Assembly: GCA_964486565.1 (NCBI GenBank)
Contig: CAZANS010000001.1
Span: 1-38,283 of the forward strand
Length of the DNA stretch: 38,283 nucleotides
Origin: an uncultured Victivallales bacterium
Lineage (GTDB): Bacteria; Verrucomicrobiota; Lentisphaeria; Victivallales; JAADHT01
Direction of reading: 5' to 3'
Part shown: piece after piece, positions 1 to 38,283 of the stretch
Position numbering within the stretch: position 1 is the stretch's first letter
Layout of the letters: every line of letters starts with the position of its first letter
Notes under the pieces: generated by a model
The model's input: only the letters and a program-made list of their open reading frames with translations
Database searches by the model: none
Told to the model about the DNA's origin: nothing
Translations under genes and position numbers: made by a program

Positions 1-228
1 GAAATGGTTGACGCGGCTCTGGCAGGGGATTTCATAAGGGCTTCAAGCCTGCATCGAGGTTTGTATCCGTTCTTCCGCGACATCTTCCTCGAGACCAACC
101 CCATCCCCATCAAGGCTGCGATGGCCAGCAAGGGGCTTGTCAGAGAGGAGTATCGCCTGCCGTTATGCCCTATTGGCCAGCCCAACATGGAAAAACTCCT
201 CAAGACGATGCAGAGAATCGGCATCTGA
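1..228 (+). CDS. dapA: 4-hydroxy-tetrahydrodipicolinate synthase, C-terminal fragment (gene begins upstream of the window)
   Basis: The frame is open from base 1 to TGA at 226-228. The tail FLETNPIPIKAAMASKGLV..EYRLPLCP matches the conserved DapA C-terminus (NPIPxK ... RLPL). Confidence 0.8.
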   Translation, partial: EMVDAALAGDFIRASSLHRGLYPFFRDIFLETNPIPIKAAMASKGLVREEYRLPLCPIGQPNMEKLLKTMQRIGI

Positions 229-274
229 CCGGGTTGAGTTCTGAAATTATTGACATAGGGGAAGATTCGAGCCG

Positions 275-2821
275 ATGAACAAGCATGTGAAATTCCGTTA
301 CAAGCGCAGGCTGGTCATCTACTCGGCGCTGTTTTTTCTGATAGTCTTCTGCATCGTGGACTTCTATCTTGAGACCCGCGGTTTGCCTGAAAGCATTGCC
401 GAACCCATCAGGGCCAAGTTGCGCGAGCTGGGGCTTGAACTAGACTTTGACAAGGCCAGGTTAGGGGTTGTAAACGGTATAAACCTCAGCAATCCTGTGT
501 TGCGTACTGACGGGAGAGAGGATTTTTTTTTCCGGGCACACACGCTGAAACTTGGTTTCTCACTTGCGCCATCGCGCAGTTATCTTGTACGCATAAGCTA
601 TCTTGAGGTAAAGGACGGCGCCACAAGGTTCACGCTTTTCCCAGAGGCCGGGGAGGAGGGGGCAAACGACTGCATAAGCATCGAGAATTTCAACGCCGCT
701 GTATATGTCGAGGCGGACGAGGTCTCGATAAAATATCTTTATGGCAATCTCGACCCATTCGATTTCTCAGCCGCAGGATCATTCAGAAACATACCCTTTC
801 CAGAGTTCATGTCCCAACCGGGAAAGTCAAAGAAGGGAGCATCCTCACAGTTTAACCCCTCATCCATGTTGCGGAAGATCCCTTATCTCACGCGCGCGAG
901 GATATATCGGGAGATAATCGGGCTCCGGCAGGAGGACATCTCCCGTGGCGGCAGGCCGGCTTGCCGCCTTGTTTTCAATCTTGACGCAAGTTCGCCGGAA
1001 ATCAGCACTATAAAGGCAAACGTTTCAATCCCCGCATTCTCCGTCGGGGATTTCAAGATCACCTCGTTAAAAGGGCTTGTATCGCTCAACCAATACATCA
1101 TGCGTCTTGACAATCTGAACATGACCTTCCCGGAGGGTGGAAGCGCAGAAATAACAGCATCCCTCGACCTTTTCAAAAATGAGATTACCGGGAGGATGGC
1201 CGTCCTCATGCTTCCAGGCGAGTTCGCTAAGCTGACCCAAGGCAGGGACGTGTTCCAAATCCCTGAATCTATTGCTATCCATAACGAGCCATTCAGCATG
1301 GAGTCCAGATTGGAAAACTTCTCCATGGACTCCAAAAAATTCACCGGCGACCTGTCGGTTGCCATCCCTTCACTCTCAATAAAAAATATTCCGGTGAGGG
1401 ATTTCAAGGCGGATATCAGTGTTTCCGACAAGGTGTTCAGCACACACAGCTTCTCCTTCAGCACAGACAGCAGCAGCGTGGCGGGAGGTTTCAGATACCA
1501 CTTCAACGACGAGACGGCTGAAGCAAGCATCGTGTGCAAAGGCTCCCCAATGGTATTCATGGGGATCCTGCCTGAGGAATTCAAGAAAGTTCTGGACGAG
1601 TTCTCCAGCGAATTCGTATTGCCTTCCGACCCGGAGGATATCGAGATCAAGGCCAATGTCCACGCGCAGCTCGGAAAACCCAAACCTTTCATATTCGCCT
1701 CAGGCGTGGCGGCAATAAACAAATTCTCTTTCCGTGAAATAAACTTCACCAGCGGGATTGCAACGTTCTACCTGGATTCGGAATCTCTTTTCATAATTCC
1801 CGCAATGACCCTGCACAAGACCGACTCGATGGCCACTTTAGCTTTGGTATACGACAACAGCGACGACTACAGGAACGACCTTGAGTCGGATTACTTCAAA
1901 GACTCTGGGAAGCATAACGACAGGTTCTTATCCGAGATCAACGGCAATCTGCCGGGAGACGAGCTGTTGAAATGCATCTTCAGCTTTTGGGAGAGCGGGA
2001 CTTTGGTGATGGACAAGCCCATGCACGTGGAAGCAGGCGGAATCGTTGATTTCATCAACATACCAAACACCATCTACAGAGTAAAAATCATAGATTCTCC
2101 CGCCGAGTGGTCCCAGTTGCCGGTCGAGAACTTCAGCGCGGATCTCTTCTTCAAAGGCTACGAGATGTTCATCAAGGACGGACGGGGCAAACTTTATGGC
2201 GGCGACATGCAGATTGATTTCTTCATGGACTTGGAGACCTGGGCTGGAAAACTGGAGCTCGACATCGAAAACTCCGCCCTAGCCAGACTGAGCGAGTTCG
2301 TCGGGGAGGATATGGGCAGACAGGACAAAGGGAAGTTGTCTATTTCCTTGCGCAACGATTTCATAATAGAGGATACAGAAGAGGGAATTGACAGGACTTC
2401 CATAACTGGCAGCGGAAGAGTATGGGTCAAAGAAGCCGATCTCTGGGATATACCGATAATCAACGAGTTTGGCGAGCTGACTGCAAAGTTCACCGGAAGG
2501 GACTGGGGAAACATCACTACACTCGACGCAGATCTCGAATTCCGCAAGGATCACGTGTTCTCAGACAACATCAGGACAGATGGCACCGTAATAAGCCTGA
2601 CCGCCAAGGGAGCATTCTTCTGGGAAAACGACGACTTCAACTTCACTATACAGGCAAGATTGCTGGAATCGGCGCTGCCGCTTAAGCTGTCAAGAATATT
2701 CAACCCCCTGGCATGGATCCTGGAAAGCAGGGTCCGGCGACAGGGAAACCAGACAAAGTGGGAAAGAATCCACAAAGTAAGGAAGTTGCTGACACGGGAA
2801 TCGGATGATCCGGGGCGCTGA
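275..2821 (+). CDS. Large (848 aa) membrane-anchored hypothetical protein; one N-terminal TM helix followed by a long, probably beta-rich extracytoplasmic region
   Basis: Long uninterrupted ORF with an ATG start. N-terminal hydrophobic segment LVIYSALFFLIVFCIVDFYL. I recognise no catalytic motif. The architecture recalls AsmA/TamB-like proteins, but that is only an impression. Confidence 0.7.
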   Translation: MNKHVKFRYKRRLVIYSALFFLIVFCIVDFYLETRGLPESIAEPIRAKLRELGLELDFDKARLGVVNGINLSNPVLRTDGREDFFFRAHTLKLGFSLAPSRSYLVRISYLEVKDGATRFTLFPEAGEEGANDCISIENFNAAVYVEADEVSIKYLYGNLDPFDFSAAGSFRNIPFPEFMSQPGKSKKGASSQFNPSSMLRKIPYLTRARIYREIIGLRQEDISRGGRPACRLVFNLDASSPEISTIKANVSIPAFSVGDFKITSLKGLVSLNQYIMRLDNLNMTFPEGGSAEITASLDLFKNEITGRMAVLMLPGEFAKLTQGRDVFQIPESIAIHNEPFSMESRLENFSMDSKKFTGDLSVAIPSLSIKNIPVRDFKADISVSDKVFSTHSFSFSTDSSSVAGGFRYHFNDETAEASIVCKGSPMVFMGILPEEFKKVLDEFSSEFVLPSDPEDIEIKANVHAQLGKPKPFIFASGVAAINKFSFREINFTSGIATFYLDSESLFIIPAMTLHKTDSMATLALVYDNSDDYRNDLESDYFKDSGKHNDRFLSEINGNLPGDELLKCIFSFWESGTLVMDKPMHVEAGGIVDFINIPNTIYRVKIIDSPAEWSQLPVENFSADLFFKGYEMFIKDGRGKLYGGDMQIDFFMDLETWAGKLELDIENSALARLSEFVGEDMGRQDKGKLSISLRNDFIIEDTEEGIDRTSITGSGRVWVKEADLWDIPIINEFGELTAKFTGRDWGNITTLDADLEFRKDHVFSDNIRTDGTVISLTAKGAFFWENDDFNFTIQARLLESALPLKLSRIFNPLAWILESRVRRQGNQTKWERIHKVRKLLTRESDDPGR

Positions 2822-2824
2822 AGC

Positions 2825-3316
2825 CTATTCCCTGGAAGCCTCAGTGCTGTCAGCCGTCTTTTCGGCTCCGGAAGCATCACCCTCCAACTTGGCTGATTCA
2901 GCGACTCCCTTGTTGTCCTTGACGCCCTTCGACTTCTTAGGCTTGGAGGAAGACTTACCTTCCTGCTCAACCCATTGGAGCAGGCACATGTCTGCTCCGT
3001 CACCGGTCCTTTGACCAGTCCGGACTATCCGCGTATAGCCGCCTTCACGGCCGCTGTATTTGGGAGCTATCTCGCTGAACAGCAAAGCCACAGCGGCCTT
3101 GTCTCTGAGACGAGAAACTGCCAAACGCCTCCTGTGGAGATCCCCGGTCTTGCCTAGTGTCACCATCTTTTCCGCAAGTCTGCGGGTCTCCTTGGCTTTT
3201 GTGACGGTCGTGCGGATCTCACCTTCCGTTATCAGGCTGCAAACCTGATTCGCCAGAAGAGACCTGCGATGCGCGCCCGACCTGCCGATCTTGAATGTAT
3301 GCTTTCGATGACGCAT
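2825..3316 (-). CDS. rplQ: 50S ribosomal protein L17, with a roughly 45-aa K/E/S-rich C-terminal extension
   Basis: MRHRKHTFKIGRSGAHRRSLLANQVCSLI..TTVTKAKE.RR.AEK is the canonical L17 N-terminus. AAGGAA lies upstream of the ATG, and the gene follows rpoA as in the alpha operon. Confidence 0.95.
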   Translation of the reverse strand: MRHRKHTFKIGRSGAHRRSLLANQVCSLITEGEIRTTVTKAKETRRLAEKMVTLGKTGDLHRRRLAVSRLRDKAAVALLFSEIAPKYSGREGGYTRIVRTGQRTGDGADMCLLQWVEQEGKSSSKPKKSKGVKDNKGVAESAKLEGDASGAEKTADSTEASRE

Positions 3317-3328
3317 TGTTATTCCTTA

Positions 3329-4354
3329 CTAGTTTTCGTTCTTAACCGGTGTCTTCAGCCTCTCCGCCTCGGCATCCAGAGCGGCAAGAAGCTGGTCGCT
3401 CATCTGCATGCCAAGAGACAGCCCGAAATCCTCAAGCTTGCCCTTGATCTCGTCAAGGGACTTCTTGCCGAAGTTGCGGTACTTCAGCATCTTAGCCTCG
3501 GTCTTGTTGCAAAGTTCGCCAAGAATCTTGATCTCGGCGTTGTTCAGGCAGTTCTGAGCCCTTACCGAAAGCTCAATATTCTCTACAGGCTGGATCAATA
3601 TCTTGTAAAGCTTCTGATCTTCCTCGGACATCACGGCAATGGAGTCGTCTTCGCCTATCTGGCCTCCAAAGAACGGACGCAGATGCTCCTGCATGATCCT
3701 GGCAGCATCTTCCAGAGCCGACTGCGGGCCGACTCGACCGTCAGTCCATATTTCCATGTGCAGACTGTCCATCTCCGTCTCCTCGCCTACCCTTGCCGCA
3801 CCGACATCGTACCTCACCCTCGAAACTGGGCTGTAAAGGGAGTCTATTGGTATCGTGCCTATGGGATGATCCTCACTCTTGTTCTTATCAGAAGGCACAT
3901 ATCCGCGGCCTTTTGATATCTCGAGCTCGGCTCGGAATGAAACCTTCTTGTCGAGTGTGCAGATTATCTGCTCGGGATTAAGAACCTCTACTGTGCCGTC
4001 GGTAATGATGTCGCCCGCGGTTACCGGACCGGCAACATCCTTGCGAAGCTCCAAAACCTTCGGGGAATCAGAATGAAGCATCAGCTTGACTCTCTTGAGG
4101 TTGAGGACTATCTCAGTGACATCCTCTATCACATTCGGCATCGTCGCGAACTCGTGCGAAACACCGTCTATCCTCATCGCCTTGATCGCGGCTCCCTCCA
4201 GCGACGAAAGAAGTATCCGACGCAGCGAATTGCCCAGTGTATGCCCGAAACCGGCCTGCAGCGGCTCGATCGTGAATCTGCCATAAACACCTGTGGCGCT
4301 CTCCTCGTCAAGCTGAACCGACTTCGGTACAGGAAATCCAGAAACAAATGCCAT
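3329..4354 (-). CDS. rpoA: DNA-directed RNA polymerase alpha subunit
   Basis: Contains FTIEPLQAGFGHTLGNSLRRILLSSLEGAAI and a C-terminal domain ELSVRAQNCLNNAEIKILGEL..KTE..ML..RNFGKKSLDEIK. I chose the ATG at 4352-4354 because AGGAGGAA lies 5 nt upstream; the track ORF extends 13 codons further to 4393. Confidence 0.95.
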   Translation of the reverse strand: MAFVSGFPVPKSVQLDEESATGVYGRFTIEPLQAGFGHTLGNSLRRILLSSLEGAAIKAMRIDGVSHEFATMPNVIEDVTEIVLNLKRVKLMLHSDSPKVLELRKDVAGPVTAGDIITDGTVEVLNPEQIICTLDKKVSFRAELEISKGRGYVPSDKNKSEDHPIGTIPIDSLYSPVSRVRYDVGAARVGEETEMDSLHMEIWTDGRVGPQSALEDAARIMQEHLRPFFGGQIGEDDSIAVMSEEDQKLYKILIQPVENIELSVRAQNCLNNAEIKILGELCNKTEAKMLKYRNFGKKSLDEIKGKLEDFGLSLGMQMSDQLLAALDAEAERLKTPVKNEN

Positions 4355-4493
4355 GTCCGTTCCTCCTAGAGACCTCTGGTGCTTCATTATCACAAAAGGT
4401 CAATTATTCTTTCTACAAACATTTTCCAAAACAAAAGACAATAACTTCGGTACTCAAAAGAATATCGCCCCCCCCAGCGCCAACCCGCAACCG

Positions 4494-4991
4494 CTAGACC
4501 CTTCTTCTCTTGGGCGGCTTGCAGCCGTTGTGCGGAACCGGTGTGATGTCCTTCAGAGTAGTTATCTCCATTCCTGAGGCGGCAATCCCTCGCACGGCTG
4601 ATTCGCGTCCCGCGCCAGGGCCTTTTATCCTTACCTCCACCTCCCTCATCCCCAGAGCCTGTGCCTTCTTCGCAGCGTCCGTCGCTACAACCTGAGCCGC
4701 GTAGGCGGTGCTCTTGCGCGAACCTTTCATCCCGATCTTGCCTCCGCTCGACCAGCACAAGGTGTTGCCGTGCAGATCCGTGAAGGTCACTTTGGTGTTG
4801 TTGAATGTGGCGTTGACGACCGCAATCCCCGAGGGGATGGAGCGCGCGCCCTTGGCTCTCTTGACCGTTGTGGATGCCGCATCCGAGCCTTCAGGTCCCT
4901 CTGAATCCTGGGAGTCAGCAATGTCTCCCGTCAAGGTCTGCTCTTCGTTGTCGACCGGAATGTCCGCAACACTATTTTCTTTTTCCGCCAT
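4494..4991 (-). CDS. rpsK: 30S ribosomal protein S11, with a roughly 36-aa acidic N-terminal extension
   Basis: Contains [22 protein letters not shown]...[11 protein letters not shown]...[20 protein letters not shown]-like motifs. No alternative in-frame ATG lies downstream of 4991. Confidence 0.95.
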
Positions 4992-5039
4992 TGAATTATA
5001 ACCTTATTATTATATATAATTTGGAGCCCCCGCTAACTT

Positions 5040-5435
5040 CTAGTTGCCAGCGAGCTTGCGTTGAGTCTTGTCTCTAATTGCCCCTACAGTCTGCTTGCGT
5101 CCCTTGCGGGTGCGCGCGTTCGTCTTTGTGCGTTGACCGCGCACAGGCAGGCCGCGCCGGTGACGGAACCCACGGTAGGAGCCTATGGTCTGTAGCCTCC
5201 GGATATCCTGGGCGATCATTCGTCTAAGATCACCCTCGACCGTAAGCTCGTTCTGAAGGATGGAAGTTATCTTCGTGATGTGGTCGTCGGTTAGCTCGGA
5301 AGCGCGGAGCCCCTTCGGAACTCCAGCCTTCTTGGCTATCTCCAGCGCCCTGGCAGGCCCAACCCCGTAGATGTAACGCAGAGAATATTCTATCCTCTTG
5401 TTGCCGGGAATGTCAACTCCAAGTATTCGTGGCAT
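5040..5435 (-). CDS. rpsM: 30S ribosomal protein S13
   Basis: MPRILGVDIPGNKRIEYSLRYIYGVGPARA...SYRGFRHRRGLPVRGQRTKTNARTRKG. GAGGAA RBS upstream. Confidence 0.95.
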   Translation of the reverse strand: MPRILGVDIPGNKRIEYSLRYIYGVGPARALEIAKKAGVPKGLRASELTDDHITKITSILQNELTVEGDLRRMIAQDIRRLQTIGSYRGFRHRRGLPVRGQRTKTNARTRKGRKQTVGAIRDKTQRKLAGN

Positions 5436-5457
5436 AATTTATTCCTCAAATATTATA

Positions 5458-5574
5458 TTAACCCTGCCTTTGCTTATGGCGGGCATTGCGTGGACACAGG
5501 ACCCTAATGATCCCCTTTCGCTTGATTATCTGACAGTGCTCGCACCGCCGTTTCACAGAGGCTCTGACTTTCAT
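5458..5574 (-). CDS. rpmJ: 50S ribosomal protein L36 (38 aa; too short for the ORF track)
   Basis: Hand translation of the reverse complement gives [41 protein letters not shown] is at 5572-5574 and TAA at 5458-5460, 22 nt upstream of rpsM. Confidence 0.9.
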
Positions 5575-5767
5575 TTGCTACAACCTGTTTATCTTATGAC
5601 ACCAAAAAATGACTTTCCAAGGCTCCGAGGCACCCCGAAGAGCACAGGAGACCCTCGCTTTTTACGCAAGCGGACACGTAAAATAACCGTTTCTCGAATA
5701 TAGTCAAGCCACTTCGGAAGGAAAAATCAAAGAATTTTCAGGAAAGGGGTGGCAGGTGGATTAAACC

Positions 5768-6025
5768 CTAGAAGCCCAAGCTGCAGGAGCCTATGTCGCC
5801 GGAGATATGCTGATGGTGCTCCCTTGCGACCCAACCGCTCACTATCGGCTCGATAAGAAAATCCTCCAGCTCGTCCGTGAGGTCAAGCTCGCATGAACAG
5901 TAGGGACACAAGGAGAAGTACTCAATGTCGGTGCGGTTCAGCAACTCATGGCATGCCGGGCAAACCAGCATCCTTTTCATCGGGTAACCCGATATCTTGA
6001 ACTTGTAGGACCTATGCTGCTTCAT
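5768..6025 (-). CDS. Small hypothetical protein with a CxxC...CxxC zinc ribbon
   Basis: 85-aa ORF with CPACHELL...CPYCSCEL. It sits between the ACP-like gene and the rpmJ promoter region. I recognise no family. Confidence 0.5.
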   Translation of the reverse strand: MKQHRSYKFKISGYPMKRMLVCPACHELLNRTDIEYFSLCPYCSCELDLTDELEDFLIEPIVSGWVAREHHQHISGDIGSCSLGF

Positions 6026-6100
6026 GTCGATATTCTATCACAATCAATGTCAGATGTCAACCTTTAACCGGAAGGAATTCAGGTATTGCAAGGGCAAGGT

Positions 6101-6352
6101 CTATTTGCCTGCAAGCTTCGGCTCGAGATATTCAATGCAGCTATCCAGAGTCGCCAGCCGCGGATAATCCTCCTCTGGGACCTCCACTCCATATTGCTTT
6201 CTAAGCTCCATGACAATATCCAGGAAATCCATTGAGTCCAGATCCAGCTGCTCTCTGAGTTTTTGGCCGGCATCCAGCCCGGAGCAGTCGCCTTCAGGCA
6301 GGATGTCCTCGATAATTCCGACTATCGCCCCGGATATCTCTTCCTTTGTCAT
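6101..6352 (-). CDS. Acyl carrier protein-like (phosphopantetheine attachment site)
   Basis: 83 aa starting at the ATG at 6350-6352. LDLDSMDFLDIVMELRKQYGVEVPEED is a typical ACP helix II with the DS(M/L)D serine. The upstream 53 codons of the track ORF look non-coding (C/W/F-rich). Confidence 0.75.
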   Translation of the reverse strand: MTKEEISGAIVGIIEDILPEGDCSGLDAGQKLREQLDLDSMDFLDIVMELRKQYGVEVPEEDYPRLATLDSCIEYLEPKLAGK

Positions 6353-6587
6353 ATCTTTACCCTCTTCTCGTTCATTAAGATAAACAAAACCGGCAGGACC
6401 ATGCCTGCAGTCAGCTTGCCGAAGCAAGAACCATAAAACGGCTTGTAATCTAGCACATGATCCGGGCGCTGCAAGAAGGCAAAAGCAATCTTGCCAGAAA
6501 AAACATGGCAACAGGCCCTGCGCCGCTTGAAAAAAAATCCTGACTGTGTAGATTCACGGCTGAAAATGAAATGTCAAGGAGCAAAAT

Positions 6588-7298
6588 ATGATAAGACTTC
6601 CAATTAATGACGGCGATACTTCCTACGACCTTGCCCCCTCCAAGATCATTGCCCTGGGCAAGAACTATCTCGACCACATAAAGGAGCACTCGAAGATCAA
6701 CGTCTCAAATTTCGATGACGCCATCCCCGCCGAGCCAGTCCTCTTCGCCATCACCCCGAACGCCCTGGTCGGACACGGGGACCCCATCGTCATACCTTCA
6801 TTACTGAAGGGATACTCATTCGAATCACCGTCACGGGTGGACTACGAGGCCGAGCTGGCATTCGTCATCTCAAGACGATGCAAGAACATCCCGGAGGAGG
6901 ACGCGCTGGGCTATGTCATGGGATACACCTGCCTGAACGACGTGAGCCAGAGGAACCTCCAGAAGAGCGACATCTCCGGCTGGTTCAGGGGCAAATCCCT
7001 CGACACCTTCGCCCCTGTTGGCCCCAGGCTAGTGACCCCGGACAAGATCGGCGACCCACAGAACCTCCGTCTTTCATGCCGGCTGAACGGCAAGACCGTC
7101 CAGGAATCCAGAACCTCGATGATGATATTCAACATACCCAAGATGATAGCCTTCATCTCTAGAAACTTCACGCTCGAGCCCGGAGACCTGATAACCACAG
7201 GCACACCCGCAGGTGTCGGCCCGATCAAGCACGGGGACATAGTCGAGGTCGAGATCGAGAACATCGGTGTCCTCAGCAACGACGTCGTCGAGGAATAA
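6588..7298 (+). CDS. Fumarylacetoacetate hydrolase (FAH) family protein
   Basis: Contains DYEAELAFVI...GYTCLNDVSQRNLQ...W.RGKSLDTFAPVGP...PGDLITTGTPAGVG. AAGGAG RBS before the ATG. Confidence 0.9.
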   Translation: MIRLPINDGDTSYDLAPSKIIALGKNYLDHIKEHSKINVSNFDDAIPAEPVLFAITPNALVGHGDPIVIPSLLKGYSFESPSRVDYEAELAFVISRRCKNIPEEDALGYVMGYTCLNDVSQRNLQKSDISGWFRGKSLDTFAPVGPRLVTPDKIGDPQNLRLSCRLNGKTVQESRTSMMIFNIPKMIAFISRNFTLEPGDLITTGTPAGVGPIKHGDIVEVEIENIGVLSNDVVEE

Positions 7299-7381
7299 GG
7301 GGCTTGGAGCGCAGGGATGCTCCGCCGGCGCAGTCCTGTCCAAGGAAGTGACCTTGAACCCGTGATCGGCGAGGCCCTTGA

Positions 7382-7447
7382 CGAAATGCCTGGTGCATAC
7401 CGTCAACTGTCTGTGCCCGCTATTTCATCGTGGCGAATGCCTTGCCT
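7382..7447 (+). repeat. Interspersed repeat family R2, module A, copy 1
   Basis: 66 nt, cgaaatgcctggtgcataccgtcaactgtctgtgcccgctatttcatcgtggcgaatgccttgcct. By eye it matches the reverse complement of 18186-18251 at 59/66 positions. It overlaps the last codons of the 7420-8139 gene. Confidence 0.8.
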
Positions 7448-8139
7448 GAGATGCAATCCATCCAGTGCTCTAGGAAGAATTTCTTTTCTTGGGGGAGCAG
7501 GTCTTCGGAGGTGCCGACAAGCGGGCGCAGGGCGGTCATCATCTGCAGGGAGGTGAGCAAAAATATCACGGCCCAGAATCTGACGAAGACAAGCTTTGTG
7601 GCATCTCTGCGCTTAATGGCCATATATATGAATCGGTTGCCGAAGGACAGGCTGACCAGCCAGAAGAGCAGGTGGAAGAACCCCATGAAGGCTATCCCGT
7701 TGGTGGACTGCGAGAACACCCATGCCACCGGAGCGAAACCGGTAAGCAGGATGGCGCAGAGGGTCAGGCTGCCAAGCATGATCGCGAAGGACTCACCGGG
7801 GGATATGTCGGCCTGGGCAAGGCAGGAGAAAATATAGAAGCTGGGGAAACAGAACAGCGCCGTGAGCGCGAGCCCCGCCCAGATTTTCAATGGCGCGAGA
7901 TATATCTGCGACCCGCCGGAGAAGCTGCCGACGACGGCTCCGTAAGCCAACATCCCTACGCTCAGGACAATCAGGATGCCGACCATTGTGCCCCATCGCT
8001 CGCCGCCCGGCTTGAGCCCGTCCACGAGTGCGGCGGGGTTCTTGAGCAGCACCTCCACTGTCCTCATCGGTCCGACAAGGCCTTGATTGTTCTTCCACGG
8101 CTCCCCTGACATGTTCCTTTCTTCCTGACTGGCATTCAT
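7420..8139 (-). CDS. Five-TM integral membrane protein (Yip1-like topology), paralog of 8213-8920; last gene of the membrane operon
   Basis: AAGGAGG lies 5 nt before the ATG at 8137-8139. About 5 hydrophobic helices. The C-terminal motif LRPLVGTSED..FFLEHW parallels LRPFIGTPGAPVEFFREAAFEGNF in the neighbouring gene. Confidence 0.8.
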   Translation of the reverse strand: MNASQEERNMSGEPWKNNQGLVGPMRTVEVLLKNPAALVDGLKPGGERWGTMVGILIVLSVGMLAYGAVVGSFSGGSQIYLAPLKIWAGLALTALFCFPSFYIFSCLAQADISPGESFAIMLGSLTLCAILLTGFAPVAWVFSQSTNGIAFMGFFHLLFWLVSLSFGNRFIYMAIKRRDATKLVFVRFWAVIFLLTSLQMMTALRPLVGTSEDLLPQEKKFFLEHWMDCISGKAFATMK

Positions 8140-8212
8140 TGCGACCTCCTTAATACTGTTATTCCCGATTCAATCTGTGATCCCGAATCTATTGAGCCAT
8201 GTCGCCTGCTAT

Positions 8213-8920
8213 TCAGAGCAGACGCAATGCTGTAATCCATACGATCTCTAAGAAATTCCCTTCGAATGCGGCTTCCCTGAAGAACTCCACGGGGGCGCCC
8301 GGGGTGCCGATGAAAGGCCTCAATATCCATGACAACTGTCCGCCGAGAAGAAGATTTACCGCCAGCCAAGCCAGGATTATCTGCGAGGCGTGGAGTCTTG
8401 ATTTGCCGACATGCTCGACCAGACGGTGCAGATGCAGGTTCGACATGGTCCCGGCGAAGGCTATTACCAGAACGATTGACAGCAGTATGGCCCTGTAGGC
8501 ACTGTTGGCGCCCTCCATGTCATCCATGGCTGGTGCGTTGAGAACCATGAAGATCACCAGCGTCGAGAGCGACCCGAGGATGATTGACGCGACAGCGAAC
8601 GACATGAGAACGGCCATAATGGACTTTCTGAAGCCTATCGGGACACCCAGAACCTGTGCGAGAGCCCCGTTGAGAATGCCGTTGCCAAGGGTGGTCAGCA
8701 GTATTAGCATTGGGAACTTCAGTGCGACGAAGGTAGCCTGCAGCGGTGCGCGCCAGATGCCCACGGCAAACCCGAACGAGCTGCTTCCAAGGATAATCCA
8801 GAAGAGACATGAAAAGAGTTTGCCGGTGTGGCCGGGCTCAAGCCATGCCGATAGCTCGCCGGGCTTTCCCCTGCAAAGGGTTGTCAGGTCTGCGCAGACT
8901 GCCTGTAAAAATGTCTTCAT
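8213..8920 (-). CDS. Five-TM integral membrane protein (Yip1-like topology), paralog of 7420-8139
   Basis: Its ATG at 8918-8920 overlaps the TGA of the upstream gene (ATGA). Same TM pattern and C-terminal LRPxxGT motif as 7420-8139. Confidence 0.8.
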   Translation of the reverse strand: MKTFLQAVCADLTTLCRGKPGELSAWLEPGHTGKLFSCLFWIILGSSSFGFAVGIWRAPLQATFVALKFPMLILLTTLGNGILNGALAQVLGVPIGFRKSIMAVLMSFAVASIILGSLSTLVIFMVLNAPAMDDMEGANSAYRAILLSIVLVIAFAGTMSNLHLHRLVEHVGKSRLHASQIILAWLAVNLLLGGQLSWILRPFIGTPGAPVEFFREAAFEGNFLEIVWITALRLL

Positions 8921-9171
8921 TTCATACTGAAAAGTGTCGCCGTGGCGATTCTAAGCAAGACGCATGCCGGTAGAAGGGTTATGACAAAGACGCGAAATGC
9001 GACGAATAGCAGTGCCGCGGCCATGTGAGAGATATCCGCCCCGCTGCCACGGGCAAGCAGCTTCGATGCAACATCGTTGCGCGAGCAGTAGACGGAAAGA
9101 ACATAGTATATCACCAGGATCAGCACTATCCCCGCCAGGTCTAGGAGGTGTCTTTTGTATGCTGTCTTCAT
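8917..9171 (-). CDS. Small (84 aa) two-TM membrane protein
   Basis: It has ATGA overlaps at both ends (9168-9171 and 8917-8920). Two hydrophobic helices: GIVLILVIYYVLSVY and AAALLFVAFRVFVITLLPACVLL. Confidence 0.65.
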   Translation of the reverse strand: MKTAYKRHLLDLAGIVLILVIYYVLSVYCSRNDVASKLLARGSGADISHMAAALLFVAFRVFVITLLPACVLLRIATATLFSMK

Positions 9172-11456
9172 TTATCATCCCTTTCAGGCGCGGTAAGCAT
9201 GGCGAATATTATAGCGTTGCCGATGGCTCCCCCGGTGATGAACTGGAGTTTGCCGTCCCTTTGGGAGGGAGCACCCGCGAGGCACAGAGTGGCATAGAGC
9301 CTGATGAAGAAATGCCTGTCACGGAACATCCTCGCACCGGAGATTGAAAATCCCGTGGCCGAGGCGCTGAAACCCAGGAATATAGGCCCGGAGTCTATAT
9401 CGCCTGTTTCACCTCGCAGCCCTGCCGGGTACTCCTTCACCCCGCCGAATCTCAGGAATGATGAAGACAGCTCGTCCTTGAGGCTTTTGTAGAGCCTCCC
9501 TGCCATGGCTGGCTCCCCGAAGGAAAGCATGTAGATGCCCAGGGATGTTCCCGAGCCTCTGGGGTGGTCCGCCCTTTCGCCGGACAAGGGATTTATGCAC
9601 TGTATCAGCAGCCCGGTATCCTTGTCGGTATAGCGCGCCTCTAGGAGACGAAGGGATTCCTCCAGAAGCTCCCCGCTGCCCATCCCAGTGAGTTTATGGT
9701 GCAGCATTGCCGAGCCCAGCACGGCGCAGTTGTCAACGGGGTAAATCTCGCCGGGGTAGCTCTGCAGCAGGCGCAGGGTGCTTTGTCCGAGCCTGTCGAG
9801 CAGGTGTTTTGATATGCGGTCGTTCAGTTCAGCGAACCTCGACTCCAACACCAAGCTGCGATGCAGCGAGAGCGCAAGATTGAAGTAGCCAAGAAACGCC
9901 GCATGGTCCTTTTCAGATCCGATATCGTCTATCGGGTCGCTGCCCCACACCTCCAGGTCGAAGGATCTGGTGCCGGGATCAAGAATCCTGTCCAGGCAAA
10001 GCTCCATCGAGGAAAGATGCTGCTGTCTATGTTCGGCGTGCTTCATGGCCATCTGCCCGAAGCCCATCGCCGCCATCATGTATGACCCGAAAAGCCATTC
10101 CCCGTCGAACTGCGCCGATCCAGTGGAGAAATTCTCCCTTGAAAGGGATTGCCTGACAATGAAGTCAACATGGCGTGCCAGGGCGTTCTGGAGCGCGGGA
10201 TCGTTGTCGTACCACAGCCCTGCCCCCCTCGAGCACCACCAAGCCGGGAAAGAGTACAAGGCAATGACGAAGATCGCCGCGCAGGCCGAAGCCTTGGCGA
10301 TTGCCTTGAATTTAGGAATCCTCATTCCCTTGTGGAGGCCGAAGGCCTTTGCCGCCACCGAGCACACCAGGCCGAATGGCAGATAGCCCGAGTACCCCAA
10401 AACAGGCATCTCGAATATCCTCATCGCGTCAACGTAGGGTATGGCGTATGTCCACTTGGCGAGGCTGTGCCAGTTCCACATCTCCCAGAAGAAACCGCAG
10501 CACAGCGCCGCTGCCGCCAGCAGGCAGACATCTCTCCAGTCGCCGTCTGCGATATCCGCAAGGAATGTTTTTCTGCCGTAGAGCATCATCGTGGCCGACA
10601 GCATTCCCAGCGGCGCGAGCCAGAGCAGCGGGAAGAGCTGGCTTGGGAATATCCCGAGCATCAGCATCCCCGCGGAGGACAACAGGAAGATTGTCGCGGC
10701 GGCAGGCTTGGAATCGAGTCTAAAACAGATGAATCTGTCTAGCCCGGGAGACAGCCGGGGAAATGAACCGAGCAGGTCGCGTGTGCCCAGCACTGCCGGG
10801 AGGACAGTCGAGAAAGGAAGCGTGGCGAAAAGAAAATATTCCATAGCGCCCATGCCGCAGACACCCTCGTAAAACCAGTTCTGAACAAAACGGTTGAGAT
10901 ATTCGAAACTCCACCAGAAGCACGCGCTGGCCAGGAAAAGAGACGCGAAATATGTCTTGTTGTCCAGCATCATGCACCTTCCCGTCCGCCTGGATGCACA
11001 TGCGTTGACTGTCACAATGTAGGACACCCACAAGGGTGTAAATGTCATGTCCTGGAAACTAGAGAACCACTCGAGGCGTGTCCATGCCAGGAACCAGGAG
11101 CATATCCCGGCAACTATCCCCAGTGTTCCCCACCAGGGCCACTTGTGCCTTTCCCCCTGTTTATCCTGTCTATCAGAGCCGTTCAGGTCACCGCCCCCGG
11201 GGAGCTTGCGAAATTCGCAGAGGTTCGCTTTTACGACTCTCGCGACAAACAGGCAGACTACCGCGATGACAAGCATAGCCAGGAGGGCGAATGCCACCCA
11301 TGAGAACCCCGCATGCTCGACGTACTGCGAGACCGGGGGGAACTCGAGGTATCCGGGGGTAAGCCTCCCCGTCAAGCGAAGACCCGCCAAAGGCAGCAGA
11401 AGCAGCAGAAGGGCTGTCCCTGCCATAGCTTCCGGATAACGCACCCTGTTGTTCAT
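9168..11456 (-). CDS. Large (762 aa) polytopic membrane protein with a roughly 370-aa soluble alpha-helical C-terminal domain; function unknown
   Basis: I use the ATG at 11454-11456, which overlaps the TGA of the regulator gene (ATGA). The track ORF continues to 11774, but that stretch overlaps the regulator in another frame and is R/G/A-rich junk. The N-terminal half has many TM helices and the motif FWEMWNWHSLAKWTYAIPYV..FEMPVLGYSGYLPFG. The C-terminal half is hydrophilic and helical. Confidence 0.85.
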   Translation of the reverse strand: MNNRVRYPEAMAGTALLLLLLPLAGLRLTGRLTPGYLEFPPVSQYVEHAGFSWVAFALLAMLVIAVVCLFVARVVKANLCEFRKLPGGGDLNGSDRQDKQGERHKWPWWGTLGIVAGICSWFLAWTRLEWFSSFQDMTFTPLWVSYIVTVNACASRRTGRCMMLDNKTYFASLFLASACFWWSFEYLNRFVQNWFYEGVCGMGAMEYFLFATLPFSTVLPAVLGTRDLLGSFPRLSPGLDRFICFRLDSKPAAATIFLLSSAGMLMLGIFPSQLFPLLWLAPLGMLSATMMLYGRKTFLADIADGDWRDVCLLAAAALCCGFFWEMWNWHSLAKWTYAIPYVDAMRIFEMPVLGYSGYLPFGLVCSVAAKAFGLHKGMRIPKFKAIAKASACAAIFVIALYSFPAWWCSRGAGLWYDNDPALQNALARHVDFIVRQSLSRENFSTGSAQFDGEWLFGSYMMAAMGFGQMAMKHAEHRQQHLSSMELCLDRILDPGTRSFDLEVWGSDPIDDIGSEKDHAAFLGYFNLALSLHRSLVLESRFAELNDRISKHLLDRLGQSTLRLLQSYPGEIYPVDNCAVLGSAMLHHKLTGMGSGELLEESLRLLEARYTDKDTGLLIQCINPLSGERADHPRGSGTSLGIYMLSFGEPAMAGRLYKSLKDELSSSFLRFGGVKEYPAGLRGETGDIDSGPIFLGFSASATGFSISGARMFRDRHFFIRLYATLCLAGAPSQRDGKLQFITGGAIGNAIIFAMLTAPERDDK
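11206..11220. repeat. Iterated near-palindrome TGCGAAWTTCGCA, exact copy 1
   Basis: ttgcgaaattcgcag, inside the 762-aa membrane protein gene, read as C-E-F-R-K. Confidence 0.85.
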
Positions 11457-11854
11457 GATGCACCACCTCGCAGGCGAACAGCGGCGACACCGCCGCCATG
11501 CGGTATAGCGGCGTCCTTTGCCCTCGCAGCAGGCAAAGCGCTCATGGCCTCCCTCAGCACAAGCTCCAAGGCCCGCAGATAATCGTTGAACTGATCCACT
11601 CCCTTCTCTGAAAGACGGATGGTGGTGCAAGGCTTCAGCCTGACGAACTTCTTGCTGAGCTTTACCGCTCCCGCGTCCTGGAGGACCTTTAGATGCCGGT
11701 TCAGATTGCCGTCGGAGGCCTCGCAGGCCAGCTTGAGCTCGGTGAAGGTCATCCCTCCCGAGCTCGACGCGCACAGCGCCGACATGATCGCCAGGCGCTT
11801 CGGCTCATGGAATATCTTCTTCAAATCGTCGTAGGGATTGTCTTGCTTAATCAC
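11453..11854 (-). CDS. Winged-helix (ArsR/MarR-like) transcriptional regulator
   Basis: IFHEPKRLAIMSALCA..GMTFTELKLACEASDGNLNRHLKVLQDAGAVKL.K.F..LKPCTTIRLSEKG is a typical wHTH with a beta-wing. GTG start, preceded by GAGGTGA at a 6-nt spacing. Confidence 0.85.
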   Translation of the reverse strand: MIKQDNPYDDLKKIFHEPKRLAIMSALCASSSGGMTFTELKLACEASDGNLNRHLKVLQDAGAVKLSKKFVRLKPCTTIRLSEKGVDQFNDYLRALELVLREAMSALPAARAKDAAIPHGGGVAAVRLRGGAS

Positions 11855-11866
11855 TATTTTATCACC

Positions 11867-12470
11867 TCAATTCCCTTCTCTGCCATTTTCCCTCAGAAGA
11901 ATCATCCCCCCGACCGTCTCACCCACAAAAAATACCAGCCCCATCGGCCAAGCATTCGCAAAGGGCTGCGGGAAAACAAGAAAAAAAGCCCCGCAGGCCA
12001 TGTAGAACACGCCAACAAGATAATTGGCTCCAGGAAGATTGTTGCGGTAGGGCACATGCACCAAACCATACAATCCCATCCACATCCCGGGAAGCAGAAT
12101 AGTTTGACCGTGAAGAATCAACGACACTGAAAACACCGCCCCCCATCCCCAAGGCCGGCAGCGCATCAAACGCCGGGACAAGCCTGTCCAGACTCCGCCG
12201 AGCCTCGGGACTGTACAAAAACCAGTGGATCAATGAACCGTAATTCAACAAAAGCCCCAACGCCAGCACCACACCCCAACCAGCAAGCCGGGCATTGTCC
12301 GAAGCAGCCAGCACACCAGGCAACGACATCACCACCGCACCGCACAAAGCCGCAAGACCACCAAATATCCGCCCCCTACCCGAATATCCCCGGAAATTCT
12401 TGCGCTCCATCACCAGAGACTGAAGACGCCTCACCTGATCCAAGGCATCATGAACATGACTCGCTATCAT
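11867..12470 (-). pseudogene. Multi-TM membrane protein gene split by a +1 frameshift at a homopolymer (ORFs 11919-12503 and 11867-12181); first gene of the operon
   Basis: Frame A reads like a TM protein until ...PAFDALPALGMGG, then turns into implausible sequence. Frame B reads AVFSVSLILHGQTILLPGMWMGLYGLV...VFFVGETVGG from the same point. The switch coincides with the C6 run at 12139-12144 (G6 on the coding strand). The likely start is ATG 12468-12470 (MIASHV...), preceded by GGGGA. Confidence 0.6.
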
Positions 12471-12527
12471 AAACAAATCCCCATGAAATATCCAACTCAA
12501 CATCCAGCTTTACCGCAAAAACTAAGG

Positions 12528-12565
12528 ATAATATGACATCTAAAAAGTACTTTGCAAGGCAAAGT
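12528..12565 (-). promoter_or_regulatory. Candidate sigma70-type promoter with an overlapping 7-3-7 inverted-repeat operator, upstream of the membrane operon
   Basis: On the minus strand: ACTTTGC-CTT-GCAAAGT (12565-12549) contains TTGCAA (12557-12552), followed by an 18-nt spacer and TATTAT (12533-12528). It lies about 60 nt upstream of the first gene. Confidence 0.4.
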
Positions 12566-12677
12566 TTAAAGTTTTTTCGGTTTTTTTCTGCTGTAGGGCA
12601 ATTGTGTGGCCTCTTTGCGGGGTCGGCGCTACGGCACTGGAGGTGGAACAGGGGGAGGTGAGTGATGCTTGCCTGCC

Positions 12678-13499
12678 TCAGGCGGTTCTTTTCTTGACGG
12701 GCTTGTGGACTTTGCCGAAGTACTGCATGACTTTCTGGAGGTCTTCCCAGACGAGTTTCTTGGCATCCTGGTTTCTGAGGAGATACGCCGGATGGAAGGT
12801 TGGCATGACTTTGATCCCTTGGTAGGAGTCCCATCTGCCCCGGAGGCCTGTGATCCCGGCCTTGTTGAGGATATGCTTTAAGGGGACTGCGCCCAGGAGG
12901 ACGATGACCTTGGGGGAAACGATCTCGATCTGGCGCTTGAGGAAGGGCATGCAGGTCTTGGCCTCGGAGTCTTCCGGCACTCTGTTCCCAGGCGGTCTGC
13001 ACTTGACGATATTGGCGATGTAGACATCCGAGCGCTGGAACTGCATCGAGCCGATCATCTTGGTGAGGAGCTGTCCGGCGGCACCGACGAAGGGCACGCC
13101 CTGGTTGTCATCCTCGCTCCCGGGAGCCTCGCCTATGAACATCAGCTCCGCCGGAGCCTGACCGCAGCCGAAGACAACGTACTTCCTTCCATTGTGCAAG
13201 GGGCATCGGGTGCACTTCACAGCGACCTGGCGCAGTGTCTGCATATCCATGGATGACAGATCCGGCATCGGGGTCGCTGCAATGGATGCCTCAAGTTTCG
13301 GCACAGGCGGGTTTTTCGAGCCGGACAGCAGGATGGCGGGCCTCCCCTTCCGGGTGTCGGTGCCCCTGGCGGACGTAGCCGGACCGGAAAAGAACTCCGA
13401 CATGGCTCCAGACGACAAATCTGCGAATTTCGCAGACTCGCCCTCTATCTGAAGGGTCGTGACGATATCGTCAAACAATGTGATGGTGTCGCGGGTCAT
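12678..13499 (-). CDS. Uracil-DNA glycosylase, family 4
   Basis: Contains CTRCPLH....VVFG.G...ELMFIGEAPGSEDDNQGVPFVGAAGQLL......YIANIVKCRPPGNR.P......C.PFL..QI.......IVLLG...........HPAYLLRN. The first ATG is at 13497-13499; the track start at 13526 is a TTG. Confidence 0.9.
   Translation of the reverse strand: MTRDTITLFDDIVTTLQIEGESAKFADLSSGAMSEFFSGPATSARGTDTRKGRPAILLSGSKNPPVPKLEASIAATPMPDLSSMDMQTLRQVAVKCTRCPLHNGRKYVVFGCGQAPAELMFIGEAPGSEDDNQGVPFVGAAGQLLTKMIGSMQFQRSDVYIANIVKCRPPGNRVPEDSEAKTCMPFLKRQIEIVSPKVIVLLGAVPLKHILNKAGITGLRGRWDSYQGIKVMPTFHPAYLLRNQDAKKLVWEDLQKVMQYFGKVHKPVKKRTA
13421..13435. repeat. Iterated near-palindrome TGCGAAWTTCGCA, exact copy 2
   Basis: ctgcgaatttcgcag, inside the UDG gene, read on the coding strand as A-K-F-A. 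This is a different frame from copies 1 and 4. Confidence 0.85.
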
Positions 13500-13601
13500 T
13501 AAAACATACCTTGTCTTGCATTTCAATTCCAGCCTCTTGGCCGCCCGGCCCGAGCCTCTTGAGCCGACATCCTAATCTAACGGCTGCTCGATGGGAGCTA
13601 C

Positions 13602-13842
13602 ATTCAAGAGCGAAGTGCAACTTTATGTAGTTGATTAATATTGTCAATTGGTATATCTTTATTAATTGAACAAAATTAATCACTGACAACTGGAGTTGCT
13701 ATGTGTAAAAAATATACACAATTTACAATGAGAGAAAGATACACCATAGAATATCTAATGCAAGAAGAAAAAACACAAAAAATCATTGAACTATAAAACG
13801 CCAAGAGAATAAATTAACACCAAGTTGCACTTGAAACTTGAA
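13602..13842 (+). mobile_element. Miniature AT-rich element with imperfect terminal inverted repeats and an IS30-like transposase N-terminal remnant
   Basis: Left end cattcaagagcgaagtgcaactt (13601-13623). Right end aagttgcacttgaaacttgaa (13822-13842). The ends share 11 perfect bp plus a further 6-bp match. The interior is strikingly AT-rich. A 31-codon ORF at 13701-13796, MCKKYTQFTMRERYTIEYLMQEEKTQKIIEL*, resembles the HTH N-terminus of IS30-family transposases. Confidence 0.5.
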
Positions 13843-14086
13843 AACAGCTTGCCGTGTCTTGGTGGTCGAGTACAAGAATACGCGCGACTGGGATTAGCGG
13901 ACAACATCGAGAAGCGGCAGCTTGGCGCACTTTGGGAGCGGCGGCAAGGACTGGTCTGCGATACGTGCCAAGCTTGAAGGTTGACGATTACGGGTGAGGA
14001 GGAAGAGAAGAACGCTGATCGAGACGAGGGGCTGCCTGGGAACGCGGGGCTCTGTACCCGCTCTTCGATAGATTGGAGTGCAGATT

Positions 14087-16192
14087 CTACCAGTCCCTCA
14101 GGTTTTTTTTTGTCCTGGTGGATTTTTTCTCACGTTCTTTGAGTGCGTCACGGAGGTCTTTTTCCTCGTCGGCCATGAGTTCGAGGAGAGCCTCTGCCTG
14201 TGCGGGGTCTATCTCGCTCTCCTCCGGGGAGGCTTCCGCATCGGTTTCGCGAGTATCTTTATCAGGGCGCCTGTCTTGGGGCAGCTCACGATACTCCTGC
14301 TGCTCGGGCTTGTCCTTGTCCTCCCCCTTTTCGTTTTGGCTTTCGCTATCCTTATCGTCGTCTTTCTTTTCGGAGGCACCGAGGTGGTCCAGGGCGTTCT
14401 TGATATGATCCGCTGACTTTTCGCCCTTACCATCGCCGTGCTCGCTCATGGCCTGCTCGAGCTGCTCGAGAGCCTTGGTGGAGCTTTGCTCGATCTCCTT
14501 GTCCTGCTGTTTTTTCGCCTCCTCCTGGAGCTCCTGGACGGCATCTGCCGCCTGCTCCAGCTTTTCCTTTGTATCCCGGCGCTGCTGTTCCTTCTGTTGT
14601 TCGTCCTTTTGTTGGTTTTCCTTCTGTTGCTGCTGCATTGCCTGCTGTGTCTTGTCAACCGCGTTCTGCTGCTTGTCCTTCATGTCCTGCTGCATTTGTT
14701 TGATTTCCTTGGCCAGGGCGCGGTCGTGGAGAAGTTTCTGCTGGTTCAGGATCACATTTTTGAGGCTGGTGTCAGAGCGCATGGCCTCACGGTACAGCTC
14801 CTCTGTCCTGTCGAATACCTTAAGGGCCTTGTCTGGATTCCCCATCATCTCCTCTCGGCCGACAGTGTGTGATATCACACCAAGATTCTGGAAGGACTTC
14901 CCCCTTACCTCGGGCATGTCGGCAGACATGTTCACTGCCCTGTTGTATAGCTCGGCGGCCTCTGCCGTGTCTCCTTCGCGATGAAGCCTGAGGCCCTCAT
15001 TGTAGATATCTACAGCTGACCCTTTTGTTTGTTCTCTGACAGCCGGTTCGGGGTGGATCTCTCCCCCGAGTTCTAGTCCCCCGGAGCAAAATGCCATGCC
15101 GCCACCGAGGAAGCCGTCGAGGAACACGGCAAGAAACACCATCAGCGCCAGAGTTTTCGTTTCGCCTGCCGCCCTGAGTCTGGGAACTCCATTCCTCCTC
15201 TCCCCTATGCCTATACGGACAAGCAGCAGAAGCACCGCCGCAAGAAGCGGATAGTGAAACCTCTCTATCGGCCTCTTGTTGTGACCTTTCTCAAGCTCCC
15301 TTGGGACAAGGTTCCTGACTTTCTGAAGCACCGGCTGTAGCTCGGGCGAAGTCTCTGTTGAACGAGCGTATATCCCGCCCTCGACAGACATTGCCAGCGC
15401 CCTGAGGAGAGGCTCGTTGAGCCTGCTCACGACCAGCTCGCCAGCGGAATCGCGCAACAGGGCCGTCCTGCCGTCGTCGCCTCGGATTTTTATCAACCCA
15501 TCGCCGTCGGGATCTCCTATGCCAACAACAAATATCGGAATCTTCATCACCCTCAGCCTGTCAAGGGACTTTCGGGAATCCCCGTCCAGCTCGTCGCCGT
15601 CGGTCACAAGTATTATCGCCCTATGGCTCCCCTCGGCACCCTCGAACGCAGTCAGCGCAACACGTAGCGCCTGCTCGATGTTAGTTCCCCCCAAAGGGAT
15701 GCTGTCCGTGTTCAGCTCGTCCAGTGTGTGCATGAAGCTGGTCTTGTCAATCGTGAGGGGGCACTCGAGGAATGCGGACCCTGCGAACGCGATCAACCCG
15801 AAGCGGTCGCCCGGGCATTCCTTCACAAGCTCCCTCAGCAAAAGCTTGGCATGTTGAAGACGGCTGGGCTTAACATCTTCGGAGAGCATGCTCTTGGACA
15901 CGTCCAGCAAGACCATCAGATCCCTGCCCTGTCCCGAGAATGGAAGAATCTGCCAGCCCCATCTCGGCCTTGCCATCGCTACGACAAGCAGGCATATCGC
16001 GCAGAAAAGCAGCCACACCCGCAGATAGCGCCTCCCCTTTGAAAGGGTGGTGACCTGATGCTCGTCGGGGTTCCCGCCGAATATTGAGGTTAGCAAGTTT
16101 TTTTTCCTGACCGAAACGTAGTATACGAGCAGGGCGAAAACAGGCACTATCAGTGCCAGGCTCAGCAGAGACCATACGTTTTCGAATTCCAT
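14087..16192 (-). CDS. BatB-like von Willebrand factor A protein fused to a TPR region and a roughly 200-aa K/E/Q/D-rich tail
   Basis: N-terminal TM pair, then the VWA MIDAS motif DLMVLLDVSKSM...GGTNIEQAL...IILVTDGDE. A further TM segment follows, then a TPR-like stretch (AELYNRAVNM...FQNLGVI) and a low-complexity charged C-terminus. Confidence 0.9.
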   Translation of the reverse strand: MEFENVWSLLSLALIVPVFALLVYYVSVRKKNLLTSIFGGNPDEHQVTTLSKGRRYLRVWLLFCAICLLVVAMARPRWGWQILPFSGQGRDLMVLLDVSKSMLSEDVKPSRLQHAKLLLRELVKECPGDRFGLIAFAGSAFLECPLTIDKTSFMHTLDELNTDSIPLGGTNIEQALRVALTAFEGAEGSHRAIILVTDGDELDGDSRKSLDRLRVMKIPIFVVGIGDPDGDGLIKIRGDDGRTALLRDSAGELVVSRLNEPLLRALAMSVEGGIYARSTETSPELQPVLQKVRNLVPRELEKGHNKRPIERFHYPLLAAVLLLLVRIGIGERRNGVPRLRAAGETKTLALMVFLAVFLDGFLGGGMAFCSGGLELGGEIHPEPAVREQTKGSAVDIYNEGLRLHREGDTAEAAELYNRAVNMSADMPEVRGKSFQNLGVISHTVGREEMMGNPDKALKVFDRTEELYREAMRSDTSLKNVILNQQKLLHDRALAKEIKQMQQDMKDKQQNAVDKTQQAMQQQQKENQQKDEQQKEQQRRDTKEKLEQAADAVQELQEEAKKQQDKEIEQSSTKALEQLEQAMSEHGDGKGEKSADHIKNALDHLGASEKKDDDKDSESQNEKGEDKDKPEQQEYRELPQDRRPDKDTRETDAEASPEESEIDPAQAEALLELMADEEKDLRDALKEREKKSTRTKKNLRDW

Positions 16193-16264
16193 AAGCTTGT
16201 CAACTTTATCAAATCATGCCCTGAGTTTTTGACACTTGACAGAGGGCAAAGTTCCATGTGCTGT

Positions 16265-16279
16265 CTGCGAATTTCGCAG
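16265..16279. repeat. Iterated near-palindrome TGCGAAWTTCGCA, exact copy 3 (intergenic)
   Basis: ctgcgaatttcgcag, in the 111-nt spacer between the recN stop and the start of the Bat-like gene. Confidence 0.85.
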
Positions 16280-16303
16280 ATGGCTTGTTTTTTTAGGCGA
16301 TAT

Positions 16304-17956
16304 TCATGCCATTGACTTCAATAGTTCGGCGGCATGTATTTCCGCGGCCTTGCCACCTCCGAGCATTCGGGCGATCTCCAGCGCCCTCTCCTTTTTTGCA
16401 AGTCTCGCAACTGTTGCGAATGTCCTGCCGCCTTGCACGCTCTTCTCCACCTTGAAGTGCATTTCCGCGGCGGCGGCGACCTGGGGCAGATGTGATATGC
16501 ATAGGAGCTGGTGCGATTTCCCTAGCTTTCGTAGCTCGCGGCCCACCGCCGCAGCCGTCTCACCGCCGATGTTCACATCAATCTCGTCGAAGACCAGGAC
16601 TGGGATCGAGTCCGCCGCGGCCAGCACGGCCTTTAGCGCCAGCATGACCCTGGATATCTCCCCGCTGCTGGCGACCTTGCGCAGTGGACTGAGCCCCTCC
16701 CCAGGATTCGCGGAGAACATGAACTCGACAGAGTCGAAGCCACGTTCACCGGTATCCACCTTGGCGAACTCTATCTTGAAGTCTGCCTTCAGGAACCCTA
16801 GCGTCCTCAGGGTTTTGCCGACTTCCAAAGACAGCCTGGTGGCTATGCCTTTTCGTTTTTCGGAGAGCTTTGCCGCCGCTGCCTCGAGCGCCTTCCCCGC
16901 GTCGCAGCGCCTCTTCAGAAGAGATTCGCGAAGCTCGGAGAAATTGTCCAGCTCGGCCAGCTTCGCACCTGCGTTATCGGCTGTCTTAAACACATCCTCA
17001 AGCGACGGGCCGTACTTGTGCTTCAGCGATTGCAATGTCGCCAGCCTCTCCTCGAGCTCGATGAAGCGAGCCTCGTCAAGGTCTGTCCTGCCGCAGAAAC
17101 GCTCGATGTCCAAGGCCAGCTCGCGGCAGTTCTCCACCAAATTGTCACAGCGTGACTTGAACTGGTCAATCTCCTCGATCTCCAGCTTGCCCAACTGGAC
17201 CAACCCGCGCCGCAATTCAGCAAGGCGGTTTATGATGCTGTCGTCGTCCTCGCTGAGCGTCTGCGAAGCTATACGCGAGTATTCAAGTATATCCTTGGCG
17301 TGGGCTGCCATCTTGTGCATCTCGCCGACCTCGGCATCCTCGTTGGGCTGTGGGGCGGCGGAGTCAATTGAGGCTACGACGGATCTGAGATACTCTGCCT
17401 CGGCGGCGGACGGCAGGTTGTTCTCGAGGGCATCCAGATCCGCCTTCGCTTGCACAAGTGCCCTCCAGCAGCACTGTGTCTCTTCCCCGAGCTTCCCAAG
17501 CCCGCCGAAACTGTCCAGGATGTCAAGCTGCGCCGAGTTCCTGAGCAGCGACTGGTGCTCGTGCGGGCCGTGGATGTCAATCAAAAGGTCGCCAAGTTGC
17601 TTGAGCGTGTTTAGTGTTACGGGGGAGTCGTTTATGAAGTTCCTCGAGTCCGACGGGGTGATGACCCTTTTGAGAAGCAGCTCGCCGTCGTTCTGGACGG
17701 AATTTTTATCGAGGAACTCCGCTACAGCCGTTCCTGGGTTGCCCTCGAGAGCGATTCCAGCCGATATCTCGCATTTGTCAGTTCCGGCCCGCAGGACGTT
17801 CTTCGGCGCGCGCTCACCGAGGAGCAAGGACACTGCACCGACAAGGACGGACTTACCCGCGCCGGTCTCGCCGGTTATCACGTTGAATCCCGCGCCAAAG
17901 TCAATCTCACAGCTCTCCACAAGCGCAAGGTTCCTGATCCTTATCCATTGAATCAT
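16304..17956 (-). CDS. recN: DNA repair protein RecN
   Basis: IRNLALVESCEIDFGAGFNVITGETGAGKSVLVGAVSLLLGERA (Walker A) and C-terminal PLRKVASSGEISRVMLALK......PVLVFDEIDVNIGG. I favour the ATG at 17954-17956: GGGGGAG lies 6 nt upstream, and it forms an ATGA overlap with the upstream ORF. The track start is 17962. Confidence 0.95.
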   Translation of the reverse strand: MIQWIRIRNLALVESCEIDFGAGFNVITGETGAGKSVLVGAVSLLLGERAPKNVLRAGTDKCEISAGIALEGNPGTAVAEFLDKNSVQNDGELLLKRVITPSDSRNFINDSPVTLNTLKQLGDLLIDIHGPHEHQSLLRNSAQLDILDSFGGLGKLGEETQCCWRALVQAKADLDALENNLPSAAEAEYLRSVVASIDSAAPQPNEDAEVGEMHKMAAHAKDILEYSRIASQTLSEDDDSIINRLAELRRGLVQLGKLEIEEIDQFKSRCDNLVENCRELALDIERFCGRTDLDEARFIELEERLATLQSLKHKYGPSLEDVFKTADNAGAKLAELDNFSELRESLLKRRCDAGKALEAAAAKLSEKRKGIATRLSLEVGKTLRTLGFLKADFKIEFAKVDTGERGFDSVEFMFSANPGEGLSPLRKVASSGEISRVMLALKAVLAAADSIPVLVFDEIDVNIGGETAAAVGRELRKLGKSHQLLCISHLPQVAAAAEMHFKVEKSVQGGRTFATVARLAKKERALEIARMLGGGKAAEIHAAELLKSMA

Positions 17957-18402
17957 TTGCATCTCCCCCTAATCGAAGCTGCAGGGCGGAAAAACTTCAT
18001 CATCGCGAGTTCCGCAGGGTCTTTGGGCAGTTCCTCGGCGCCCGACGGGAGCAGAATCCCTGGATCCTCGAGTTTGATGCCGCCAACAAATGTCTGACTT
18101 CCTCTGAGAAGTATCTTGTCCCAGGAGACCGAGTCAAGGTAGTAGGTGACACCAAAATAGCCTGCCGCCCAAGGGGTTGGGGCGGAGGCACGGCATTCGC
18201 CACGGCGAAATGGCGGGCACAGGCAGTTGATGGTATGCACCAGCCATTTCGCCGCACCGCCTGCCGCGCCTGCGCTCCCAACGCGGTTCACGCGGAGTTT
18301 TGAAACTGGCTCCATAGTCATAGCCATCTGAAGAAAGACTCCCGCCAGGCAAGAGCGCAGGTTTGTTTTTCCCGACCCAGCATGTAGTACACCATATATC
18401 AT
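17953..18402 (-). CDS. Hypothetical 149-aa ORF, ATGA-coupled to both the M48 peptidase and recN; its central third is encoded by repeat family R2
   Basis: ATG 18400-18402 overlaps the TGA of the M48 gene. TGA 17953-17955 overlaps the recN ATG. The N-terminus GVLHAGSGKT resembles a P-loop. Codons about 24-77 coincide with the repeat at 18186-18311. Coding status is uncertain. Confidence 0.4.
   Translation of the reverse strand: MIYGVLHAGSGKTNLRSCLAGVFLQMAMTMEPVSKLRVNRVGSAGAAGGAAKWLVHTINCLCPPFRRGECRASAPTPWAAGYFGVTYYLDSVSWDKILLRGSQTFVGGIKLEDPGILLPSGAEELPKDPAELAMMKFFRPAASIRGRCK
18186..18311. repeat. Interspersed repeat family R2, composite copy (module A 18186-18251 in reverse orientation, plus module B 18262-18311)
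   Basis: Module A is the reverse complement of 7382-7447, about 59/66 by eye. Module B, ccgcgcctgcgctcccaacgcggttcacgcggagttttgaaactggctcc, matches 35181-35230 at about 46/50 by eye. Confidence 0.8.
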
Positions 18403-19214
18403 TTCTTGTACACCACACCGGTGTCATGGTGCGTCTTTGCGTTGTCGTAGAGGTTGAGCGTCTCGGGTAGCAGGAGGCGCATGTTCTCCACACGTTTCTC
18501 ACCCACCGGATGGGTCGAGAAATATTCACCTATGCCACCCACCTGCGATGCCTGGGAGAACTTCTCCCAGAAGCTCAATGCATAGCGCGGATTGTAACCC
18601 GCCTTGGACATCAGTATCATGCCGATATGGTCGGCCTCGTACTCGTGCTCCCTGCTGTAGGGCAGCATGACGCCCAACGCCGTCGCGCCGCCGTAGATTG
18701 TCACGGCCAGCTCCCGGTACTTCTCATCCGTCGCGCTCTCCAGAATCGTTTGCCCGATCACCCGCATATATTCATGCGAAAGCCTCTCGCCCCCATGCCG
18801 GGCTACCGCGTGGGCCACCTCGTGACCAACCACAGAGGCAAGCTCCGCGTCGTTGTCTATGAACTTGAAGATGCCGGTGTATACCGCCACCTTCCCACCC
18901 GGCAGGCAGAAAGCGTTAGCCTCCTGGGACTCGAAGGTCCGGAACTCCCATTTGAAGCCCGCCATCTCCGCCACCTCAGCTATATTCCTCCCAACCCTCT
19001 CCACAGCAGTGGCATACTGGAAATTAGTGCTCAGCCGCTCGCGCTTGAGTATCTCAGCCCACGCCTGGTCCCCAAGCTGGTTCTCCTCATCCATGGACGT
19101 TAGAAGCAGCCTGCTGCGCCCCGATATCGGAACCGTCTCGCACGCCGACAGAACCATCAACGCCGCAAACGGCAAAAGAAGTATCCTCAACCTCAAAACA
19201 AACGCTCTAACCAT
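18399..19214 (-). CDS. M48-family zinc metallopeptidase, predicted lipoprotein
   Basis: HEXXH in VVGHEVAHAVARH. The LPGGKVAVYTG and EYEADHIG motifs are typical of M48 (YcaL/LoiP-like). Lipobox LMVLSAC. I use the ATG at 19212-19214, with GAGGAG 9 nt upstream; the track start at 19274 adds 20 unlikely residues. Confidence 0.9.
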   Translation of the reverse strand: MVRAFVLRLRILLLPFAALMVLSACETVPISGRSRLLLTSMDEENQLGDQAWAEILKRERLSTNFQYATAVERVGRNIAEVAEMAGFKWEFRTFESQEANAFCLPGGKVAVYTGIFKFIDNDAELASVVGHEVAHAVARHGGERLSHEYMRVIGQTILESATDEKYRELAVTIYGGATALGVMLPYSREHEYEADHIGMILMSKAGYNPRYALSFWEKFSQASQVGGIGEYFSTHPVGEKRVENMRLLLPETLNLYDNAKTHHDTGVVYKK

Positions 19215-19302
19215 AGACAAACACTCCTCGTAGCAACCCCTGACACACCCAAGTATCCCTCTTACTTCAAGCACTAATGCCTCTCAGGGAACTTAACTCA
19301 AT

Positions 19303-19317
19303 CTGCGGATTTCGCAA
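19303..19317. repeat. Variant of the iterated palindrome (TTGCGAAATCCGCAG on the minus strand)
   Basis: ctgcggatttcgcaa. Its reverse complement is identical to the 15-mer at 32883-32897. Confidence 0.8.
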
Positions 19318-19323
19318 ACGGCA

Positions 19324-19449
19324 TTAAGAAAAAGCGTCGAACACGGGGAGCCTGAGCTGTGCCGCCGCCGCCAGTATGACTTTGTCCAAAGTCAGCAAGG
19401 GATGAAGAAGGTGCTCCACGCATGTGGCAAGATGGACAGCGTCCAGCGA
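19324..19449 (-). pseudogene. PIN-domain (VapC-like) toxin, C-terminal fragment only
   Basis: Hand translation gives SLDAVHLATCVEHLLHPLLTLDKVILAAAAQLRLPVFDAFS*. The pattern (DAxHLAT ... TLDK ... AA...LPV) is typical of the last third of PIN domains. An in-frame stop lies 11 codons upstream of the S, and there is no N-terminal part. Confidence 0.4.
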
Positions 19450-19622
19450 ACGCAGCGGTAAAGCTTGCCGATCGTGTCAGCCGCCAAGGTGAAGTTGTTT
19501 GTAAGTATCTCGACATGCTCATCCTTGTCCCTGTCGTAGAACACGATACGTCTCAGGCTGAGCCCGGCAAACTTTTTGAACTCGACATCCTGATCTGATA
19601 TAATACGTTCGCTCTTGCTCTG
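19443..19622 (-). pseudogene. IS4-family (DDE_Tnp_1) transposase internal fragment
   Basis: SERIISDQDVEFKKFAGLSLRRIVFYDRDKDEHVEILTNNFTLAADTIGKLYRCVRW matches the conserved ...LRR(I/V).(F/Y).D......FLTNNF.L.A.TIA.LY..RW block. The following QIELFFKW motif is absent, and everything upstream is non-transposase sequence. Confidence 0.6.
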
Positions 19623-19765
19623 CATTAGTTTCATTGGGGAGATGGGAGAAACGGAGAGACTGAGATTGGGCGATAATTTCGATAATTTAGATAGTATCGC
19701 GGAGCTTTTCCACCTGTCGGAGTTCACAGCTTCAGCGTGGGTTTCGGGTGGATTCGACCGAGGGG

Positions 19766-19845
19766 GAATAATACTCCGTCCCTTTTCCCCCCGTCCCTTT
19801 TTCCCTCGCCACTCCTTGATATTCTATGACCTATGCTCGGAGGCT
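19766..19845 (+). repeat. Interspersed repeat family R3, long copy (TAATACTCCGTCCC plus a C/T-rich tract ... ATGCTCGGAGGCT)
   Basis: gaataatactccgtcccttttccccccgtccctttttccctcgccactccttgatattctatgacctatgctcggaggctg. It shares ATACT..CCGTCCC, CTTGA(A/T)AT and ATGCTCGGAGGCT with 21736-21785, and TAATACTCCGTCCCC with the reverse complement of 29327-29341. Confidence 0.7.
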
Positions 19846-19849
19846 GATT

Positions 19850-20983
19850 TCAAAGCCATCCTGTTGCCTGTGCGAGCAGCCGGACGTAATGGATGAAGTT
19901 CGGCCAGGAGACGTCTGACGGCACGCCGTGGTCGCAGGATGGCATGTATCCGCCGTCCTGGATGACCGGCATTATCCGTTGGATCTCTTTCTCGATGTGT
20001 CTGCCGCCTTTGGCGATCTCGCGTTTGTCTACGCCACCACGGTATGCCATCTCATGCCCGAACGTTTTCCTGAACTCGTTGATGTCGTTTCCTGCGGCGA
20101 CCTCGACGGGGTCGCAGGCGTTCATGTCTGCCTCTATCCACAGGGGTATCAGCTCTCCGACGAATCCGTCGGAGTCGCAGGCGTAGACCGGCACGCCTGC
20201 CTTTCTGACGATCTCGCCCCAGCGCCGCCACACTGGTAGCAGAAAACGCCTGACCATCTCCGGCGAGAGCATCGAGTATCCCTTGTATGCCATATCCTCG
20301 GAGATATGGAACTCGTCAGGGGCGACGAATCCTAATGTCTTCTCTAGCAGGGTGGCGATGAATTCGCACCAGAACTCGAGCATCTCCTCAACCAGCGCGG
20401 GGTTGTCGTAGAACATCATCGAGAGCCCCTCGAACCCGCACCACTCGCGCAGTTGCCAGTACGGGCCTGAGACGTGTATGGTCACTGGCCAGTCGCGTCC
20501 TGCCAGCGTCTTGCCAAGTTGCTCCGCGTCCTTGGGGAATCTCGCGTTGTCCCCGGCCTCGTAGCGACGGCGCATATCCCTCCAGTCCTCATGAGACTCC
20601 ACCGGGCATTTGATCCAGCGGCGAGTGACAAAATCAATGGCGTTGCGCAAGTATGTGACATCGAACTCGAGTCCGATCTCGCAAACATTGCCCTTCCAAT
20701 CCTGCACGATCTGCGAGTCTTCTTTGCGCTCGACCACCTTTTCCTCGAACTCCGGGATCATCCTCTCGACAACCGGGAAGCCGGGGCCGCCTTTGGGAAG
20801 CTCCAGAGTCCCCCCGGCCTGACGATAGGCGTATACGGTGATATCCCCGGGGCGGATGTGCTTCGGCAGCCCTTGCGAGTGCCACGCCTCAAGTGTGGAC
20901 TTCCGACCGCCGCCCGGGTCAAAGGGAATACGGTCGGGATTGCCAAACAACACCGTCTCAAGATACCTTTGCCGCTGATTCAT
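19850..20983 (-). CDS. Uroporphyrinogen decarboxylase (URO-D) family protein, MtaA/CmuA-like
   Basis: 377 aa with a clean ATG. General URO-D-family look (N-terminal RYLETVLFGNPDRIPF; C-terminal GGYMPSCDHGVPSDVSW). The family assignment is from memory of this family and is not motif-proof. Confidence 0.75.
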   Translation of the reverse strand: MNQRQRYLETVLFGNPDRIPFDPGGGRKSTLEAWHSQGLPKHIRPGDITVYAYRQAGGTLELPKGGPGFPVVERMIPEFEEKVVERKEDSQIVQDWKGNVCEIGLEFDVTYLRNAIDFVTRRWIKCPVESHEDWRDMRRRYEAGDNARFPKDAEQLGKTLAGRDWPVTIHVSGPYWQLREWCGFEGLSMMFYDNPALVEEMLEFWCEFIATLLEKTLGFVAPDEFHISEDMAYKGYSMLSPEMVRRFLLPVWRRWGEIVRKAGVPVYACDSDGFVGELIPLWIEADMNACDPVEVAAGNDINEFRKTFGHEMAYRGGVDKREIAKGGRHIEKEIQRIMPVIQDGGYMPSCDHGVPSDVSWPNFIHYVRLLAQATGWL

Positions 20984-21091
20984 GAGTTCTCCTTTTATTT
21001 TTTCTCCGTTGCAATTCTGTCCTCAGATACTATTATAAATACTTGCATGACTGTTTCAACAAAGAATAATATATAATAAAAAGACAAAATT

Positions 21092-21679
21092 ATGCACTTT
21101 TCGAAAATTGAAGGGTTTAGCGTGGTTGGTTCCGAGAGGTTCCGCACTCCCACTCGCCGCGAGCGAGAACTGGGTCTCTGGGTTGACCGTGTGGGCGCTG
21201 GCACGGAAGTCCGTTCAGCCGCTCCGCAAAAGTTGCGCCAGCTCGGTTTGTTCGCCGCCGTATGCATCATGGACGGTTCAGGGAGTTTTTTCTCCCCGCC
21301 GACGGGGGAGATTGAGGTAGTGAGGGGTGACGCGTTGATGTTGCATCCCGAAGTTCCAGCCAGTTACCATCCTCACACGAGATGGGAGAGCAGATGGGTG
21401 GTATGGGGCGGCCCCGAGGCGGCCAAGATTGCCGGTTTGGGGATTTCCCATCCCGAAGCTCCACTCGTCTGTGGCGGGGCGGATTCCGTGGCCGCAGCCT
21501 GGGCCGAGATAAGACCCAAGGAGTTCATACTTACCGCCAAGATGGCGAGGGCAAAGGAGCTGCTGGCGTCGCGAATCCCAGTCAAGGACGTCGCCTCACA
21601 ACTCGGTTTCCGCGAGGAATTCTACTTCCGCCGAATATTCCGCAGGACAACCGGGCATACCCCTGGATCATACCAGTAG
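21092..21679 (+). CDS. AraC-family regulator lacking the first helix-turn-helix (possible internal deletion)
   Basis: The C-terminus ILTAKMARAKELLASRIPVKDVASQLGFREEFYFRRIFRRTTGHTPGSY is the second AraC HTH. The N-terminal roughly 130 aa look like an AraC ligand-binding domain. At 195 aa there is no room for HTH1. It is divergent from the URO-D gene across an AT-rich spacer. Confidence 0.7.
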   Translation: MHFSKIEGFSVVGSERFRTPTRRERELGLWVDRVGAGTEVRSAAPQKLRQLGLFAAVCIMDGSGSFFSPPTGEIEVVRGDALMLHPEVPASYHPHTRWESRWVVWGGPEAAKIAGLGISHPEAPLVCGGADSVAAAWAEIRPKEFILTAKMARAKELLASRIPVKDVASQLGFREEFYFRRIFRRTTGHTPGSYQ

Positions 21680-21735
21680 CCCAAGAAGCCTGCATAACTG
21701 AGACACACGCCATCGAAGCGCCTACGAATGCGCAA

Positions 21736-21785
21736 AGCATACTACTCCGTCCCTCTTGAATCTTGCATGCTCGGAGGCTCTGCAA
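21736..21785 (+). repeat. Interspersed repeat family R3, short copy
   Basis: agcatactactccgtccctcttgaatcttgcatgctcggaggctctgc, between the convergent AraC-like and fba genes. Confidence 0.7.
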
Positions 21786-21847
21786 ATGCGGGACACCTAT
21801 GCTGGATTTGTACGCTACTTAACAGCCTTGCTGGGCAGCGGCAGGAA

Positions 21848-22825
21848 TCAGTCGAAGGCGTGTCCTGCCGAGCCGAGGACCATGATGTTCTTGTGTTTGT
21901 ACAAGTCCTTGAGGGCGTCACGTGCGGGGCCGAGGTATTTCCTCGGGTCGAACTCGGAAGGCTTCTCGGCGAAGGTCTTGCGGATGGCTGCGGTCATGGC
22001 CAGGCGTCCGTCAGAGTCTATATTGATCTTGCATACGGCGGATTTGGCGGCTTCGCGGAGCTGGTCCTCTCCGATGCCGATTGCATCCTTGAGCTGTCCG
22101 CCAAATTTGTTTATTGTCGCCACTAGTTCCGCCGGGACGGATGACGAGCCGTGCAGGACTATCGTGAACCCGGGTATGCGCTTCTCGATCTCGGCAAGGA
22201 TGTCGAGACGTATCTTCGGGTCGGTGCCGGGTTTGAACTTGAATGCACCGTGCGACGTGCCGATAGCAATCGCAAGGCTGTCCACATTGGTCTTGGAGAC
22301 GAACTCCTCGACCTCGTCGGGCTGAGTGTAGATGTGCTCAGCGGCCTCTACATCGTCCTCCTTGCCGGCAAGCACACCGAGCTCGCCCTCGACAGTGACA
22401 TCGTACTTGTGGGCGTACTCCACTACCTTCTTGGTCTCCTCGATGTTCTTTTCGAACGAGTGGTGGGAGCCATCAATCATGACCGACGAGAACCCGTACT
22501 CGATGCAGCTCTTGCATATCTCGAAGTCGGAGCCGTGGTCCAGATGCACGGCTATGGGTATGAGCTTCCCTTTTCCTATTTCCCTGGCGTACTCCACCGC
22601 GCCCTGGGCCAGATAGCGCAGAAGCGTCTGGTTGGCATACTCGCGCGCACCCTTGGATATCTGCAGAATCACCGGAGACTCTGTCTCCACGCAAGCGGAG
22701 ATGATGGCCTGCAACTGCTCCATGTTGTTGAAATTGTACGCCGGCACGGCATACTTCCCCTTCATCGCCTTGGCAAACATCTCACGGGTGTTCACGAGAC
22801 CCAGATCACGATAGCTGATAGCCAT
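21848..22825 (-). CDS. fba: Fructose-bisphosphate aldolase, class II
   Basis: Contains YAVPAYNFNNMEQLQAIISACVETESPVILQISKGAREYA, VHLDHG, GELG..AG.ED and LVLHGSSSVP. I use the ATG at 22823-22825, preceded by AGGAGGAAAA; the track ORF starts 28 codons earlier. Confidence 0.95.
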   Translation of the reverse strand: MAISYRDLGLVNTREMFAKAMKGKYAVPAYNFNNMEQLQAIISACVETESPVILQISKGAREYANQTLLRYLAQGAVEYAREIGKGKLIPIAVHLDHGSDFEICKSCIEYGFSSVMIDGSHHSFEKNIEETKKVVEYAHKYDVTVEGELGVLAGKEDDVEAAEHIYTQPDEVEEFVSKTNVDSLAIAIGTSHGAFKFKPGTDPKIRLDILAEIEKRIPGFTIVLHGSSSVPAELVATINKFGGQLKDAIGIGEDQLREAAKSAVCKINIDSDGRLAMTAAIRKTFAEKPSEFDPRKYLGPARDALKDLYKHKNIMVLGSAGHAFD

Positions 22826-23016
22826 TTTTCCTCCTGAAAAATTGTTGATGCTAAAATTTAAAATAACATGTGTCCACGCTCCGGCCATGCCCCGGGAAAC
22901 CAAAGACAACCAGGGAAACAGCCGCCAGCCTGAGACAAATCCAGCCTATAGCTCGGAAATTACCCCCTTTCACCTACTTTGCAAGCAAAAGTCAAAAGAA
23001 ATACACAAACGAGATG

Positions 23017-23298
23017 CTATATTTCTTCTGTGTGGAATCGTTCGATCTCGAGGAAGTCAGCGGAGAACCGCCGCCGTGTGGTACGTTTGCCGTTGACCAC
23101 ATAATCGAAACCGTGTTCTTTCAGATACTCCAGATTCCCGGCGCTGGCGATGCCACCGTCCAGCACCACCAGAGGACGCTCGCCGCCGCCGCATAAATGC
23201 TGCAAATCCTTTTCTGTTTTTTTTAGTGCGAAACTTGGGCTAGACGGCACCAGTCGGACGCACTGCGCAAGTCGAGACACTGCGCAATCCGCCTCCAC
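23017..23298 (-). pseudogene. IS1634/IS4-superfamily transposase fragment
   Basis: ERPLVVLDGGIASAGNLEYLKEHGFDYVVNGKR resembles the (V/I)V.D.G(I/M).S..NL..L...G..YIV block around the first catalytic D of IS1634-type transposases. The ORF is only 93 codons, has a GTG start and lacks the remaining catalytic region. Confidence 0.5.
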
Positions 23299-23541
23299 CT
23301 AGCTGATGATGACAAGGGCCAGATAGGGGGCCAGGTTGAACACTAAAATAATTATTTTCATACCGCCGATAAAGCAGTAGATTGCCGTATTGAAGGCCTC
23401 GCGTGAGATCGGGAACATCCGGCTGTGCATTCTATAGACGGCATCTCTCCCCAGCACGCAGATTGCAACTGAAAGCAGCATGGAAGCCGTGTTTATCACA
23501 GTGCACCACCCGAAAAACGCCCGCAATATCTCTATATTCAT
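23299..23541 (-). CDS. Small (80 aa) two- or three-TM hypothetical membrane protein
   Basis: ATG start and hydrophobic helices (WCTVINTASMLLSVAICVL; IYCFIGGMKIIILVFNLAPYLALVII). Its stop abuts the transposase fragment. Confidence 0.55.
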   Translation of the reverse strand: MNIEILRAFFGWCTVINTASMLLSVAICVLGRDAVYRMHSRMFPISREAFNTAIYCFIGGMKIIILVFNLAPYLALVIIS

Positions 23542-23608
23542 ATATCATCCCTTTCTTTCCTCTGGGTTAATCTACTTCTTGAAGTTTGAAATTCAAGAAA
23601 GTGAGAAA

Positions 23609-23902
23609 TTAGTACTGACAACAACTCAAAAGGAAGTCCTCGTGCACACCTTCGGCTATCTGCCTGAAGGCATAGCGCACCTGCTCCTCATAGAGCTCGC
23701 AGAAAGCCCCTCTTGCGGAGAGGCTGCCGTTCATGGTGTGCGCCTCCGCCGGACAGGGGACGCCACAGAAATTGCGAATTGCGCAGTCGCGGCAGAACTC
23801 GATGTCCTCGGCAACCCTGGCGGTCATCTTCCTGAACGGGGTTGAGCCGAGTATCTCACGGAAGCAGGATGCTCCCGCTACTTTAGGAAGACCGCGCCAC
23901 GA
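23609..23902 (-). pseudogene. Radical SAM enzyme, C-terminal SPASM-domain remnant
   Basis: The open frame reads ...CFREILGSTPFRKMTARVAEDIEFCRDCAIRNFCGVPCPAEAHTMNG...FCELYEEQVRYAF. The cysteine spacing (C..C....C...CP) is typical of SPASM/twitch auxiliary-cluster domains. An in-frame stop lies at 23903-23905, and no radical-SAM core (CxxxCxxC) is found upstream. Confidence 0.55.
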
Positions 23903-23995
23903 TCAAGTGCGACTTGGGAATTGCTGTCCCCCGCCGATCAAATAATTCAGTTCGGCTGGCTTGTTTAATCAAGACCTGGTGCTACAGTAGGCCGC

Positions 23996-25090
23996 ATGAA
24001 AATCTTGAATTGGTATGTCACTAAAAATTTTATCCTGACACTGATTGTCGCGAACATCATCGTCGTCTTCGGGGTGATGGGAGCCCGGACGCTAAGGATA
24101 TTCGAGGCCATATCGCGAGGCGTGCCGATCTCAGACGCCCTGCTGGCCCTGGCGCATTTTTTGCCATATTCGCTTTCCATAACAATCCCCGTAGGCATGC
24201 TTGTGGCCACCATGCTCGTGTTCGGCAGGCTTTCGGCCAACAACGAGATCACCGCAATGAGGGCATGCGGCATATCCATCCTGCAGATCATCTCCCCGTT
24301 GATGATCCTTGCCTTCACCCTATCCTGCCTGTGCCTCTATCTCCAGCTCGTCATGGGGCCGAAATACGCGGGAAGGGCCAAGGACATACTCAGGTCAATT
24401 GCAGTGACCAGACCTCTCTCGATCATCGAGCCCGGTGCATGGATCGAGTACCAGGGCAACAACATATTCATCGGCAACACATCGCACGACAACACGATTA
24501 AGGATGTGCAGATATTCCAGTTTGCGAAGAAAACCGGCAGGCTCAACAAGGACGTGACCGCGTCGTCAGGGCAGATCGTGCTCGACGACGAGGAGCAGTT
24601 CATGAGGATTGAGCTTTTCGATGCCTCCATAGTCCAGTATGAAGAGGACAGGAACCAGCCGCAACGCACATTCACTGAGAAATTCGAGTTGAGTCTGGAC
24701 TATGGTAAGCAGGCGAACGACATAAGGATCGCCAAAAGCGTGAGTGAGCTGACCTACAAGGAGATATTCGGGAGGATAATAATGTTCAGGAAGCGGGGCA
24801 TGCCGACCATCCGGCTCGAGCTGAAGCTGAACCAGCAACTTGCGCTGGGCCTTGCTCCGATAGCATTCCTCCTGCTGGGAATGCCTCTGGCGATCAGGAC
24901 ATCCAGGCGCGAGACTTCAATCGGGCTGATAATAAGCGTAGGGCTTGCCGGGGTATATTTCATCTCGATAATGGTGTTCGACGCATTCTACATGTATCCG
25001 GACTGGCATCCGCAGGTGCTTCTTTGGATACCCAACGTGCTGTACCAGGTTGGCGGTGCATTTTTTATTTGGAGACTTTCGACAAGGTAG
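23996..25090 (+). CDS. LptF/LptG-family LPS export permease
   Basis: MKILNWYVTKNFILTLIV......FLPYSLSITIPVGMLVATMLVFGRLSANNEITAMRACGIS is the canonical YjgP/YjgQ N-terminus. Six-TM layout with a central periplasmic domain. Confidence 0.9.
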   Translation: MKILNWYVTKNFILTLIVANIIVVFGVMGARTLRIFEAISRGVPISDALLALAHFLPYSLSITIPVGMLVATMLVFGRLSANNEITAMRACGISILQIISPLMILAFTLSCLCLYLQLVMGPKYAGRAKDILRSIAVTRPLSIIEPGAWIEYQGNNIFIGNTSHDNTIKDVQIFQFAKKTGRLNKDVTASSGQIVLDDEEQFMRIELFDASIVQYEEDRNQPQRTFTEKFELSLDYGKQANDIRIAKSVSELTYKEIFGRIIMFRKRGMPTIRLELKLNQQLALGLAPIAFLLLGMPLAIRTSRRETSIGLIISVGLAGVYFISIMVFDAFYMYPDWHPQVLLWIPNVLYQVGGAFFIWRLSTR

Positions 25091-25094
25091 GACT

Positions 25095-26420
<1,326 letters not shown>

Positions 26421-26452
26421 AGCGGCAGCACCGCAGTCCAAAAGAAGGCATT

Positions 26453-26510
26453 GCCGTCGGATTATGCGCCGCAGGCTCTGGAGTGCGCAACTACTTTTAG
26501 TTGCGCTTTG
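26453..26510 (+). repeat. Interspersed repeat family R1, copy 1, carrying an 8-bp hairpin plus a T-rich tail (a likely thrC terminator)
   Basis: gccgtcggattatgcgccgcaggctctggagtGCGCAACTacttttAGTTGCGCtttgatttgg. It is nearly identical to the reverse complement of 29222-29280 except in the hairpin loop. Confidence 0.8.
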
Positions 26511-26659
26511 ATTTGGTTCCAGCCATAGGGCTTGCGATCCTATTGCGTTTCACGCCGGAACGCGGGTAGTCCGTCACCGATTACCCTAAATGAAGCAGTT
26601 AAATCTCAAAAATGACAGTTAACATATTTGTATATAACACGTTAAGGTTATATCTCTTT

Positions 26660-27211
26660 TCACCTTCTCGCCGCGACCAGCTCGGCCCTGCGGTTTTTAG
26701 ACCAAACGGCCTCCCCGCTCCCGGTGACGGCGGGCTTCTCCTCGCCATAGCTTATGGTCTGGATGCGGCTCTGCTCTATGCCGTTGCCAACCAGATAGTC
26801 CTTCACTGAAAGAGCACGTCTTTCACCCAAGGATCTGTTGTACTCGACACTCCCGCGGTCGTCGCAGTGCCCCTCGATGATAAGCCCGATACCCGCATTG
26901 GACTTCAGATAAGAGGCGACTTGATCCAGCTTCATCCGCTCGCTCGTGCCGATGGCATCTCTGTCGTAGGAGAAGTAAATCGTAGGCAAGTTTATGCCGG
27001 GAATTGGCGCCCATTCCCCCGAGGTAGAAATTCCCATTCCCGGTTCGCTCCAGTCGCCGGGGACGAACTCCGGGTCGCCCACGAAGTCAATACTTGCCGG
27101 ATCTTCTGGCGCATCGCCCCATCCGAAGAAATCCTTGACTGTGCTGCAAGCCGAAGCAAGCACCAGCACCGAAAACGCCGCCGCCAGAAGCCTTAACCGA
27201 GCTGCCTTCAT
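26660..27211 (-). CDS. pal: Peptidoglycan-associated lipoprotein (OmpA-family C-terminal domain)
   Basis: Lipobox LVLASAC. OmpA-like motif IYFSYDRDAI......L..VASYLK......L.IEGHCDDRGS.EYN..LGERRA..V..YL...G.......ISYGEE.P. Confidence 0.9.
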   Translation of the reverse strand: MKAARLRLLAAAFSVLVLASACSTVKDFFGWGDAPEDPASIDFVGDPEFVPGDWSEPGMGISTSGEWAPIPGINLPTIYFSYDRDAIGTSERMKLDQVASYLKSNAGIGLIIEGHCDDRGSVEYNRSLGERRALSVKDYLVGNGIEQSRIQTISYGEEKPAVTGSGEAVWSKNRRAELVAARR

Positions 27212-27462
27212 GAGTTTTTTCCTTGATTAAACCTATAGATTGAAACATTCAGCCACGAAACGAAAATACCCGCAAGGCATAAACTTATCTGCAAAGACAG
27301 GAATTACAAGCCTGCAAATGAAAAGGGCGGGAATTTTTCAGATAATCGGGTGATTTTGGAGGATTAGGTTTGATTCTGCGGGTTGAGGTAATATACTTAC
27401 GCCCCCGGGTTTTGCCAGGGCAGGAAAAGATGTTTGATGAATGATTATCTGGAAACAGCGCT

Positions 27463-28476
27463 ATGCTCAACATTGACTGGAACAAACTGAAATTCGAGTA
27501 TCTACCGACCAAGGCAAACGTAAGGTACACTTTTGCCGACGGCAGATGGGGTCAAGGCCGTGTCCATGAGGACCAGCATATCCCCTTGCACATCGCGGCC
27601 ACCTGCATACACTACGGGCAGGCATGCTTCGAGGGGCTGAAGGCCTTCGCCTGCAAGGACGGGATTGTCCGGGTTTTCCGTCCGGGGGAAAACGCCAGGC
27701 GCCTTTCGTCCAGCTCGGAATATCTCCTCGGGCCGGCGGTCCCGGAGGAACTCTTCATTGATGCGGTCAGGAAGGTTGTCGGAGAAAACCGCGACTATAT
27801 ACCCCCTCACGGCACTGGCGGCGCGCTGTATATCCGCCCGGTGCTGATCGGCACATCCCCGCGCCTGGGGGTTTCGCCAAGCGACTCATACGAGCTGATT
27901 TTCCTGTCTATCCCGGTCGGCGCGTACTACAAGGAGGGGATAACCCCTGTCAACGCCATGATAATGGAAAACTTCGACCGCACCGCGCCGATGGGCTCAG
28001 GACACGTCAAAGTCGCCGGAAACTACGGCACCAGCCTCAAGCCCTCGAAGTTCGCGAGAGACCTTGGCTACCCCATCAGTCTTTATCTTGATGCCGCCAC
28101 CCACAATTTCATCGAGGAGTTCGGCACAAGCAACTTCGTGGGGATAAAGGGTGACGACGTATATGTCACGCCGGATTCGGCATCGGTGCTTCCGAGCATA
28201 ACGAACGACTCGCTGATGATCCTTGCCAAAGACGAAGGCATGGATGTGCAGAAGCGGCCTGTGCATCTGGACGAGCTTCCGGAGTTCTCCGAGGTCGGCG
28301 CCTGCGGCACGGCGGTGGTCATAACCCCGATACACAAGCTGGTACACGGCGGCAAGGTGTACAAGTACGGCGACGGGCATAGCTGCGGCAAGATTCTGCA
28401 GAAGCTCTACGACACGATCACCTCGATACAGCGCGGCGAGTCGCCCGACACCTACGGCTGGATGCTGGAGGTCTGA
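27463..28476 (+). CDS. ilvE: Branched-chain amino acid aminotransferase
   Basis: Contains LHYGQACFEGLKAF...G....FRP..NA.R...S........P, YIRP and G..K..GNY......, typical of fold-type IV long-form IlvE. Confidence 0.95.
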   Translation: MLNIDWNKLKFEYLPTKANVRYTFADGRWGQGRVHEDQHIPLHIAATCIHYGQACFEGLKAFACKDGIVRVFRPGENARRLSSSSEYLLGPAVPEELFIDAVRKVVGENRDYIPPHGTGGALYIRPVLIGTSPRLGVSPSDSYELIFLSIPVGAYYKEGITPVNAMIMENFDRTAPMGSGHVKVAGNYGTSLKPSKFARDLGYPISLYLDAATHNFIEEFGTSNFVGIKGDDVYVTPDSASVLPSITNDSLMILAKDEGMDVQKRPVHLDELPEFSEVGACGTAVVITPIHKLVHGGKVYKYGDGHSCGKILQKLYDTITSIQRGESPDTYGWMLEV

Positions 28477-28482
28477 CCTCCA

Positions 28483-29307
28483 ATGAGAAGCATCTCCGAG
28501 ATAGTCTCCGACCTGGAGAGAGGGGAAATTGATCTGCTGGTCGCTTTCTCAGAGCTGAACTTGAAGCCATGCCAAGGCGATGTTGACCTCGACCTTTCCA
28601 GAAGAAAGAGATGCGGTTTGCCGGAATTCATATTTGGGCAGGGGAAGACTCTCGGGCAGTTGAGAGGAATTGTCGAGCGTCTTTCTGCCGTCGGCGAGCC
28701 GGTGCTGATAACCAGGATATCCCTCGCTTCCGGAGAGGCACTTGCAACTGAGTTCCCCGACTCAATCCATGACCCCCAGCCCGGCATTTTCCTCCTGCCG
28801 GGGAAAAAATCCGCGAAATCCGCAAAAGGCATGGTGATCATCGCCGCAGCAGGGACGACCGACATGCCAGTGGCGCTGGAGGCAAAATACACCCTCGACG
28901 CCTGCGGATGCGGATGCCAAATGATCCCCGACTGCGGCGTGGCGGGCCTCGGGAGGCTGCTCGCAAGGACATCTCTGCTCAGAAAGGCCGACGTGGTCAT
29001 CGCGGTCGCGGGCATGGAGGGCGCACTCCCAAGCGTCGTCGGAGGCTTGGTAAGCTGCCCCGTCATCGCCGTGCCCACAAGCGTCGGGTACGGCGCCTCC
29101 CTCGGAGGACTCGCAGCCCTCCTGTCCATGCTGAACAGTTGCGCCAGCGGCGTGACTGTGACCAACATTGACAACGGCTTCGGCGCCGCATGCGCGGCGG
29201 CAAGGATAATAAACTCAAAAGCCAAAGCGCAACTGGAAAAGTTGCGCACTCCAGAGCCTGCGGCGCATGATCCGACGGCGAGGCCCCCGTCCCTCCCAAA
29301 AACATGA
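28483..29307 (+). CDS. larB: Nickel-pincer cofactor biosynthesis protein LarB (AIR-carboxylase-like)
   Basis: Contains D..R..R.G.PE.I.G.GKT, AAGT(T/S)DMPVA.EA, VAG.HRL-type loop, AVAGMEGALPSVVGGL...PVIAVPTSVGYGAS.GGLAALL.MLNSC..GV.V.NIDNGFGAA. The last roughly 30 codons are encoded by repeats R1 and R3. Confidence 0.9.
   Translation: MRSISEIVSDLERGEIDLLVAFSELNLKPCQGDVDLDLSRRKRCGLPEFIFGQGKTLGQLRGIVERLSAVGEPVLITRISLASGEALATEFPDSIHDPQPGIFLLPGKKSAKSAKGMVIIAAAGTTDMPVALEAKYTLDACGCGCQMIPDCGVAGLGRLLARTSLLRKADVVIAVAGMEGALPSVVGGLVSCPVIAVPTSVGYGASLGGLAALLSMLNSCASGVTVTNIDNGFGAACAAARIINSKAKAQLEKLRTPEPAAHDPTARPPSLPKT
28811..28825. repeat. Variant of the iterated palindrome
   Basis: ccgcgaaatccgcaa, inside larB, read as S-A-K-S-A-K. 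Confidence 0.6.
29222..29280 (-). repeat. Interspersed repeat family R1, copy 2 (inverted relative to copy 1); on the minus strand the hairpin and T-rich tail lie downstream of dnaB
   Basis: The reverse complement reads cgccgtcggatcatgcgccgcaggctctggagtGCGCAACTtttccAGTTGCGCtttggcttttgagtttatt. The stem is identical to copy 1 and the loop differs. It lies inside the 3' end of the larB ORF on the opposite strand. Confidence 0.8.
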
Positions 29308-29343
29308 ATGGAAGGGAGGGGGAGGTGGGGACGGAGTATTAGT
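29284..29343 (-). repeat. Interspersed repeat family R3, copy 3
   Basis: The reverse complement contains taatactccgtccccacctccccctccc. The plus strand also carries cccccgtccctccc (29285-29298), giving a CCCTCCC/GGGAGGG stem around the larB stop codon. Confidence 0.65.
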
Positions 29344-29397
29344 TTCATTCAAAAGATGACATCCGGGGGGTAAATTGGCTCAGGTTTAAGTGCGGGA

Positions 29398-30879
29398 TCA
29401 GGCAATGGGCTCCACATCGTGGAAGCGGGTTGTGCTCTCGAAGCACATGAGCCTTGGGAAGAATAGAAGGTCTACGTGGCCGGTCCTCCCGTTTCTGTTC
29501 TTCTCTACGATCAGCTCAGCCGGGAGCCCCTTGGTCTGGGCCTCTATGGAGTTGTCTTTCTTGGTGTCCCTCTCGCGGTGGAGAAAGGCGACGATGTCGG
29601 CGTCCTGCTCGATCGCTCCGGACTCGCGGAGGTGGCTCAGCCTAGGCTTGCCCTGAGTTTTCTCGACCTCGCGGTTTAGCTGGGCTAGTACCACCACCGG
29701 CAGGTTCAGCTCCTTCGCAAGCGCCTTGATCCCGGAGGATATCGCGGCGACCTCCTCCTGGCGGTTGTCGCTTCTCACCTCGGCTCTCATGAGCTGGAGA
29801 TAGTCAATGAAAATGACCTGAATGCCATAGAGGGCTTTCATCCTTTGCGCTTTGGAGCGAAGCTCCCGGATCTTGAGCGCCGGTGTGGGATCTATGTAGA
29901 CCTTCGCCTCGCAGAGCCTTGAGGCGGCTGCAGTTATCTTGCTGATTTTATTGTTCAATATCTGCCCCTCATAGAAGTCTTGCTCAGAGTAGCCGCATTC
30001 TGCGCAGAGGAGTCTTCTGGAGAGCTGTTCTGCGGTCATCTCCAGGCTGAAGAAGCCGACAGCCCGTCTTTTCGAGTCCATGGTGATGTTCCTGACGAGG
30101 TTGAGGGCGAACGCGGTCTTGCCGATGGAAGGTCTTGCTGCCAGGACGAACATCTCGCCGGGCTTCAACCCCATGATAAGCCTGTCGAGGTCGGCGTATT
30201 TTGTCGGCACCCCGGTGGTGGACTCGTCCTTGTCGGCCAGCTTCATCAGATACTTGAACGCGCTGTTGCCGTTCTTGTTGTCAATGAGGGACTTTAAATC
30301 GACTATCTCCGCCCTGTCCTCCATCGAGCCGATGTCCATGATCTTGCGCTGGACTTCCCCAAGGAGGTTTGAGGCGTCGGCATTGGGCTTGTGGCAGTCC
30401 TCTCTGATCAGGTCGCAGGTTACGATAAGATTGCGCACTATGGCACAATCTCTCACGAGCTTGGACCATGACTCTAAGTTGACAGTCGTGGCGATAGAAC
30501 TCATAAGCTGGAGAAGGTAGTCCTGACCGCCTATCTCGTCGAGCCATTTTTTGGTTTTAAGCGTGTGCGAAAGGGATATGAGGTCTATCGGTGCGCCTTC
30601 AGCATGCAGCTCGCACAGGCAGGAGTAAATTCTTTGGTGTCGGAAATTATGGAAGACAGCCTGAGCGGTATCGCCCTGCCTGCGGCCTCTCTTGGGATCG
30701 TCAAAGAAATTTGCCGCGTTGCCGAGGATCTCCATCGCCTGGTCAAGGCAGGGTTTCGGCTCGGAAAGTATGGCGCCGAGGACGGCGGCTTCCGCCTCGT
30801 GGTTGCTGGGCAGCGGCCGATCCTGGTCTATTGTCCCGGGAATCCTGCTCTTCTGCTGAGGCTGCTCGTTATCCGCCAT
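29398..30879 (-). CDS. dnaB: Replicative DNA helicase DnaB
   Basis: P.N.EAE.AVLGAIL at the N-terminus. Walker A ARPSIGKTAFALN, plus IFIDYLQLM, SGIKALAKELN.PVV.LAQLNR and SHLRESG.IEQDAD. Confidence 0.95.
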   Translation of the reverse strand: MADNEQPQQKSRIPGTIDQDRPLPSNHEAEAAVLGAILSEPKPCLDQAMEILGNAANFFDDPKRGRRQGDTAQAVFHNFRHQRIYSCLCELHAEGAPIDLISLSHTLKTKKWLDEIGGQDYLLQLMSSIATTVNLESWSKLVRDCAIVRNLIVTCDLIREDCHKPNADASNLLGEVQRKIMDIGSMEDRAEIVDLKSLIDNKNGNSAFKYLMKLADKDESTTGVPTKYADLDRLIMGLKPGEMFVLAARPSIGKTAFALNLVRNITMDSKRRAVGFFSLEMTAEQLSRRLLCAECGYSEQDFYEGQILNNKISKITAAASRLCEAKVYIDPTPALKIRELRSKAQRMKALYGIQVIFIDYLQLMRAEVRSDNRQEEVAAISSGIKALAKELNLPVVVLAQLNREVEKTQGKPRLSHLRESGAIEQDADIVAFLHRERDTKKDNSIEAQTKGLPAELIVEKNRNGRTGHVDLLFFPRLMCFESTTRFHDVEPIA

Positions 30880-30954
30880 GGATCCGTACCGTATTTACAG
30901 TTTATATTGATCCCGTCAGGGAAGAAGTCGCTGGAGCACTAAAAAAAGTCCTGC

Positions 30955-31404
30955 CTATGCTCTGACAACCCACACCTTCAGACTCGCCGGGACATCATGA
31001 GGCAGCTTTATCTGCACGTGGAACATTCCAAGCTCCCTGATCGGCTCTTCAAGGACCACGCGGCGGCTCTCGATCTCGATTCCTTCAACCGCGAGCGCGT
31101 CCCTGATTATGATTGCGTTGACCGATCCGAACAGCTTCTCGTCATCGCCGGCCTGCATGGGGATAGTCAATTCAGTGGAGGAAATCTTCTCGGCGAGCGT
31201 CATCGCCTTGTCGTGCTCCTCCTTGCGTTTCGCATTAATCCTGTCCTTCCTTGCCTCGATGACTCGAAGCGCTCCGGGAGTGACCTTCTGAGCAAGATTT
31301 CTCGGCAGCAGATAGTTCCGTGCATAGCCTGGGGCTACATTCACCTTGTCACCGGCATCGCCGAGATCCTCGACATCTTCCAGCAGTATAAGTTCCGGGG
31401 CCAT
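30955..31404 (-). CDS. rplI: 50S ribosomal protein L9
   Basis: From the ATG at 31402-31404: M..ELILLEDVEDLGDAGDKVNVAPGYARNYLLPRNLA. The track ORF adds 19 unlikely N-terminal codons. Confidence 0.9.
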   Translation of the reverse strand: MAPELILLEDVEDLGDAGDKVNVAPGYARNYLLPRNLAQKVTPGALRVIEARKDRINAKRKEEHDKAMTLAEKISSTELTIPMQAGDDEKLFGSVNAIIIRDALAVEGIEIESRRVVLEEPIRELGMFHVQIKLPHDVPASLKVWVVRA

Positions 31405-31491
31405 TTTAAAAGTCTCCTGTTGTGAATTTAGATTTACCGCCCGGGAAAGACAGCCTGACAAATCCGCGGCACCCGGGCACGGGACGTTTTT

Positions 31492-31728
31492 TTACAAAAC
31501 AAGTCCGATCTCACGTGCCCTCTTCACTGCTGAAGCGAGCATCTTCTGGTGATCCGTGCAAGTCCCGGTGATCCTTCTGGGCTGGATCTTGCCCTTCTCC
31601 GTCTGAAACTTGCGCAGAGTCTCCAAATCCATGAAGTCAATGTACTTCACTCCAATTTCGCAGAACTTGCAAACCTTGGGTCTCAGAATCTTCCTGCGCC
31701 TCTTACGTTGGTTCTTGTCGATCGGCAT
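31492..31728 (-). CDS. rpsR: 30S ribosomal protein S18
   Basis: Contains CKFCE......IDF.D...L.KF....GKI.PRRITG.C...Q..L..A.KRAR..GL. Confidence 0.95.
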   Translation of the reverse strand: MPIDKNQRKRRRKILRPKVCKFCEIGVKYIDFMDLETLRKFQTEKGKIQPRRITGTCTDHQKMLASAVKRAREIGLVL

Positions 31729-31772
31729 TTTTTTCTCCTATCAGCATATTATATTGTTGTATCCGGGCACTG

Positions 31773-32324
31773 TCAGAACGGGACATCGTCCTCCGACGAG
31801 TCATCCGGGTTGAAGGAGCCCTCAGGTGGCTCCGGAGGATGCACATCCTCTTCAGGTGCCGGGCCTGGCATCTGTGCAGGGCGCGGCTGGGCTCCTGCCT
31901 GTGGGGGTGCGGCGGCTCCTCTGTTCTGGGAGTAAGCACCTCGCCCCTGATCAGAATAGGCAGGGGTATTGTCGTCGTCAGGGGCATCCCTCCTCGGGCT
32001 CCCGATAAACTGCACCCGCTCGCCGACAACACGCAGCTTCGATCTCGGGCTCCCGGTGGTCTTGTCCTCCCATGAGTCAAGCTGCAGACGCCCCTCTACA
32101 AAAACGGGGCTGCCCTTCTCGAGGTACCTGTTAACGGTTTCCGCCTGTTTCCCCCATACGTTGATGTCAACAAAACAAGTCTCCTCCTTCTGCTCCCCGT
32201 TGACCGTGTACCTCCTGTTCATCGCCAGGCCGAACTCGGCCACCGCAGAACCTCCAGGAGTATACCTGAGCTCAGGATTCCTCGTCAGATTGCCCATCAG
32301 AATAACCTTGTTGAATGAAGCCAT
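31773..32324 (-). CDS. ssb: Single-stranded DNA-binding protein
   Basis: MASFNKVILMGNLTRNPELRYTPGGSAVAEFGLAMNRRY, a G/P/Q-rich linker, and an acidic tail DDVPF. Confidence 0.95.
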   Translation of the reverse strand: MASFNKVILMGNLTRNPELRYTPGGSAVAEFGLAMNRRYTVNGEQKEETCFVDINVWGKQAETVNRYLEKGSPVFVEGRLQLDSWEDKTTGSPRSKLRVVGERVQFIGSPRRDAPDDDNTPAYSDQGRGAYSQNRGAAAPPQAGAQPRPAQMPGPAPEEDVHPPEPPEGSFNPDDSSEDDVPF

Positions 32325-32354
32325 GTCAAAATCTCCCTTACTCCATCTGTGGTG

Positions 32355-32678
32355 TTAATCCTCTACTGGCCTAGTCTGCTCCGGGCGGTCATAGTTGAAG
32401 GACTGAAGCCTCAAAACACGCTCGTCAAGGCGATATTTTCCCCTGATCGCCCTTTCCAGCTCTGGTTTGAGTTCGTAGACCACATCCAGATAGATGCCCG
32501 TCTTCCTCTTCCTCAACTCTCTGGCGAATTGCTTGCGTCCAAGGTTCACGCCTTGGATCACCTTGCCCTTGAACTCCTCTTTGAGCGTCTTGACGAACTC
32601 CTCTAGAAAGTTGTTGCCGTCGTCCCCGACAGCCTTCTCGTCAAGAATAACCACTGTCTCGTACTTTTTCAAAACCAT
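32355..32678 (-). CDS. rpsF: 30S ribosomal protein S6
   Basis: M.LKKYETVVILD..... fits the S6 N-terminus. The ATG at 32676-32678 is directly preceded by AAGGAGGAA. An alternative ATG at 32697-32699 (track start) overlaps pth by 14 nt and lacks an RBS. Confidence 0.85.
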   Translation of the reverse strand: MVLKKYETVVILDEKAVGDDGNNFLEEFVKTLKEEFKGKVIQGVNLGRKQFARELRKRKTGIYLDVVYELKPELERAIRGKYRLDERVLRLQSFNYDRPEQTRPVED

Positions 32679-32685
32679 TTCCTCC

Positions 32686-33291
32686 TTATCGCTTGTCATG
32701 GCTTATGCCGTTATATTCGTTCATCGCTGCATCTAGTCCGCGGTACAGAGCCAGCTTGACGGCGTCGGCGGCGGTCTCAAGCGCCAAGCCGAACACCTCC
32801 TTGTCATGCTCGTCGTCGAAGTCTCTGAGCACATGACTTGACTGGTCGGGGCACTCACCCCTGCCGATTCCGACACGGACTCTTGCGAAATCCGCAGAGC
32901 CGAGCCCGGCGATCACAGACTCGACTCCGTTGTGCCCTCCGGCTCCTCCGTCCTTACGTATCCTTATTTTCCCCAAAGGGATATCCATGTCGTCATAAAC
33001 GACCAATACCTCCCGGGGTGCCAGCCCAGCCGCGTTTGCAATCCTCGACACGGCCCCGCCGCTGAGGTTCATGTAGGTCTGCGGCTTCGCCAGCAGAAGC
33101 CTCGAGCCTTTGCAATTGCCTTCCCATAGCTCAGCATTGCATCTCAGGCCGCTTTTGAACCGGCCCCTGAGCCTAGTGAAAAGCCTGTCGAGGACCATGA
33201 AGCCCGCGTTGTGCCTGGTCGCGGCGTAGGACTTTCCGGGGTTGCCCAGGCCGACCACCAGCCTTATCCTGTCTTGAGACCCGTTTCCCAT
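32686..33291 (-). CDS. pth: Peptidyl-tRNA hydrolase
   Basis: Contains LVVGLGNPG..Y..TRHN.GF.V.D.L, YMN.SG and GG..GHNG..S. Confidence 0.95.
   Translation of the reverse strand: MGNGSQDRIRLVVGLGNPGKSYAATRHNAGFMVLDRLFTRLRGRFKSGLRCNAELWEGNCKGSRLLLAKPQTYMNLSGGAVSRIANAAGLAPREVLVVYDDMDIPLGKIRIRKDGGAGGHNGVESVIAGLGSADFARVRVGIGRGECPDQSSHVLRDFDDEHDKEVFGLALETAADAVKLALYRGLDAAMNEYNGISHDKR
32883..32897. repeat. Variant of the iterated palindrome (TTGCGAAATCCGCAG)
   Basis: Identical to the reverse complement of 19303-19317. It lies inside pth, read on the coding strand as S-A-D-F-A-R. Confidence 0.8.
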
Positions 33292-33328
33292 AAGCTCAGC
33301 GGCAGTGTCGGTTCTTGGAAATGCTCAA

Positions 33329-33994
33329 CTATTCCGACGCTTCCTCCTCGCCCTCCTCCTTCTTGTCTCCTCCTACAAGTTCGGGCTCGCCTGCCTCGGG
33401 TGCCCTGGCCACAGCCTCTTCCTCGGGCTCCTTCTCCATCCGCGGCAGGATTATATGCAGCACCGTTTGATCTGGATCAACAAGGGCTTTCACTCCCTCC
33501 GGAAACGCGATGTCTCCGACAAGCACGGCATCGTCGAGCTTGAGATCGGCGATGTCCAAGTCTATCGAGTCAGGAAGTGTGGAAGGAGTACATTCGACCT
33601 CGATCTCATGAAGCTGTATGTCGAGTATGCCGCCTTGGGACAAGCCCGCAGGGGTGCCGTGGGTATGTATTGTGACAAATGCCGTGATGACCTCGTCCAT
33701 CTTGACCTCCAGGAAGTCAAGATGCTTGGTCGTGCCGCTGAGATAGTCGTACTGCTCGTCCTTGATCAGCACAGTCAGCGCATCCCCTTCCTCGGGCTTC
33801 AAGTCCACTATCTGGATCTCCTTCCCGTGTATTGTCCTCCAGTCGCGCGAGCCCACCAGGATATGCCTTGGAGCCGAGCCGTGACCATATACCACCGCCG
33901 GTATGAATCCCTCTTTCCTTGCTCTTCTCGACGCTGCCGTGCCGGAACTGCCGCGCATCTTGACGTTGAATACTTTCCTCTTTTTGCCCGTCAT
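33329..33994 (-). CDS. rplY: 50S ribosomal protein L25 / general stress protein Ctc, with an acidic C-terminal tail
   Basis: Contains R...G...SRR.RKEG.IPAVVYG.G......L.V, H.DF.EV and a long-form Ctc C-domain. It sits in the pth-rplY-prs context. Confidence 0.9.
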   Translation of the reverse strand: MTGKKRKVFNVKMRGSSGTAASRRARKEGFIPAVVYGHGSAPRHILVGSRDWRTIHGKEIQIVDLKPEEGDALTVLIKDEQYDYLSGTTKHLDFLEVKMDEVITAFVTIHTHGTPAGLSQGGILDIQLHEIEVECTPSTLPDSIDLDIADLKLDDAVLVGDIAFPEGVKALVDPDQTVLHIILPRMEKEPEEEAVARAPEAGEPELVGGDKKEEGEEEASE

Positions 33995-34028
33995 TTTAAC
34001 TAATCCTCACAATAGATGATTGATGTTG

Positions 34029-34997
34029 CTATACCTTGAAAAGGGATGACACCGAAGCTCCCTCATGAATGTATCGGATGGCCTTTGCCATTATATCGGC
34101 TATGCTGAGAACCTTTATGCGCCCGCCGCAGTCGTCTTCTACGGGGACTGCGTTTGTTGTGATAAGTTTTGCTATCGGACTGTCAAGCAGCCTCTTCCTC
34201 CCGTCATCGGTCAGCAGGCAATGCGTGACAACCGCGAAGACCTCCTTCGCGCCGCTGGACTTCAGCAGTCTCGCCCCGGCCACGAGCGTGCCCGCCGTTG
34301 TCGTCATGTCGTCCGCAAGGATGCATGTCCTGTCCTTGACCTCCCCGACAAGATGCGAGGATTCCACGCTGGTGGCGTCAAGCCTGCGCTTGGCTACCAC
34401 CGCAAGACCCGCCCCGAGCATGTCAGCATAGGCATGCGCCATCTTGACCCCCCCTGAGTCTGTGGCCACTACCACGAGATTGTCCCCGGCATACTCCTTT
34501 AGATAGGGAACTATAACGGGAGACCCGTAGAGGTGATCCACGGGGATGTCGAAGAATCCCTGGATCTGCTGGGCGTGAAGATCCATGGTCAGGACTCTTG
34601 AAGCACCGGCCACGGTTATCAGGTTCGCCACAAGCTTTGCTGTTATCGGGACACGCGGCTGATCCTTCCTGTCCTGGCGCGCATAGGCGAAGTAGGGTAT
34701 CACAGCAGTAATCCTCGCAGCCGAAGCACGCTTCGCCGCGTCTATCATTATCAGCAGCTCCATCAAGGAATCGTTGGTGGGCTTGGATATAGGCTGGATA
34801 AGGAAGATGTCCGAGTTCCTGATGTTCTGGCAGAACTTGACGAATATCTCGCCGTCGGGGAAGCGCCTGTTCTCCACCATCCCAAGCGGGACGTTCAGCT
34901 TCAATGCTATCTCCTCGGCCAGCCTCAGGTTCGCGCTGCCCGAAAAGACAAAAAGCTCTTTTGACAAATCCATAGCCAAACTGCCGCTCCGATTCAT
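34029..34997 (-). CDS. prs: Ribose-phosphate pyrophosphokinase
   Basis: Contains LF.GS.N..LA..IA..L, RF.DGE..V, YARQDRK and DLHA.QIQGFF..PVD.L, plus the PRPP loop ILADDM..T(A)GT. An alternative start lies at 34973 (MDLSKELFVF...). Confidence 0.95.
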   Translation of the reverse strand: MNRSGSLAMDLSKELFVFSGSANLRLAEEIALKLNVPLGMVENRRFPDGEIFVKFCQNIRNSDIFLIQPISKPTNDSLMELLIMIDAAKRASAARITAVIPYFAYARQDRKDQPRVPITAKLVANLITVAGASRVLTMDLHAQQIQGFFDIPVDHLYGSPVIVPYLKEYAGDNLVVVATDSGGVKMAHAYADMLGAGLAVVAKRRLDATSVESSHLVGEVKDRTCILADDMTTTAGTLVAGARLLKSSGAKEVFAVVTHCLLTDDGRKRLLDSPIAKLITTNAVPVEDDCGGRIKVLSIADIMAKAIRYIHEGASVSSLFKV

Positions 34998-35180
34998 TGG
35001 GGAGAACGTCGCCGTTCCCTCGGTTCATTGCGCGCAGGCTCCATGCATGCGCTAGACCCAACCATCAGCCCCGATCCCGTATCCCATGCCACGGAAAAGG
35101 AGCCTTAAACTACAGGGGCTCTTCAAACTTACAATCATGAAATTAAAAAAAAACAGTTTTTTTGTCCCAGGAGCAATTTT

Positions 35181-35230
35181 CCACGCCTGCGCTCCCAACG
35201 CGGTTCATGCGGAGTATTGAAACTGACTCC
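35181..35230 (+). repeat. Interspersed repeat family R2, module B, second copy
   Basis: ccacgcctgcgctcccaacgcggttcatgcggagtattgaaactgactcc, immediately downstream (on the minus strand) of the kinase stop codon. It matches 18262-18311. Confidence 0.8.
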
Positions 35231-35234
35231 CAGC

Positions 35235-38117
35235 TCATCCGCCGCCCTTTGCCAAGCCCTCCGCCCATTTTCCCCATTTTGCCGCGTCGTCGCCATAGTC
35301 ACGGCCGCTGATTTCTCTGAGGCTCCCGAGCACAGCTTCCTTGACGTTTTGATTTTGAGAGGCGAGGAAGTGGATCAGGAAGGGTGCGGCATCCTCTCCG
35401 AAAGCGGCCATTGAATGGACGCATTGCCTCGCGGCGGGGATACTTGTGTTCTCTGTCTTCTGAAGCAGATTTTTCAGTAGCGGGAGTGCTTTTGACGGGG
35501 CAGTGAGTGGCAGCATCTCGGCGATCCTTTGGATCACCCGCATGTTGCTCTCTGTCTGTGCGATTGAGCTGACGGCATTGTATCCTGAAGGGTCGCCGAC
35601 ACCGGTGATTATGAATACCGCCGCCTCCCGGACGTGGGGGCGGGTGTCGGAAAGCAAGGCGGATATTTCCGAGGTCTCAGGCTTGCGCTTGTCAGCAAGC
35701 AGAACGATCGAACGTGCGCAGACTCCGACAAAATCCGGATCCTGGTCCTTCAATCCGGCGACAAGCAGGGACACCGCGTCGCCGTCACCGAGCTGCCCCA
35801 AGTCGTAGGCTGCGGCGATCCTCGACTCGACCGAGGCCCCTTTCAGGCGCGCCGCGATCGTCTCGACAGGCCTTTCCTGCCTGACCTCCGACCCGTCCAA
35901 CTCGCGGGTCATCTCCATCAAACGCTGCTGATGTTGGGCATGTGCCGAAATCACGTCCCCGAGCTGCGAGGTCACCGTGGCGGCCTTGGCCTTTATTCCA
36001 TACAAATCGAATATGCTGGTTTTGTCACGCGATGCCTGAAGCGCCTCCCTGGCCGCGGCACTGACCTTCTCGTCGGCATCCCCGTAAAGTCTGATTATAG
36101 TGTTCATCTGCGGCGAGGCGAGTGTGACTTTCGTCCCGCAGGTGCCCAGCCCCGCCGCACGCAGGTCGGGGTCCTCCTGCTTGTCGGTGGCCATCTTTAT
36201 AAGCTTGTCCATAGCCTCAGGCACCCATACGTCGGCGAGTGAACGCAGAGCTCCTATGCGGAGGTCGCGGGGCTCGGCCTTGTTCTCGGCGACCTTGAGC
36301 AATGCCTCTCCGGCTGCTTTCCTGTCGGCTCCCTCGAGCGCCCCGACCGAACGCAGGGCCGAAAGGACAGACATACGGCTCCTTTCAGACCGCGAGCTGT
36401 CGCCAAAAACCTCGGGAAGAGCATTTACAAAGCCTGTGTCCCCTGTCTGCTCGATCAGCAGGCAGGCCTGCGATACAACCTTGTCATCGCTCGATCCCAG
36501 GCAATATACCAGAAGAGGGGAAAGCTTCTTCCTGTCCTTCTCAGAGGAAAGTTTGCCGTCCTTATATCTTGCAGACATCTGAGTTATAATCGAGACTTGC
36601 CTTTCAGGACGGTTGCTCCTTATCTCAATCTCGGCATCGTCAAGAAAGCCTGCGGTGAAGAACAGATACCACAAGGCGACAAGGATCCCCGCAAGAGCGA
36701 AAGGCATCGCCATGACCGTGCCGAGCAACACTGGCTTCCTGCGCAGCTTGCGCCATACAGTCCGAAATGCCGGCTGTCCCTTGGCCGCCACCTTCGCCCC
36801 ATGCAGGCAGGCATCCAGATCCGCCACCAGTTCCGGCATGCTCTGGTAGCGGTTGCCAGGTTCCTTCTCCATGCATTTCAGGATGATGTTCTCCAAGTCC
36901 TTGCTAATGGTGTCAGGCGCGAGTTTCCGAGGGGGTATCGGGTCGTCGAAGACAACCTTCCTCACAGTCTCCACTACAGTGTTGCCCTGGAAGGGCTGCT
37001 CACCCGTCACAGCCTCGAAAAGAACGACACCGATGCTGTATATGTCCGACCTGGGGTCTATGTCGTGAATGAGGCCCCTTGCCTGCTCCGGGCTCATGTA
37101 GGCAGGAGAGCCCATCATCATCCCTGTCATCGAGAGCATGGTGTTGCTGTCAAGATCCTTGGCCAAGCCGAAGTCTGTCAGCATAGCCCTTTTGTTCTGC
37201 ACGTCGTAGATTATGTTTGCGGGCTTGATGTCCCTGTGGACTATCCCCGAATCGTGTGCCACGGACAACGCCGAGGCGATGTCGCGGATATGCCCAAGCA
37301 TCTCATCGTGAGCCATCCATTTCCCCGCTATGATCTTGTCGAATGACGGGCCGGCGATGAAATCCATCGTAAAGTAGTACTGCCCCTTGATCTGGCCTAC
37401 ATCGTGGATAGGAATGACATTCGGGTGGTTTAGCTGCGCGGTGGAACGTGCCTCCCTCATGAACCTCTTGAGCAGATCCTCGGAGGCATCCTCCCCGGCT
37501 ATTAGAATCTTAAGGGCTAGCGTCCTGCCAAGCTCTTTGTCCTCGACCTTGTAGACGATCCCCATGCCGCCCCGGGCGATCTCCTCCAGAATGGTGTACC
37601 TGCCGAAAGTCTTGGACGATATTCCCGTGGCCTTATTGTACTCCGCGGGGTCTTCCTCCCATGGGCTGGGGGATGCCTGCAGCTCAAGTGATTTTTTGGA
37701 ATCCTTCCCCTTCAGTTTCTCGAGAAGGATCGTCTCTCCGGCATTGGACGAAGGCTCCCCGGGGTCGGGAGTACCTGGACTATCCTCTTCCTCCACCACA
37801 GGCGCGTTGCCGACATCCGTCGAATCCACCTCCATCTCCCCAGTCGGCTCCTCGGCGTCAGCCTCAGGCCTGTCAGGATTGTCATAGTCCTGATTCAAAA
37901 CCACAACCTGCCAGTCGCACTTGGGGCAGTGCGGATACTCGGAGCAGTCAACGTCAACGACTTTTTTGCGAAATTCGCAAATGCAGCATCCGATTTCAAG
38001 CTGCCCTGGCACTGTCAGATCGGCGCCGCAGTCGGAACATGGGGGCAACCCGTTCAGCGCGACAGTGTCCTCTGTCTCGAATATCTGCCCACATCCTGTG
38101 CATCGCAGTGTTGTCAT
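35235..38117 (-). CDS. Ser/Thr protein kinase: two N-terminal zinc ribbons, a Hanks kinase domain, one TM helix, and a roughly 470-aa HEAT/armadillo-like repeat region
   Basis: Kinase motifs GRYTILEEIARGGMGIVYK, ALKIL, HRDIKPANI, DFGLAK and GSPAYMSPEQ. Zinc ribbons CTGCGQ...CSDCG and CCICEF...CPKCDW. TM helix VLLGTVMAMPFALAGILVALWYLFF. The C-terminal repeats contain D..VR..A..AL-type helices. I use the ATG at 38115-38117, 7 nt after the upstream permease stop; the track start at 38156 would overlap that gene. Confidence 0.9.
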   Translation of the reverse strand: MTTLRCTGCGQIFETEDTVALNGLPPCSDCGADLTVPGQLEIGCCICEFRKKVVDVDCSEYPHCPKCDWQVVVLNQDYDNPDRPEADAEEPTGEMEVDSTDVGNAPVVEEEDSPGTPDPGEPSSNAGETILLEKLKGKDSKKSLELQASPSPWEEDPAEYNKATGISSKTFGRYTILEEIARGGMGIVYKVEDKELGRTLALKILIAGEDASEDLLKRFMREARSTAQLNHPNVIPIHDVGQIKGQYYFTMDFIAGPSFDKIIAGKWMAHDEMLGHIRDIASALSVAHDSGIVHRDIKPANIIYDVQNKRAMLTDFGLAKDLDSNTMLSMTGMMMGSPAYMSPEQARGLIHDIDPRSDIYSIGVVLFEAVTGEQPFQGNTVVETVRKVVFDDPIPPRKLAPDTISKDLENIILKCMEKEPGNRYQSMPELVADLDACLHGAKVAAKGQPAFRTVWRKLRRKPVLLGTVMAMPFALAGILVALWYLFFTAGFLDDAEIEIRSNRPERQVSIITQMSARYKDGKLSSEKDRKKLSPLLVYCLGSSDDKVVSQACLLIEQTGDTGFVNALPEVFGDSSRSERSRMSVLSALRSVGALEGADRKAAGEALLKVAENKAEPRDLRIGALRSLADVWVPEAMDKLIKMATDKQEDPDLRAAGLGTCGTKVTLASPQMNTIIRLYGDADEKVSAAAREALQASRDKTSIFDLYGIKAKAATVTSQLGDVISAHAQHQQRLMEMTRELDGSEVRQERPVETIAARLKGASVESRIAAAYDLGQLGDGDAVSLLVAGLKDQDPDFVGVCARSIVLLADKRKPETSEISALLSDTRPHVREAAVFIITGVGDPSGYNAVSSIAQTESNMRVIQRIAEMLPLTAPSKALPLLKNLLQKTENTSIPAARQCVHSMAAFGEDAAPFLIHFLASQNQNVKEAVLGSLREISGRDYGDDAAKWGKWAEGLAKGGG
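37966..37980. repeat. Iterated near-palindrome TGCGAAWTTCGCA, exact copy 4
   Basis: ttgcgaaattcgcaa (perfect 7-1-7), inside the kinase zinc-ribbon region, read as C-E-F-R-K. Confidence 0.85.
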
Positions 38118-38124
38118 AATAATT

Positions 38125-38283
38125 TCACCTTGCCTCGAAAGATATCCTCGGGTCAACCAGGACGTAAAGGAAGTCAGAGACCATTATCCCTGCCAGCGTG
38201 AGAAAGCCCCCGAAACCGAAGAGCGCCATCAGCAAAGGGATGTCCCTGCTGCTCAGGGCCTCCATGGAAAGCGTACCCATCCC
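38125..38283 (-). CDS. ABC transporter permease (Opp/Dpp BC-type), C-terminal fragment; the gene continues beyond the window
   Basis: Hand translation of the reverse complement gives GMGTLSMEALSSRDIPLLMALFGFGGFLTLAGIMVSDFLYVLVDPRISFEAR*. The ending (D..Y...DPRI) is characteristic of OppB/DppB-type permeases. TGA at 38125-38127. Confidence 0.75.
   Translation of the reverse strand, partial: GMGTLSMEALSSRDIPLLMALFGFGGFLTLAGIMVSDFLYVLVDPRISFEAR

Follow-up and report, generated by a model that had tools for sequence, protein, structure and literature searches.

Synthesis of peptidoglycan, LPS and exopolysaccharide is limited by the supply of isoprenoids and lipid carriers and, to our knowledge, little has been established about how bacteria sense this supply or control it at the level of transcription. 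In the SdpR-SdpI system of Bacillus subtilis, a polytopic membrane protein sequesters an ArsR-type autorepressor. In eukaryotes, the SREBP-SCAP-Insig system controls the mevalonate pathway through a membrane component and a transcription factor, a membrane-tethered activator freed by proteolysis, acting over HMG-CoA synthase and other isoprenoid genes. Among enzymes, the secreted, periplasmic linalool dehydratase/isomerase (LDI) of Castellaniella defragrans (PF18566, EC 4.2.1.127/5.4.4.4) and the membrane-anchored Lis of Thauera linaloolentis (ENO87364) take isoprenoid alcohols as substrates (PMC4791888). Here we describe an operon from an uncultured Victivallales bacterium that is probably part of an undescribed system sensing or managing isoprenoid lipids of the envelope, since its first two genes and their operator also precede key isoprenoid enzymes in related bacteria. 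No description of such a system was found in the literature.

The window, that is, the whole stretch of 38,283 nucleotides analysed, holds six co-directional genes, A to F, on the minus strand (Table 1), with neighbours including UDG, FAA hydrolase, ACP, rpoA, S11, a BatA-like protein and RecN. The ORF list of the window reproduced the gene boundaries proposed by the first-pass annotation, and the translational signals it had described were all read in the sequence: ATGA start/stop overlaps at the B/C (11453-11456), C/D (9168-9171) and D/E (8917-8920) junctions, a 12-nt spacer containing GAGGTGA between A and B (whose start codon is GTG at 11854), and, in the 73-nt gap between E and F, an AAGGAGG at 8145-8151 upstream of the ATG of F at 8139. 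The locus is a real, translationally coupled operon of six genes, whose membrane proteins are almost all unannotated. Searches with Pfam, NCBIfam and PADLOC gave no transporter or catalytic family matching any of these proteins. Against transporter superfamilies (ABC, MFS, RND and others), A, C, D, E and F returned only noise in Pfam and NCBIfam at E<=1, and the PADLOC models of antiphage defence gave nothing for the membrane proteins, only the generic winged helix of B resembling Csa3-type HTH models. The earlier statement that the membrane proteins bear no catalytic or transporter signature thus stands as regards family matches, but C has an enzyme-like, LDI-like fold, though without the LDI catalytic residues.

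Table 1 Features of the operon and its promoter region, in positions of the window
Feature	Position	Strand	Basis
Operator palindrome ACTTTGCcttGCAAAGT	12549..12565	-	Exact match in window
Degenerate third half-site ACTTTTT	12542-12548	-	Adjoins palindrome
Predicted sigma-70-like promoter	12528..12557	-	Consensus scan (consensus match only)
Gene A, 200-aa membrane protein, about 5 TM	11867..12470	-	ORFs, hydropathy
Gene B, 133-aa winged-helix regulator (HTH_34 / ArsR-like), presumed repressor	11453..11854	-	Pfam
Gene C, membrane domain Cn, residues 1-375, about 10 helices	10332..11456	-	Alignments
Gene C, linker TM helix (residues 383-408) and LDI-like (alpha/alpha)6 barrel (about 410-762)	9168..10331	-	Profile, AF2, Foldseek
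Gene D, 84 aa, two TM helices	8917..9171	-	ATGA overlaps on both sides
Gene E, 235-aa membrane protein, 5-6 TM helices	8213..8920	-	Homologue searches
Gene F, 239-aa membrane protein, 5 TM helices	7420..8139	-	hhalign, own AAGGAGG

Gene A had been called frameshifted, which is correct for the window copy: it carries one extra G, giving a run of six at 12139-12144. A Logan contig (L076, ERR5010701) matches it at 99.93% identity over 1421 nt, with G5 instead of G6 as the sole difference, and its version of A is an intact 200-aa protein; the frame-repaired window copy is 100% identical to the protein P0241. Since an independent assembly encodes the intact gene, A is not decayed, and the extra G is explained by an error in the homopolymer or by a strain or slippage variant. 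Members of the A family, 40-76% identical in the alignment, share a conserved basic N-terminal cytoplasmic helix, and A has no relative in Pfam (Pfam search) or the PDB.

Gene B encodes a protein matching the Pfam families HTH_34 (7.6e-18, 64.9 bits), HTH_20 (35.6 bits) and HTH_5 (26.7 bits, cut-off 22), with PH1061 and ArsR as its nearest solved structures. The recognition helix LTDGNLxRHL is kept in the B family, and the protein has no sensory domain. B resembles repressors of the ArsR/SmtB and HTH_34 type (e.g. PH1061, PDB 1UB9) in its fold, its size and its promoter-overlapping palindromic operator; it differs from them in lacking a metal-binding motif, in always being paired with A and in having an operator conserved in at least four phyla.

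This operator is a 17-bp palindrome, ACTTTG-N5-CAAAGT. With up to one mismatch, it lies ahead of A in 51 non-redundant loci, at a median distance of 62 nt, and it also precedes cargo genes in 16 loci; exact copies numbered 48 in the 1.15 Mb of locus sequence, where about 0.07 would be expected. The palindrome was absent from loci holding only stand-alone genes for the membrane domain of C (Cn) without A and B, and in an independent metagenome scan a B-family gene lay within about 1 kb in 33 of the 80 operator-bearing loci. This co-occurrence suggests that B binds the palindrome. In the predicted promoter, the -35 box TTGCAA (12552-12557) lies inside the palindrome and is separated by an 18-nt spacer from the -10 box TATTAT (12528-12533); the loci share this layout, with TTGCAA within the palindrome and TGnTAnnnT after it. 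Because the palindrome includes this -35-like box, part of its conservation could reflect promoter conservation. The end coordinate given to the operon by the first-pass annotation, 12565, coincides with the outer edge of the palindrome, which had been passed over.

In 63 of 65 loci, all from uncultured genomes, gene A lies next to gene B; the loci span Verrucomicrobiota, Kiritimatiellia, Lentisphaerae, Planctomycetota, Calditrichia and one Acidobacteriota MAG. Roughly half of them continue with C, and a minority with E/F. The conserved unit is the A-B pair with its operator, followed by interchangeable downstream cargo. The proposal of a tightly coupled operon joining a winged-helix regulator to polytopic membrane proteins of no described family therefore holds, but the set of six genes is not itself the conserved unit. 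The findings named in advance as weighing against an undescribed system include a well-characterised family explaining the cluster and a loss of synteny in related genomes; as we found no such family for the cluster as a whole, and synteny is kept across genomes, the proposal stands on both counts.

Among the cargo genes preceded by copies of the operator are C, F, B12-radical-SAM genes, DUF4153 and CreD. The operator also precedes HMG-CoA synthase (loci L040, L044 and L062), IspH (L007, L008 and L200) and, as the variant GCTTTG-N5-CAAAGC, UppS in five Calditrichia loci; cargo identities were confirmed by Pfam. Within the 51 loci with enough flanking sequence, HMG-CoA synthase occurs in four and UppS in five, the IspH loci being additional. 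Kiritimatiellae make isoprenoids via the mevalonate pathway (PMC5148204), so that in them the pathway is entered through HMG-CoA synthase. By association, the recruitment of isoprenoid-pathway enzymes as cargo in other lineages points to isoprenoid-lipid biology rather than to the generic stoichiometric membrane complex with its own regulator that had been envisaged. Where Cn stands alone, as in Nitrospira, Bacillota and others, the neighbouring genes were uninformative.

Cn, the membrane part of C, has many invariant W/F/Y/E/N/R/C residues, with motifs including FWWxFEYLNRFVQNWYY and GFFWEMWN. At 50% identity its family falls into 1574 clusters, the proteins being mostly stand-alone and 360-390 aa long, and it has no Pfam match and no PDB relative by sequence; the modelled fold (pLDDT 81) is likewise unmatched in the PDB (best Foldseek E 0.36). 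In one case, P0372 on a 4.7-kb contig, Cn is fused to UppS directly after B and an exact operator. The fusion could stem from two neighbouring genes having been merged in gene calling or assembly, although their adjacency alone would still be informative.

The soluble C-terminal domain of C, previously left as unrecognised, has a relative in LDI. A profile search against the PDB chains of LDI gave an E value of 1e-21, and the AF2 model of the barrel (pLDDT 90.8) matched LDI in Foldseek with E 1e-10 and TM 0.70-0.78; C homologues carry PF18566, and the window protein on its own falls under Pfam reporting. The last ~350 residues of C share the (alpha/alpha)6 barrel of LDI and probably its periplasmic site, as suggested by K/R-rich loops and the Cn::UppS fusion. 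They differ in being fused to a membrane protein instead of secreted, and in the replacement of the LDI catalytic residues C171, C180 and H129 by Ser, Asp (window SYPGEIYPVDNC) and Tyr, respectively, in the profile alignment. Lis also has an LDI-like barrel tethered to an N-terminal membrane segment, but, compared by architecture as described (PMC4791888), it has a 4-TM anchor of 139 aa where C has about 10-11 conserved helices. The LDI-like domain is far less conserved than Cn, and in many loci Cn has a divergent C-terminal domain or none. The next-best structural matches to the barrel in Foldseek were GH76 and AGE barrels, so the ligand could be a glycan, and the domain may be binding-only.

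Small two-TM ORFs homologous to D lie directly 3' of LDI-type C genes in L001, L025, L048 and probably L002. E, with more than 1248 homologues, carries the motifs WRAPLQ, KFPLLILLTTLGN and QLSWIxRPFIGxP and has no Pfam family and no PDB relative; together with F it adjoins C in L001, L011, L014, L021 and L022, and IspH in L007, L008 and L200. F neighbours E in every related locus that holds it. The two had been described as paralogous five-TM proteins, a relationship that we can retain as a distant one, with about 18% identity: BLASTP gave only E=0.02 over 39 residues, and comparison of the F and E profiles (hhalign) gave 95.9% probability and E=5e-9 over 185 columns.

We propose, at roughly even chances in our estimation, that the locus exemplifies a conserved modular regulon in which B represses, A senses in the membrane and isoprenoid or polyprenyl lipids are what the cargo acts on. 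B would bind ACTTTG-N5-CAAAGT, overlapping the -35 box and spacer, and so repress A, B itself and the cargo. Because B has no sensory domain and A is always encoded directly upstream of it, A may be a membrane-embedded sensor that sets B activity, for instance by sequestering or releasing B. Since the module drives HMG-CoA synthase, IspH or UppS elsewhere, the signal, and likewise the target of the cargo, may be membrane isoprenoid lipids, most likely the polyprenyl-phosphate carrier pool. In the window, the cargo would consist of C (Cn tethered to a probably periplasmic LDI-like barrel with a different active site), its small two-TM partner D, and the E/F pair; all four proteins may bind, modify or translocate an isoprenoid lipid. 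It is possible, though we hold it doubtful, that A and B form a lipid-feedback switch, in which A monitors C55-P/C55-PP or another isoprenoid pool and gates B over HMG-CoA synthase, IspH and UppS, with Cn, E/F and other cargo serving as new enzymes or flippases for fresh polyprenyl diphosphate; de novo C55-PP might, for example, be moved to the periplasmic face, with the LDI-like domain acting there. The likeness to SREBP-SCAP-Insig, a functional analogy only, lies in a membrane component and a transcription factor placed over HMG-CoA synthase and other isoprenoid genes. The two systems are not homologous, B is a soluble repressor, and lipid sensing by A is a proposal.

The cargo without a known lipid role includes, besides an ATP-grasp protein, CreD ("cell envelope integrity protein" per NCBI), DUF4153, DUF1361, DUF4345, an exosortase with a VIT protein, and an M50 peptidase, and isoprenoid enzymes occur in a minority of loci only. 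Such a composition would suit a general envelope-stress or membrane-integrity regulon, in which A senses any bilayer perturbation and B de-represses lineage-specific protective proteins, the isoprenoid enzymes being one output among several, providing more carrier lipid or hopanoid for repair, rather than what is sensed. However, three different isoprenoid enzymes have been independently recruited behind the same operator in three clades, Cn is physically fused to UppS in P0372, and in C it is fused to an isoprenoid-enzyme fold. The degree of isoprenoid enrichment makes a non-specific stress regulon hard to square with the data, and we regard it as unlikely, if a serious contender. The gene logic also fits immunity of the SdpR-SdpI type, an analogy drawn in the first-pass annotation: a small autoregulated ArsR-like winged-helix protein is encoded beside a polytopic membrane protein that could plausibly control it, with an operator at their own promoter, and A would sequester B upon exposure to a toxic extracellular peptide, inducing C to F as immunity proteins. 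B matches the NCBIfam SdpR model faintly, at 13.3 bits against a cut-off of 100, which amounts to no detectable homology; Pfam identified no SdpI-type or other immunity family among A, C, D, E and F, neither the window nor related loci contain a toxin or bacteriocin gene, the membrane protein comes first, the reverse of the SdpR-SdpI order, and core biosynthetic enzymes would make no sense as immunity cargo. As a mechanism for A and B only, the analogy is reasonable; as homology it fails, and we consider an immunity system very improbable.

The close relationship of the C-terminal domain of C to LDI, in both structure and sequence, together with the precedent of Lis for a membrane-anchored homologue (PMC4791888), raises the idea that C is a membrane-anchored linalool isomerase/dehydratase and B a substrate-responsive regulator, the operon serving catabolism or detoxification of monoterpenes such as linalool, geraniol or myrcene. 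Against this, besides the replaced catalytic residues, Atu, Liu and geoAB genes were not found in the window or related loci, and the membrane part is no simple anchor but the most conserved part of C and a widespread family in itself, often without an LDI-type domain. A role in monoterpene metabolism is therefore highly improbable. Less credible still is a classical ArsR/SmtB metal or metalloid operon with the membrane proteins as parts of an efflux or sequestration system, although B exceeds the Pfam cut-off for HTH_5 (arsR family) and resembles ArsR structures. The NCBIfam metalloregulator model (HTH_metalloreg) scored 31.4 bits on B, under its cut-off of 55; a conserved CxC or alpha5 His/Asp/Glu site is missing from the B family, which has only single Cys residues, in 73-79% of members; ArsB, Acr3, CDF, P-type ATPase and other transporters were not detected with Pfam or NCBIfam; and the cargo in other lineages is biosynthetic.

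Collectively, these findings make the locus a concrete, testable handle on the control of isoprenoid supply, consisting of a small repressor, an invariant membrane partner and a 17-bp operator that lies before HMG-CoA synthase, IspH and UppS. The families of A, Cn and E/F, sizeable and with neither a Pfam model nor a relative of solved structure, now have a working functional context. A lipid-feedback switch, if true, would give prokaryotes a functional equivalent of SREBP/SCAP-type control. Should the link to lipids prove mistaken, the module would still represent an undescribed envelope regulon, widespread in PVC bacteria.

ORF calling recovered the six minus-strand genes of the operon (A to F, see table), and reading of the sequence bore out the co-translation features on which the first-pass annotation had relied, namely the ATGA overlaps at the B/C, C/D and D/E junctions, a 12-nt A/B spacer holding GAGGTGA, and an AAGGAGG located 5 nt ahead of the F start. 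Housekeeping genes with no relation to the operon flank it on both sides, uracil-DNA glycosylase (UDG) upstream and, downstream, an FAA-hydrolase gene in convergent orientation as well as ACP, rpoA and rpsK, and we therefore consider the unit to be bounded at approximately 7420-12570. An Rfam scan of the whole window at gathering thresholds detected no RNA family, nor any riboswitch in the leader. Elsewhere in the window, a Pfam search at E<=0.001 found no family for the 848-aa ORF, and the Ser/Thr protein kinase displays HEAT/Armadillo repeats in its C-terminal part, a domain arrangement typical of PVC bacteria. The C-terminal half of the BatA/VWA-domain protein is long, highly charged and of low complexity, with many E, K, Q and D residues, which explains the strong AT skew (-0.455) in the 1-kb bin of its gene.

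Positions of the operon genes and of other features in the window
Feature	Position	Strand	Description
A	11867-12470	minus	200-aa membrane protein
G6 run in A	12139-12144		site of the frameshift
B	11453-11854	minus	133-aa wHTH
C	9168-11456	minus	762 aa
D	8917-9171	minus	84 aa
E	8213-8920	minus	235 aa
F	7420-8139	minus	239 aa
Operator	12549-12565		perfect palindrome ACTTTGCcttGCAAAGT upstream of A, then a degenerate third half-site
Operator-like site	22976-22992		ACTTTGCAAGCAAAAGT, one mismatch
Aldolase gene	21848-22909	minus	class II fructose-bisphosphate aldolase
BatA/VWA gene	14087-16192	minus	701-aa BatA/VWA-domain protein
ORF	275-2821	plus	848 aa
Kinase gene	35235-38156	minus	973-aa Ser/Thr protein kinase

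The reading frame of A is broken in the window, as had been reported, but the defect amounts to a single homopolymer base and an intact copy exists in Logan. Deletion of one G from the G6 run yielded a 200-aa ORF whose product is identical over its full length (100%) to P0241, a protein encoded in an independent Logan assembly. Over window positions 11358-12778, contig L076 from Logan (run ERR5010701) shows 99.93% identity, the sole difference being the extra G, and homologues of A elsewhere are intact at 194-225 aa. The extra G is a sequencing error, an assembly error or a slippage variant, and on these comparisons A should be regarded as functional. Its product contains five TM helices, and its basic N-terminal helix is conserved; a sequence search of the PDB with its profile retrieved no relative, and kinship with E/F was rejected (hhalign probability 0.2%).

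The cluster, proposed earlier as a candidate undescribed envelope system, was not explained by known families: among the six products, only the wHTH was matched in Pfam, NCBIfam and PADLOC, and profiles of A, E and the N-terminal membrane domain of C (Cn) found no PDB relatives. B, which comprises approximately 100 residues of wHTH and no ligand domain, matched HTH_34 in Pfam (7.6e-18), with HTH_20 and HTH_5 also above their cut-offs, and its recognition helix, LTDGNLxRHL, is invariant in the family. We found no description of this system in the literature on co-occurrence of DUF4153, CreD, DUF1361 and HTH_34 or on LDI (linalool dehydratase/isomerase)-linked membrane operons, nor any family model, solved structure or publication describing A, Cn, D, E/F, the operator or the regulon.

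Species-representative genomes were searched with an alignment of A, and 67 loci were obtained from Verrucomicrobiota, Kiritimatiellia, Lentisphaerae, Planctomycetota, Calditrichia and one Acidobacteriota MAG; all A-B carriers found were uncultured. The neighbourhood conservation that the first-pass annotation had suggested checking applies to the head of the operon, B lying directly after A in 63 of the 65 loci with room for it, whereas the genes after B (the cargo) differ from locus to locus. One related locus, L001, carries the exact part list of the window in another order, A-B-F-E-C-D. Among the 51 loci with a flank of 3 kb or more, 27 have Cn after B; a C-terminal domain, LDI-like or divergent, is then either fused to it or encoded separately by the next gene. 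Other cargo comprises E and F together, CreD, DUF4153, B12-binding radical-SAM enzymes, an exosortase with a VIT-domain protein, and an M50 peptidase with an ATP-grasp protein.

An isoprenoid-pathway enzyme serves as cargo in three clades. HMG-CoA synthase is the sole cargo gene in seven loci; Kiritimatiellae use the mevalonate pathway (PMC5148204). In L007, L008 and L200, IspH/LytB precedes E and F, with DUF1361 after them in the first two, and the 206-213-aa protein encoded upstream of IspH in these loci is a distant homologue of A. UppS is cargo in five Calditrichia loci, and P0372, a member of the Cn family, is a Cn::UppS fusion (Pfam Prenyltransf, 2.8e-78). The fusion ORF (870-2894 in L077, a Logan SRR30503342 contig) includes a complete UppS (cis-prenyltransferase) domain and was found on this one short contig only, directly after A, B and an exact operator and ahead of a B12 radical-SAM gene.

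Two further cargo types recur. An exosortase-like protein of ~200 aa and a VIT-domain membrane protein of ~980 aa ending in a TM-plus-basic tail are repeatedly paired downstream of C-type genes (L009, L010, L013, L025, L039, L042, L043, L049 and L051), sometimes alongside CarboxypepD_reg-domain proteins; the pair looks like a protein-sorting cassette within the same regulon. B12-binding radical-SAM enzymes with a DUF4070 domain occur beside Cn or directly after B (L002/L003, 4753-7940; L022, L038, L047, L048, L060, L073, L074 and L077), often with their own operator copy ahead of the gene.

In 51 non-redundant loci the operator, ACTTTG-N5-CAAAGT, precedes A with no more than one mismatch, the median distance being 62 nt, with the consensus aaaa..t.aACTTTGt.TTGCAAAGTacTTTGc..t.tg.ta...T. 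Exact copies numbered 48 in 1.15 Mb of fetched loci, against ~0.07 expected for 12 specified bases, and nearly all copies of the palindrome, exact or not, fall either ahead of A or in the interval from B to the first cargo gene. Genes preceded in this manner are C, F, radical-SAM genes, DUF4153, CreD, HMG-CoA synthase, IspH, the Cn::UppS fusion and, with the outermost operator base changed, UppS. The palindrome embeds a -35-like TTGCAA with a -10-like element 17-18 nt on (in the window, TTGCAA, 18 nt, TATTAT); in some loci a consensus TTGACA stands just upstream, which puts the palindrome in the spacer. The operator loci share no DNA-binding protein other than B, and the palindrome was not found in loci with stand-alone Cn genes lacking the A-B pair.

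A terminator scan also picked up the palindrome, scoring its 7-bp stem and the T-run behind it as a weak intrinsic terminator of the UDG gene that lies upstream. Termination as its main role was rejected because its sequence, beyond mere pairing, is conserved upstream of A whatever gene precedes; a dual role as operator and UDG terminator is possible. In an independent metagenome scan with a 23-nt version of the operator, a B-family gene lay within ~1 kb in 33 of the 80 loci read. The other 47 (among L080-L159) had no detectable B gene and mostly intergenic sites, the downstream genes including an MMPL/sterol-sensing-domain (SSD) transporter (L156), DUF6498, a DsbD_2 protein and a Wza-like exporter. 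Each of these sites could belong to a distal member of the regulon, serve a related HTH_34 regulator of another phylum, or be a chance match; tens of chance matches are possible by a rough estimate from an assumed collection size. Within the window, the operator-like site ~67 nt upstream of the aldolase gene could likewise mark a further regulon member or be fortuitous, 0.87 sites with at most two mismatches being expected by chance per window.

The first-pass annotation had recognized no catalytic signature in the membrane proteins; the C-terminal ~350 residues of C proved to be homologous to LDI, the family profile matching LDI chains at E ~1e-21, but none of the LDI catalytic residues is kept in the alignment (C171 to Ser, C180 to Asp, H129 to Tyr). 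Several C homologues carry PF18566. An AlphaFold model (pLDDT 90.8) matched LDI structures by Foldseek (E 1e-10, TM-score 0.70-0.78), with GH76 and N-acylglucosamine-epimerase barrels far behind. A membrane-anchored LDI homologue like C has a published precedent in the linalool isomerase Lis of Thauera, whose anchor is limited to 139 residues with four helices (PMC4791888).

The LDI-like domain is far less conserved than the membrane part, and Cn (the N-terminal ~375 residues) forms the conserved core of C, with dozens of W, F, Y, E, N, R and C positions invariant across phyla. Its family comprises 1574 clusters at 50% identity, mostly stand-alone proteins of 360-390 aa, whose gene contexts in Nitrospira, Bacillota and two others were uninformative. 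Cn matched no Pfam family, and Foldseek of an N-domain-only model (pLDDT 81) against the PDB gave no match (best E 0.36). An internal duplication suggested by repeated motifs was rejected (hhalign of the two halves, 0.1% probability). UppS works in the cytoplasm, and its direct fusion after the last Cn helix places the Cn C-terminus there; window C has one further TM helix (residues 383-408) ahead of the barrel, which would therefore put the LDI-like domain in the periplasm, a predicted placement with which the K/R-rich loops agree.

D is a 2-TM peptide; in L001, L025 and L048 an LDI-type C gene likewise overlaps by 4 nt with a small D-like ORF that comes after it. The E family has >1248 members and no annotation. 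The paralogy of E and F proposed earlier holds as a distant one, marginal by BLASTP and recovered by profile-profile comparison (95.9% probability, E 5e-9, 185 columns).

In the simplest reading, B would bind the palindrome and act as a repressor, since the palindrome overlaps the core promoter, and the operon would thereby be autoregulated. Because B has no ligand domain and A is its invariant, translationally coupled neighbour, A is the likely sensor of the signal for B. Any likeness of this logic to known membrane-coupled repressors is purely one of analogy, and immunity of the SdpR/SdpI type, the parallel drawn in the first-pass annotation, fails on the regulator itself, which scores 13 bits against the NCBIfam SdpR model (threshold 100). 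Metal sensing fares similarly, given 31 bits against a metalloregulator threshold of 55 and no CxC metal site in the B family, and monoterpene catabolism, which the LDI likeness would bring to mind, fails on the replaced catalytic residues of C.

The strongest rival is a non-specific envelope-stress regulon, in keeping with the amount of cargo that has no known lipid role. That HMG-CoA synthase, IspH and UppS have repeatedly come to lie behind the operator, together with the Cn::UppS fusion and the LDI-like domain, suggests isoprenoid lipids as the theme, polyprenyl-phosphate lipids being the most likely. Collectively, C, D, E and F would represent cargo of a putative isoprenoid-lipid regulon.

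Follow-up and report, generated by a model that had tools for sequence, protein, structure and literature searches.

A palindromic motif of 13–17 bases, tYTGCGAA-N-TTCGCARa (in fuller form a-T-Y-TGCGAA-N-TTCGCA-R-A-t), was found to be iterated in the genomes of Victivallales-like Lentisphaerota, where it is restricted to one clade whose genomes are each estimated to carry from hundreds to thousands of copies. The motif is very probably a real, non-neutral, DNA-level feature that is read as a symmetric duplex site. It is a signal in the DNA itself and not a peptide motif, a promoter or operator or, as far as its coding copies are concerned, an inserted element. Its function is assigned by analogy, as the analysis turned up no protein that recognises it, no methyltransferase and no link to competence; the candidate functions are a tag for uptake or for self-DNA, a site for a nucleoid protein and a methylation-linked site.

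Genes were called with a self-trained codon-usage caller. The window analyzed spans the whole of a 38-kb contig from an uncultured Victivallales bacterium. It contains four exact copies of TGCGAAWTTCGCA and seven copies within one mismatch, compared to 0.00 and 0.08, respectively, in shuffles of the window. Markov models of order 1–5, trained on the window itself, predicted 0.001–0.005 exact copies, in agreement with the sequence-only reading that four such copies are beyond chance. The coordinates and sequences of all copies claimed in that reading were verified. The first exact 13-mer (TGCGAAATTCGCA, 11207-11219) lies within a minus-strand gene (9168-11456/11774, called product 762 aa) and reads C-E-F-R-K-L. 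The 17-bp palindrome TCTGCGAATTTCGCAGA occurs twice, at 13420-13436 (exact 13-mer 13422-13434), where it reads S-A-K-F-A-D in the N-terminal extension of a family-4 uracil-DNA glycosylase (UDG) gene (12678-13526, minus strand), and at 16264-16280 (exact 13-mer 16266-16278), in the intergenic stretch that separates the recN stop (16304) from a BatA/VWA gene starting at 16192. The fourth exact copy (37967-37979) is part of the 8-1-8 palindrome TTTGCGAAATTCGCAAA (37965-37981) and reads C-E-F-R-K-K in the N-terminal region of a Ser/Thr kinase-HEAT gene (35235-38156, minus strand). Two one-mismatch copies, TGCGGATTTCGCA at 19304-19316, intergenic and ~30 bp upstream of the start of an M48 peptidase gene (19274), and TGCGAAATCCGCA at 32884-32896, which reads S-A-D-F-A-R in pth (32686-33291, minus strand), belong to the same variant 15-mer TTGCGAAATCCGCAG (32883-32897; reverse complement at 19303-19317). 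A weak two-mismatch copy (CGCGAAATCCGCA, 28812-28824) falls in an AIRC/LarB-like gene (28483-29307, plus strand) and a second one is located at 10548-10560; any single copy of this kind may have arisen by chance, despite the enrichment of two-mismatch copies as a class (209 in PVC loci versus 9 in controls, both-strand matches). A further one-mismatch copy (TGCGAATTGCGCA, 23773-23785) was absent from the list of the first reading; its coding status is uncertain, with small ORFs on both strands that have no Pfam match. A search of the window against Rfam returned no match.

The earlier proposal of selection or spread at the DNA level, as opposed to a shared peptide, was borne out by the placement of the sites. 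The window copies are read as CEFRKL, CEFRKK, SAKFAD and SADFAR and also lie between genes (16266 and 19304). Across the sites collected, all three frames were used (66/21/13%), with a preference for xxT-GCG-AAN-TTC-GCA, read A-K/N-F-A, and placement was proportional to coding density, as 89% of sites were in genes versus 87% coding DNA and 11% were non-coding versus ~13% non-coding DNA. Sites were uniformly distributed along genes. The window's own copies hinted at an association with 5′ ends or promoters, which was rejected on 183 sites, 25 of which lay within 200 nt of a gene start versus ~20% expected. Two exact coding copies of the window, one in the UDG N-terminus and one in the linker of the 762-aa protein, fall at positions where the residues of more distant homologues are unrelated. 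The C-E-F-R-K-L of the latter belongs to a hypervariable linker past a transmembrane helix and was kept in 0 of 39 homologues, and the AKFA of UDG was retained in most of ~25 close homologues, down to ~47% protein identity. The proposal would have been refuted had each coding copy corresponded to a conserved peptide, but only the one-mismatch pth copy does so, its S-A-[DN]-F-A-R being part of a conserved Pth segment.

Motif sites impose short peptides on proteins. AKFA occurred 59 times versus 1–6 times for its permutations, and AKFA, ANFA and CE[FIL]R were ~10-fold or more above their permutations and nearly always written in motif codons. The idea that the motif is a global transcription factor's operator, or simply results from codon usage or a common peptide, is refuted as a general explanation and retains scarcely any credibility. 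The palindrome does have an operator-like shape, the pth copy sits on its conserved peptide and a copy in MurE lies near an F-A-D that is conserved, judging by the E. coli MurE sequence. However, sites were enriched neither between genes nor at 5′ ends, three frames were in use, distant homologues did not have the peptides at two exact coding window sites and the motif was not predicted by Markov models up to order 5.

The same palindrome was detected in at least 20 independent Lentisphaerota-type metagenome-assembled genomes (MAGs). Of 116 genome matches to the 17-mer, 69 were from Victivallis, Victivallales, Lentisphaerae or 'Kiritimatiellota' MAGs; these loci contained 31 further exact copies in 484 kb, compared to 0 in 318 kb from other taxa. 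Counting unascertained sites within one mismatch, 167 were present in 522 kb of related loci, and the same enrichment held across ~560 kb of related genomes, taken as a proxy for genome-wide frequency. Loci fetched by protein homology, which were not selected for the motif, likewise carried it. MAGs differed in motif density, over a range of ~1–10 sites per 10 kb, which gives the estimate of hundreds to thousands of sites per genome. Among the longest motif-plus assemblies are GCA_016930955.1, the MHBH01 and MHBI01 scaffolds of more than 200 kb and JAUUYH01. Under ascertained sampling, every sampled contig of motif-plus MAGs had sites, with no hint of regional restriction, and in the densest locus the sites appeared clustered rather than evenly spaced (distances computed by hand). 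Three Lentisphaerota lineages had 0 sites in ~21 kb sampled from each, and no alternative 'dialect' palindromes were seen in these stretches of the motif-minus relatives. Motif-minus genomes include strain ZTH, Victivallis sp. Marseille-Q1083 and a genome of 8.6 Mb. In a rough RecN tree, motif-plus and motif-minus lineages fell on opposite sides; RecN-related loci were also sought in metagenome contigs, where no relative was confirmed. Viral contigs, whose hosts were unassigned, gave 58 single matches to the 15-mer, approximately the chance level by estimate, and none was multi-copy. We know of no cultured motif-plus strain.

In architecture, the motif is an odd palindrome whose center base is free, whose GCG/CGC is invariant and whose Y/R and T/A flanks are symmetric. 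TGCGAA-N1-TTCGCA occurred 128 times, while spacings of N0 and N2–12 were found 0 times and everted and direct half-site arrangements 0–2 times. Mismatches clustered symmetrically at positions 0/12, 4/8 and 5/7, leaving GCG/CGC nearly invariant. Once the flanks were symmetrized, position −1 was Y in 102 of 112 half-sites and position −2 was T in 60 of 112, and beyond ~2–3 bp no common flank sequence was observed. The information content is ~24 bits or more, at a density of up to ~1 site per kb. The single half-site spacing, together with symmetric mismatches and flanks, is as expected for a dimer. From the strict 1-base spacing, the two-fold symmetry of mismatches and the symmetric flanks, we infer recognition of the duplex by a homodimer, which would be a clade-specific protein that binds the double-stranded motif.

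The same inverted repeat could instead act at the level of RNA or single strands, as a hairpin with a 7-bp stem and a 3-nt loop in mRNA or single-stranded DNA. Folding of the 17-mer yields −9 kcal/mol (z-score −4.3) and several intergenic copies lie 10–50 nt past stop codons. However, the pattern of variation makes a hairpin highly improbable. Loop positions 5 and 7 were approximately as variable as the paired positions 4 and 8 (32 versus 38 one-mismatch deviants) and remained A and T in most sites; sense-strand variants compatible with G·U pairing were not favored (24 versus 32 of the opposite kind); and mirrored compensatory double changes, at 10 of 106 two-mismatch sites, showed no clear excess. 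Nor did the placement of sites depend on the orientation of genes or on position.

Between species, the conservation of sites exceeds that of the surrounding DNA. In 22 orthologous pairs with unascertained sites, a small and phylogenetically non-independent sample, identity was ~0.87 in the core versus 0.73 in the flanks. The UDG site was identical in the orthologue L144, despite a gene-wide DNA identity of only 77% and differences in the immediate flanks. At the pth site, the same variant was retained in L175 and the exact motif was present at the orthologous position in L184. In four coding cases in which one orthologue had the site and the other did not, alignments were gap-free and differed by 3–9 substitutions; in these cases, coding copies appear and decay by point substitution where the peptide tolerates change. 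L178, the closest relative (83% identity), has a clean gap of 21 bp in place of the intergenic copy at 16266, and substitution is therefore not the sole route.

This gap is what favors a tiny mobile or inserted element, a ~21-bp unit driven by a transposase or nuclease. REP/REPIN and Rickettsia palindromic elements are dispersed palindromic repeats whose units are longer and are spread through transposition or insertion; Rickettsia elements are found in frame within genes and REPs are extragenic. As an account of the Victivallales motif, insertion is very improbable. The insertion origin suggested by the 21-bp indel was rejected for coding copies, since all four gained or lost coding sites showed substitutions without gaps, and this reading of the coding copies is largely refuted. 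In addition, flanks beyond ~2–3 bp were unrelated, sites had no intergenic preference and site peptides aligned in register with those of homologues (for example, Pth and UDG). Unlike REP/REPIN and Rickettsia elements, the Victivallales copies share only ~17 bp, follow coding density and, in the coding cases seen, originated by substitution; neither insertion of a unit nor shared sequence beyond the palindrome was found, the intergenic 21-bp indel being the lone exception.

Well-studied hyper-abundant short genic motifs are the uptake signal sequences (USS), DUS and HIP1, and such motifs are rare. Cyanobacterial HIP1 (GCGATCGC) is described in PMC5861425 and PMC4390886 as a hyper-abundant palindrome that occurs in every frame, in coding as well as non-coding DNA, is conserved between genomes above background and is clade-wide with some lineages lacking it. 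The Victivallales motif is alike in each of these respects and resembles HIP1 in that neither a peptide motif nor an RNA or regulatory one explains it (PMC5861425, PMC4390886). Over-representation of the HIP class was evident in the window (4 versus ≤0.005) and in related loci (31 extra copies in 484 kb versus 0 in 318 kb), as were sites in coding and non-coding DNA and in several frames that form neither a peptide nor a regulatory motif, and above-background conservation, the latter on a small sample of non-independent pairs. The two motifs are unrelated in sequence and come from different phyla, and HIP1 is an even palindrome of 8 bp, whereas the Victivallales motif is odd, 13–17 bp long and has a free center base.

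In Elhai's model of a methylation-linked palindrome, an orphan methyltransferase targets a sub-sequence, and methylation-dependent short-patch mismatch repair creates and maintains the whole. Like HIP1 (PMC4390886, PMC5861425), the Victivallales motif is a hyper-abundant palindrome that uses all frames and, with exceptions, is restricted to a clade, and its one-base deviants are strongly position-biased, as reported for HIP1 (PMC4390886). We nevertheless regard this model as quite unlikely here. Twelve specified bases plus flanks far exceed the length of the methylase targets known to us, and variability is greatest at the inner A/T and the outermost bases, leaving two GCG/CGC blocks and not one compact core. 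HIP1 contains two orphan methyltransferase targets, whereas the Victivallales motif contains none that is recognised, to our knowledge. No methyltransferase gene was found in the window, where the search for a candidate binder or methylase gave only an AraC-type regulator without a link to the motif.

A second class of dimer-read palindromes serves chromosome organization. matS/MatP, SBS/SlmA, NBS/Noc, parS/ParB and the KorB operators are palindromes of 12–16 bp, often inside genes and often confined to one region, and they number from a few to some tens per replicon; matS is a 13-bp odd palindrome and the KorB operator likewise. A nucleoid-associated or chromosome-organizing protein of this kind, whose dimer would position, compact or partition the chromosome while selection kept the sites, could read the Victivallales motif, and its 13–17-bp palindrome, strict spacing, symmetric mismatch tolerance, location in genes irrespective of transcription and conserved position between species all point that way. 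A role in nucleoid structure has also been argued for HIP1 (PMC5861425). We consider such a site unlikely, although less so than the methylation model. The estimated hundreds to thousands of Victivallales sites, at 1–10 per 10 kb over many contigs per MAG, contrast with the few to tens of these systems, no regional restriction appeared in the motif-plus contigs (ascertained sampling) and the window offered no candidate protein.

In density, the motif is comparable to the USS of Pasteurellaceae and the DUS of Neisseriaceae, which reach ~1 per kb, lie mostly in genes, where they are biased in frame and impose peptides, and are each confined to one clade; their sites are reportedly conserved at orthologous positions. 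The Victivallales motif is similar to USS and DUS in length, information content and density (up to ~1 per kb) and was found to be clade-specific, mostly genic, biased in frame and associated with imposed peptides. It differs from them in being a perfect palindrome, as USS and DUS are asymmetric; a role in uptake has been shown experimentally for USS and DUS and would be putative for the Victivallales motif. Inverted pairs of USS and DUS act as terminators, and none were seen for the Victivallales motif.

By analogy, we interpret the motif as a highly iterated palindrome of the class of HIP1 and USS/DUS, whose copies across the genome would be bound by a putative dimeric, symmetric DNA-binding activity. 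Among known systems, its combination of copy number and information content is matched only by USS/DUS and HIP1, motifs that a genome-wide force acting on own DNA maintains, for which reason we regard a self-DNA tag as the likeliest role. Such a tag would be read in DNA uptake or recombination, or in protection of the cell's own DNA, and would be maintained by biased conversion plus selection. We give this explanation as a whole an even chance. A role specifically in uptake or self-recognition is a tentative assignment, with perhaps one chance in three of being correct. Somewhat more tentatively still, uncultured Victivallales may have a novel system for recognising self-DNA, in which the palindrome would be the symmetric signal for uptake or recombination and would be read by a dimeric receptor. 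In the literature searched, the exact sequence appeared only in unrelated papers and the motif was not described; searches on Lentisphaerae and Victivallis found no relevant palindrome or uptake sequence and no documented transformation in Lentisphaerota. A survey of spaced motifs (PMC5217627) mentions neither these taxa nor the motif.

The function of HIP1 was still unsettled after two decades of study (PMC5861425), and the Victivallales motif provides an independent second system for asking how such motifs arise and what reads them. It is much longer than HIP1, occurs in an unrelated phylum and is lacking from related lineages at similar protein distance, and this pattern of presence and absence makes phylogenetic profiling for the recognising protein feasible. 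The motif is also a sharp taxonomic marker for binning the clade. Caution is advised in annotating A-K-F-A or C-E-x-R 'motifs' in these proteins, because there they are driven by the DNA. If true, self-DNA recognition would imply natural transformation, or a comparable preference for own DNA, in a PVC lineage, and a drive powerful enough to alter short segments in hundreds of proteins.

Exact copies of the 13-mer TGCGAAWTTCGCA start at positions 11207, 13422, 16266 and 37967 of the window, and copies with one mismatch start at 19304, 23773 and 32884. Two of the exact copies are lengthened through their flanks to the 17-mer TCTGCGAATTTCGCAGA and one to TTTGCGAAATTCGCAAA. The over-representation proposed in the sequence-only reading was confirmed, as the four exact copies compare with a mean of 0.00 in 100 dinucleotide-preserving shuffles of the window (0.08 with one mismatch allowed) and with 0.001–0.005 expected from window-trained Markov models of order 1 to 5. 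The variant 15-mer, the variant at 28812, the reading frames and the intergenic copy that it described all match the window sequence. The surrounding genes are ordinary chromosomal ones (rpoA, recN, dnaB, prs, the L25 gene, pth, lptF/G and those for fructose-bisphosphate aldolase, a family-4 UDG and a Ser/Thr kinase), and the closest relative is the MAG GCA_016930955.1, ‘Victivallales bacterium Zod_Metabat.1329’ (Prs 94%, RecN 92% and DNA about 80–83% identity).

The architecture of the motif is rigid. Half-sites were separated by one base in 128 cases and by 0 or 2–12 bases in none, while everted or direct arrangements occurred 0–2 times. The center base is nearly free (34 W versus 22 S among unascertained exact copies, that is, those other than the copies by which loci were picked). 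One-base deviants were symmetric and position-biased, with 16 at positions 0/12, 38 at 4/8 and 32 at 5/7 and few elsewhere (0 at 1/11, 2 at 2/10 and 5 at 3/9). Symmetrized flanks showed Y at −1 in 102 of 112 half-sites, T at −2 in 60 of 112 and a weak A at −3; together with the core, these preferences therefore give a full signal of a-T-Y-TGCGAA-N-TTCGCA-R-A-t, with an estimated information content of at least 24 bits. From the rigid spacing and two-fold symmetry, we infer that the motif would be recognized as duplex DNA by a homodimer. A role as an RNA hairpin is largely excluded: the 17-mer can form one (7-bp stem, 3-nt loop, −9 kcal/mol), but the loop positions are about as variable as the inner paired positions, G·U-compatible sense-strand variants are not favored (24 versus 32) and compensatory double changes show no clear excess.

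The evidence shows a genuine palindrome that acts at the DNA level and is restricted to one clade. A scan with the 17-mer, using one genome per species, returned at least 116 matching stretches. Among those listed, 69 of 116 came from MAGs labeled Victivallis, Victivallales, Victivallaceae, Lentisphaera(e) or Kiritimatiellota (these labels are the depositors' own and could be in error, ‘Kiritimatiellota’ and ‘Victivallis vadensis’ in particular), and the other 47 were single matches across unrelated phyla in a chance-like scatter. Omitting the copy through which each locus was picked, 31 additional exact copies with a W center were present in the 69 clade loci (484 kb) versus 0 in the 47 control loci (318 kb). 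With the center base free and one mismatch allowed, 167 unascertained sites were counted in 522 kb. The motif was also present in loci picked independently of it, through protein homology, with 4 sites over 12 kb of L175, 2 over 18 kb of L184 and a single exact site in each of L185, L186 and L176; the estimated chance probability of one exact site in 20 kb is ~0.001. No site within one mismatch was found in about 21 kb each of Lentisphaerota bacterium ZTH, Victivallis sp. Marseille-Q1083 and an 8.6-Mb genome, and no alternative palindrome was seen in the same stretches. Motif-plus and motif-minus lineages fall on opposite sides of a rough RecN neighbor-joining tree. In viral contigs, the 15-mer occurred roughly at chance level and never in multiple copies.

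Depending on the MAG, about 1 to 10 sites occur per 10 kb, and MAG JAUUYH01 (40% GC) has about one per kb. Two genes of this MAG are extreme, a radical-SAM fusion gene (L074:3493–5280; 7 sites within one mismatch in 1.1 kb) and a dehydrogenase gene (L086:2404–3564; 6 sites in 0.9 kb), and each protein contains several motif-derived peptides. In 21 kb of the motif-minus 8.6-Mb genome (L183), the 13-mer TCCCCGGACTGAA / TTCAGTCCGGGGA occurs three times and may be a different repeated element of that lineage. In three IMG/VR contigs with GC contents of about 40% (L003:69–143, L015:8674–8748 and L050:73–147), an exact motif lies 62 bp from a one-mismatch copy near a contig end; this shared stretch is probably a single phage terminal region that has nothing to do with the clade-wide pattern.

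Genes were called with a self-trained codon-usage caller that recovered recN and the L25 gene correctly. The share of unascertained sites lying in genes (89%) is close to that of coding DNA (87%), and sites are distributed evenly along genes, with no excess near gene starts. The dominant frame (66%), xxT-GCG-AAN-TTC-GCA, encodes A-K/N-F-A; TGC-GAA-NTT-CGC, encoding C-E-x-R, accounts for 21% and the third frame for 13%. AKFA occurred 59 times versus 1–6 per permutation, ANFA 27 times versus 0–3, and CEFR, CEIR and CELR 10–16 times versus 0–5, almost always encoded by motif codons; these counts take in seeded copies, and the excess persists without them. The motif is strong enough to shape protein sequence. 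Host genes are unrelated housekeeping genes, including murC, murE, murF, uvrB and those for an M20 peptidase, a glycosyltransferase and a radical-SAM enzyme.

Sites seem to become established at positions where the protein sequence either accepts the motif or is already similar to it. The UDG copy falls in an N-terminal extension, where ‘ESAKFA[ND]’ is retained in most of about 25 close homologs (47–75% identity) and more distant homologs have unrelated residues. The 11207 copy encodes part of a hypervariable linker after a transmembrane helix, with C-E-F-R-K kept in 0 of 39 homologs. The one-mismatch copy in pth coincides with a conserved S-A-[DN]-F-A-R segment; the orthologous position carries an exact motif in L184, and in L176 it is encoded without the motif. 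The use of several frames, the match between genic and coding shares and the divergence of the 11207 and UDG peptides from distant homologs bear out the earlier proposal of a DNA-level rather than a peptide signal. An operator or peptide explanation is largely excluded by the even gene-start distribution, the several frames and the unrelated residues in distant homologs. The window ORF 9168–11774 (minus strand), whose 762-aa called product begins near 11456, contains two homologous modules of about 370 aa each (ORF residues about 116–478 and 490–866); each matches many stand-alone proteins of about 370–400 aa, and the product had no Pfam match.

Across orthologs at 65–86% DNA identity, most sites are kept with 0–1 change while their flanks diverge. 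Core identity averages about 0.87 versus 0.73 in 37-bp flanks over 22 pairs with unascertained sites, a small and phylogenetically non-independent sample. The UDG 17-mer is identical in the ortholog of a relative (L144) at 77% gene identity. Four coding sites found in one genome only differ from their counterparts by 3–9 substitutions free of gaps, by which an origin through insertion is largely excluded. In these coding cases the motif is gained by substitution, and it is retained beyond background. The exception is the intergenic 16266 copy, absent from the closest relative (L178) as a clean 21-bp gap. Adjoining this gap, in L178:3975–4110 aligned to window 16170–16330, CTTGCGGAACTTTGCC resembles a decayed copy with one extra base and two mismatches; the difference may reflect replacement or a shift of the site and not a plain insertion. 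The window and its closest relative also share a dispersed repeat of ~130 bp (83–98% identity). When the minus strand is read, its full copy at 18181–18313 corresponds to the 5′ end of ORF 17953–18402 (MEPVSKLRVNRVGSAG...); fragments lie at 7382–7447 (inverted) and 35184–35230, and further copies at L178:3–83, L175:9697–9804, L144:800–926 and three places in L067. This repeat may be mobile or REP-like, or it may derive from duplication of a gene 5′ end.

In the literature searched, the motif sequence was not found in a relevant context, nor was Lentisphaerae or Victivallis linked to an iterated palindrome or uptake sequence. The closest described phenomenon is HIP1, an over-represented and conserved palindrome whose function is unresolved (PMC5861425, PMC4390886) and which is reported in a 2024 preprint to be tied to transformation efficiency. 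The motif appears to belong with such HIP1-like iterated palindromes, yet it differs in length, odd-palindrome architecture and host phylum and is without a recognized methylase target. A methylation-linked mechanism of the HIP type ranks third among the readings and is improbable. A nucleoid-protein site, ranking second, is somewhat less doubtful: the chromosome-organizing sites matS, SBS, NBS and parS are likewise palindromic, but they number tens per genome, versus an estimated hundreds to thousands here. Apart from uptake sequences, no motif is known to combine such information content with a copy number in the hundreds to thousands, HIP1 being the nearest palindromic case, and for this reason we tentatively favor a self-DNA tag, which would be read in uptake, recombination or protection of the organism's own DNA.
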